From positions 79,670,001 to 79,734,000 of the forward strand of contig CM060731.1 of assembly GCA_030704615.1 (NCBI GenBank): DNA of 64,000 bases, read 5' to 3'. Numbering within the stretch: the first letter of the stretch is position 1; every line of letters starts with the position of its first letter. The DNA comes from Takakia lepidozioides (lineage: Eukaryota > Plantae > Bryophyta). Below, piece by piece: positions 1-64,000 of the stretch. The position numbers were made by a program, and so were the translations under genes. Under the pieces are notes generated by a model that saw only the letters and a list, made by a program, of their open reading frames with translations, searched no databases and had not been told where the DNA came from.

Positions 1-3000
1 CGACCGGCAGTCATGGTCCATGGTTTGCAAACACTTCCTTTTCTTGGAAGCAAGTTGCAGGAAAGATGTACAACTTCTGAGATCCAAAGTTTTGTCGAGA
101 ATTTTGCAGAGGTATAACAACCTCGAGCACCTGGATCTCTCTATGTGCATTCGTGTGGACGATGAGAGTTTGCAGACAGTCGCTAGGTTAGCAGGGAAGC
201 GACTTCTTTCGATCAAGCTGTCCAATTCGCGGGGATTTACCAACTACGGACTGGCAGCAATTGCAAGTGATTGCGTTTCTCTCAGGGACGTCGATCTTAG
301 TACTTGCTCACAAGTTGGGGACTCCGGTATTTCCGCCCTTGGTCAGCTCAAACACCTACAGAGCCTGAGCCTCCTTCGGTGCCGGAGAATTTCTGACATT
401 GGTCTCGGTTGCTTGGCTGCCGGTTGCAAAGCGCTTCGGATTCTGAATTTGAGATGGTGTTTGGGAGTCACAGATACAGGCATCGGTTATGTTGCAGGCA
501 GCTGCACTCAGCTGCACTCTCTTGATCTCTCTTACACTGATGTATGAAATGCTTCCTTCCCCCTTACAAACTGAGTCCAGTACCCCTGGTTGGTGCATTG
601 TCTGTAGGAGAGCTTTTGACACTGCATAAGGTGGAGCTACCGTCTGTTAATTACCATTCACCTATCTGTGTATGTAGAGAGGCATTGTGATGGAGTCAGA
701 GGGGAATCTTTGGAAAGTAAACTAGCTTGAACCTCATTCTTGTTCATAACGCCTAGAGAAGGAGGGTAGGGGTAGGAGTGGAAGGTGGTAGCTTCCTTAG
801 CAGCGTTTGGTGACAAGGTCTTTCTGTTGTGGTGGTGCAGGTCACAGTCAAAGGCCTGTCATTTATTGTGCCTCTGAAGTACCTTGAGAATCTGATTCTC
901 GTGTCCTGCAACAGCGTGAATGATGCTGGCTTGGAGTGTCTTAAGAATGGTTGCAGGTCCTTGCAGGTATAATGAAGTTGATTTCAGTGGTCTTTACCAG
1001 GGATGGATAAATATGTAGCTAGTTACCTATTTGCTATGGCAAGGAGTTTACTTGGAAAATCAGCTATCAGAACTGGATGTGGATTTCCAATGAACAGAAG
1101 GATTCAGTTTCTTCAAACTTTCAGGGGATTGGGCAGTAGATGATTCCAAATGGGGCTTTGTCCGGCTGGGGTGAAGTGCTATCAATGGCACTGTAACTGG
1201 GTGGCTCATAGCAACACCAGTTCACGAAGATGGAAGTGGTTGATCCTAAGTAGCCATGTGGATGTTGTTATGTCAGTTTGTCTTCTACCTGAACAAAACA
1301 CATGATTGTTACCTTACTTGTACTGTGTGCCTGCAGGGAGTTGAAGAAGATGAGCTGCTTCGTTCGATTATGGAGTAAATGACACTAGATACTGAGAGAT
1401 AGAGCGTTTTCTATCCATAGATGTAGAGATTGGTTTGTAAGTGAGACACACGTGTAGATACTCTTGAAAAAGGATGGCCTTCATACAGCTTTTCTCACTT
1501 TTTACCCTTGTCTCCAAGTCAAACAACGGATTGGGAACAAGAGCTAAAAATTTACTGGTGGCATTTGCAGAAGCTTGATGTCACAGGATGCCTGAATGTC
1601 AGCAGTCTGGGTGTCATGGCCCTGGCCAATAGCTCTGTGCCACTTCAACAGCTGTCACTCTCGTACTGTTTACCGGTAGGTCTTCATGCATGTTCTCTCA
1701 TTTGTAGTGGAGAGACTCTTGTCAGTTCATGGCTTGGGATCAGCCAATTGTCTGTGACCTTTTTCTTGTCTCCCATGGGTTGGGTTGTGCCTTCCATTGG
1801 GCTTTTTTCTTTCCAATATTAAGACGAACAGCTACATAAATGCTTTTGATCAGACCTTGGTGGATCCATTTTTATTGGGTACAAGAATGTGGACATTTTG
1901 CCTAAGAGTCTTTCCTGAGGCTATGTGCATGCAAATGGTATGAGTCTCTCTAGTGAACCATCATCACATCCATCCACAGATAATGTGGCATCTCACACGC
2001 TTGTGGATGACAGATAACTTATGAGCTGCTTGCAAGTCTTCGGAAGTTTGAGGAGCTGCAAGGGATGAAATTGGATGGGTGTGACATTGCTGGGGCCGGG
2101 CTGGAGTTAATAGGCAAAGGATGTAAGGCCCTCAAGGAGCTCAGCTTGAGCAAATGTCGTGGTGTGACTGATGCTGGAATGAGGGGCCTTGTGGCTGGCT
2201 GCACGGGCATGCACAAGTTGGATCTTACCTGTTGTGGTGAACTCACTGATGTGACATTAGTGTCCATTGCAGCATACTGCAAGGGGCTTCTGAGCCTTAA
2301 GATGGAATCTTGTGGCCATGTCACCGATGCTGGCCTTGCTTTGATAGGCAATGAGTGCCCTTTCTTGGAAGAGCTCAATCTGACAGACTGCAATGTCACT
2401 GATAGTGGTATATTCATCCTCCTCCCTCTATTATTTGGTGTAGCTTTGGTGCTTGAGTATGGAGCGATGTGGTGCTGTGGTCATCAGTGCCTGGGGCTTG
2501 AGGTCATGGAAGTGGTACATTTGAATTTAGTCAGCCTTTTTTCTAGACTTGAGCTGGTTGTCGTACTATGTTAGTCCCCTGCAGGGAGTGTCGTGGGCTT
2601 TTGACATTTGAACGCAAGGTGCAGAGGCACCATTGGATCAATATGCATTTTGTTATGAGTTTTATTTTGGGGATATGGCAGGTTTGAAGTCGATTGCAAG
2701 ATGCACAGCACTAAGGTTTTTGAAGTTGGGCTTCTGCTTAAACATCACAGACAGCGGACTTGTATTCATTGGTGCGGGTTGCACTAACTTACGAGACCTC
2801 GATCTCTACAGGTATGTGCCTGAGAAGATACACCTTCCCACAGATTGCAGTTAGTTTACATCCACTTCCTCACAGGTCATACCGTGAAGTTTGTAATGTT
2901 GAAGTCAGAACGTTGTGCTAAGACAATGTCAATAGCTGCACTCCGACTGTTCGAAAGCCTCATTATTTATCTGAGCAAGGATATGTTGTGGATTCCTGAC

Positions 3001-3828
3001 ATGCAGTTCTTGGTTGGATGTTGTCAGGTCTGTGGGCATTGGGGATGCTGGAGTGGCAGCGATTACCAGTGGATGCCGACGGCTAAGGGTTTTGAACCTC
3101 TCCTATTGTGCACGCATCACGGATATGAGCATGCAGTCACTAGTGCAACTGAGGGATCTGCAGCAACTTGAGATGCGTTCATGTATCCTCGTATCCTCTC
3201 TGGGGCTGTCATTTGTAGGAGCTGCCTGCAAGAACATGGTGGAGCTGGACATCAAGCGGTGCATTAACATTGGGGACCCTGGCATTATAGCGGTTGCTCA
3301 AGGATGCCCCAATCTTAGAGAGGTGAAAATGACCCTTTCACTTTGTTATGTACATTTAGATCAGTAACAAGTGTGGACAGCTGCTACAGTATTGTTACAA
3401 AAATGCAGAGTGATGCCTGTTGCTACATATGCAAGTTTTGGTGTGCATCTAACGTGTTGATGGCATTTAACAGTTGGTGGTCCTCAGTTCATGCTTGTGT
3501 CCTATGTCTATGTGGTGTGTCAATTGGAGTGGTGGTTGTGGACCAGGGGATGCTAAAATGATTGACGTGTGTGCAGATCAACATCTCCTACTGCTCCGTG
3601 ACAAATGAGGGGTTTATGGCAATTGCGAGGCAGAATTGCATTCAGAATTTGAAGCTGATGCACCTCAAGCATGTCACTGATGACTGCTATGCACCTGCTC
3701 TCCTGGGTTGTGGCAGCCTTAAGAAATTGAAACTGCTTACTCGGCTACAGATGGTGATACCTGGAGATGTGATCAGCCAGTTACAATCTCGGGGTTGCAG
3801 GATTCGATGGATGGAAAAACCACCTTAG
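1..3828 (+). CDS. FBL3: F-box/LRR-repeat protein, FBL3/RAE1-like (5' end lies upstream of the window)
   Basis: GT-AG exons read manually and in frame: <1-541, 841-966, 1571-1675, 2014-2407, 2682-2811, 3028-3322, 3577-3828 (TAG). The end of an F-box (DRQSWSMVCKHFLFLEAS...LSRILQRY) is followed by many cysteine-containing LRRs (LSLSKCRGVTD, LDLTCCGELTD, LKLGFCLNITD). Family assignment is from recalled similarity to Arabidopsis At5g01720, not from a search. Confidence 0.88.
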
Positions 3829-4494
3829 CATAGTACCTGAATTTCTTCCACGGTGTCTTCTGTTGTGGTTGGAGCTTGGTACTTCCAAGTATCCAGTCTC
3901 CTGTCCATTCCTTTATGCTTCATACCCCAGGACGGCCCAGAAACAGGACCAGCACACAGACGCACTCAGACATCTGTGGCTGATCAGGTTCATATTAATA
4001 TGCTGGTACAAGTGGACATCTATCATTCAATAAATTTGAAACAATCTTTGAAATAAAGTGAGTGGAACATACTCCCCACCAACTCACCACAGCAGCCTTA
4101 CAGTCACAACGATTGATACTTACTGTTGACAGTAACATTTAGTATCCTCCTCCCCCGCCCCTCTAATGCCTTCTGCCAGTGTGGGTGATCTGCAAACTGG
4201 GTGTGTGTTGTCGTGCTGTTTGCAGTGGATAAAAGGCATTTCCAATGTACATATTGAGATTTCTTTTAATTGTTGGATGGTCGAGCGTCAAACTTTATTG
4301 ATAAAGTATAGAAAGTTTGAAAAGTGGGTAACACAAGAGTTGCAGAAATGAGAACCGAGAGTCAACCTACAGGAAGCCACCGGTCACTAAAATGCATGGT
4401 GAGTGCCATTAAATCAAGTGGAATAAAGGGGACCGATAGTAACACTTGCCTCTATGAACTTCTTTGCACCCTCAGCTGCCTTGTCTTTCCCTCT

Positions 4495-5398
4495 TGTAGC
4501 CACTTTGACCTACCTGCCGTACCTGGCCCGACCCCCAACATAGCAAACAACTACTCACGTTGGCTCTGGCTCTCAAACCACTAGTGAGACACGCTACTAG
4601 TGCCTATGCCAGCATGTTGAAGACACAAGTTACAAGCAACTAGTCAGTTGCTTCTCACCGGACCGACATATTAGTAGAAGTTGCTTCTCACCGGACCAAC
4701 ATATTAGTAGAAGTATCTAGAATCTGGAACTATGTAGAAAGTCAACTAGAACTAGAACTATCTAGAAAGCCCATGCTAGAAAGTCAATCCTTAATTTTTG
4801 GACCCTTCATTTCATTAAATAATACAAGTGGCCTTAATACATTGGCCCCTCTTTTAACTCCTGGACCACACTAATTCCTGGACCACTCTAGAATTAACCG
4901 GGCCGAATGAAACTGCTCTATATATAAGGCTTTGAAAATTGATGTTAGTGGAAGGGTTCCCGGGTAAGTGATTTGACAACAAGTGTCTAGGGCACATCGA
5001 GTGCCTTGCCACTTGTCTACACTGTTAAACTTCTTCCTTTGTTAAACTTCTTCCTTTGTTATGTGATGTACCTTCTGACTCATCAGAACCTACTGACTCG
5101 GAACCTACACACACTCCGTTGAACAGTAGGGGCTCCTCCAATTTAACTTGCTGTACGACCGGGGAAGACACACTCCGTTGAAGGTCCTCCACTGCGGTTA
5201 TTCTCGTACGGTATGGCCTGCATTATTATAGGGGAAGGGCAGCGGATGAGACCCTTCCCCATTCATCAAACGAGGAGGGCAGTAGCCCGAGGTCATGCTT
5301 TTGAAAACGGCAGAAGGGCCGAGCCAGCTGCCCTTCACCGGCGGTAAAAGCCAACCTGCACCCTTCATTCGCCCCCAAGAATAGGTAACCATCTTACA
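4495..5398. mobile_element. Possible decayed solo-LTR-like fragment
   Basis: TGTA...TTACA candidate ends, internal short tandem duplications (AGTTGCTTCTCACCGGACC..ATATTAGTAGAAG x2 at ~4646-4713; TGTTAAACTTCTTCCTT x2 at ~5023-5057) and a TATA-like TATATATAAG at ~4919. No TSD found. Confidence 0.25.
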
Positions 5399-6776
5399 AA
5401 TTTCATAAGGCCCTAGGTGTCTTACGCCTGATGTGAGGGGCGTCCTTCTGTCAAGATGAAAACTTCCCGTCTGAAAAGGTAACAAGAAGGTAAATAAATT
5501 AACATAAGAAATTTCTAGGTGGATTTTTACATACTAGAGAAGGTGCCTCCCAGGGCGCAGATGCTCGCCTTCACCTTGGAGGCTGGAGCGACCATGTTCA
5601 GCTTCTTAACCCCTAATGGATGACGCGACCCGAATTGGGTCGCGTAAAAAATCATCCATGATGTAGAATCATTGGATGAACTTGGATGAATACCATTTCT
5701 GAATGAAAGTTGTAGTATGTGAAGTTACGCTCATTTTCATATTTATGGCCCTAAAAGGATAAAAGTAGTGCCATCCAGATGAAATGAAGAAGGATACCCA
5801 TAATCTTGTGGTTTAGGGCCCTCCACCACCATTGACCTAGCCACGTGGTGCCAAAATGACTACGATAGTGTGCATGCAGGGTGTGCACATCCACCAGTGC
5901 AGAATAGGCAGGCCACCTTATATATAGTGAAGGGTTGCAGCAGGACGAGCTATCTTGCCGCGCATTGAATCAAGCATCTTTCGAGCCTGCTTAACTACTT
6001 TCCTTGTTGGTTTTTTGTTTATGTTTTGCTTGCTCTTGCCCATGATTGCTTATATGGACTTTGCAGGGGGGGTCTCTTTTGTGAGCTCATTTTTGGGTCA
6101 ACGTGACTTACACAGTTGCCTATTTTGTAGGTTGTGCGCGGCGCAAGCTGTCCGTTGTGCTCCATTGGTTTAGGCATTACAGCTCCTGGTTATGATGCAT
6201 TTACGATAATCTTAGGGCTAGAATGGAACCTATTTAGATTTGGCATGTGTCATACTAGGTTGTGATGTTAATGCGCACTATAATTTTGACCTTCCATTTA
6301 TGTATGTTTAAAGCATTTGGGCTTGCATTCATTGGGGTGACTTGTGTGGGGTGATAGGGAAACCATGGCACCAAAGTCTAAGTCGGCTACTGCAACTCAG
6401 CCACCACCACCTCCACTTGAGCATGCAGCTGCAGCTGAGGTTATAAAGGAATGGGCGTTTGGGAAGCAACTGCACTCTTTAGTAGTGCAAGGTAATCCTT
6501 GGTTGCCTCTGTCCCGAGTTCCTGTGTAGTTTGTCTTTTTTTCTATCGGTGGCTTCCCCACCCTCGCCCTCACAATTTTTTATTTTTGTATAGACGTCAA
6601 GTCACTCTATTCTTGGTTGGATAGAGAGAAAATAGGAAGGAGATAAAGAGGGTTTCAGTGACGCTGTCAAAGATAACATGTCTAGCCTGATGCCAACAGT
6701 CAAGCGTATCAAACAATTGGCTTATGCAAAGAGAACAGTTTGTGTAAGTGTGACATCACCTCCCAAACAGCGCAGT

Positions 6777-7706
6777 TACGGCGTGGGCCTAGCCATGTAA
6801 GCCTGTGAGCTAGGCCCACGCTTCACCCACAAAATGTGAGTGCAGGGTGGTAGTGCAAAGAAAGATGACCTATACCCAAGGTCAGGCGAAAGAAGACATA
6901 CGCGAGAAATCAGATATTTGTTTGACTGACAGAATGATTGTAGACAAGGAGACTCTTATTTTTTCCACTATCAGTGCACACACATATGAACAAAATACAA
7001 CACTGTAGAAGGTAGTGCTACCATGATCGTCAACGATCATGGTTCCCAACATCTGCACATACAATTGGCCTAAGGTTTTTCTTTTTTGGGCCTTAGCTGC
7101 TTGAGGCCAAATCCACGATCGTTCATGATGGAGGCAAATGGATGTATATAAGGCCCAAAAACCAAAAATAAACTTAAACGCATGAGGCCAAATCCACGAT
7201 CGAGGCAAATGGAAGTATATAAAGCGCCCCCCCCCCAAAAAAAAAAAAAAAAAACCTTATATACGTCTATTTGCCTCGATCGTGAACTGTCGTGGATTTG
7301 GCCTAAGTTTTTTTTTTTTTCTTTGGCCTTGCTGCATGAGGCTATCCACGATCGTTAACAATCGAGGCAAATGGACGTATATAAGGCAATCCAAAATAAT
7401 AATAATAAATAATAAAAACTGAAACCAACATGTTACAGTATTTGCAGGTGGGGGGAACTACAATCATTGACGATCTCCGCAACACTACCTTCTGGAGCGT
7501 CGTGTTTTGTTCATATTTCTGTGCACTGTTATTGGAAAAAATGAGGGTCTCTATGTTATAATATGCACATGTTTTCGCGGAAATGGGCGTCTGTCCGCGG
7601 TAATAGGTGTTAGTCTGTTGTTATGGGCCTGAGAAATCGCGTGCCGAAACGTGAGCTTGCCCAGGCTCACAAGCCCACAGGCTCACGGGGCCAGGCTCAC
7701 GTTCTA
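6777..7706. mobile_element. Foldback/MITE-like non-autonomous element with long imperfect inverted arms
   Basis: 6782-6811 matches the reverse complement of 7672-7701 at ~24/30. 6950-7037 matches the reverse complement of 7463-7551 over ~88 bp. The central subrepeats AGGCCAAATCCACGATCG..GAGGCAAATGGA..TATATAAG occur in both orientations (7104, 7184, 7256 rc, 7345). Confidence 0.7.
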
Positions 7707-7879
7707 GCATTCGACCCTCCCAAGGGTGTGGTGATGAGAAGAAGTAGTGATGGATAGAATGTCCCAATTGGGAGATAGTGTGGTGATTATGCCTTGAGTA
7801 ATGGCGGGTTTGTGAGTCATGGGACGATGATTCCCATCGCTGAATTAGGTCGGTCTGCTTTGGGAGAATTACAACCTTA

Positions 7880-8920
7880 TCCCTGTGCGTCTCCTATGTC
7901 GAGGCCCATCTAAGCCCATGTGCAATCTTCCATGTATCCAAGTGCATCTCCCATGTAGAGGCCCAAATATCTATTGTCATCTAGCCAAGTGCGATATCCT
8001 ATATATCCAAGTACATCTCCTATGTAACCAAGGGCGTCTCCCATGTGCGTCTCCTATGTCGAGGCCCATCTAAGCCCAGTGTGCAATCTCCTGTGTATCC
8101 AAGTACGTCTCCCATGTCAAGGCCCCATTTATTTTTTTTCATGAATTTATTGAGTAATAATATCCAGTCATTATTGATATGTCTCCCGTCTCTAGGGTAG
8201 CATGTGTGCAGTTGGCCCAAGTGTCAAGTGTCATCTAAGTCCAATGCAATCCCTTGTGTATCCAAGTTCGTCTCCTATGTGGAGGCCCAAATGCGACCTA
8301 TAGGGTAGCATGTGCCGTTGTCCCAAGTGTCCATTGTCATCTAAGCCCACGTGTAAGATCTTCTATGCATCCCACTGCATCTCCTATGTCGAGGCCCAAG
8401 CGCGACCTCTAGGGTAGCCTGTACCGTTGGCCCAAGTGTCCAGTGTCGTCTAAGCCCAAGTGTAAGATCTTCTATGTATCCTAGTGCGTCTCCTATGTCC
8501 AGGCCCAAGTGCGACCTCTAGTGTAGCCTATGTCGTTGGCCCATATGTGAAGAATTGAAATCTAAGACCAAGTGTAATTCCCTATTCAAGTGCGTCTCCT
8601 ATGTCGAGTCCCATCTAAGCGCAAGTGCAATCTTCTATTTATGTATCCAAGTGCATCTCCCATGTAGAGCCCCAATTGTCCACTCTCATCTGCCCAAGTC
8701 CAATCTCCTATGTATCTAGTGCAATTTCATATGCATCCAAGTGCGTCTCCTATGTCGAGGCCCAAGTGCAACCTCTAGGCCCTAGGGTAGCCTGTGCCGT
8801 TGGCCCAAGTGTCCAATGTCATCTAAGTCATCTAAGTCTAATCATTTTTTTTCCACAGAGCCTACGACCAGATTTGAACCGGAGACCTTTTCCTGTCATG
8901 TTGGGCCTCCAACCATTGTG
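7880..8920 (-). repeat. Helitron-derived tandem array (reiterated 3' termini plus CCAAGTGCGTCTCCTATGTCGAGGCCCA subrepeats)
   Basis: ~109-bp periodic units, each carrying CTAGGGTAGCCTGTGCCGTTGGCCCAAG (at ~8192, 8301, 8409, 8518, 8782). This motif is the reverse complement of hairpin+CTAG. Confidence 0.75.
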
Positions 8921-10179
8921 CAGCGACCAAAAATACTTGAAATTTGTTTAACCATATCTCATCGTTTTTTTCCACAGAGCCTTTTCAGTTAACTATTTTC
9001 TGGCTTGTGTGGTCAAATTCTCAGTTTAGAAGTACTGGATTAAGCTTTATGAAGACGGTGCGTATTATCCCCCATTCCACCAGCGAGTATAACCCTCTAC
9101 CTCATGTGCATTCACAGCAAAATATGAGATAAAACCCTGATGCTAGAACTTCACTGCCAAACACTACAAAGAGAGAATGAGGCCCTTTTTGTCTAGTCTA
9201 ATTGTGCCAATGCCCTAAGTGCCAAGTTTGGCCAAGTCATACAGAAGCTAGACCGAGGTGAAGTAATTGTCACTGACAATGACATGCCCCAATCCTGTGG
9301 CAAGCTTCGTGACAACATCATAACCCTTTCTCTTACCACTTTAATGCCTCTAGCCCTCAGGGTGGCCTGGCCCTTTCATTCTAGCCATAGTAAGAAATCA
9401 TAAGTCTCAGAGTCAGCCAATGGCCACATCTTTATGTCCTACTTGCATGGTTTCTTAGGCATGTACATCATAATTGCACAATACTTCTTCTTATAACGTA
9501 TCATCACCTCATCAACCGTCAGCATTTTATTAAGATTCTAGAGACTCTTAGTACACCTACCAACAATTTCATTAAAAACCCATCCAAGCTTTCCAAGCTT
9601 ATCAAAATTGGCACTGCTACAATTTACCACCATAGTGACGTTGTCCACAAGATGCAAATAGCAGAGTATGGCCTCATATCTATATCATTACTTTGCGGAT
9701 GATAGGACAAGATAAAAGCACTTCTGATTTTCTCAGTAACATCGAGTTTATGGCAACTTCTTGATGCCCATAAACACACAGATATCAATCCAAGCCCGGA
9801 GCTCAAGTACCGTCAACTCCGTCCATTGAAGCCCCCCACAAGTGCCTCTACTCAATGCTTCAGAGGCATACTGGTTCGACTCCTTACATATTTGCTGCAG
9901 TACATTTTGCCTCCAAAACAGATGAAAGAACCAACTTGGAGTGGAGCTCTTCATGTTCAGGAGGCAGACAGCTAGACCAGGTTGATGCCCAGTGCAAGCA
10001 TCTCTATCACTAATAAAATCAGTGTCAAATTTGGTTTCCCAAGTCTTAGGCTTGAACATATCCGCGAAATCAAGGTTTGGTTTTTCATCACAGTCCACGT
10101 TAAATACGTCAGTTTTCCAATTTGCCTCATTAGCGGCAAGAACCAACAAATTTGACCAACGCACCTGTGTTTCAATTTT

Positions 10180-10295
10180 TCACACATGGGCCACCAGCAA
10201 AGGCTACCCTAGAGGTCGCACTTGGGCCTAGACATGGGAGACGTACTTGGATACATAGGAGATTGCACTTGGGCGAAGGGCACAGGCTACCCTAG
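10180..10295 (+). mobile_element. Helitron 3'-end fragment of the same family
   Basis: ...GGCACAGGCTACCCTAG|T, with CTAG at 10292-10295 followed by T. An upstream subrepeat matches the 8-kb array. Confidence 0.65.
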
Positions 10296-10556
10296 TATAT
10301 ATAGCATCATTCCTTCAAAACAAAAAATGTTTAAAGAAAACAATCATAAAGCACATTAGGGTTCTGGGGAATGGTGACATCTGGTTTTGTCTGCCTTTGG
10401 GCTAGGGCTCTGCCCACTGTATGCCTCATGGCTCAGAAAAGGGGTTAATTTTCCCCCTGATGGCCCTGTAGCTGCTCAGGCTTTCTTCCAAAAAAAAAAC
10501 AATCAGATTATCCTTGGTCACTGTGCGATCAGACAATAGCTGAATGTGAAAGTGTT

Positions 10557-13500
10557 CTAGCTTATGTCATCATTGGGAGAGGTTGTTGCGACATCCATCA
10601 CACTGGCCCACCAAAAGCTCACAGAGAAGCTTGGGCTGATTGATCGCACATAATGCCACCACTTGGGTGGAATATATAGCATCTGCCCTTCCTTCAATAT
10701 ACAGTCCATGAACTTCAAATTTCTGGCCCCTGGAAAGCTTTTATGATTTGGGTTGTCCAAATCCACCTGTAGCCCATACCACCAGTTGTAGAAGTGTGAT
10801 ATCAACTTTGCAGTAAATAATCTAAGAAAAGAAGAGACTTTACAATATCAGCCCTGTTGGCCCATGGCACAAAGTAGAATAACTAGAAAACACTTCGGCC
10901 CATAAGCAGAACCAATGATTGACCTGATCAGAAGGGCCAGTCATTACAAGAAAGCACACCTGACTCGAGTTGCAGAGCATGGCTTCAGTGTGTGGGTAAA
11001 GAGATTCAGAGACATCTGGCGAATAAAGCCTTATATATTTCTGCCCAACCACCTGCTCCACCAACCCCATTGTTTTACATACATAAACAGCAGGCGGGGG
11101 GAGAGAGAGAAGGCAACTTTGTACTGTCCATAGGGAGTTCCTAAGGCCCACGGGACAAGAATCACAGCAAAAGAGTAGAAACCGCCACTGGGCGACTTAA
11201 GTGCCTCATGAAGCTAATTGGCTACCACTTCTGGTTCTCAAAGCTGCAGGTGCTGCCAAAGACAGGGAGTCTCTAAATAGACAGAGAATACTGTCTTCAC
11301 TGCTTGGGTCTTACAAACTGGACAGGTTCTAGCCTCAGGATGTGCTATTTGAGCGCCCTGTCACCATCCATGGCGTGTGAACATTTACAACAAGCTGACG
11401 TCTTCACATCTCAACTGTGGAATCTTTGTTGCAAGCTGAATAAGGTGTGGGAGCAAGCCATGGCAGCGGAAACCAGGACACAGGCTTGCACCTCTGACTT
11501 GGCAAGATGGAGGCACTGGAGCATACTGTTGAGAGGACACAGTTGCCAAAACCCAGCTCAGACATTGCCGGAGCGGCGACCTAAAGTACTTCTTTAGCAT
11601 TCAGAGTAACGAGCTACAACAAAAGAGGGGAGGAAAAAGAAAACTTGGGCAATGTTTCAGTCAAGGATGGCATCTGATGGGACCAGACAAAGAGGATGAT
11701 GAGAGCGCAACCTTCTGTCAAAAGGTGAAACAAGAGAAGCTCATTTAAAGTTTTGCAGGAGCTGTTACAAGAGATTGATCTCTCCCTGAAAGAGACAGAT
11801 GGAGAAGAAAGAAGTTCACTACATCCACAAACCCTCAAAATCCTTGAAAGTACAACAAGCAGAATTGAGCTTGACATAATTACTTGGGCTAAAAAGTTGT
11901 GGTGTGGGTCATAATGCAATGGTGTGATGGTTCCAGCAGGCCCAAGCCAGGCATTTATTGACTGCAAATCACCCCCTCCAATGGAACAGTAGTCGGGAAT
12001 TGCAATGTCACTGCGCAGCTGAGGAATCTGCCAGTCTACCCCCACCGCGTTGGTCACTCCTTGCATACTTAATGAAAGAAGTACAAACATTGTCCAATCT
12101 GCTAGTATATCTAAATTCACATATATCCTATAACTCATAGATACAATAACTCAGGTGCTTATTTATTGAAGCTTATACAAACCAGAGAAGTCTGAAAGAA
12201 AGAACAGGCTTCTACCTGCTCAAATAGAGGATGTTGTGCTAGATATGGCCTTGTGGTGGAAGAACTGTCACGTCCGCTGTGACATTGCTCCAAAAACTGA
12301 GATAGAGTCATCAGCTCCTGCTTCCATGCTGCAGCAAGATAGTGTTCCCCCACCTGCCCCACTCCTATCAATCTCACAGTGTCGCTGTCTCACAACATCT
12401 AGATAAATAGGTGGAAAGACAGACAGCAGGTTTGCTCGTGTGTGCATACCAAAGTTGATAAGTCCCTAGTCGCAAAAAGAAGAATACTTCAGATTGAAAA
12501 CTGAAGTCTATTAACTTCAATGAAGAGGTGGCTTCCACTTTCACCACAACAAACAGCCTTGAAACTCCCTCACAAAAATTTGGCAGTCAGGAGCCTAGAG
12601 TGGTAGAAGTGACAGCTCCATAGAGACAACAGGGAAGGCCAAAGACATACCTCAACAGGAACAGTACGGTTCCCAGCAATCTTGCGCAGATAATTGAAAT
12701 CACCCCACTTGGTCAGTGCAGGCCAGTGATGCATGGCCTCTGTGACAATCACCGGCATGCCTGGCAACAGAAACTCACAGAGAAAAGTCTCCAAAGAGGG
12801 TACACATCTCTCCTCTATTAACGCATCTGCCAGCGAACCCTGTGGTAAACACTTCAGCACCTGCAAGAAGCACCTCTCAAGTCATCATCAACATACATAC
12901 AAATCTCTGCTGGCACTTGGGCCAACAACTATCAAGCATCCTAACCAGAACCAGTTGGGAGGATAGTTTTGGCATAAGTTCTAGAGTCATCTGAGTAAAA
13001 AAGCTAGATCCAAATGTAATATCCTGCTGCAGAAAGGTAACCAAGAGTTTACTTGCGAATGTCCCCTTCCTTCCCACTTAGACCCTCCAACATTTGCTTC
13101 TATGTAACCTTAAACCCTAAACCCTAAACTAGGCCAACTGCACCATAATTCTGCAGAACACTTGCATACTGGAGTAAGAAATGCGAATTGCAGTCTAGTT
13201 GTAGAACAAACAACTTTCCAACCTTATGAAGAAGGGATAAGAGAGACAAACAATCAAAAACTACCTCTTGTGAATCAACAAGAAGCCTTTCCTCTACTCT
13301 GACAAACTGTCCATTCCCGTTGTCAGACACTGAACGTTCTGATGCCTCTGAGACTTTATTTTCTAAGTTCGGAAAAAAATCATCCCCCAACTGCACGTTT
13401 GGCTCCTTGCGATTCCGAACCTGTCCTCCATCTAACGATGCCCCTTCGACCGTGTGACATATTTCCTCACAGTCTTCCTCTCGATACCTCTTCTTTGACC

Positions 13501-14172
13501 TGCTTGTTTCTCTTTCCCCGTCTAATTGAACTCCTACATCCTCACAAGAAGCTCCATTGTTGCCCTGATGACGCTCAACCCCTGACCCGGTCCCTTCCCC
13601 TAACTCTTTGTTAGGCTCCTCGATGATGTTGGGCATCGCAATCTGAATATAATTAATTGCTGAATCAAGGTCGGCACAGAACCGACGGCCCCCCATAATT
13701 ACACCAAGGTCAAGATACCGCAAGGCTTGGTCAAGCCGGTGGGCGCGATGATGGCAAGAAGCCACGCAGAGACATATGAGAGAGAAAGCATCGCGCCACA
13801 CAAGGTCCACACTGTGCCAAGGTGCTGCATGCAACTGTTCCCACGCCATTTCATAAGCAGCTTCTGCTGCAAACTCATCGGCCCCATCCCAAGCTGCAAC
13901 TAAGAGCCCCGCAAACACATATCCTCCTTGCTTGCAGACCTGCAAGGCATTCCAAAAACCCACCTTGAACAAGCATTCCAAAGAATCCAGGCAACCAACA
14001 ACCCAGGCCAGGGTTGTCCATGGCTCACAAAGACTTCTGTCCAACTCTAAAGCAAATATGCAATTCAGTAAAGTTACCAGATTACTCTCCATACCTCTTC
14101 CAAGAAATCACGTCGCTGGAAGTCATCAATGGGCATGGCCATCGTCACCATGGAACACAAATTCGCATCCAT
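10557..14172 (-). CDS. JMJ30: JmjC-domain lysine demethylase/hydroxylase, JMJ30/JMJD5 (KDM8)-like
   Basis: Seven in-frame GT-AG exons: 14172-14095, 13939-13265, 12860-12651, 12353-12216, 12027-11884, 11052-10960, 10766-10557. Motifs include [65 protein letters not shown] (HxD) and [13 protein letters not shown] (distal His). Confidence 0.93.
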
Positions 14173-15299
14173 GGTAGGGAAGGGTTTGAGCTCGGTAAAT
14201 GTAATCAGTTGACTTCATCGCAGGCATTTGTGCAAAGAAGGAAGACTTGGAGCATCTCAATTCAATGAAATGCGCACTCGGTGAACCCGCCATGTACTTA
14301 TGTAACCTCGCCCATGTTAACCGCACGAATAAGAAATACACCTAAAAAGACGTTTTTTTTTCTTTACAATGTGTTATTTTTCCTATATGGGCAATGTAAT
14401 TTGGGGCTCAGTTTCTCTCTCTCAAAAGAGATAAAAGATAAAGATAAAGATAAAGATTCTTTAACGTCCAGTGAATTTACAGAGCCTACTGCTCAAAAGA
14501 GAGAGAGAAGGGGCTTCGGAGATGGGGCTCCAAGGAGCTCCGCGTTCTGCGGTGAGTGGTCGCTGGGACTTAGAATTTTTTCGAAGCCCACTCCTCACGC
14601 AGCCCCTCCCTCCCTCCCTCCTCTCCTCTTCGTGTGACATGTCCCAATCTCACGCGTGCACTAAGTTAATTTGCAGATCTTGGGTTAGATCGCCTCCGCG
14701 CTCTTGGCTACATGCATGCATGATGAATGTTTAATTGTTCACATGCAGACAACGCCGTCTCTCTCACTGGATGGCTCATTACTCCTGTTCCCACTCTTCT
14801 GCACTGCAACCTTGCTATCTGATCTCTGAGAGCTCCTCCAGCTCCCCTCTGTTCCCTCTCTGCTATTGCTAGAGATTCTCCCATCCTGCGGCTGCTTAAG
14901 GTTCTGCCAAGCGACAATTGGTGCGGTCTGTTTTTAGCTTCGCCGCCCAGCTTCTCATTTACCTCACCTCCTTGGGTCTCCCGCTGTGTGCATCCCCTCC
15001 TCTACACTCCTCCCCCACTCTTCTCCTTCTATCTGGCATGCTTTATCTCCTTCTGTTTTTGGCACCCTGCTGCTGTCCCCCGAGCGGCGTGTCAGCCCTG
15101 CGCTGTTATACCCGGCCGCCACCTTTCTCCCTCTCTTTGAATGTGTGCTTTACTGGAGCTTTGATCCCTCAACCGTCCTCCTCTCCCTCCTGGCGACTTG
15201 GCGGCTCTGATTAATTGCTCTTGGTCAGGCCTCAGTTCGCGCCAATAGTATTAGTTGTTGCTCTGATTCTGCTTCAAAGGTCTTGAAATCGGAAATGCC

Positions 15300-18200
15300 G
15301 CGCCATGCCTGGATGTTGTCCCTTGGGTTGAATCAGTCGCTCCCAGCACTGACTCTCAGGATATTATCTCCCTAGACCTGGAATGCCTGCGTGCTCATTC
15401 TTCCAAAATGATGCAGCACGGCATCTTAGTCCATTTCCCTGGCCGCCCTCGTGATAAAGATGAGGGCAGAAAATGGGTAGTTGAGCATCTGGGAGCGCAG
15501 GGAGGATTGAATCACCATTTCTGTCATTCCATGGGCCGTGGATTTTACACTGTCAAATTTGGCTCTAAGGAGGAAGTCGACCGAGCGCTCACCTTGAACA
15601 CAAGAAAATCTCGCTTCAAAGTGAACATATTTCCTTGGTCGCCTGATTGGGGCCACAAGGATGGAGCCACCTGCAAGCCGAGAATTATTGCGCTGCCGTT
15701 AACTATCTCGCCTCGCTCCCGGAGATTGGAGCTCATTTTGGCTCATACATTGGGAGCCTCAATGTATTTGACCCAATTGATGATATTGTTTTAAGTGTGG
15801 ACCAGGACCCAACCTTGCTTGACTCTAGCAAGGATAGTGGGGTGCCGAAGATTGTGGTTATGATGTCGGAAACGGCAAGAATTGGCAACGCAATCAAGCT
15901 CCCGACATTGGATGGATCTTTCATCTCTGTGCAGATAAGGGAAGAGATGCTCAACATTATTTGCTATGGATGTAACGGAGAGGGGCACGTCAAAGCAGAT
16001 TGCCCCCATAAGGACAAATCGGGCGTTAGACTGCATGGTGGAATTCAATCAACTGGTGCGACTCTTCCAGAAGCTCTCAGTGCTCCAGTCATACCTGTTT
16101 CTTCACGTTCCCTGAACGCCAGTGCTGCAGCTGCCTCGCTCCCGACTCTCTCGGCTGGTCGTCAAGCTTAAAGAAAGAGGACTGGCTCGCCCTCTGTCTC
16201 ATCTCCTCCGCCAAGGCCTAGGCTCATTCTACTGCCTCGGGATCAGGGAAGCCCACCCCCCCATCACCCTCCTGCTACTTTTGATTTCTGCCCTTTCTCC
16301 AACACTCTAGAAGACCCGCTCATCAACCTTGCTACAAGGTGCCTGGAGCTTAGGTCCTTTGCGAATCTTAGGCTATGTGATTGGACGCCTGAGAATGTAG
16401 TGAGGCGCAACCTAGCGGTAGTTAAGGTTACCCCTATCATCTACGGGCTCCTCAAAGGCCCTGGTCAGCCGCCCTCCATCCTTCTCACTATGGGCTCCGA
16501 AGGCTTGCAGGTTCATGGATTACCACCCATCATGCAACTTACTACTCGGCTGCCAAAGAAGTGGAGCTCTCCCTCAAGCTTGTGGGAAATATCTTCGCTG
16601 AGCAGCCCTTTCAGTTCCAGCTCTCAAATAACACTACAGTCCACTTTGGAGCCTTCTGGGACAACACCTCGGAGTTCGACTCAGCCTCCATGGTGCACAC
16701 GCTCCTTGCTTTCAAATGGGAGGATATCGTCAGCGATGCAGCCTCGGCAAGCTCCTTTTCTTGGATCTCTAAGAAATCGCTCTCGGATGGCTCCTCTGGG
16801 TTTCTCCCTGTGACTGGAAGCTTTCCTTCCTTCGGAGGTTTTGTTGCAAGTGTTAAAGTTTTAAAGGCAGGGTTCATCCTGGCTCATGCTATCTTGGGAT
16901 TTACAGGGCCCCATCACCCACCCCCCACCCCCCACAAGGAGGATGTTGTAGGCTTCGTGCCTTTCATTGGGAAAATGAAAAAAACCATCAGTCCCATGGA
17001 CGCGACCTCGCCATCTACCCTGCCAGGAGATTCGACTCAGGTGAGCATAGCTCACTCCGCCTTCCCCCTGTTCACTTGTTATTTCTCTGCTCTCTTGCTA
17101 CCCAGATGTCTAGTGCTAGTTCATAGGCACCTTCTGGATATTGTTCTGCTGCACATCCTCTATGAAAGAAGGTTAAAACCCTTGTCCAGAAATTGTCTCC
17201 TCTCACTATCAGGGATTGGGATTTTTCAGACATCGCGCTTACCTTTGCTTTCATCCCTTGATAATTAGTCTCTTTTTGTCTCTTCATTCCAAGAATCTTT
17301 GAGAAGATCTAGAAAAGGCTCTCGGGGAAGATTTTGGGTTGGAAGTGTTACCCTAGCATGTCTTCCTCCTCCCCTTTCTGGCTTCTTTTGGGCTTCATAC
17401 CTGCCTCCTCACGGCAGAAGAACTGTCCCTCCATTTCTTTCCTCAGGGCCATCATTTCGGGAAGTCCTCTCGAGCCCTTCCTCCTCATTTGATGTCCTTT
17501 AACATAAGATCATGGAACATTAGGGGCATTGGGTCAGATGCCACTGCCCCTAAGAGATCTAGGGTTAAAAGATGGGCATCTCTTTGCTTTCAGACAACTC
17601 CATAATCTTCTTGCAAGAACATAAATTGAATGATTCAAAGATTGCTTCATTAGGTCAGCTGATTTGGCCTTCTAATCTTGCATGGTGGAATGCTAGATTC
17701 GAGAGGTGGAACAGCAGTCCTGATCTCCCCAAGTCTGGCCAGCCACATCTCCAATATGGACACCTGGATGATTGGTCGTGCGCAGTTTGGCAAGCTCTCA
17801 ATGCCTGGGTCAGGCAGCAACATTGGTTTCATAAATATTTATACTCCTAACAACATTGCTGATAGAATCTCCTTTTGGCAAATGCTTCATTCTAAGATCT
17901 TATCCTTTCCAGACATTGACCAGTGGATTCTGGTTGGGGATGTCAAGATGACAGATAGGACGGATGATAGGTTAGATCCTGCATCAAAGCTCTGTGTTTT
18001 TCTGTTGGTCTCATTGATGTCTCCATACCTAGGGATAACGAGCTGCGTTCTCATGGACTAACTGCAGGACACCTCCGGATCTGGTCATGGCCAAGCTGGA
18101 TAGGGTGTATTGTACATCAGGTATCACATCATGGGCAAACCCTTCTCCCCTGGGACTTGTGCTGCCTGACTTCGATCATGCGGAGATTAGGACTTGCTTC

Positions 18201-20003
18201 ACTGTTCCAGGATATAGAGCTAAAGGGAGGGGGTTTTTCAAGTTGAATCCGTCCTTGCTTAAGTCTTGAGTGTTAGTTGAAGTCCTCTCTAAAGTCTGGT
18301 CCTCCCCTGGTAATCAGTATGAGTCTCACACTCTTAGATTCCTTTCAAAGTTGTAGGCAGTTCGAACTAGGTCTCAAGAGCTCTTTAGAGACTTTGCCCT
18401 GGCTAGATCTCACAAAGAAAAATGTCACCTCAAATGCCTTCATCTTTGCCAGCAACTGTTGGAAAACAAAGATGAAGGTCCTTCCACTCTGATGAATTAC
18501 AACACAGCCAAGGCCAATATGTGGAAATTCAAATAGGACAAGGAGAATGCTCTTCGTCTCAAGGCTGGTGTTAACTGGTCCCTTAAAGGTGAGAAAATGT
18601 CCAAATACCTTTTTATCAAAGCAAGGCAAAGAAGAATGGCCTCTTCAATTGCATCTTTGATTGGCCCAGATGGGACTTCCGCTTCCTCCCCTAAGATTAT
18701 GGCATCTATTGCTGAGCATCATTTTGCCTCTCTTTTCTCCAAGAGGGCTCCCTCCTCTGAGGCTGTAGTGGCTTCGGAGGCTATTCTCAGTCACATCCCT
18801 TCTCTTCTCTCGGATCAGGATAAGGTGGCTCTGTCCTCCCCTCTCTCAGACCTAGAGCTTGCCAAAGCTATGCAGTCTCTACATTCTGGGAAAATGCCAG
18901 GTCTTGATGGCTTACCAATTGAGATGTTTGCGGCTCTCTGGTCCACTATTGTTGATGATTTTGTTGCTATGGCCCAAGATGTCTTGCAGATGGGCATTAT
19001 GCCGTCTCAGATATCTCAGGGACTTATCACCTTAATCTTTAAAAAAAGGGACAGAAGCCTCATCTCCAATTATCGTCCAATCACGCTCTTAAACTCTACT
19101 TACAAAATCATTGCTAAAGCACTGGCTCTGCAATTGCAACCAATTCTCTCCCATATCATTCGGCCTGAGCAATCTGGATTTCTCAAAGGCAAAATGATAC
19201 TGGATAATATTCTGCTCATCAAGGAAGCAATGCACAAGGCCAAGTGCTCGGAGCAGCCATTGGCAATCCTAATGCTAGATTTTGAAAAAACATTTGATAA
19301 TATCGATTGGGCCTTTCTCCAAAAAATCCTAGCTAAGATGGGGATCCCCCCGAGTCCTTCTCTAGATGGATTTGCTGCTTAACTCCGCATCCAGCAAAGT
19401 TTCTGTAAATGGAGTTATCTCTAGACCTTTCTCTCTTCACAGATCAGTGAGGCAGGGATGCCCATTGGCCCCATACCTCTTCCTCATAGCGGTGGATGCC
19501 CTTGGTCATTACCTTAAAGACATTGTTGGCCTAAAGGTGCATCAAGGAAAATCGATTAAAATCTCCATGTACGCTGATGATACCACGCTACTGTTGAACA
19601 ATGAGGACTCACCCAATATAGCTAGAGCCCGGGAAGCTCTGCGCTATTTTGTATGGCCTCAGGACTCAAAGTTAACTAGAACAAGTCGGTGGGTCTTCTT
19701 TCAGAACTGCCTCCATCCTCAGACAAACAGCATGGAAACCCATGGGGAAATGATGTTGGCCTACGTTTGCTTCCGCCAGGTTCGGCGCATACGCTGCTAG
19801 GTTTCCAGGTTGGGATTGGTCTAACTGATGATCAGAGGTTTGAACCAACTCTCCAAAAGCTTAGAGCCAAGTTGGCCTTTTGGAGTTCGGCTATGTTGTC
19901 CATGGCAGGAAGGGCTCTAGTTCTGAACCAAATTCCTCTTGCGTCAGTTTGGTACCCAGCTTCGGCGATTCTGCCCTGTAAGTGGCCCTTTCACTGGCTT
20001 TAA
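15300..20003 (+). mobile_element. Decayed L1/Tx1-clade LINE (ORF1 + APE endonuclease + RT), 3'-truncated
   Basis: ORF1 has a DUF4283-like region and the zinc knuckle CYGCNGEGHVKADC (~15962). Endonuclease motifs: SWNIRGIG (~17510), QEHKL, INIYTPN, WILVGD, KLDRVY, FDH. RT motifs: PGLDGLP, YRPITLL, EQSGF, LDFEKTFD, VRQGCPLAPYLF, YADD (~19570). Multiple frameshifts and stops. A CT-rich leader from ~14750 may be its 5' UTR. Confidence 0.9.
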
Positions 20004-20336
20004 CAGTGTCTGTGGCATATTCGGACCGCAGGCAGAATTAGCCGCGCACAGGGCAGAATCGGCACTCACTGCGGATTATGCACGGGGCCGATTCTGCTTC
20101 AAAAATAAATAAATAAAGACGACTCCTGAAGGGAGCGTAAATTATGGTGTCTGCTCACCACAAGGGCTACTACCTTCCGGCTGAAAGGTGGATACCTTCA
20201 TGACACACCAGACCGTGGTTTGAACCCACAACCACATCCAACGTGGTATGTGCCCATTACCGTAGGGCTACATGCTGATTGTCGATTCTGCTTCACGCTA
20301 TTCCTCTGGATAGGGCCGAATACGCCAGAGGCACTG
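20004..20336. mobile_element. 333-bp non-autonomous TIR element (MITE-like)
   Basis: CAGTGTCTGTGGCATATTCGG ... CCGAATACGCCAGAGGCACTG (18/21 inverted match), flanked by TTTAA at 19999-20003 and 20337-20341. Confidence 0.7.
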
Positions 20337-20736
20337 TTTAACGTACTATGGAATGGGCCGCAACATGCCATTGTGGCGGTTTCGGCGGCAGCGAGCCGGA
20401 GGCCCATTCCATAACGTAAAAGATTGCATTTGCCGCCCTCTCATTGGCTTGCAAGTCCTAATCAAATACATTATGTTTCATAATGTGCTAGTGGCATTAG
20501 GCATAGAATTCTGCTTTTTAATCCTCTTCCAAATACGCCATACTAGGTAGGCAAAATCATTTACGTCAGCAGACTCACCAATTCCCCTCCGCACACTCAT
20601 CCATTCCTGTCATCCCTCTACGATTCTTCATCCAATGATGTCGGACTGATTTGCAATGCTTTGATGTTGCAAGCTTTTAGGACGGTTTTAGGTGGGGTGT
20701 TGGAATTGGGTAAGGTTACCTTAACGGGTCAACTAT

Positions 20737-20764
20737 AGAGATAGAGAGAGAGAGAGAGAGAGAG
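20737..20764. repeat. (AG)n microsatellite
   Basis: AGAGATAGAGAGAGAGAGAGAGAGAGAG. Confidence 0.9.
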
Positions 20765-21487
20765 TTCACCTTGCGGCTACTGCCCCTTTTTGGGGGTGGG
20801 CCCTATGGGCTGAAGCATTACTAACATTGGGTGTTTTCATTTAATGTTAAGTTCTTTATTTTTTATGTTGGGGCTCCTCTCATCTTGCAAGCTATGAACA
20901 CTCAGTCTCGTCGTGGGCTTGGTGGCTACCTCAAGAAGTCTAGGCTCTGAACTATCAAAGCATGGAACCGTGTTTAATAGCCCGTATCTGACAAATGGAG
21001 ACCACCCTACTCAGAAAGTGAACACCTCACACTTACGTTGGCTTTGTATTCTTTGTTTGCAAATACCATGTGGGATTGACTCTTTGTCAGATTCTCAGTG
21101 TTTGTATGCATTATCCTATAGACAAGTGCATTTGAGGCATTCTGTCTCGTCAGGGTCCGTCTACTTTCCACTCCTCCCTATGTGGAGAAGTTCTAGATTC
21201 ATGGTGGAGGGGCATTCCTTGATGACAAATGTGACCTTGTTGTTGATGACTTCATCTACAACTATGTTGATCCAACAATAGTTTGAGGAGATCCAACGGT
21301 ATTTCGTTTTCCTTTGAATGGTGGTCTAACTGTGTGGTGCTTTTAATTTCTATCCATTACATTCAACTAACCCCCGGCTTGTAATATGAAGTTAGTAGTC
21401 GATTACAAGGCAAATTGTTCATGTGAATGTGTTATAGAGTTTGAAATCAAATAACAAATGGCGCCAAAGGTGGTTTTATTATTATTA

Positions 21488-21973
21488 CTAGGGTAGCCTG
21501 TGCCGTTGGCCCAAGTGTCCAGGGTCATGTAAGCCCAAGTGTAATCTCCTATGCATTCAAGTGCATCTCCTATGTCTAGGCCCAAGTATGACCTGCAGGG
21601 TAGCCTGTGCCGTTGTCCCAAATGTCCAACCAAGTCTAATCATTTTTTTTCCACAGAGCCTACAACCAGATTTGAACCAGAGACCTTTCCCTTGATATCT
21701 CTCCTCTCGAGGCTCCAACCATTGTCCCGGTAATTCCCACTTTGCTATTTTTCGGGAATTTCCAGCGACCCAAAGTACTTGAAATTCCACATCTCCCACA
21801 CCGCAGGTCCAAAAATCATGAGACCAAGCCCGTGTACCCCTCCTCATCAAGGGCTTTCCAATGGTACCAAGCACCAGGGCTAGGGCCTCACGTTGGGGAC
21901 ATCTCAAATCTACAAAACAAACAAACAAACAAAACAAAACAAAACAAAACAAACGTCTCGATTCATATATTGA
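21488..21973 (-). mobile_element. Complete non-autonomous Helitron (486 bp)
   Basis: The minus strand reads A|TCAATATATG.....CTTGGGCCAACGGCACAGGCTACCCTAG|T: 5' TC, an imperfect subterminal hairpin, 3' CTAG, inserted between A and T with no TSD. Confidence 0.8.
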
Positions 21974-22019
21974 TTATTACTTTACTTATTATAAAGGGGA
22001 GTAGAGGCCCTGTTACTTA

Positions 22020-24790
22020 ATTAAAGAACGGGAAAAGAATAACCCGTTAAAAGCAAGCATGAAGCGTATTAAGGGGATACCACCCCCGTAGCCAAAGAAC
22101 CTAGAAAAGAAAAAGAATTCTAGCAGGAGTCCAACTGATCTATGAAAGGATGGAAGGCAGAAATGAGAGAGGAGGACTAAAAGTCTAAATGGGCTTTAAC
22201 CCTAGCCATGCGATCCTTTTGATGGCGCCAGTTCACCTCATGGTCATCATGAGCTTCAGGCAAAGGGCTTCCATGCTTCTGGGAGGTGGTCGTGCCAGGT
22301 GATTCGATAGTCCGAGATGCAGGAGCACAAAATGTCATTCTTGGCCCAAGAGAGATCGAAATTTGCTTGATAAAGCTTCGTCTTTCTTCAAGCGGAGCAC
22401 TTGCAAGCAACTGCCAACAAAGTAGACCAGGCTTTCCTCCCCTCAGTCATTAGATCTGGATAAATATTGAACATGATCAATCTGATGCTGGGGCGTTTCC
22501 TCTCAAAAAGAAAAGAACAGTGAGAGTCCATCCAAGTCCATTCCCCTGGGTCAAATTGTAACCTGGCAACGGGGGCCCGAAGAAACCACAGAAGGGGAGG
22601 GTCAGTAACAAGCCATTGGATTTCTCCGCCAAGGGAAGGAGTAGGATTACAGCAACCATCAGTGATGTCAAAAACACGGATATCAAAGAGGCTATGAAGA
22701 GGGATGCTTGTCTGCTCAGTAAGGAAAGGTAATTACCCATGACATCTGCTTGGAAACCCAGGCCGTTGACAGTGAATTGAGAAATTGAAAGCAGCAAGAT
22801 GACATGAAAATGAGACCCTTGAGGGCAGCCTTTCGAGGTTGGAATAGTTTGGAAAGAGGGTCATGCGAACAGGGATGGGCCAAGGGATCGGGATACCTTG
22901 GAGGTAATCTGGTGCCAGCTGCACGAAAGCTTTAATTTTCCCACTATTAAAGCCACTTGTTCATCAGAGATAATTCGTCCATTTTCCCAAATGTGCGAAA
23001 CATAGGTGATCCCCGAACGTTCCTAGTGCGCCCAATTGGGGGAAAACTTGGCCAGGCATTCCTAATCAATATTGAGGTTGCTAAAAATCAGTTGACGGCA
23101 GGCTTCATCAAAGGATGCAGGAGAGCGGAGAGTAAGGTTACCACGGATTTTGAGCCAAGCAGACCAGATTGACCTCCAAGCTCCAGAACCAGGAGTGGAG
23201 GGGCGGCTGTCGCCTTGCATTAACCATTTGAGAGAAGCCTGTGCCATACAGAAGCCAGAGCAGAGGAAGAATTTATCAAATGAGGTTGGATGAGAATGCA
23301 TTAGGGGCTGGCGCAATGCAGCAAGGCTTGAGGGATCCACTTTGCCAGGAAAGCATTGATTTGAGCATGTGGGTCAAGGATGCCCAATCCACCATGGTGT
23401 TTGTTTTGACACAACTGCTCCCAGGCTACCAAGGTGGAAGTTGAAGAAGCACCCCAGAGAAAATTGCGCAACAAGGCCTTAACCTCATTGACAAAAGAGG
23501 GCCCAAACGCTGTGTTGTACCAATTGGAAGCTTGAAGAACCTGATTCAAAGTAAGAGCCTTCCCAGCATTGGATAACATTGCAGATCAACTCCAGTAAAC
23601 CAACTTGGACTTAAGCTTGGATATGACCTTGCAGAGCCTCTGCTCCTCTGAAAGGTGAAGGCCAAACAATAACCAACACGGTGTGACTGCTACTTTGTTG
23701 AAGCTAGTTCAACCCAAGCTCAGGGCCCCAAGGATCATAGTGTAGTCTTGCAGAGGCCGAGCTTAGGACAGAAATGAGCCCCATTTATGACTTCGTCCAA
23801 TTCACTTTGAGACCAGAGGCTGAATTGAAGGCCCTGCAAAACCTCTAGAGCCTTGATAGAGTTTTCCCTGTGCTCATTATCTAGAAGCAAAGTTGTATCA
23901 GCTGCATACATGGAAACTTGAAAAGAGAGCCCGGAGGATCTATGTCAGACATATGAAGGCCCAAATGTCGTCCATTGCTGTAGCATGTGACCAAGTGCAT
24001 TCGCAGCAATTAGGAACAAGAAGGGGACCAAAGGGAAGCCTTGTCGGACTGAGCGAAAAAGCGGGAAGCTTTTAGAGATACTTCCATTAACCATCATCTT
24101 GCTAGAGGCCAAGCTGAGAAGAATGGAGATCCAGGAGAGAAAGCTACCAAACCATTTTTCATAAGAGCCCAAGCTTGCAAGAAGTTCCAATTGATGTTAT
24201 CAAAGGCTTTTCAAAGTCGAACATCAACATGACCAAAGGCTAACCCTCAATTTTCGCCTTGTGTAAGGCTTCATTGAGAAAAAGCGAAAAATCAAAAAAG
24301 CAAATTATCGAGTATCATTTGATATTTAAGAAAACCAGATTGCTCAGGTCTACTCATTTTGGCAGTAGAGACTGCAGACGAAGAGCCAGAGTCTTGGCAA
24401 TGATTTTGTAAGAAGAGTTAAGAAGGGTGATCGGTCGGTAATTGGTGATAAGATCTCTATCCCCTTTCTTTTAAATCAAGGTGATAAAACCTAATTAGGA
24501 CATCTGCGAGGGCATGATCCCAAGAGAAAGACTATCATTAGCCATTTGGAGAAAATCGTCACCAGCCACAAAGAAGCGAAGAATTCAATAGGAATCCTAT
24601 CAAGACCAAGAGCTTTTCCAAAGCTAAGACTACGAACCCCTTGACCCAACTCTTCCTTAGTGAAAAGGAGCATTAAGCAAGGCAATATCGTGATCAGAGA
24701 GCCTGCATGGGATAGCAGAGAGGGCCATATCTTGATCTTGTAGGAGAGAAGGGGAAGTGAGAGGATTACTGCAGCAGACGAGGGCATGAC
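22020..24790 (-). mobile_element. Decayed L1/Tx1-clade LINE (RT and C-terminal part), convergent with the 15.3-20 kb copy
   Basis: Minus-strand motifs LGLDRIPIEFF, ITNYRPITLLNSSYKIIAK, EQSGFL, SVRQGFPLVPFLF, MYAADT (degenerate YADD), LLRNFLWG and KHHGGLGILD. Many frameshifts. Boundaries are approximate. Confidence 0.85.
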
Positions 24791-25689
24791 TTTCGGAACA
24801 TAGGAAGGGATTCGTTGAGGGCTACGGGGGGAACCTAGATTTGAAAGCCCTGAGCGGAAGAATTTGAATTTGGGCCTTTTGTCAGGAGGCAGCAGGGAGG
24901 AGGCCCAACAGAGCCTTGGAGGTGGAGAGACGGGCCTGAAAGCATTAGAGATATCAGGGTGACCAAGCCACGTTGAAGACCCACAGAGTCAATACAGGAA
25001 CACTGGGAGCGATTCACTTGTGAGGGCGACACGTTACGTGGAGCTATCCGTATGAAGAGGCGTCATAATAACAAGAAACTGAGGAGAAGATACAACATGA
25101 GGAGAAACATCGATAGATGGGAGAACTTTCCGAGGAAGCAACGCGCCGAGTCCATGATCAGGACATGGATATATCATTCAGATAGATGAAGAGGGGCAGC
25201 TGAGTATGGTGGTCCTAGGTATTTGTGGATACTGGCATTTTTCAGTCATTAGTTAGGATTTTAGTCATTGATTAGTTTTGTATTTGGTCAGTACCATGTT
25301 CATTAGTGTCGCATGCTGATGCTAATAGTGTTGACAATGTTGCCCTAATGGATGATGACATATGGTCTGCCTTGGCCCTTGACAATTTCGAACACTGCGC
25401 CCAACTCGCACCATCTTGGCTTTCACTAACTGTCACACTAATAATTAGGCCATTAATCGGTCGTGCATTTGCCAAGACGACGTGCCCCTACTGTTTTGCC
25501 CTAATTTGAATTTCTCCTTAATACCACACGGAAAGTTTTTTCTGTCACCTTCTCATCCAATTCAAAGTTTTTCCAATTTAAGGCGCAAGCGCGAGATTCA
25601 AAAAGTAGCGACGGATGAATGAGAAATGGTAGATTCTGAACCGGAGCAGTGACCGCGGATCAGAAATGGCCTGTAGAAACCTGTAATAG

Positions 25690-25730
25690 ATCGACACGTG
25701 TTGGAACCGGAAGAACTGGTTACCGTTGTG
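25690..25730. promoter_or_regulatory. Candidate kinesin promoter motifs: G-box and a single MSA-like core
   Basis: CACGTG at 25695-25700 and CCGTT (rc AACGG) at 25723-25727, upstream of a mitotic kinesin. Single short motifs that could occur by chance. Confidence 0.2.
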
Positions 25731-26451
25731 CCAAGAGAGCGCGCTCAGTGGCCGCGCAGACAGACATTCCTGTCGATGCAGACAGAGATCCATCAGAGCA
25801 GGGCTGGGCAGGGCACGACAGGGCGCACGAGGGGTTTGTCAGCTGTGGAATGCAGAATGCAGCAGGCTGTCTTTACTGATGAGTGCGTGCGGGGAAAGGG
25901 GCAAGAAGCGAATGAAGGGGAGTCGTGTGCCAATGCAACTTTCTTGTTGACAGAATGAAAGAAGGCGGGAGAATTTCTTTGTATGTTCACCATCTTGTTT
26001 TGGAAGCCAGTGGCCCTCTAACAGTTTCGGGCCGCCAGACTCACCAGCGTTGTCATTTCCGTGGCGTTCTGGTCGAGACGCAGTATTCACTAGTCGTAAA
26101 GTTCAGTACTGTGATGGCATACTGTAATTAGAGTCTTTGTCTCTCGAAAGTAAGGACTGCGGATCTTTTGTTTTGATATTGGTTGGTGAAGAAGGTTTTA
26201 GTATGGACGGTAAGGTTCAAGCTCACCAAAATTTGAAGTTTTCGGTTGTAGATCTGGCTTGTTCGTCCTGGCGTAATAGTTGAGGACAACGACGAAGGGA
26301 CCAGTCATTGTTAGACAGTACGTAGCAGAGGTTATAAGCACGGTAGCATAAATCCTAAGCTGTCTCAATTTCTGAAATTTCCAAAATTTCATGTTACCAA
26401 TTGGTGTTGCTTGCAAAAGGGTGAGAAAGAAGGAGAGAGATCGACGTATTG

Positions 26452-29400
26452 ATGATGGCAAAAGGAATGTCTTCCCTTCTTTTCTTCACGAAAAACTCGC
26501 CAAAGAAATCAGCTCAAGAACATAATGACGGAAACTCTTCACATGAGGGGAATGAATCATCACTCTCGTCTTCTTCAGCATGCCATCCTTTCTGTCCCAT
26601 ACCAGAGGCGGCTCACAATCCTATGACTGAGAACCCTGATTCCTCACCGCCCACAGTGAAGGCAGAATCATCCTCTTCTCGAGGGAAGAAGCGAGGTTCA
26701 TCTGGGTATGCGTTATCAGAGAATGTGGAGGGTAACAGTTCGGCTTCAGGAACCCCGGAAAGGAATCCGCTTTCTTCTTCAGGTCAATCGGGAGGGCCTG
26801 CAAAGACTAAGGCCAAGTACACCTGGCAATATCGGTACCTGTCGTCTTCTGGACTGGATGTGATGGGATCATCTGGCCTCAAGCACTCTCCATCATCACG
26901 TACTCTGCAGGATAGTAATAGCGCGGATTCAGCCACTAGTGTACCCACATCCCCCAAGAACCTCCGTCAATCAGCCTCTACCGCTGAGGTTCACAGGGAA
27001 GCATGGAATGGGAGTAGAATAGTTCACGCAGGAGCCATCAAGGCCGGAGGAGATAACGTTCATGGAACTCCGCGTGCTCTTAGAGTTGGACAAGGAAAGG
27101 GACCCATTGATACAGATGGTGGACCATTTTCTCGGGGGAGTTTCAATGGCCCACACAAGTCAGCTGCAACTCCTAGTAGGACTGTGACCCGTTCGCTGAA
27201 GTCTGGTTGGTCGTCGTCCAGTGCGAGTTTAGCAGGCGCGGGGCCCTCAGGCACACGGGCTATGGGGTCTACGGGAACCGTAGGGAGATCCATGGCGTTG
27301 ATGCAGCATGCTAGCCAGCACAGTAATGAGCAGCATTTTGATCTCGAGGAGGACCCATCTTTTTGGCAGGACCATAATGTGCAGGTTGGTTGTTCGGTCC
27401 ACTAATAATAGGTTCTCGGTTCTATCACTTTGGCATTCTCCTGGACAAATTTGTGATTGTGAAGTCAAATCTATTAATATAGTATCAGGTGAGGTTACAG
27501 TGCATGAAGCTACACATGTAGACAAATAGCTCAATGCTGTATTCTTGCATGTACATCTCCTGCAGGTGATCATACGCACCCGGCCAATCAGTAGCTCTGA
27601 AATCGCAGCACAAGGTTTCAGCAGATGTGTGAAGCAAGAAAACGCTCACACTGTCACTTGGCTTGGCCAGCCGGAGTCAAGATTCACATTTGACCATGTG
27701 GTGGGTGAAGTGGTTAGCCAGGTATGGCATGGAAAGTTTCTGTGAACGAACTGTTGAGTTGCCTGTCTTGGCCAAGCACCAAAGCTCTATGCAACCTGAT
27801 TGAAACACCAGGAGTTGCCATAGCTGCCATTGTGGATATCCAGGAGTTGTCGAGCAACACAAATAAAGCTTTACACTGCTTTTGTAGGAAGCATCTGAAA
27901 GAAAGAGGAAGAAGGAACTTTGTAGCATCTATGGAAAGCCAAAAGAGTTTACGGGCAAGAATGTATAACAAAGAGATAAAGCACTACAATGCAAGCCTAA
28001 GTTGCTGCAAGAAGATGGAGTGCCTCACAAGGATAAAGCTGTAAAGCATTTCTGGTCAATGCGGCACCAGTCTCTGAAGAGAAGCCATGGTCTGAGCTGG
28101 AAAGAATGCGGTTGCTCTTGTGAGTGCAGGACAAGCTGTTCAGAGTGGCAGGATTGCCCATGGTGGACAACTGTATGGCTGGCTACAATAGCTGCATGTT
28201 TGCTTATGGCCAGGTTGGCGATTGACCTCATTTGCGGGGGAATTTTGGGGTGATGGGCTGTTGCTATCTACTCTACTTATCCCCACACACGCTGCTTTAC
28301 ATGTGTGAAGGAAGATGATTGAGCAGACTTGTCACCATTCTTACTGCTTGCCATAGTCCTCAAAGATCCCTGCTGTTCCCCACTGTTTCGTTGCTGTCTA
28401 TCTAAGTTGAAAAGAGGTCCAGGTGGACAATGAGGGAATTTGTTTGAGGGTGTGACAGACAGGAAGTGGAAAAACTCACACAATGCTTGGAGACGTTGTT
28501 GATCTTGATCACAAACTCAGTGACAACCGAGGCATGACCCCGCGTGTGTTTGAGTGCCTTTTTAAAAAAATCTGCTTGGTATGTCTAGGTATCCTCGGCG
28601 CAGTAGGGAGTTCTTTATGATGTTATTGTGGGTTATGCATTTCCCTCCTGCCTCCCTCTCCAAGAAAGTAGAGACAAAGTACCATTTCTTCTTGTCCTAT
28701 TCCTGCATACTATGGAGCCCAAGGCAGATGTCTATAGAGACTCTCGACCAGTCTTTGACAGACACTTTCAGCTTTGAAGACCCAAAGTGCCTGGCAGCCT
28801 ACCTGCATGAGGCACTTTTTTATTGGTTGTTTGTTTGATGGTGGTTGTTCTACTTTGTCCCATAGGGCCCTTTGGGGCCCCCTTTTGGATGTAATAACAT
28901 TTTCCCTTTTTCTTTCCATCTGGCGCAAACCCCGCACCCCAGCTTCTGACTGAAATGGATTCTGCAGTGCCTAGAGTAATAAGATGATAAGCCATGCTCT
29001 CTTTGCCCACCACAACCCCCACACTGCTTGGCCTCTTCAAAGGTTTCTTGATTTGCATGTGAGCACTTGAGAGGTTTGTGCAACAGTTCTGCTCTCTGCT
29101 GTGGTCTGTGGTCCACAAGATCAGTAATTATGCACATTTCAATCACGTGTAGTGCAGTAGACTCTCAGTTGCGGGTAAATTTTGCTGGCTTTTTCTGTTT
29201 CGTTTCACAAACTTGTATCAGAGGATGTCTGTATGAAGGTAGAATATGAAGGCACAGGACAAGGAGCATTTCATTTAGTAATGCCCATTTCCTGTGTGGT
29301 GTTGGTATTGGGATGAAATGCACCAGGAGACCTAACAATGTACAATTAGAGATCATTGAAGCAAATCCTGGTGAAATGGCAGGAAGAAGGAGCGCGAAAC

Positions 29401-32400
29401 CATGAGCATTTAAAGTACACATGCAAGTGCTCCTTTTTGGAGATCTACAATGAGCAGATCATTGACCTACTAGAGCCATTTTCTACCAACTTGCAGGTAT
29501 TTACACCACCGTGATGTTGAAGTTGCTCATGATGGATTGCTCATTCTGAGTTTCGGGTGTGGAATGTGAGAAATCCCAGTACTTTCATAAACCCAAAAGC
29601 CTTTGTAAACCAAGAAATACCGACCCAGACTGGTCATCAAGCAGACAACTGTAGTGCAGCTAAACATTGACGAGTGGCCAGGCTAACCACCTTCTAAGGA
29701 AAACCTGCCACACTAGGAGGATACAAGGGGCAGACGCCATGCAGCACAAGTCCTTATCTGGGGATTTCTGTGGACAATTTAAAGTAACGTTTCTTTCTCT
29801 TCTCCTTTGTCCCATGGGTGTACACTCTTTGTTCTGTGACTGGTGCTGGTACATCTCTTGCCAAATTGGGGACTAGAACTAGAGCACCGCTGCTGATCTA
29901 CGCATTGAGCTTTCCAGGATGATGTCTATACTAGCTGGTACATGCAAAACGAAATTGGCATTTGCTATGTGCAAGCATTATGGTATTTTTATGCTGAGTT
30001 TCTCTAGCCCTATATTTGTTTGGAACAATCTGTTTGAGGGCATGCCATAGCCACCATTTGGCAGGAATGGTCACTGGTATATACTGCCACTCTTTTGTGG
30101 ATGTTTTAAGCTTTTTGTCTTATGTGTTTGGCAACTGCAAGCAAAGTGGGGTAGAAGTATATGTATTGTCGAGTACACTAATGGGATTTTCTGATAAGTT
30201 GATTATTTGAGAGCCTATTGATTGTATTTATCCTTTGGCTCCCTGTCAAACAGATGCGCGAGGATATGAAAAAGGGAGTGTATGTCGAAAATCTCTCCGA
30301 GGTTGAGGTGCAATGTGTTCAAGATGTTGTCCATCTCCTCCTCCTGGTAATATTTCACCATCTGTGTTATGAAATGTACTACAGTTCATGCAGCGGTGAG
30401 AGTTAATGTGGAAGAATAATTCTCTAATTATTAGGTTTCTTGGAGGCATGTTGTGCAGTGATATTTGAAAGGAAGGAAAAGTATTTTAGAATGTCAATGG
30501 TAAGCTCAAAGAGCTTATGGGACAAAAGAAAGAATGATCCAAGAAAGACTGGGGCACTCAATAAGCAACCTGAAAACAACTATAAAACCAGGGATTCTCT
30601 AAGGTGGGAGTGCCTCAAGAAATGAAATGGTACTTTTATAACATTGGCGGGAAGCGCAAATAGCTTGTGGGACAAGATGAAGAAAGAAACAAGAAAGAGG
30701 AAGGGCTGCAAACAGACCAAAAGCACTAAAGCTCAAGGAATTGTGTAAGAGTCAAGGCTTCATGCAGGTAAGCTACCAAGCATTTCTGATCCTTGTAATG
30801 GAAGACCTCCATGAGAGATTGGGTATCCCGGAATAGACAATTGAAACTCCCATGGATCTCGTAGTATAGAGGGCAGTGAAAGAAGGAATGTTCTTCACTT
30901 TCAATTTCTCAGTAGTTTATGCAAGCGGGGCATAGTCTATCTTCATGTTGCATAATTTCCCACCTAGACTGTTGGAGCCCATTCTGAACCTCCCCAATGC
31001 CCTTAGAAATGAAATGAAATGAAATGGTACTTTATAACATCCAGGGAAGCTGAAACAGCTGAGGGGGAAGGAAAGTAGAGAACAACAGAAGTGGGATACC
31101 AACAACCAGCCCCCACAACCAGAACACTACAGTTCCAATTGAAGAGATTCTCTAAGGTGGAGAGTCTGTTGTAGCTATGTTGCAAGGCATCTCTGGTCCT
31201 TGGAACACCTCTATTAGGGATTAGTATCTCTAAATAAGCAAAGATAGTGGCCCTGGATTTTGTAACTGAGAGGACGGTGAAAAAAGGAAAGTTCTTGAGT
31301 CTTATTCTCCAGCCTGTCTTGTCTAACAAGTTGGTCGGCACACCACAGCTTCTGCCATGTGCCAGTCTCTATCTACAGGCTTTGTGAGCCCACCCTGAAT
31401 CAACCCAATGCCTGTAGAGACAGGGAGACAGAGGTGGGCTGTAAGATTCCATCCGGCAGAGGATGAGTAAGGTTCCAGGTCCAGTGGAGGGAAGTCCCTT
31501 CAGCTCTTGCCCAATGAGTCTGTTCCTGCTGATTTCAAGACGTTCTGGAAAGACATGAAATGAAATGAAATGAAATGGTACTTCATAACGTCTGCGGAAA
31601 GCTCAAAGAGCTTACGGGACAAACTGGAAAAACATGAGAGGAAACAAAACCAGAGCCAAAAAAAAGCCCAAAAGCAACTACTGCTGAAGGGGATGTCTAA
31701 GGGTCAGGGCCTGGTGCAGGTAAGCTGCCAAGCATTTTTGATCCTCATAGTGGAAGACTTCAGTGTGAGTTCCACAGAATAGACACAGGAATCTCCAACA
31801 AATCTCATAATATAGAGGGCAATAAAAGAAGAAATGAAATGAAATGAAATGGTACTTGAGTTCCATAAGCAGAACACTTAATTTGTTGGGCACTTATGTG
31901 AAATCCCATGTTCCTTACACACAATTGGCAGCATTGAGGGAGGAGCTCAAGCAAGAGTTTGAGGCAAGAATTGCCACTGAGTGTGCGAAGAAGGTGGATG
32001 TGGAGGCTAACCATAGGTTGCAGAAAGAGTTGGAGGACACTCAATCTGCTCTACAGCTTGCAAAGGGAAACCTGATTGAAGCAGGTCTGGAGCAGGAGAA
32101 GTTACATGAAGTGCACAAGCAGCAGTTCTGTGGAAAGCTCTAAGAGCTTATGGGACAAGAGGAAGCAATAAACAAGAAATGAAATGAAATGAAATGAAAT
32201 GGTGCTTTATATCGTCTGCGGAAAGCTCATAGAGCTTATGGGACAAAATGGAAGAAAACATGAGAGAGGAAACAAAACCAGAGCCAAAAATAAAAACTGT
32301 TGCTCGAGAAAGAAAGGAAATGAAATGGTACCGCACACCATTTGTGGGAAGCTCAAAGAGCTTGAGGGCCCCCAAGCAACTAAAGCTCAAGTGATTGTCT

Positions 32401-35400
32401 AAGAGTCAATGCTTCATGCAGGTAAGCTGCCAAGCATTCCTGATCCTCGTAATGGCAGAGAGAGGGTGTTAGAAGTCAGCTCAGATTTAGTTAGCTAGGG
32501 TTCTGTTAGGGTTTTTTGACGGCTAGGGATAGTTCTACCAGAAGGTACCAGCCACCAGAGGTTACTAGAGAACTCACGTAGGATTTAAGGGAAAGGCTGA
32601 GGCAATGCCCAGCACTTCTTCTAGCATTTTGGATGTGCTATCCTAGTAGATTGCAGAGAGAGGAGGAGGAGAAGTCCAGCATCTACTTTTGTAAGTTCTT
32701 TTCTTTTGCAGTAAGGAGCATTCTTAGCATTCTTGTTAGGACTGACACTTCTTGTTAGTACTAACTCTTTGGTTGGTTTAGGCGTCAGTTTTTGTACTGC
32801 TGCTTGTGCTAGAAGCTATCTGTCAATATCTCTAGGAGGTAGAGGACAGGTCTAGTTTCCAACATAGGGGACCTCCACAAGCAGCCCAAAAGCAACTATT
32901 GCTCAAGGGATTGTCTAAGAGTCAAAGCCTCATGCAGGTAAGCTGTCAAGCATTTCTGATCCTCGTATGAAAGACCTCTGTGAGATATTGGATTTCACGG
33001 AAAAGACAATTGAATCTTTCATGGATCTCAGAGTAGAAAGGACAGTGAAAGAAGAAATGTTCTTCACTTTCGATTTCCCTGGTATTCCCAGTGCAAGCTA
33101 AACTATTAGGTGGTCTTCAGGAGGCAGGTTGTCCCACCTAGCCTGTGGGGCCCACACTGAACCTCTTCAATGCCCTTAGAAGAGAGGGAGATAGAGCTGC
33201 AGACAGGAAATGACATGGTACTTTATGACGTCCATCGGAAGCTCAAAGAGCAGAAATGAAATGAAGTGGTACTTTATAATGTCATAAGCTCACAGAGCAG
33301 AGAGAGGGGCCACAAAAGAAGGAGTTGAAGGAACCCAAAATAAGAACTGTGTCAGACTTGGTTAGTCCATGCTCCTGGATGCGGGTCTGCTTTCAAGGAC
33401 ATCCAGTCTTCAAAGGATGAGCAGTCTTTGAAGTGAAGAAAGTATCTCCCTCTGCTGTTTTTGTATACTAGCAAGACATGGAGGTGTTATGAGGCTGCAT
33501 CTCATGGACCTAGAGCATACTAAACTATGGGAATATAGGGTGTGGTAAGGAGAGTGTCATCTTACATGTTTCTGCATGGAGTCTCAGGGGGCTTCCAACA
33601 GGAGAGTGGCCACCACCAATATGAACTGCGAGAGCAGTCGTGCACATAGTGTGTTTACTTGCATCATCGAAAGCAAGGTTTACTTTCCTCTCCAGGCAAC
33701 ATCATCTAAGTTTCATCTTTCCTTGCCATGTCATTAGTTTCCATTCAGTCTCTTACTGTTTAAGAGCATGTCATCACAATTTGTCTGAGAGATTCTTAGA
33801 AATGGATAAACTGTGCCTCTTATTCTCTAAATCTTCTTATTCTACGTGCAGTGGGAACGTGATTCTATGATGAACACTCGATTTGGACGATTGAATCTAG
33901 TGGATCTCGCAGGATCCGAAAGGTGTACCAATGATCATCCTTCTCCTTGTGATTACGTCCATTATAGATACTGTTTGTCACTGACTAGAATGTATTCATA
34001 AGATGTTTGCCGTAGCCTTTTGTGTCACTGACTAGAGTGGGAACATAGAAGGGGTCGACATGAATACACATGACGATCCTAACTGCTATGTTGGATGCTC
34101 AAAGCGGACAGGCAGAAGGCCTCAGGTGCTGAAGGCGAGCGATTGAAAGAAGCTGCCAACATCAACAAATCTCTTTCAACTCTTGGGTAATTCCAAACTT
34201 AGTAATGATACACACTATATACGGAGGACAGAAATATTATAGACAAAGGAATAAAGGGATCAAGAAAGAATGGAAATGAAATAAGAACTAGAAATGGTCC
34301 TTTATAACGTCTGCGGGAAGCTCAAGGAGCTCATGGGACGAGAGGAAGGAAATGAAACGAAATGAAATGATACTTTATAACGTCCGCAGAAAGCTCAAAG
34401 AGCTTATGGGACAAGGAAGAAAACAAAAATAAAGAGAGACCTGACAGTAGTTTTGACCGCAAATCTTACAGTAGAGAGGACAGTGAAAGAAGATTATTCA
34501 CTGTCAATCTCCCGTCTGTCATCTCTATCGTAAGTAGTGGCACAAGTGGCACGCTACATGTTGTCCATCTACCAATCTCTATCTGCAATCTTTGAAAAGA
34601 TAGTAGTACCTCCCACGTATGTCATAATATACAGGACAGGAAAAGAAGTGGTGCGCTGTATCCACTTCCTCGAATGTGCATACTGTGTAGATTGGAACGT
34701 CCTGTGTTTTATCTCAAGACCATTTCCCCGTGTCAATCAGCAACCTATGAGAGCCATCTCGGAAGACACCGAGGGTCGCATGAGGACTGGGTATGATTAT
34801 CCGACTATCCCTGATTTCGAAAAAGATGTCCCTGTAGTATCTGAGACTGGTGGTGAGTTGTCTGGGCCCATGTTTTTTGCACGTAAACCTTGTTGAGATC
34901 TTCTCGAATCAGCCTGTTGCTCTCATTCTTCATAAGTATGACCTCTGGTGGTGGGTTGAAAGGAGGGAGGTAGTGGCATTGAGATTGTAGTGTGCGAGGG
35001 ATTTTCTCAGGTGGTAGTACCACCAGCATTTTGATTCCTTTCTCAGATAAATGTTGAGTTGTGGACAGTGGCCTCGCCGGAAGCCAGTCCTCCAGATCCA
35101 AAGAAGGAAGATGATACTCCTCATACTTGAGAGCTTCAGTGTCAAATTCAGCATCCAGCTTTGCCCTTTACCCCTCCATGAGTCCTGATGAATTCTTCCA
35201 AGGTGTCCATGTTGTGTCCAAAGAGCATAGGTGAGAGTGGGCATCCTTGTTTGACTCTGCTGTCACTTTACACCTCCTCTGAAGCCGTCAGCTGTCATAA
35301 CGTCATAACTCTCCCAACAATACTCACATAATATTTGGATAGCCAAGAGGATGTCAGATGGGACTTCAAGCTTCTTTAATGTCTGCCAAAAGGAAGCCCT

Positions 35401-38400
35401 AGGGATTTAATCAAAAGCTTTTGGGAAGTCCACCAGATGAACAGAAATGAAATGAAATGGTACTTAATAGTGTCTGTGGGAAGCTCAAAGAGCTTATGGG
35501 ACAAGAGGAAATGAAATGAAAAGAAGGAACTTTATAATGTCCGCAGAAAGCTCGAAGAGCTTATGTGACAAAAGGAAAGCAAGAAACAACAAAGAATAAA
35601 AAACAGAGTGAAGCCAGAAGCAGCCCAAAAGCAACTACTGCTCAAGGGATTGCCTAAGGGTCAAAGCTTCGTGCAGATAATCTGATCCTCAGGAAGAAAT
35701 AACAAGAAAGAGAGGGGCCACAAATAGCCCAAAAGCAACTAAAGCTCAAGGGATTGTCTTAAGGGTCAACTCTTCATGCAGGTAAGTTGCCAAGCTTTCT
35801 GATCCTTGGAATAAACGACTTCCATGAGAGATTGGGTATCCTGAATTAGCCAGTTGAATCTCCCATGGATCTCGAATATTAAAAAGCAGGAAAGAATTTT
35901 TATATCGTCCATGGAGGGAGAGGTTAGAACAAACCAACTACTTCAGGATACATCAAATGTTGCTTAAGATAGAGTGCCTCAAGCAGGAATTGAAACCTGA
36001 AGACTTCCGCTCAAGATTGGGAATCTCTGAGGTTCCTCATTTATACTAAGGTGTTGGTCTTGTTTGAAAACGAGGAGGTTGTGCACCAACTCTGTGGGTT
36101 TGTACCTGTAGGTTGGTGATCATGATCCTGGTGGATGTAGCCAATGGTAAACAGCGTCATGTGCCATACCGTGATTCAAAGCTCACCTTTCTTCTCCAGG
36201 TTTGTCTTTGTGCCAAGGCCAGTTTTCCTTGCTGACTCTAGCAACCACTTGTAGTTGTCACATCAGTCATGTTTTGTTGTATTGAACTCACTCAGCAGAA
36301 GATTGTGGTATAAAACTCTCCAGGATTCTTTATATTGATGTCCAACATTTTCCCACCTTTTCTTTGGAAATATTTGAAATAACGAGGAAAATTGGATCTG
36401 TTGGGGCAGGATTCCCTTGGAGGCAATTCGAAGACAACTATAATTGCGAATATTAGTCCTTCCAGCTGGTAATGAAGCGAATCATTATGTCATCCACTGT
36501 CATTAAACTTTGGCTTAGGGATTGTGCGTCCTATTGGGTTAGTAGCTACATTGCTGGATATACATCTGGTCATGTCTTACAGACAATTATTCTCAGTGAT
36601 ATTCTCTGTTCAATGTAAATATTATGTTTAACCACTTGGAGGCATTTGTTGGCAGCTCTTCAATGGAGACACTTAGTACACTCAAGTTTGCTCAGCGTGC
36701 CAAGTTTATCCATAACAATGTATGCTCTCCTTACCATTCTACACATCATGGTTCTTTCTGAAGAAATTCAGTTGCCGTTAATTGGACTGCGTCTATAACA
36801 GCTATGCTTGCTTAGTGGTGGAAGAGTTTCTGACGTTCTTATTTATGTACAGGCTGTTGTCAATGAAGACACATCCGGAGATGTTAGTAGCTTGCGTCAG
36901 CAAATTGAACAGTTGAAGGTGTGGAGAATATTACTAACTGATTTGTGTGTGGTCCTCCATCTCGTCCTCTTTCTATGGATTTCTTCACTTGTAATCCAAA
37001 TATCCCGTTGAGCAGGTCCCTTTTTGTATCATTGCACTTGGGTCCTCTCTGCTGCACAAACACCCTCTCCTGACAATGTTTTCCCCAACATTGATAGGAG
37101 GAGTTGGCTCGTATTCGAAGACAAAGCATATCAAGGATACCATCAGTGCGATCAACGGGAATTTTGCATGAAAGCATACCGGAAGGGGAGCATGGCTATG
37201 GTATGACTACTTCAGCTACTGGGCTTCAACCAGCATTCCAGTCATCAGACTTACTGGAGTGTAATAAGGCTCCTGCTATCTCCCAAATCTTTCATAAGGT
37301 GTGTCCACTTTCCTGCAGTTTTAATCTCCTTTAGTGTGATAATGTTCCATATCCTCATTAGAAACACTGGTAAACATTTCAACTAAAAGTCCCTGAGGTC
37401 TGAAGTAGTGAATATGGTTGCTGGCACATATGCATCAATTGAGTGAAAATTTCAGTCATGTGTCTTGTGTACCTATCTGCCGTTGATGACCAATGATTGC
37501 TTGGAACATGCAAGCAGATACAAAAATTGGAGGCTATGTTGGCAGGAGCTCTCAGAAGAGAGCAGGCAGCCAACCTTTCCACACAGCATTTGGCTGCTGA
37601 GATTGAGCAACTGAATTGCTTGGTGGGTATCCTCTTCATTACAGTCTGTCATGCTTAGATCTAGAGCCAACGGGCACCCGCAAGCAAATTCCACGAGTTG
37701 ACTCATGCTTCTGTCTTGGTTTGTCATACTGTAGATCTTTCTTTGAAGCAGAGTGCTTGCTTGGCCTGGACACTTCTATTGCACCTCTTTTCATCAAAAT
37801 TCCTTCACTATGTTTTTGACCAGAAGGACAATTTAATGTGTTTCATGGAGGCAAGGCATAGGTTGGAAACACCAAAGTGGAGGGTGAAAAAGGAGAAGCA
37901 TTATGGGTCAAGTTGGATGAAGCTCTAAGTCTTACTGTGCAGGTGAAGCAGCGGGAAGATGATACTCAGTGCAGCAAGATGATGCTGCGTTTCAGGGAAG
38001 ACAAAATCCAGAGACTTGAGTTGCTTTCGAAAGGTCTTCTGCCTGCAGACACTTTTCTTATGGAAGAAAAAAATGCTGTACAGGCGGAATTACAGCTAGT
38101 GCAAGTGCGAACAGAGCACAACCCTGAGCTGACACGGTTTGCCATGGAAAACATACGTCTGTCAGAGGAACTTCGCAGGTCCCCAACAATATCACACTGA
38201 CAAGTTTGGATAATTGGAAGCTAGCCTACTTGTGCAAACCCAGTTAGCAATGATTTTGTACATGTGATTATTATGGAGATCTTTTTCTTAGATGCCTTCA
38301 AGGTGAGTGAATGTTGTTGCATAACTGATCATATCCTGCAAAGCAAAAAGAATGAGACAAGTATTGGGGCACTGTTTGCAATACAGGTACCAGGACTTTT

Positions 38401-41400
38401 ACACTGGCGGAGAGAGGGAAGTTATGGCTGAGGAGATTTCAAGGCTCCGGGATCAAGTATGATGTAATAGACCACTGTCTGAGTTCTGATTTCTCGTTAG
38501 AGCATTTGTAATTGGGCAAATGAGTAATTGGGCTGCGATAGGGTGTCTGGATAGAGCTGCAATTTGTGAGAGGGTCATTGCTCAAATTGTATTCTACAAA
38601 TTTTATAACATGCAGAAGGAGCCCAGACGGCCCTGCAAAAACAGTAGGGATATCAGAACTCTGAAGAATGTACTCTTAAGATGTTGTTTGCCACCCAGTT
38701 TTGGTGGAACAAAAGGGAACTGACACTACCTTTGTTAAGGGCTCACTCCAGTAGTGAGACTTAACATGACATAAACAATTGGTTCATGCTCTCCAGATTT
38801 CCTCCAGAAAGCCCTTCTCAATCTGCTGTGTGATCTACTCAGCAGTTAGGTACATCAAGAGTGACTGTCTCTGATGAGAGGGCATTGCATCGTCTTCAGG
38901 CTTCCTGCATATTGGGCATTAGCAATCTTCCTTTCCTCTCTGCATCAGAAAGAAACAACTAGGAAGAACAAACTGTAGAATAGAAATGAAATGAAATAGT
39001 ACTTTATAACGCCCGTGGAAAGCTCAAAGAGCTTATGGGAGAAAATGGAAAAAAAACATGAGAGAGGAAACAAAAGCAGAGCCAAAAAACAGCCCAAAAC
39101 CAACTACTGCTCCAGGGATTGTCTAAGGGTGAAGGCCTCGTGTAGGTAACCTGCCAAGCATTTCTGATCCTCATGGTGGAAGACTTAAGTGAGAGATTGA
39201 CTTCTGAATAGACAGTGGAATCTCCCACGGACCTCGTAATATAGAGGGCAATTAAAGAAGAAGTGTTCTTCAGTTTCAATTTCCTTGTTGTGCCCGGTGC
39301 AAGCTGGGCATAGGCGGTCCTCCCGTTGTAGGTTTTCCCATCTGCCAGTCTCTATCCGTAGATTGTGGGAATAGAGAAATCACGAACTACTCAAAGCTCA
39401 TGAAGATGGATTGTCTCATGCAGGTAAGCTGCTGAGGGCATTTGCCTGGGTAAGGATACAGGAAGTTCGGAGACTGAGAGGAAGGATTGAGGTTTCTGAA
39501 TTTTGAAGTGGTTACTGGGTTTTTCTTGAGCAAAACCCAACCAGTTCTTTAAGGAAAGAGAAGAGAGGCACACCTCAATGACTGCAATTTGGGTACAACG
39601 TACCTTTAATGAATGGCATACACCCATGGGATAGTGACCCTTCCGAAGCTGTGTGGGGGTTTAGCCCACCAATGGTAGAGGGAAGGGAAAGGAAAGGAAA
39701 TAAATGGATTTTCAGAAAGAATCATCTATTTTACCCAACTAACAACCTTGTGACCATGATGGATGCCTACAGTTGCTGGAAGTGGTGGACAGCAGGCTCT
39801 CACTGAATTCCCTTACCAGTCTGCAGGTTTTCTTCTCCTCTTTGAGCTTGCCGCGGAGGTTATAAAGTACCATTTCATTTCATTTCCCTTACCCCTTCAT
39901 TTCATTATTTCTCTTTCTTGTTCCATGCTTTCTCTTGTATAGTAAAGTAGCATTTCTCAAAGAGCTCTTTGAGTTTTTGTGAACGTTATAAAGTATCATT
40001 TCATTTCTTCTGTTGTTGTGGGCCTGTCATTGGCCACTCCTTTCATGAATTTCAAGGACTGTGAGGTTGATTGTCCACCTCATTTAATGTGGGTTCTTAC
40101 TATAACATGTTTGCTGTGGGACTGATGAGACTCGTGTCTTCCTCAGCAGAGGGAGGAATTAGCGCCTGAACTCACTTCTGAAAAACAAGAGATCAAGTTG
40201 GTTCACATTCAGGTATGCTGTCGAAGGAAAGTGCACTACAGGAATTTTACCAATATCTGGCTCTGCGTGCAACCACAGAATGCTTGTACAACATGCATAT
40301 TTTCTTGAACACTTCAAAAGTCTTGTTGTATGTGTGGACTGTACTGAATGCAGGCTGACAAATACCAGAGAGAAACTGAGGAATGCCGGAGGAAATTGAG
40401 TACATGTCTAGAGTCCAATGCAAGAATGGCGAGGTATGACAATGCCTTGACTAAGTTCCTAGTTAATCCAAGTTGGTTGACTGCTGTTTCACCAATTTGT
40501 GCATCGCCATCCTCCAACATTGTCATCACCAAGAACCAATAAATCTGCACGCTTTTGATGAAAGTGATCTTTTTACTCATTTGACAGTAGTTCAACAAGC
40601 TTCTCTGAAACAATATTATCTGATAATTAAGGATGACATGTAGCACAAATCAATGGACATTCTGCCTATACTGCCATCGTGGATGGCCTATTATGTGTGT
40701 CTTTTCATTCATATGAGCAATGTACACCAGCATGGTGGATTTGCACACCATCCTAATCTTGAACTAATAGAAATGGCCTACTGAATGTAGACACCATTGG
40801 CAATAAAATGCACCCTTGGACTAATTAACCTCCAAAGGTTTTGATCAGGGTTCGGACTGGACCCCCTTCATGGCCAAAGCTTGCATTTTCTTCTCATAGT
40901 ATCTGGTATATCAAGGTGCCCAAACTCATATCAAGTACAACAAGTAACTTTAGTTCTCATATTGGCAAGTCTCCGGCAAATAGATAGCAGATCAAGTAAC
41001 TCTAATATTTCATACTGCTGTATCTTTCTTTCAGGCAACTTGATGAACTGCAGTTTGTGGTGGGTGAGAGGAAGGCAGAGTGCAGTCAGCAACAGAAGGA
41101 GCTGAAGACAAACAGGGTGCCGATACACCCTTTGCTTCTGTCTCATTATGAAGACAGTTCTTTCATGCAAGTGACAGGTCCAGCAGTTCTAGAACATGGA
41201 GCCATATTTTCTGTCACTTGGTTCTTATCATGCCATTTGAAGCTATGTAGAGAGACTATTTTTTACGGATGCAGTAACATAGTGACAGGGCTTCACCACA
41301 AATGAGTGCTTGAAATGTCGTGTGTGGGTATGGTTGATGGACTAAAGACACTTGAACTGGTGATATGAAGGGTTGACATGGACATGAAAAGTTGTGGCTG

Positions 41401-44400
41401 CTTTCCTTCAGGGAAAAGCTCTTGAGGTAGATGCCCTGAAATTGGAACAGGCACACCACCTGAAATTGGTATCTGAGTTGAAGGCCCAGCTGCAACAGGT
41501 TCTTCTTCAACACATTGTTTTGATTCATGCAGTATCTGTGCTTTGAGCCACTATCTAACTTCTCTTAACCAGGAGATTTGAGAAAGATTTTGACTAAGTC
41601 CCTACCATGTTCCAAATCAGAGTGAGGAGAGGGCGGAGCTGGAAGCAGAGAGGTGTATTCAGCTTGAGTACAAGTTCACAGAGGCCCTACAGGCTGTAGA
41701 GAAATTTCAAAGACAGCTCAAGGTTGTCTACCTAGCCCCCACTTTTTCTTGTTATTATGTATGTCTTGGGTAGCTTCCCTTTTTATCTGGAAGAATTGTA
41801 GGAGGAGTAAGGATTATTGACAGCATCTAGGCTTGGTTATCTGCTATTTCTCTGACATCATCATTAGATGAAAGAGACACTAGTTGCAGCCAAAGGGGGT
41901 GCACGGTAATGAAGGAAGTGTGTCAATATCACAAGTGAAAATTTATTTGCAAAGGTAAAAAATTTCATGTAATAAGATGAGGGAGGGAAAGGACAAGGAA
42001 CAACATGTAGCATCCAGTACTCTGATACCTCTAAGTGCATGAGCCCACCTTTGTAATTGTTCTTTTGATATCTTTCAAAACTTATCACAGACACTGGCTT
42101 ACAGGAAAAGGTAATCATCAGACTGGCATACTCACTCTTCCCCCGGGAGCAGGAAAGGGGATGAGGGAAAATGGGGGGTGATGAGGGAAAGAAGAATGGA
42201 CATAATGGTACCTCCTCGAAGTATGGGACATGTCTTAACCCTCTCGAACTGGGTGAAAACGACCCAGCACACAATTTTTATTCTTGAAAAGCATTTAGCA
42301 CCTCTTCATCAGAAAATGGAGGCTATGACATCACCTTTTAGAAGTCCTCTAGGAAACTCTGCATAAGAGGTAGTCATTGTTTAACAGAGACAGACAATCA
42401 CAGTGTATAAAGGTGAGCATTGATTGCAAATTTGCATCGACGGCTTTTAAAAATACACAGACAGAGAGCTAGAGGAGGGGTGTGGTGTGTGGGTGGACTG
42501 AGATGACTAGAATCTCAATCACTTCTGGCTTTCAGGATTCTGAACTCAGGACTGAGTGGGAAGAAGGGAAGTCCTTCCTTGGAAATCAAGCATCGAAGAA
42601 GAGGCCAGAGCACACAGGGCTTGTGTTGCCGTTGGAGGTGACGGGCAATTCTGATGTTTGTGCATGTGCGATCTCTTGCACTGACCTTTTTCCTGAAGCA
42701 GGACAACATGAATGCCCTCAGGAATCATGGCAAAGACCCCATGAGGCTGAAGTTAGACAGTCGAAGTCAATGGTGCAGCTGCAGAAACAGCTGGACTGTA
42801 TGAAGTCTGTTTTGGAGGAAGAATGGGCCTATCGAAAATGCTTGGAGGAGAAAATTGCTACTTTTAGCAAGCAATTAGATGAGACATCTGTCCCTCATAA
42901 GTGTGCAGAAACTCCCATACCACAAGGACAGGATTTTGAGGGGGTCAGAGAGGTGAAACATTCTGATGCAGTCATGCAGCTCCAAATGGAGCTTGATTGT
43001 ATGGAGGCTGGGTTGGCAGAAGAGTTAGCTGCCAATGGCTGTAAACGGGAAAAAGGTACTCCAAGAAGACAGCAAGGAGCCGAGGAGACCGTCGAGGTTA
43101 AACACTCTGTTACCATCATGCAGCTTCAGCTGGAGTTGGAGTCTGTGGAGATTACTTTGGAAGAAGAACGCGCCCACCTCAAAGAGGTTGAAGCAAATAG
43201 TGCACAACTTGGCAAGCTGTTGGAGGAAGCACTGTCGAAGCTTGAGCAGGAGAAAGCTTTGGTGGAAGCTCGAGAAGGTCAGAAGGTTTTCAGCTTAAGT
43301 GAGCTGGAGACTTTGCAAATAGAGCACAGGAAGGCACTGGAAAGGTTGACAACGAGGGAGGTAAAAGAGTTGGTGCTGAGGAAAAGGACATTTCAGCTGG
43401 CGCAAGAGTTTGGATATGCAGAGAGGGAATTCAAGTTCACAGATATAAAGGGAAATGAAGACAGAGTTGTGGGTGAGGCTGTGCAGTCTGCTGGTAAGGG
43501 GGAGTTGGAGAGAGCAAGAATTGAACCAGAAAAAGCTCAAAAGCTTAGTATTGAGGTTGGGGGACAGGAAGCCTCTTGGCAATCCCAGGAGCAAGACATG
43601 AATGTAACTGGCTCTCCAGCAGAGATGCTAGAGATGGCTGCGTTAAGGAGGCAATTAGCAGAAAAGGAGTTTCTACTAGCAGAGGTGCAGGTGCAGGTGA
43701 CTAAAATGCAAGGGGAGTTAGCAGTGTTGGAAGATGAAAAGGCACAATTCAGCCTAGAGAAGGAAAAGTTTGAGATTGGAGCGATGGACCTGCAAGAGCT
43801 TCGGAGGGCAGAGACACGCTTACATAAGGTAGAAGCTAAGGCCTCAGAGACGCCCGGAGCTCAGGCACAATTGGCAGCAAAGGACGAGTGGAAGGTAGAA
43901 AAAAGAACATTGCTGTCAGTAGCAAATGAGACTGAGCAGCAATATTTGAAGGTGGAAAATGTGTTGAAACCGGCCCAAGATGACCCTGCAAAACTTCAAG
44001 TACAATACAATGAAACAGCAACTCGGGACCTTACAGGACATGTAGAGAGGGCCAGGCTTGAAAGTGAGTTGGGGGAACACCTGGAAGCGATGCAGATGCT
44101 TGCTGATGCATTACAGAGCCAGGTACTTATGTGCCTCTCTTGTTCTGCGTGAAGTCTCCCTTCCTCTCTTTTGTCTTTTGTCTTCGATCCCTTATGGAGG
44201 TCTTCCATTACGAGGATCAGAAATGCTTGGCAGCTTACCAGCATGAGAAGTTGGCTCTGTAGCAATTGGGCAATAGTTACTTTTTGGGCTGCTTGTGCCC
44301 CTCTCTTTTTCTTATTTATTGCTTTCTCGTCTTTGAGCTTTCCGCGACGTCATAGAGTACCATTTCATTCCATTTCCCCCCTCTCTAACCAGATGGTCCG

Positions 44401-47400
44401 CCAGCACTCCGACAGTTCGCATTGGCTACCTTCAGGGGTAGGTCATCACAGCCACAGTTCACATTGAGTACATTACCCACCAGAGGACCAACAGACAAAA
44501 AATGCTGGGTGCACTCAGTCTGCAACCGGCTCTGGGATATAGAGGGCAGAGGGTATTATTTCCCATGGAGTATGCCCATAAGTATCCAAAGATGATGTGC
44601 CTCAAGGTTAGATAAAGCCGTCCAGATTTTAAAAGAAAGTCTTTACCTAAACCTTAATTTGATGCAGGCGTTCAGCCAGAACTGAGACCTAGGGGAGGTC
44701 ACAGCTTTTGGTGTTGTCTTAAGTGTCTAGAAGTAGGAAGGACCAGTGCCTGGTTTTGGGATGCTTTCTAAGAGCTTCTCTATCTCAGAAAAATACCATC
44801 ATTCACAAAAATGGGGCACACACCTAGCTGGATTGACTCTTAATTACAGAGACGCAAAATTCTCTTAGGTTGTACAGTCGACCAGTGGCCAGTTCTTTGT
44901 CATAAAGGGTATGAACAATCTGAGAGGAGTTCCTGCTTGCCTGGAACCCATTACATGGATTCCTCATAACAGATCCACTTTGAAATTTCCTCATCGAGAC
45001 TCTGGGGGTTATGCTCTGTAATTCCCTCAATGTTCACCAATCTTTATCTTTAGGAAAATTTATTAAATTATTAGTCATTTCTGAATAACTAATTTGGGTT
45101 TCACTGTGGACAAATTTGCTCATCATTGTCTATTATTACCTTCCATTTTCTGAGGAAAGGGCAGTTAGCTCCTGTGCTTAGGAGGTCAGCATTCAATGGC
45201 TTGCCAAGGATTTGATTGCACTTTTTGGTTTACAAATTTTTCTCCCCCTCAAGAAGGGAAAAAGGAAAGAAAATGCATTACATCCATAAAGACATTTGCT
45301 GTCAGCCAAAACATTCCAACTCCAACTGATAATAGCTTTCAACCCCCTTGTCCCATGGGCCTCCCTCTCTGTACATTTAAAGGTTTGTTTTTTCCTTCTC
45401 AGATTGACGTAAGTATTGAGGGGAATACGTGTATGGCAGCTGGAGATGAAAGAAGAGGAAACTGCCAAGTTGAAGGAGGAGATGGCAGAGCAAAATCAGG
45501 AGTGGGAGACAGAGAAAGAAAAGCTAATGGTCAAAGCACAGGAGGCAGAGAACCATTCTCTCCACAAAGATCAGGCACTTCTGTCTATGCAAGACAGTCT
45601 AACAACTATTCAAGCTCAGATATCTGAAGCAGAGGTTCGGGAACATGCATTCTCTACACGCATGTCAGAGCTTCTTGGGGTGAAGGAGGAACGCATGATC
45701 CAGAAGTGGCTAGAAGCTGCAGCACTAGCTGAAGTCCAAGACAAGAAGCTCTGTGAAGAAGACCTGGTGGCTGCAGAATCTAGGGTGCAGCTAAAGGAGG
45801 AGAAGGTTACAGCATTGACTAAAGTGTTTGATAGCTTAATCTTGGAGAAGATGTATTTGGATATGGAGAAACAGAGGGTGAGCCAGGATGCTGAGAGTGC
45901 TAAACAAATTATGGCTCAGAAGGAGGAGGAGGTTTCCTCAATTCAAAGAAATATGATTGACGTTGAGGCAAATACAAAGCAAGCTGAAGAGAAATTGCAG
46001 ACACTGACATTGCTTAAGGGTGAGTGCACTCTCTCAGACGGAAATTGGAGGGCAGAGAAAGAGAACCTTGCTGCGGAGATTGAGAAATTGAAGTCATGTA
46101 TGGCTAAAGAGGAGGAATCTACTTTGGAAAAGCAGGTGGAGATTGAATGTCTCCTGGAGGGGATGCAGGAGAAAGAATTCACTGCCTCAAAGGATCTTGT
46201 AGCATTGAAATTGAAGGTGCAGATTATGGAGAGTCGATGGTGCAATGAGTTGAAACAGTTGTCAATGCAACTGAACAAGGCCACCACAGAGTTGTCTCAG
46301 AAAGAAAAAACTGTGTCGATCAGCCAACTGGAGCTTGCAAAGGCCTTTGCATTGCTGGCTGATGCAGAGGAGAGAGTTAATCTTTTGACTGAAGCAAATG
46401 CTGCGATGACTAGGGAGTGGGAAACAGAGAGGGAGATGTTACACTTAGAGAAAGAGCAGCTGCAATTTGAGCTGTCCAGGTGGGAGCAAACTTCTGGAGT
46501 CCTGCAGAAGAGTGACGAACAGGCACTCAGAAGTTTTAGTGAAAACAGATTAGTCACAACAGGTGAAAAGAGCACCAACAAGCAATTTGATAGGCTGCAG
46601 CAAGAGTGTGAGAGGGTAAGGGCAGAGAACAAGGAGCTACAGTTGAAGGTTAGAGAGAAAGATACCATAGTCTTGGCAGTTAAAATGGAGCTTTCTGAAG
46701 GTAGAACAGATCTGAAGGAGTCAGAGGTTGAGTTTAAAAAGTTTTCCAAAGATAGGGAGCAGCTTCAGCAGGTGGATATGGAAGTCAGAAAGCAAATCAA
46801 TGATTTTATGAAAGAGCTCAGTGTTGCTCAAGGGGAGGTTAGTCAGGGAAAGAAGCTGGTGGAGGTGAAGGCTAATCATTTGGTCATGAAGATGCTGCTT
46901 GAAACACAAGAGAGGATGGATGAGGCTCAACGAGAGTGGATGAAGGAGAGGGAACGACTAGAAAGAGAGTGTAAGGAGGCCAAGGTCAATGCCAGTGAGA
47001 AAGCCAGAAAAGCTGAGGATTTGTTGATGAAATTTGAGGTTGGGCAGGCCACATTGCAGGAAGCGGAGCAGCTAGTGAATGCTCTGGTACGGGCAAATGA
47101 GAGTGCCAAGTGCGATGCACAAGCATGCAGAGCCAACAGTGAAAAACTTTCCTTGGCTCACACTGAGGAGACAAAATTTGTACTGTTGGAGACTACGGAA
47201 ATGGTGGCCCTGGCTCAGGAGGAGCTGCGTTTGATTGTGGGTCATTTGGAGAGGGAGATGCAGGCCTCACGGGCAGAGATCCAAATTTTCAAGATGGGGA
47301 TGAAACAAGAAGTCACGAAGTGGAAGGGGGCTCTTGGGGTTCATGTGGCCAAGGTGGTGAAGTTGGGATTGGGTGAAGAAAAAATCCTTGATACTGAGCT

Positions 47401-50400
47401 GATTGATTGGCAACAACAGTATAAAACAGCCAGGGAAGTACTGGCTGAGAAGGAGTCAACTATTAGCAACCTCCAGGCAGAGGTTGAGAAGAGCCATGTA
47501 GTAACTGTGGAGGTTCATAAAACCCTGGCGGACACATTAAAATTCCTACACGAGAAAGAGGAGATGGTCGTGAAGTTGGTCAATCAACTCAATCAGCTCC
47601 CCCAAACTGTACTTGATCTGGAGAAGGAGAAGGCCGAGCTAAAGTCTATGGTTGAAAGGCTCAAATCAGAGGTGACGGAATTTCAGCAGCAAGCTGTGGC
47701 AGCTGAGACAGCTTTGGCTGAAATGGAGCAGATGAGATTAGAGATGGAATCACTACAGAGAGAGCTCAAAGCAATAGAGGTGCTGCAGCAGGAACTTGAT
47801 AGTCAGAGGGACGAGCTACACACCATGGCAGTCCAGAGGAGCAAGCTTGAGGCAAATCTTGCTCAGAAGATTGAAGAGTTGAAAGGGCAGGTAGCCAACT
47901 GGCAAGCAAAGGCTACAGCTCTGGAGGAAGAATCAGAGAAGAAAAGGAAAACCATTGAAAGTCTGGAGGATGAGCTGTTGATGGTGGAGCAAAATATGGT
48001 CCATTCCCTTGAAAATGCTACCGACGACTTGAAGGAGATGCAAATGGAAAGGGACAAGCTTCGCACAGAATTGCTTGTCGTGAATGAACAGCTAGAAATG
48101 GAACAAGTGCTTGCAGATGAGCGAGAATCTATTGCGGCTGAAGCACGCAAGGTAGAATCCCTTGCCATACACTAACTCTTTTCTTTCCATTTCATTTCAT
48201 TTCCTCTCTTTTTTTGGCTCTGGTTTTGTTTCCTCTCTCATGTTTCTTTTTCCATTTTGCCCATAAGCTCTTTGAGCTTTCCGTGGACCTTATAAAGTAC
48301 CATGTCCTTTCATTTCCTTCCCTCTGTTGATGTATTCTGAAGTAGTGCTTGCCTTTTTGCCTTTGGTTGTGTCTCCTCTCTCTTTTTTTTTTGTTCTCTC
48401 TTCTCCATTTTGTCCCATAAGCTCTATGAGCTTTCCGCGGACGTTATAAAGCACCATTTCATTTCATTTCTCTTGTTTTTTGCCATTTTGTCCCATAAGC
48501 TCTTTGAGCTTTCCACGGACGTTATAAGGTACCATTTCATTTTATTTTATTTGTTCTACCTGCCTTGTGACCTTCAATTTTTCTGTAATAAATTTCCTTT
48601 GGGCCTCCCGCAGACATAATAGTACACTACTTTCTTGAGCTTCCCATGGATGCTACAGAGTTACTTTCTTGCTTCGCTCTTTGTCTTTTATTCTTTAATT
48701 GTCAAGCACGGTGGCGATCCCATGATAGAGGCCCTAGTTCTCCTCTTTAACCTTATCTGGAAGAGTGAAATGATCCCCTTTCGCTGGCGACAGGGGGTCA
48801 TTGTCAATCTATACAAGAAGGGTGACAGAGAAGAACCGGGGAACTACCGTGGCATCACGCTCCTCAATGCTGTTGGCAAGACATTCTGCAGAGTTATAAG
48901 TACTCGTCTCGAGGTTGTTCTGGAGTCTAGAGGTTGTTTCCACGAAGGCCAAGCTGGCTTTCGGCGAAACAGGGGCTGTGTGGATCATATCTTCACTCTA
49001 AGCCAGATTATCCTCGAGGATGTGGAAAGTGAGGGATTTGGGTTAAGGGTGGGTGATACCACCATACCAGCCCTTATGTTTGCAGATGACTTCGCAGGCA
49101 TAGGGGAGACTCCAACCAATCTCCAGGAGTTGATTGATTGCGCGAAGAGATACTTTGATCTTTGGGGGCTAGAGGCTAATGTCAGCAAATGTGCAGTGGT
49201 AGCATTCAACGACAGAGGAGAGGGAGGAAGTGATCTTAAGTGGCAGTGGGGTAGCCAAGAGATCCCGGTCCTCCCTTCCTACACTTACCTGGGCGTTGAG
49301 TTCTCCTCCAATTGGAATTGGGATGCACATATCCGGAAAGTTGTTCAAACTGGCAAGGGCAAAGCTCTGGGGCTCACTAAATTTATCCACTGCAGAGGGG
49401 TCAACTCTGAGGTTAAGAAAACCATGCTTTGACGTGTTATTAGACCTGCCTTGGAGTACGGATCTGCTATATGGGTTGATAACTCCAACCAGGCTAAGTC
49501 TCTAGAATCCATTCAAGTCGGGATGCTTAAGGAGTGTATGTCAGCATGCTCCAAAACAGCCAATGTGGCTGTTCGGGGTGAGTTTGGCATTCCGTCCTTA
49601 AGCTCCCGACGAGATAAATTCAAGGTCAGATGGTGGGGTCAGCTGCAACATATGCCCAACACCAGATATCCTAAATTAATCGACTCTATATCTTGGAAAC
49701 AGGACCGCCCTGTCAAACAGGCTAAGTCCTGGCAGAAGAGTGTAGAAGAGATCCTCAAGGACCTGGACCTGGATCCGCAAGTCTTGACCCTGCTGGATAA
49801 ATCTGACTTAGAGGCTGTAGTGTCCTCAGCCATGTCTGTTGCCATGAGATTGTCTGATGAAAATGAAGTTAGGCAGAAAACTTCCCTGAACTTGTTTCCA
49901 GTCTGTGACATGAGGGAGGACATCTTGGATGACCTCAAGGGTCTACCCACTCTCGGCACTAGCCTGAAATTTAAACTCAGGGCAGGAAGCCTACCTTTGA
50001 ACAGCAAACAGAAGCAGAGAGGAAAGGGAGAGTGCAATTGCCCGTTGTGTGGGCAATCTGAAGACAGTATTCATTTTCTGATACACTGTCCGGGGTTCTC
50101 TCACCAAAGAGACGCTCTCTTCAAATCTATTAAGGGAATTGTGCCTGTACCCCTGTTTACCAACTTTGAAAGTCTCGAGGCTGAGCCAAAAGCCCAGGCC
50201 CTCCTGAGGCCTAGTTTTTGGGCAAATCACTCACAGCAGATTGATGCTTGTGTGAAGGGATTTCTAGAGGATATCTGGAAAACCCGGATTAATTCTTTAT
50301 ATGGAGGTAAGTCTTACTACCAACGTCAGCCCCTGACAGAGGTAGGTTCTGTCCCTTTTGTTCCCGCTCAAACTGGGCGCGGGGTCAATGGCCACAAGGC

Positions 50401-53400
50401 TACGGCAAACAACGTCTTATGAGTACAATCTTTAATTGTGGTTTCTGGACTTGTTCCTCTCTCATGTTTCCATTTTGTCCCATAAGCTCTATGAGCTTTC
50501 CGCGGACGTTATAAAGTACCATTTCATTTCATTTCATTTCATTCTTTATGCTTGGCAGCTTACCTGCAGAAGGCCTTCACCCTTAGACAATCACTAGAAC
50601 ATTAGTTCTTATTCTTGGGTTCTGGTTTTGTTTCCTCTCATGTTTTTCTTCCATTTTGTCCCATAAGCTCTATGAGCTTTCCGCGGATGTTATAAAGCAC
50701 CGTTTCATTTCATTTCCATTGTGTCCCATAAGCTCTATGAGCTTTCTGCGGACATTATAAAGCACCATTTCATTTCATTTCATTCTTTCTTGTTTCTTGA
50801 AAATAAAGAACAGTTCTTCTTTTATTGCCCTCTGTATTAGGAGATCCGTGGGAGATTCCACTTTCTATCTGTGGAACTCAATCTCTCACTGAAGTGGCCA
50901 CAAGGCTACGGCAAACAACGTCTTATGAGTACATTCTCTCACTGAAGTCTTCCATTATGAGGATCAGAATTGCTTGGCAGCTTACCTACACGAGGCCTTG
51001 ACCCTTAGGCAATCCCTTGAGCAGTAGTTGCTTTTGGGCTGCTTGTGGGGGTCCCCTCTCTCTGCCATTACGAGGATCAGAAATGCTTGGCAGCTTACAT
51101 TATAATGTTCGCTTAAATTCATTTCATTTCCCATTTCATTTACATGGTTGGATAGAAATTTAACTAGTCCGCTTAGAGTTTAAGTAGTTGGGTCAGGAAG
51201 AAATTAGCACTTGGAGGGAATGAATTTTTATTGTGAGATCCAATGGATCAAATACCTTCCAAGTGCATACACCTATGTTCCAGTAACCAGGGGATCCTTA
51301 TCTTTGCAGGTTGCAGAGCTGAGTAAGACCCATGCTGAAGAGAAGCAGGAGGAAGCAAACATTCTTGGAAGATCTGTGGAAGAGTTGGAGAGTACAGTTT
51401 ATGCTCTGGAGAGCCAAGTATGTTAGTAAACTGCTGTGATGTGTCTTTTCATATGGTTCTTGTTGCTGCATTTTGTCCTGTTTTGTTTCCTCTCTCTTGT
51501 TTTTTCCATTTTGTCCCATAAGCTCTTTGAGCTTTCCGCGGACGCTATAAAGTACCATTTCATTTCATTTTATTTCCCATTTGTGCCTTCTGCAGATGTT
51601 ACAAAGTCTCATTTATTTCTTTCTTTTTCCTCTCATGTTTTCTTCCATTTTGTCCCATAAGCTCTATGAGCTTTCCGCGGACGTTATAAAGTACCATTTC
51701 ATTTCATTTCATTTTTCCTGTGGAGATCAAATATCTCTCTAGATCTCTTCTTCCTCCCACCTTAAAGAATCTCTTGATTTTGAGTTATTTTTGTTTGTTG
51801 ATGTTGTAAAGTACTATTTCTTTTCATTTTGTCACATAAGCTCTTCGAGCTTCTCATTAGAAAGGGTCTTCGCTATTCCTTTCATTTCTTCTCTTGTTTG
51901 TAAGTTTTTTTGCTTGCTTGCTTGCCCTCTCTGCCCATCCCTCAGTTATGAAGGCCAGACATGCTTTGCAGTGTACATCCATGAGGTACATCTGCAGAGT
52001 TTGCTATTATTATTTGCATTGGTCCAGTTCAGGAGCCTACCAAGTATATCACAGAGCTTTAGTATTTGAAAGGTTTTTGGTTTTTTGAATTTCTTTTGGA
52101 ACTTCGTTTCTAAAGCTTAATATTTTTGTTTGCCTCCTGGTTTTGGGGCAGCTGGGAATTCTGAAAAGGGAGACAGACAGGCATCGACTAATGCGAGAGG
52201 ATATGGAGATGGAGCTGCAAGGATTGAAGAATCATATGTCTATAATGCAAGCAGCACTTGACGAAGCTGGAGCCCGTAGTGCTATGGAACTACGGGAGGC
52301 ACAGTCTGCCAGGGAAGAATTGGAAAGGTTGGAGAAACCGTCATTTCTCCTGACATTTGTGTTTTCTTTTGGTAGGACTCTTGTAGCTCATGCTTCATTA
52401 CATGAGCGGTAGGCTTTAGTTCTTTGGTCCTTACAGTCATGTGTGCATGGCAAATAAATGCATGCAAGGTGGTCATGTGGTCTGTCACTTGTGTATGTTT
52501 GAATATATGCACTGTTTTCCAAATGTATATTCCCATAATTGTGTAGGAGACTAGAGGAGAAGGACGCCGAACTGTTACACGTCCACAGGAAGCTGGAGAA
52601 TCTTCAGATAGACTCTCAAGAAAAAGAGGCACAGGTCTGCTTTCACCCTGTCAAATGTCTACCAATTTGTGTCTAAGCAGGATGAGATCCACTTGAGTCC
52701 CAAGTTAACAGCCTGGTCCAAAGCGCACGTTATACCATAAAGTATATCTGTGGACAAACTGCAACTAGAGACCAGTGCATCTAGATTGTACTCATAAGAC
52801 GTCGTTTGCCGTAGCCTTGTGGCCATTGACCCCGCGCCCAGTTTGAGCGGGAACAAAAGGGACAGAACCTACCTCTGTCAGGGGCTGACGTTGGTAGTAA
52901 GACTTACCTCCATATAAAGAATTAATCCGGGTTTTCCAGATATCCTCTAGAAATCCCTTCACACAAGCATCAATCTGCTGTGTGTGATTTACGCAAAAAC
53001 TAGGCCTCAGGAGGGCCTGGGCTTTTGGCTCAGCCTTGAGACTTTCAAAGTTGGTAAACAGGGGTACAGGCACAATTCCCTTAATAGATTTGAAGAGAGC
53101 GTCTCTTTGGTGAGAGAACCCCGGACAGTGTATCAGAAAATGAATACTGTCTTCAGATTGCCCACACAACGGGGAATTGCACTCTCCCTTTCCTCTCTGC
53201 TTCTGTTTGCTGTTCAAAGGTAGGCTTCCTGCCCTGAGTTTAAATTTCAGTCTAGTGCCGAGAGTGGGTAGACCCTTGAGGTCATCCAAGATGTCCTCCC
53301 CCATGTCACAGACTGGAAACAAGTTCAGGGAAGTTTTCTGCCTAACTTCATTTTCATCAGACAATCTCATGGCAACAGACATGGCTTTGGACACTACAGC

Positions 53401-56400
53401 CTCTAAGTCAGATTTATCCAGCAGGGTCAAGACTTGCGGATCCAGGTCCAGGTCCTTGAAGATCTCTTCTACTCTCTTCTGCCAGGACTTAGCCTGTTTG
53501 ACAGGGCGGTCCTGTTTCCAAGATATAGAGTCGATTAACTTAGGATATCTGGTGTTGGGCATATGTTGCAGCTGACCCCACCATCTGACCTTGAATTCAT
53601 CTCGTCGGGAGCTTAAGGACGGAATGCCAAACTCACCCCGAACAGCCACATTGGCTGTTTTGGAGCATGCTGACATACCAGTGCATCTAGAGTGGGAATG
53701 CATGTGATCAGCTTGATCTACAGGTCCTGCTTTCAAACAAGCAGTTATACACTTTTCGGTGCTTGTACTCAGATTAAAATATCCAAGGCACATGTTTCGG
53801 ACCTCCAAATCGCCACAGAAAGGCAGGCAGCCGAATACCAGCTGAAGGTATATTTTCTTTCCCAGTGGAAACAACAAGCTTTTCTCCTTTTCCCTTGAGC
53901 TTTATTGCTTTTGGGCTGTTTGTGGCCCCTCTCGCTTGGCAGCTTACCTGCACGAGGCCTTGAATCTTAGAGAATCCCTTGAGCAGTAGTCGCTTTTGGG
54001 CTGGTTTTTGGCTCTGGTTTTGTTTCCTCTCTCAGCCGAGATCCACAGCAACATTGGAGTCAAACAGGGCTGCCCCCTTTCACCTACCCTGTTCGGGATC
54101 TACATTGACGCCTTGGAGAATTACATATCAAAAAACCATGGGGTTGGGGTCCCGTTGGATGGGGGACCAACCCAATCAGATCTCCTCTATGCTGATGATG
54201 TTGCCCTTTTGGCACAATCCCCGGTCTTTCTGCAACGCCATCTCAAAATTTTGGAACAGTTCTGCAAAGACTATGGGATGCAGGTCAATCTTAGTAAGAC
54301 CAAGATCATGGTCTTCAATGGCCAGGCTGATCGTAGATTCATCTTCAACCAGCAGGAAATTGAGATTGTGAAATCATACCGGTACCTAGGTCTGGTTATC
54401 CACTCCCCCAAGTTTCACTTTGCAGCCACTGCCTTGGACAGGTTGACTAAAGGTAAGGCGGCCTCCGTCCGCCTTCAGGCCAAATGCAAGCAAATACATC
54501 TGCGGCATCCCCCGACCAAAAAGTGGCTGTTTGACACCGTCGTCAGCCCTGCTACCATCTATGGTTGTGAGTTCTGGGCACCTGGTGTCCCTGTCTCCTG
54601 GTGGGAAAAGAATTTGGAACCATTACAGTCATCTTTTCTCCAAGCAATGCTTGGCGCCAGGAGCACAACTCCATCTCAGATCCTAGGTGCAGAGTTCGCA
54701 TGTGTACCATTGCAATCCGAGGCCCTCTTCAGGCTTACAATCTTTCTCCATAGATTGCAGGCCCTTCCACCCAAAGGGCTAGTGGCAAGGGCCCTCACAA
54801 CATCTATGAGGCTCAAAGCTGCAGGTTTCAGGAACTCCTGGTATGCTCGAGTGGACAGTTTATTTCAACGTAACGGACTTTCTACTGCTTTCCTATTACC
54901 AATGAACCCAGATGAGGTGGACATCACATCCAGACATGACCGCAACAGACTCATTCGGAGAGAGCTTATGGAATTACATGTCAAGAGAACTTGGATGCTA
55001 CCCAATCTCACAACAAAGCTCCACTTCTATCGAGAGACATTCTTGGTGCTCCGCGATGATAGAATCTTGAGACCAAATTACCTTTCAGCACCCTTATCTC
55101 CTTCCCTCTTGAGGGCATTGGGGCGGTTCAGGGTGGGTTCCCACAACCTACGGATAGAGACTGGCAGATGGGAAAACCTGCGACGGGAGGACCGCCTATG
55201 TCCAGCTTGCATAGGGCGCAGCAAGGAAATTGAAACTGAAGAACACTTCTTCTACTGCCCTCTATACTACGAGATCCGTGGGAGATTTCACTGTTTATTC
55301 AGTGGAACCCAAACTCTCACTGATGTCTTCCACTATGAGGATCAAAAATGCGTGGCAGCCTACCTACACGAGGCCTTCACCCTTAGACAATCGCTAGAAC
55401 ATTAATTGTGGTTTCTGGATTTGTTCCTCTCTCATGTTTTCTTCCATTTTGTCCCATAAGCTCTACGAGCTTTCCGCGGACGTTATAAAGCACCATTTCA
55501 TTTCATTTCTTCTTTTTCCATTTTTTCCCATAAGCTCTTTGAGCTTTCCGCGGACGTTATAAAGTACCATTTCATTTCATTTCATTTCTCTTGCTTTTCG
55601 TTCTTCCTCTTGGTCCATAAGCTCTTTGAGCTTCCCATGGTCGGTATAAATTACTATTTCATTCTTCCTCTCACCCTCGCACACACACGTTATTGACATG
55701 AGCTGTAGGTAAATTTGCCTTTCAATGTTGCTAATCACAACATAGTATTCCTCTATCTTGCATGTGGCGAAGTCGCCCACTGCATAGGTGATGTCTTACC
55801 CAAACATGTCTTTCTTGTAGTTCCTTTCTGTAACCATTACTGGCAATGCTTGATCTGTACAGGTTTGCTTGTCTAATAGACAGAATTGTGGTACTTCACC
55901 TGAAAAGATCATACTCACCACCAATTGAAGGTTCAACCAAGGTCTCAATTGATGTGCATGGTGTCCTGTCCTAAGCCTCTAAAAACACTGCAAGTTAAGT
56001 TGGAAGAGCATAAGTCCCACCTCCATCTACCAACAACTCCAAAAGGAGGTGAAACAAGTGCAGCCAAAGTCAAAGGCACAGGGTCGCCATTTAAATGCAT
56101 TGGAATGCGGCTGCCCCACCAGAACCATTCTGAACTGGATGATGAGCGGTTTCCTTATGAGGGTCGTATTGAGGAACTTGAAGCCCTCCTAGGGTCCCGG
56201 CAGAAGGAGGTATCAGTCATCCGTACCACTCCCCCCATCTCCCTATTAAAGATTCATTGCTTGGTCGTCCAATCTCTGTGGGCCTTCTGCAGACAATTAA
56301 GTCACCTCGTTTTGTTGTCATGCATTGTTGTTCCACTCTGGGTTTTCCATGGAAGATCTATATTTGTTTGCAGCTCTGTCTGCCTCTATTATAAGGGCAT

Positions 56401-59400
56401 TGGGAAGGGTGGGCTCCCACAGTCTGCCTAAAAGTTTGGTAGGTGGGACAACCTGCAGCGTGATGACCGCCTTTACCCTTGTTGCGCTAGGGTTACAGGA
56501 GGGAAATTGAAAATGAAGATCATTTCTGCTCTCACTGTCCTTTCTACTTTGAGATCTGGGGGAGATACTACTATTGTCTATCCCGAGATGGCCTATCTCT
56601 GACAGAGACGTTCCATTATGGGGATCAGAAATGCTTGGCAGCATATCTGCACGATGCGTTGACTCTTAGCTGTCTAACCGGGCTACATGGGATTGCATGT
56701 AGGTTTTTATGCTGAACACAAGATTGGCTGAAGCTGAGAGCATGACACGTGATGTCGTATGCGATCTGCTTGGTGTGAAAATGGACATCAATAACGTTGT
56801 GGTATGTCTGCCTTTCCATGTATGAGGCTCAAAGCTGCAGGTTTCAGGAACTCCTGGTATGCTCGAGTGGACAGTTTATTTCAACGTAACGGACTTTCTA
56901 CTGCTTTCCTCTTACCAATGAATCCAGATGAGGTGGACATCACATCCAGACATGACCGCAACAGACTCATTAGGAGAGGGCTTATGGAATTACATGTCAA
57001 GAGAACTTGGAAGCTACCCAATCTCACGACAAAGCTCCACTTCTATCGAGAGACATTCTTGGTGCTCCGCGATGATAGAATCTTGAGACCAAATTACCTT
57101 TCAGCATCCTTATCTCCTTCCCTCCTGAGGGCATTGGGGCGGTTCAGGGTGGGTTCCCACAACCTACGGATAGAGACTGGCAGATGGGAAAACCTGCAAC
57201 AGGAGGACCGCCTATGTCCAGCTTGCATAGGGCGCAGCAAGGCAATTGAAACTGAAGAACACTTCTTCTTCTACTGCCCTCTGTACTACGAAATCCGTGG
57301 GAGATTCCACTGTTTATTCAGTGGAACCCAAACTCTCACTGATGTCTTCCACTATGAGGATCAAAAATGCTTGGCAGCCTACCTGCACGAGGCCTTCACC
57401 CTTAGACAATCGCTAGAACATTAATTGTGGTTTCTGGATTTGTTCCTCTCTCATGTTTTCTTCCGTTTTGTCCCATAAGCTCTATGAGCTTCCCGCGGAC
57501 GTTATAAAGCACCATTTCATTTCATTTCAATTCATGTACAGACTGAGTAAATGTGAATGTGCTTTCTAGCTCTTAATAATTTCCTCTTCTGGTGTATGCA
57601 GTCTATCTTGGGCCAAGAGCAGGTGGAGCAGCTTGCTCACCACAGAAACGAAGCAGCACGAGAGAAGGTGTTTTTCAACCCAATCCACTTACAAAGCATT
57701 TCCTATGTTTCTAGTGTCACATTAAGGGGTAATACTGTTTCATGTTGTGCTATCTATCTTTTGAGTTGAAGTGCCAACAGGGCTCTGTTTGGAAAGCACA
57801 TCTATTTCAGCAATCACAGGCCAAAGCTTAGCCTCACTGCTACTCATAGCTTCAAACCTTGTTAAACTCCAAACTGCTTCTCTTCAAACTTCCCAGGATA
57901 AGTACCTACTGGAAAGAAGTAACAGCTTGAAAATTCCCTAACTAGAGTGTTCCTGTTTGCAGGAAGCAGAGTTGTTGACGTCGAGATCACAGCTCAATGA
58001 TTTTATTGAGGAAAGAGAAAGGTAGAGAGCAAGAATGTTAGCAGATCTCTCTCCTCTCTTGTTTCCTCTCTGGTTTTCTGGAGCACTAGACTGGATTTTA
58101 TCGTGAATGTCCATGACAACTGGTGTCCATCGCATGGGCAGCTGGCTACGGGAAATCACCCGAATGCAAGCCGAGATCTTAGCTGCGGGTGTTACTGCTG
58201 AAAGGCTACAGGAGCGTGACCAGACACTCACAACAGAAAATGGAAAGATCAAGGTGTTGCCTTTACACGTTTTTCTTCATCTATGTCAGCCCAGTTGTGT
58301 GTTTCTTGTCTGTCCCTGTCTCCTTATTTGGATCTCTCTTGGAATGTCACTCGTCTATTGTTTTCATGCGTGTGCGTGTAGCAGCCCCCCACACAAGTGA
58401 CATAGGCTGGTTGGTCTGCAGGCTGAAAGCATCAGTCAACAGAAACAGATAGGAGAGCTGGAACGAGAGGTTAAGAAGCTCTCTGGACAACAAAACCTCC
58501 AGCAGCGGATTCATCATCATGCCAAAATTAGAGTATTTGACCACTTCCTTGGACAACCATGCCAAACTAGATAGAATATAAAATGAGATCAGTCTCATTG
58601 GCCTCTCCTTTTGTCATACCTCTTTCTTGTTCCGTTACTTTCTGTGATCTTCAAGTGGCATAATCTAAAATTCTTTGTTGTTGTGGTGACAGGAGGAAAA
58701 CAACTCACTTAGAATACAGAATGATGAACTCTGTGGTAAGCTACGTCATGCTGAGCTCCTATTTGTGCGGCTGAATGATGAGCTGGCACGCTACCAGGCA
58801 GCAGGCGGCAAAGCCCCGTTCCTGAACATTGACGAGGAGCAGCGACTTCGCAACAAGCTTGAGGTTGCATAACACTGTACAAATATGCTTGTATTGTAGC
58901 TGGTGTCTTGCATTCGGACATTTTATCTATTTTTTTCTACATGAGCATTATTCTTCACATATGAGAGGCAGTGGCAATTAGTTTGCTGTTACTTATCACA
59001 CAACTCATCATGGAATCTTGCTCGACTGAAATGAGGCAGCTGTTCTCTGCTGGTAAGGTAATGTACTTAATGATTTCAAGAGAAAACAAGTACAAATCCG
59101 TTTGAAAGAAAGAGAAATAATCCCCCCATGCATTTCTTGACTTTTTTCCATCTTACAGGAGACAGAGGACAACAGGATTCAGATGGCTCAAAAGCTCATA
59201 AACTTGTGCTGTAGCATTATGAAGGTAAACCCATATCTCTGCTTCTGAACTGTGTTTCTTGCCTCAAAATCCAGAAGTCTGGAAATTTCTTCCAAACACG
59301 ACTGCAAGTTTTCTTACTAGGCAGGAGCTGATGGAATTCCATGTAGGATGGACCTGGAAATTAGGGAACCCCATTATCACAAAGCTGCAGTTCTATTGTG

Positions 59401-61231
59401 ACATCCTCCTCAACAATATAATCTTATAGCCCAATTACTTGTTTGCACTCCACCTCTTCTAAGGTGCAACATGGGCTCCAATAGACTCACCATTAATGGG
59501 ATATCGCAATGTGGCAAACACTAGTGCCCTGCTTGTGCTAGAGAAGACAGGGAGACTTTTAGACTGAGAAGCATTTCTTCTTCCACTGTGATATTCCGGG
59601 CCACTACTGCTGCCTAATCAGTGACAGCCAATCCCTCACAGAGGTCTTTCATCATTACGAGGATAAAAAATGCCAGCATATTACATGATGCCCTCCATTG
59701 TAGAGGATCTCTTGATGTTCACTAGGTTTTGGGCTGCTTATTGAGGGCCAACCCTGTTTCTTGTTTCATCCTCTCCCATAAGCTCTTTGAGCTTTCCACG
59801 GTCGTTATAATGTGTCATTTCATGCCTTCACCCTTAGACAATCACTCGAACAATAGTTCTTATTCTTGGCTTTGGTTTTATTTTCTCTCTCATGTTTTCT
59901 TCCATTTTGTCCCATAAGCTCTATGAGCTTTCCGCGGACGTTATAAAGCATCATTTCATTAGGGTGGGTTCTCAGTCTGCAGGTAGAGACTGGTAGGTCA
60001 GACAAGCTGCAGTGCGCTGACCACTTGTGTGGGGCTTGTGCTAGAGATGACAGGAGTGAGATTGAAATTGAAGAACATTTCTTCTTTCCCAGTACTTTCT
60101 ACTCTGAGTCCTGGGGGAGATCCCGGATCCGCTGCTTATTGCAGACCTTGGTGTTCTTGTCTCCTACCTTCCTTTATCCCATGAGCTCTTTGAGCTTTCC
60201 GTGGACGTGACTAGTACCATTTCATTTCATTTCTTTGGTGCTTTTTTGTTGTTTGTTCTTTGTTGGAGTTGGCCTCTTCAATGAATTGTGTCCATACAGA
60301 GCAGCTAACTTTTCCATTGTCAATAGATAGCAGGAATTTCAGAGTCAGGAACGGACACAGACCCATCGATGGCAATGGAAGCACTTCAGCAGTTGGCAGA
60401 TCGCCTCCAAACCACAGAACAAGAATTATCAAATTTCAAACTCAAGGTACACGTTGTGCAGGCAAAGGCACTTGTCACAGTTGATGTCAGGAAACACAAC
60501 TGCGTGGCCTTGTTAAGTATTAGAAATATGTGTGTCTCTGTCAGAAGACTCTGTAGTTTTCTCCCGGTTTTACTCTCAATGACACTTCTGTCCATCGGCT
60601 GTGCATAGCGCTGTAAATCGCTGGACGTCAAAATATCTTTCTTGTGGGCTCCCAGTCTGCGGAGAGACTCGTAGGTGGGAAAATTTGCAACGTGACGACC
60701 ACCTATGCCCCATTTTCCCTGGGAACCGCAGGGAAATCGAAAGTGAAGAATTTCACTGCCTTTTATACTATGAGATCCGTGGAAGATTCAACTGTCTATT
60801 CCGGGATACCCAATCTCTCACGGAGGTCTTCCATTACCAGGATCAGAAATGCTTGGCAACTTGAAGGCTGACTCTTAGACAACCGCTTGGGCTATAGTTG
60901 CTTTTGGGCTGCTTGTGGCCCCCCCTTCTTGTTTCTTCCTTCCTCGTCCCATAAGCTCTTTGAGCTTCCCGTGAACGTTATGAAGTACCATTTCCTTTCT
61001 CTCTTCCTCCTCTTACCTTGTGCCTAAAGTGCCATTCTTGTTTACTGTATAAGGACTCTCAAATATCTTCTCCGTTTTCCTGCATTCACCATTGTTCTCT
61101 CACTGGGGCAGACAAGGATTGCAGCAGAGAAGAGGCGGCTAGGTGAGCTCCGTGCTGTACACTCACAATGCAAGCCTACCAACTTCACAGCCCTCCAGAG
61201 ATCTGCCAGCCCTGGCCCCGCACCCCGATAG
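26452..61231 (+). CDS. Kinesin-12, phragmoplast-orienting kinesin (POK1/POK2, KIN12C/D)-like; ~35 exons
   Basis: Motor exons include [25 protein letters not shown]|TGSGKT (28459-28578), [10 protein letters not shown] (29383-29496), 30254-30346, NCESSRAH (33588-33677), LVDLAGSER (33852-33922), [10 protein letters not shown] (34112-34186), [14 protein letters not shown] (36112-36199), DSLGGNSKT and TLKFAQRAK. The kinesin-12 neck carries GALRRE and [14 protein letters not shown]. Giant coiled-coil exons lie at 42536-44122 and 45440-48151. The POK C-terminus has [18 protein letters not shown] and [17 protein letters not shown]. Last exon 61112-61231 (TAG). The acceptor near 55976 (AAG) is uncertain. 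Confidence 0.92.
30620..33350 (-). mobile_element. Nested array of family-A LINE 3' fragments, antisense, in kinesin intron 30347-33587
   Basis: About 8 tails reading GAAATGAAATGGTACTTTATAACGTC..GGAAAGCTCAAAGAGCTTATGGGACAA, with attached C-terminal coding pieces (rc: [20 protein letters not shown]). Confidence 0.88.
32467..32864. mobile_element. Solo LTR (398 bp) nested in a family-A fragment
   Basis: TGTTAG...CCAACA ends; TSD GAGGG (32462-32466) / TAGGG (32865-32869). The empty-site sequence is present at 51035-51080 (rc), which confirms the boundaries. Confidence 0.8.
34290..35880 (-). mobile_element. Family-A 3' fragments flanking a decayed RTE-like RT fragment (~34900-35440), antisense, in kinesin intron 34187-36111
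   Basis: Tails at ~34291, 34349, 35444 and 35508. The rc translation gives KAFD..(frameshift) and [13 protein letters not shown] (~35220-35257). Confidence 0.8.
38983..39430 (-). mobile_element. Family-A LINE 3' fragment (~390 bp), the last antisense copy
   Basis: rc: [59 protein letters not shown], then 3' UTR and (CATTT)n tail. Confidence 0.88.
48703..50428 (+). mobile_element. Family-B non-LTR retrotransposon, 5'-truncated, with an internal RT deletion
   Basis: [37 protein letters not shown]-terminal [18 protein letters not shown]. One in-frame TGA at 49430. 11-bp TSD TCTTTAATTGT (48692-48702 / 50429-50439). Confidence 0.92.
50896..50934 (+). mobile_element. 39-nt family-B 3'-end insertion
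   Basis: GGCCACAAGGCTACGGCAAACAACGTCTTATGAGTACAT flanked by the 14-bp TSD TCTCTCACTGAAGT (50882-50895 / 50935-50948). Confidence 0.85.
52786..53676 (-). mobile_element. Family-B LINE 3' fragment (891 bp), antisense
   Basis: Near-identical reverse complement of ~49538-50428. 15-bp TSD ACCAGTGCATCTAGA (52771-52785 / 53677-53691). Confidence 0.93.
54034..55590 (+). mobile_element. Longest family-A LINE copy (5'-truncated within RT, open to the stop), RTE/RTEX-like
   Basis: [24 protein letters not shown], then the C-terminus [37 protein letters not shown]. Stop at 55405, ~90-nt 3' UTR with hairpin, (CATTT)n tail, followed by a second tail unit. Confidence 0.92.
56821..57532 (+). mobile_element. 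Family-A LINE 3' fragment, inserted ~19 nt after a kinesin donor site
   Basis: Near-identical to 54805-55510. Candidate TSD CATGTA (56817-56822 / 57533-57538). Confidence 0.9.
59470..61000 (+). mobile_element. Older family-A fragments, sense, in the last two kinesin introns
   Basis: Tails at ~59775, 59903, 60178 and 60947; coding remnants [24 protein letters not shown]. Confidence 0.82.
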
Positions 61232-62039
61232 CTGAACCAGGTTCTGGGAGCTCCAGAAACTCTGTACAGATAGTTTTGGCAGTTCACATTGTTTTTGTAG
61301 CAATAAAGTTAAGAAAAGGAACACAAGTGGAAGCAAATGAAAAAATACAAATAAAATTAAAAATTGACCTTTTCTTACTCAAGTAACATTTCCCTGAATG
61401 CCTGCATTGTTCCTGGAGTAGAATTTCTGCTAGACACCAGTAATTTCATGTTTCCAAAATAGCCCTCTATCCCACTGTCCCACCATTGTTGCTGGATTAC
61501 TCATTAACCCTTACAGGGCCCAGGAGACACGTTTTGGGTTTTGATGAAGTGGATTTTTCTATGTGCTTTTTGCAGTTCTTAATATTTTTTCAACGGTTAC
61601 AACTGCATTTACATTTACATTTTCTGACAACATGGCCCAACTTCTCACACTGAAACTAGTAAATTTTACCAACCTGTAGGTTTTTTTAATCAAATTGGAG
61701 CATGTAGGAGGGGCCATCTAGTTGACTGTCTAGGTGGGTAGACATAATTGGCCCATAGTTGGGCTCATTCAGGTGGTAACTTTTGTAAATTCTTAGATCT
61801 AGAATTTGCTTAGCCCCATACCACATTTCTATTTGGGAGGCAGAAGCAAGAAAAATTAACCCCTCACTCAAATAGCTTGGTCAAAGATCAAATTTCATGC
61901 TTTGCAAAATCCAAAAGTTAATAACCCCTACTAAAACATTAAAATCTCTTTCATTCTATGGTGAATTTCTCTGCCATGTTTTCTTTCCAACGATACCATG
62001 GCCTCTATCTTCATTCCATAAGTTTCGGGGCCAAATTAT

Positions 62040-63172
62040 TGCAGGAAAGCCCACTTGCTTTTTCTCAAATTTTCGGTGACGAAAAGTACTTGAAATTCCA
62101 TATCTCCCACACCGCAGGTCCAAAAATCATGAGACCAAGCTGGTGCACCCCTCCTCATCCAGGACTTTCCAACAGTGCCAAGCACCACGACTGGGCCGCA
62201 GCTTGGGAGATCTCAACGCTACAAAAGAAACAAACAAACAAACTACCTTACTTATATATTGACTAGGATAGCCTATGCCGTTGGCCCGAGTGTCATGTGT
62301 CATCTAAGTCCAAGTGCAATCCCCTATGTATCCAAGTGCGTCTCCAATGTCGAGGCCCATGTGTGACGAATTGAAATCTAAGACAAATGCAATTTCCTAC
62401 GTACCCAAGCGCGTCTCCTATATGAAGGCCCCTCTAAGCCCAAATGCAGTGCTTCTCCCATGTAGAGGCCCAAGTGCGACCTCCAGTGTCATTCCAACAC
62501 TTAATTTTTTAATTTAGTTGAATTTTCAGTGACCAAATTTGTTCATATTTTTATAATTCTCGGCCCGTAGGTCTAAATTTTGTGAACCACATGTCCAATG
62601 TCATCTAAGTCCAAGTGTAATCTCCTATGTATCGAAGTGCGTCTCCTATCGAGGCTTCATATATTGATATATCTCTTGTCGAGGCTTCATATTTTGATCT
62701 ATCCTATCATTGTCCCAAGAAAGCCAACTTTTGTTTTTTTTTCACGAATTGCCACTAACCAATTGTACTTGAAATTCGACATCTCCCACTCTCCAAAAAT
62801 CATGAGACCGCCCCTACTCATCGAGGCTTTCTAACGGTACTAAAATCGTGGCTAGAGGCCCCGCGGTTTGGGAGATCTCAACGACACTACAAACAATATT
62901 GAACGCCGATATTTAAAACAATCCCAATTTACATCTAGGAAAGCCCATTTTGCTATTTTTCGTGAATTTCCAGCGACAAAAGTACTTGAAATTTCAGATC
63001 TCTCACACCGCAAGTCCAAAAATCATGAGACCAAGCCGGTGCACCCCTCCTGATCGGGGGCTTTCCAACAGCACCAAGCACCAGGGTTGGGGCTTGCGGT
63101 TTGGGAGATCTCAACGACGCTACAAAAAACAAAACAAAACAAAACAGACAAACAATCTGCTTCATGTATTGA
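62040..63172 (-). mobile_element. Tandem non-autonomous Helitrons with a head-to-tail junction at 62262/62263
   Basis: Same family as 21488-21973. The minus strand reads ...GGCTATCCTAG|TCAATATATAAG at the junction. The distal 5' TC is at 63172, preceded by A. Confidence 0.78.
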
Positions 63173-64000
63173 TATCCAAAAACAGAAATGGTGGTAGGGG
63201 TAGGAGGTTGCATTCGCAACACCTCAACATTATATCCTAAGCACTCACCTAACATCTAGCCCAATGATACCCCAACATCCGGATTGCGTCTAGTCTAATG
63301 AACTCACCTAAAACAGATGCTTGTGGTTGGCCGTCAACAAAAGTGGGGGGAGGGAGGGGTATGCAACAGCCCAATATTGACCCTTAGGCACTAACCTAAC
63401 ATCTAGCTCAATGACATCCCAATATTATAACAGCCCAACATCTAGCCTAATAAACTCATCTGTAATGGATGTTTGTGGCTGACCACCATAGCATGTATAG
63501 AAAGAAACAAAAAATGAGAGGTGGGGAGTGGAGAATCAACATCCCAACACCAACCACATGGATTAACCAAAGACAGGGCAACTATGCCGTGAGGGTATGC
63601 TCACAACAACTGCCTTATTGGTGAATGTACGCGAGTACGCTAAAATGGACTTGATTATGTGGGTGTAGGACTCCCCAGGTAAAAGGAAATGACGCCTATT
63701 TGCAAGGCTTCTCAATGTAGAGTAATAGCGTCTAGAATGCATATAGCTGGTACGCTGATAGTTCGCGCCTTGGTGGGTTGTCAGGTGGAGTAGGCAACAG
63801 CAGTGGCTGTTATAGTTCCTATGACCGATCACGTCATAACTGCTTGGGTCCGGCCGCATAAGCTACTATTGCTGGGCCCAAGACTGCTCATTTTTGCCAC
63901 TTGGCAAACAGTTGTTTGATATTACCCCCAAAAAATGTGATTGGTCATAGGGCTCAAGGTTCATACAAGCATTTGAATTGGTTCAACTTTGAAACCCCAT

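What the first reader, a model, noticed from the sequence alone, without database searches (positions are those of the whole stretch)
30620..61000. Strand-polarised domains of one LINE family inside a single gene, switching across a 54-nt exon
Seen: about 13 family-A 3' ends in three introns (30347-33587, 34187-36111, 38457-39772) are all antisense. About 20 copies in nine introns from 39827 to 61111 are all sense. The only exception I found is one old sense remnant at ~28670-28820. The switch falls exactly across exon 39773-39826 ([18 protein letters not shown]), with an antisense copy ending ~39430 and a sense tail starting ~11 nt after the donor. The kinesin pre-mRNA therefore carries two long complementary domains. 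Inference, candidate causes: (i) selection against nearby inverted pairs creating uniform-orientation domains; (ii) fork-direction-biased insertion with a replication origin or terminus near 39.6 kb; (iii) local cis spreading of copies. Possible consequences are IRAlu-like long-range pairing, back-splicing or exon skipping, and siRNA production. Copies within one intron are not independent, so the intron-level count (3 versus 9) is the fair statistic.
Basis: partly seen in the sequence, partly recalled or inferred. Interest (0 to 1): 0.8.

Follow-up and report, generated by a model that had tools for sequence, protein, structure and literature searches.

The report
Self-stacking LINE chains, orientation fixed per intron
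A very abundant plant jumping gene (a LINE) keeps landing on the tails of its own older copies, so each intron of this kinesin gene holds one orientation; three neighbouring antisense introns beside nine sense ones is within what chance allows.

Summary
A profile search finds 45 family-A units, all between 27.9 and 61.0 kb. Seventeen are on the minus strand at 30480-39408 and 26 on the plus strand at 39838-60999. The switch lies across exon 39773-39826, which is supported by RNA and DNA contigs.

The copies are not independent. Family A is a LINE with a 3' hairpin and a (CATTT)n tail. Sixteen of 45 units start within 25 nt after another unit's tail on the same strand (0.6 expected, P about 2e-19), and none abuts an inverted copy. 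The colonised introns are 15-92% LINE.

Exact runs tests give 5e-12 for units, 0.001-0.005 for stacks, and 0.009, 0.045 or 0.068 for introns. That is unremarkable after a scan of thousands of windows.

LINE-free introns show no change in strand composition at the switch. A 98.4% identical inverted pair of a second LINE sits in the sense block. Neither fits a replication-fork or anti-inverted-pair cause.

The genome-wide orientation test could not be run. Earlier notes of this scan already describe this family's tail-after-tail chains on other DNA.

The parts
26449..27405 (+). First large coding exon of the host kinesin gene. It is Ser-rich at the N-terminus and ends where the motor domain starts.
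   Evidence: ORF. The motor exons that follow match Pfam Kinesin in order.
27914..28057 (-).
   Evidence: nhmmer E = 1.3e-5. The alignment shows the ORF-end motif and the hairpin/core.
28660..28815 (+). Old family-A ORF-end remnant, sense.
   Evidence: nhmmer score 75.9; tblastn E = 2e-7.
30480..31857 (-). Antisense chain of four 5'-truncated A units plus a tail-only fragment, in intron 30347-33587.
   Evidence: Each unit starts a few nt after the previous unit's (CATTT)n tail. The tail-only fragment 31836-31857 is shown.
32127..32459 (-). Antisense chain of three A units, including one young tail unit (32186-32308, 94% identical to the consensus).
32860..33299 (-). Antisense chain of three A units.
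34273..35896 (-). Antisense chain filling most of intron 34187-36111. It includes an RT fragment at 35169-35448.
   Evidence: nhmmer; tblastn.
38666..38948 (-). Old family-B (tail-less LINE) fragment, antisense, next to the A copy.
   Evidence: nhmmer with the B profile; tblastn with the B ORF.
38983..39408 (-). Antisense A copy (model positions 1069-1473), the last one before the switch.
   Evidence: DNA contig X1 39341-39880 joins its 5' end to the exon.
39773..39826 (+). The 54-nt kinesin exon at the switch.
   Evidence: An AG precedes the exon and GT starts the next intron. An RNA contig of depth 8.6 covers 39788 and the flanking intron bin has zero depth.
39838..40007 (+). Two short sense A tail fragments (39838-39886 and 39963-40007). 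The first starts 11 nt after the donor.
44187..44376 (+). Old sense A 3' end, about 35 nt after exon 42482-44152.
48186..48546 (+). Sense chain: a tail-only fragment and three tail units, starting about 25 nt after the donor.
48635..50431 (+). Family-B LINE (RT ORF, tail-less, 3' end ...ACAATCT), sense, sitting between two A chains.
50429..51098 (+). Sense chain of six A units. It contains a 43-nt B 3'-end insertion (50895-50937) with a 14-bp target-site duplication.
51479..51887 (+). Sense chain of three A tail units.
52783..53695 (-). Young antisense family-B copy with an AGATGCACTG(+TCT) target-site duplication. It is 98.4% identical to 49536-50431 in inverted orientation.
53934..55663 (+). 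Sense chain. An older copy (53934-54033 plus 55513-55583) is split by the longest, young A copy (54035-55509, RT to tail), followed by an older tail unit.
56363..56669 (+). Old sense A fragment.
56816..57528 (+). Young sense A copy, 96.8% identical to 54801-55509. It is 5'-truncated, starts about 20 nt after a donor, and has a short CATGTA-type target-site duplication.
59257..60233 (+). Sense chain of four A units.
60644..60999 (+). Old sense A copy, the last one in the gene.

Best explanation
Family A is a highly abundant non-LTR retrotransposon (LINE). It has a short 3' hairpin (AAGCTC-TWT-GAGCTT) and a (CATTT)n tail instead of poly(A).

Inferred mechanism: reverse transcription is primed where the RNA tail can pair with nicked target DNA. 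Sites that look like CATTTC or TTTC on the strand that becomes the element's sense strand are therefore preferred. The best such sites are the tails and TC-rich 3'UTRs of copies already present.

One founder insertion in a small intron therefore seeds a head-to-tail chain. Every later copy, from several subfamilies and ages, inherits the founder's orientation. This is shown by the anatomy.

The orientation blocks then reduce to about 14 founder events in this gene: 4 antisense and 10 sense. The mild sense excess fits T-rich intron sense strands. That three antisense founders sit in consecutive colonised introns is most likely chance (inferred).
For: - Element identity: RVT_1 domain and a C-terminal CX2CX12HX3C motif in the 469-aa ORF. 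A conserved hairpin and (CATTT)n tail appear in 28 aligned tail units.
- Chains: 16 of 45 units start within 25 nt after the tail of another unit on the same strand, against 0.57 expected (P about 2e-19). Twenty-one of 45 have a tail-like motif just upstream. None abuts an inverted unit.
- Nested same-orientation insertion: the young copy 54035-55509 splits an older copy's 3'UTR.
- Target example: the young copy 56816-57528 landed at CTTTC|CATGTA.
- Separate events, not DNA duplication: neighbouring units differ in 5' truncation point, in subfamily markers and in identity to the consensus (0.74-0.99).
- The colonised introns are 15-92% LINE, and 54-92% in ten of the twelve.
- All 45 units lie inside 27.9-61.0 kb. 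There are none in the other 31 kb of the window.
- Summed contig depth over A is about 1000-2000 times the single-copy depth.
- Intron-level exact runs tests give P = 0.009, 0.045 and 0.068, depending on whether the two old 5' remnants are counted.
- LINE-free small introns have the same skew on both sides of the switch.
- The motor-domain exons are collinear on the plus strand across the antisense introns, so an inversion is excluded.
Against: - At stack level (5 antisense and 9-10 sense stacks separated by non-A DNA) the runs test still gives P = 0.001-0.005. The three separate antisense stacks in intron 30347-33587 are not joined by recognisable A sequence, so abutting-tail homing alone does not explain their shared orientation.
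- The leftover, unmasked DNA of the three antisense introns is purine-rich on the plus strand (0.54-0.57), against 0.37-0.47 in eight of the nine sense introns; the ninth has only 48 unmasked bases. I read this as unrecognised old antisense LINE debris, but that is not shown.
- The genome-wide base rate of orientation and of neighbour co-orientation could not be measured.
Confidence: 0.68

Rival explanations
1. A real regional directional bias. The insertion orientation of this LINE would be set by a local directional process, such as replication-fork direction (as reported for human L1) or strand exposure during transcription, and this process would switch near 39.6 kb.
For: - The pattern holds for old and young copies alike.
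- It is still P = 0.001-0.005 at stack level.
- A review states that human L1 shows replicative and transcriptional strand asymmetries (PMC10030826, read).
Against: - LINE-free introns show no skew change across the switch. The apparent skew switch in the raw profile is made by the LINE copies themselves.
- The old copies at 27.9 kb (antisense) and 28.7 kb (sense) break the two-domain picture.
- A young antisense copy of the second LINE (52783-53695) sits inside the sense block.
- By my own recollection the human fork bias is modest, not all-or-none. I did not check that figure here.
Confidence: 0.08
2. Selection shapes the blocks. Insertions that create nearby inverted pairs would be removed because of dsRNA, mis-splicing or recombination, leaving domains of uniform orientation.
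For: No abutting inverted A pairs are present. Both blocks are uniform.
Against: - Inverted A segments lie only about 770 nt apart around the 54-nt exon. Their predicted duplex energy is -86.7 kcal/mol, against -56.9 +/- 5.6 for shuffles.
- An 896-bp, 98.4% identical inverted B pair lies 2.35 kb apart around three predicted exons.
- The gene is expressed and the exon is included in the RNA contig.
- Homing already explains the absence of inverted neighbours.
Confidence: 0.05
3. DNA-level local amplification. Unequal crossing-over, tandem duplication or gene conversion inside the introns would have multiplied a few copies, so the shared orientation is inherited with the DNA.
For: - Short tail units of 65-80 nt repeat in tandem.
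- The same odd 5' junction occurs at about 32470 (antisense) and about 51050 (sense).
Against: - Neighbouring units have different truncation points, subfamily markers and ages.
- Similarity between copies stops at the element ends. For example, 54801-55509 matches 56817-57528 only over LINE sequence.
- The separators between stacks have no repeats elsewhere in the window.
Confidence: 0.1

Closest known systems
Stringent-type LINEs with a conserved 3' stem-loop and short tandem-repeat tails (eel UnaL2, zebrafish L2 elements; PMC1636434, PMC4176376)
   Same: A conserved 3' hairpin is followed by a few copies of a 5-nt repeat instead of poly(A). Copies are 5'-truncated.
   Different: There is no Rfam match to the UnaL2 3' element or to any other family. 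The clade was not determined. The best protein relatives, at only 41% identity, are unnamed RVT_1 proteins; lower hits at 35-40% identity come from a fern, a conifer and a streptophyte alga. The strong chaining onto its own tails is not a described feature of UnaL2.
Self- or repeat-targeting LINEs that build nested, co-oriented clusters (Zepp of Chlorella and Coccomyxa, PMC3446292; microsatellite- and repeat-specific non-LTR lineages, PMC4640811)
   Same: New copies land in or beside earlier copies or simple repeats, which gives clusters of truncated elements.
   Different: Here the clusters sit in introns of an expressed gene, not at centromeres or telomeres. Targeting looks like tail microhomology (CATTTC/TTTC) rather than a strict site. 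The type of endonuclease was not examined.
The TC-targeting, tail-less or TC-tailed LINE families of this same genome, and the (CATTT)n chains noted earlier in this scan (s1-473378, s1-473365, s1-488732, s1-462137)
   Same: Same genome and the same habit: head-to-tail stacks in introns and a landing site that renews itself. Family B of this window behaves like the TCT-targeting tail-less family (target-site duplications start at TCT).
   Different: Those notes stress sense orientation. This locus shows that antisense founders occur too (4 of 14 colonised introns) and grow chains in the same way.
Inverted-repeat Alu pairs (IRAlus) flanking exons (my own knowledge, not checked here)
   Same: Inverted copies of one retroelement lie in the introns on both sides of the exon(s).
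   Different: No back-splice or skipping junction was seen in the RNA contigs. The pairing is only predicted.

Membership tests
Non-LTR retrotransposon (LINE) | Reverse transcriptase domain of the non-LTR type | tested here: met
   Pfam RVT_1, E = 2e-18, in ORF 53996-55405. Homologues are RVT_1 proteins.
Non-LTR retrotransposon (LINE) | Copies share a common 3' end and have variable 5' truncation | tested here: met
   Thirty-four of 45 units reach model positions 1458 or beyond. Their 5' starts range from position 1 to 1425.
Non-LTR retrotransposon (LINE) | Target-site duplications flank insertions | tested here: inconclusive
   Clear for family B (10-14 bp). For family A only a short CATGTA-type duplication was seen at 56816-57528. 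Inside chains the tail repeats hide the duplications.
Stringent-type LINE with 3' stem-loop and repeat tail | Conserved hairpin just upstream of a short tandem-repeat tail | tested here: met
   The hairpin arms and (CATTT)2-5 are conserved in 28 aligned units and the hairpin is predicted in the fold. That the RT recognises it is not testable here.
RTE-X clade (name used in earlier scan notes) | RT phylogeny places the element in the clade; APE endonuclease present | not tested
   No reference set was available. No copy in the window reaches the endonuclease region.
Self-homing / tail-targeting LINE | New copies start at or next to the 3' tail of resident copies, in the same orientation, far above the random expectation | tested here: met
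   Sixteen of 45 observed against 0.57 expected, P about 2e-19, with no inverted abutments.
Orientation domains set by replication direction | A strand-composition or polarity switch, independent of the elements themselves, at the boundary | tested here: not met
   The AT skew of LINE-free introns is -0.12 before the switch and -0.07 after it. Origin maps are not available.
Kinesin (host gene) | Motor-domain exons collinear on one strand across the switch | tested here: met
   Pfam Kinesin profile positions 83-114, 108-152, 152-181, 182-213, 206-240 and 265-292 are hit by exon pieces from 28456 to 36210, all on the plus strand.

The most novel reading that the evidence does not exclude
The contiguous antisense block is not chance. 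Under this reading the orientation of this LINE's founder insertions is set by a regional directional process, such as replication-fork direction or co-transcriptional strand exposure. Orientation switch points inside long plant genes would then mark fixed origins or termini, and LINE fossils could serve as a map of fork polarity.
Probability: 0.07. Interest if true: 0.7.

Novelty: new member of a known kind. Interest (0 to 1): 0.27.

Why it matters
This locus shows how a self-homing LINE fixes orientation one intron at a time. It can inflate small introns into kilobase arrays that are mostly LINE. Any count of copies will then greatly overstate the significance of orientation patterns: here 5e-12 at unit level against 0.01-0.07 at intron level. 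That caution applies to every orientation or "intron-seeking" claim made for this genome.

The locus also gives two concrete places to look for RNA-level effects of inverted intronic repeats in a plant gene:
- the 54-nt exon 39773-39826;
- the three predicted exons between the inverted family-B pair.

Tried and rejected
- **Other loci of the same species.** I wanted to measure neighbour co-orientation genome-wide. A word search with the 469-aa A ORF gave best hits of only 41% identity. The 206-aa ORF gave nothing. An exact scan of metagenome contigs for the 24-nt tail core gave no match. The decisive genome-wide test was therefore not run.
- **Target composition as the cause of the antisense block.** The unmasked remainder of the antisense introns is purine-rich, but LINE-free introns lying between them are not. 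I rejected a domain-wide compositional cause.
- **Inversion or misassembly.** Rejected. The kinesin motor exons are collinear and contigs bridge the switch.
- **Rfam.** No match for the 3' end.
- **Earlier scan notes.** Searches for orientation-switch notes found none.
- **Odd joints in one DNA run.** Contig joints in X2 between about 39040 and about 39860 have sides of only 21-27 nt and fall at the palindromic hairpin. I did not interpret them.
- **Joined kinesin model.** Exons were searched piece by piece, by reference.

Full report
**What is in the window**

The window is from a land plant, according to the earlier scan notes. A kinesin gene lies on the plus strand from about 26.4 kb to beyond 61 kb.
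- Pieces of the motor domain match Pfam Kinesin in collinear order, profile positions 83 to 292, from 28456 to 36210.
- Long coiled-coil exons follow at 42482-44152 and from 45416 to a donor near 48165.
- The gene is transcribed and spliced. RNA contig X5 record 17 joins 37179-37296, 37516-37621 and 37942-38175. A contig of the same depth (8.6) covers 38394-38456 and position 39788 inside the 54-nt exon. The intron bin 39561-39757 has no RNA depth.

I did not build or search a joined protein model. Exons were handled one by one, by reference.

**The repeat families**

Family A is a non-LTR retrotransposon.
- Its longest copy (54035-55509) carries an RVT_1 domain and a C-terminal CX2CX12HX3C motif.
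- The ORF is followed by a 3'UTR of about 110 nt with a six-base-pair hairpin (AAGCTC-TWT-GAGCTT) and a tail of two to five CATTT repeats.
- Rfam has no match.
- The nearest proteins in the large collection are only 41% identical and unnamed. Lower hits at 35-40% identity come from a fern, a conifer and a streptophyte alga.
- Summed contig depth over the A copies is roughly 1000-2000 times the single-copy depth in the DNA runs, so the family is very abundant.

Family B is a second LINE (48635-50431). It has no tail, ends in ...ACAATCT, and makes target-site duplications of 10-14 bp that begin at TCT. This matches the TCT-targeting tail-less family described in earlier notes of this scan.

**Check of the observation**

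Three methods agree.
- The 24-nt tail core, with up to six mismatches, occurs 27 times: nine on the minus strand (30634-39025) and 18 on the plus strand (39844-60985).
- A profile built from the window's copies finds 45 units: minus at 27914-28057, plus at 28660-28815, then 17 minus units (30480-39408), then 26 plus units (39838-60999).
- tblastn with the A ORF gives the same order.

The antisense copy ends at 39408 at its 5' end, and the first sense tail begins 11 nt after the donor of exon 39773-39826.

Short-read contigs from two DNA runs bridge the antisense 5' end, the unique intron DNA, the exon and the sense tail (X1 39341-39880; X2 39404-39880 and 39861-40436). A local misassembly is therefore unlikely, although these runs may come from the sample that gave the assembly.

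Its alignment to the model is convincing. The order of colonised introns is therefore - + - - - followed by nine +.

**The copies are not independent**

- Sixteen of the 45 units start within 25 nt after the tail end of another unit on the same strand. Random placement would give 0.57 (P about 2e-19). Twenty-one have a tail-like motif just upstream, and none abuts an inverted unit.
- The young full-length-most copy 54035-55509 splits an older copy inside its TC-rich 3'UTR, in the same orientation.
- The young copy 56816-57528 landed at CTTTC|CATGTA.

These junctions fit priming of reverse transcription by pairing of the (CAUUU)n RNA tail with tail-like target DNA. That would make resident tails and 3'UTRs the best targets and would force the same orientation. 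The priming step itself is inferred, not shown.

Units in one chain differ in truncation point, subfamily markers (for example CTATGAG plus AAAGCACC in the youngest group) and identity to the consensus, which ranges from 0.74 to 0.99. They are therefore separate insertions over a long time, not DNA duplications. The antisense block also received a young unit (32186-32308).

The colonised introns are 15-92% A or B sequence, and 54-92% in ten of the twelve. All 45 units lie within the gene, with none in the other 31 kb of the window. Earlier first-stage notes on other DNA of this genome describe the same tail-after-tail chains for this (CATTT)n family. What I tested here agrees with them.

**Statistics**

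Exact runs tests:

| Unit of counting | Counts | P |
|---|---|---|
| Units | 17 minus, 26 plus | 5e-12 |
| Stacks (separated by non-A DNA) | 5 minus, 9-10 plus | 0.001-0.005 |
| Introns | 3 against 9 | 0.009 |
| Introns, with the sense remnant at 28.7 kb | 3 against 10 | 0.045 |
| Introns, also with the antisense remnant at 27.9 kb | 4 against 10 | 0.068 |

Homing makes units within a chain dependent, and probably nearby chains too. A P of 0.01-0.07 in one gene, picked by eye from more than 5,000 windows of this genome, is not evidence of a domain-level process.

The stack-level value is the one piece that still leans towards something more. The three antisense stacks in intron 30347-33587 are separated by 269 and 400 bp with no recognisable A sequence.

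**Tests of the proposed causes**

*Composition.* The raw skew profile seems to switch between the blocks, but the T- and C-rich LINE copies themselves cause this. LINE-free small introns have pooled AT skews of -0.06 in the 5' part, -0.12 between the antisense introns, -0.07 just after the switch and -0.16 late in the gene. Nothing independent of the elements changes at 39.6 kb. The unmasked remainder of the three antisense introns is purine-rich on the plus strand. I take this as old antisense debris, but that is unproven.

*Fork direction.* There is no positive evidence. A review records replicative and transcriptional strand asymmetries for human L1 (PMC10030826). That those biases are modest is my own recollection and was not checked. 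The young antisense B copy at 52783-53695, inside the sense block, is one data point against a strict regional rule.

*Selection against inverted pairs.* This is contradicted by two arrangements in this very gene.
- Inverted A segments flank the 54-nt exon about 770 nt apart. Their predicted duplex energy is -86.7 kcal/mol, against -56.9 +/- 5.6 for shuffles.
- An 896-bp, 98.4% identical inverted B pair (49536-50431 and 52783-53678) lies 2.35 kb apart and brackets three predicted exons.

*Inversion.* Excluded by the collinear motor exons.

**Consequences**

The pre-mRNA does carry complementary LINE sequence. For example, 38982-39371 against 55138-55510 is 84.5% identical in inverted orientation over 393 nt, with a predicted duplex of -582 kcal/mol. 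The RNA contigs show ordinary inclusion of the 54-nt exon and no back-splice or skipping junction. Contigs drop rare forms, so this is no proof of absence. Small RNAs and dsRNA could not be examined.

**Comparison with known systems**

- The hairpin plus short-repeat tail resembles stringent-type LINEs such as UnaL2 and the zebrafish L2 elements (PMC1636434, PMC4176376).
- The nesting into its own copies resembles Zepp clusters in trebouxiophyte algae (PMC3446292) and repeat-specific non-LTR lineages (PMC4640811).
- Clade membership, including the RTE-X label used in earlier notes, was not tested.

**Verdict**

Uniform orientation within introns is explained by self-homing chain growth. The arrangement between introns is within chance. 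The replication and selection explanations are unsupported but not excluded.

The decisive genome-wide test could not be run, because no other DNA of this species was reachable with the tools.

Noticed in passing
window 49536-50431 (+) and 52783-53678 (-): A young inverted pair of the tail-less LINE B, 896 bp at 98.4% identity. The two copies lie in two different introns and bracket three predicted kinesin exons (about 51310-51419, 52150-52340 and 52539-52625). This is a stronger candidate for intron pairing or back-splicing than the family-A blocks.
   Followed up: partly
window 39838, 44187, 48186, 51479, 56816: Five of the nine sense-colonised introns have their first A fragment within about 60 nt of the 5' splice site (11 nt at 39838, about 20 nt at 56816). 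This may reflect small original introns, or TTTC-like targets just after donors.
   Followed up: no
window 50880-50948: An extremely 5'-truncated insertion of LINE B, 43 nt long, sits inside an A copy. It has a 14-bp target-site duplication, TCTCTCACTGAAGT.
   Followed up: yes
window about 32430-32470 (-) and 51050-51098 (+): The same odd 5' junction (CCCTCTCTCTG joined to the A ORF end) is present in an antisense and a sense copy 18.6 kb apart. It could be a subfamily with a fixed 5' end or a shared microhomology.
   Followed up: partly
window 31838-32140 (+): A 101-codon open frame with a coiled-coil-like sequence sits in the unique DNA between two antisense A chains. It has no Pfam hit and no similarity elsewhere in the window. 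On the minus strand the segment ends in a 22-nt A tail.
   Followed up: partly
window 37000-42900 (runs X1 and X2): Two DNA runs said to come from one sample carry different letters at many sites. One contig (X1, depth 12.6) lacks 4 nt at 39788, inside the 54-nt exon. This suggests two haplotypes or a contig error.
   Followed up: no
window 8190-8613: Tandem repeat with copies offset by about 108 bp, 80% identical (self-BLAST).
   Followed up: no
window 21736-21974, 62043-62242, 62937-63173: Another short dispersed repeat family, 82-84% identical, with all three copies in direct orientation. They lie outside the region with family-A copies.
   Followed up: no
window 18675-19698 (+) and 23876-24491 (-): Other LINE reverse-transcriptase remnants upstream of the kinesin gene. 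An F-box/LRR-like gene (20-3367, plus strand) and a JmjC-like gene (about 10.8-14.1 kb, minus strand) carry no family-A copies. Both gene names are my reading of the ORF translations and were not tested.
   Followed up: no
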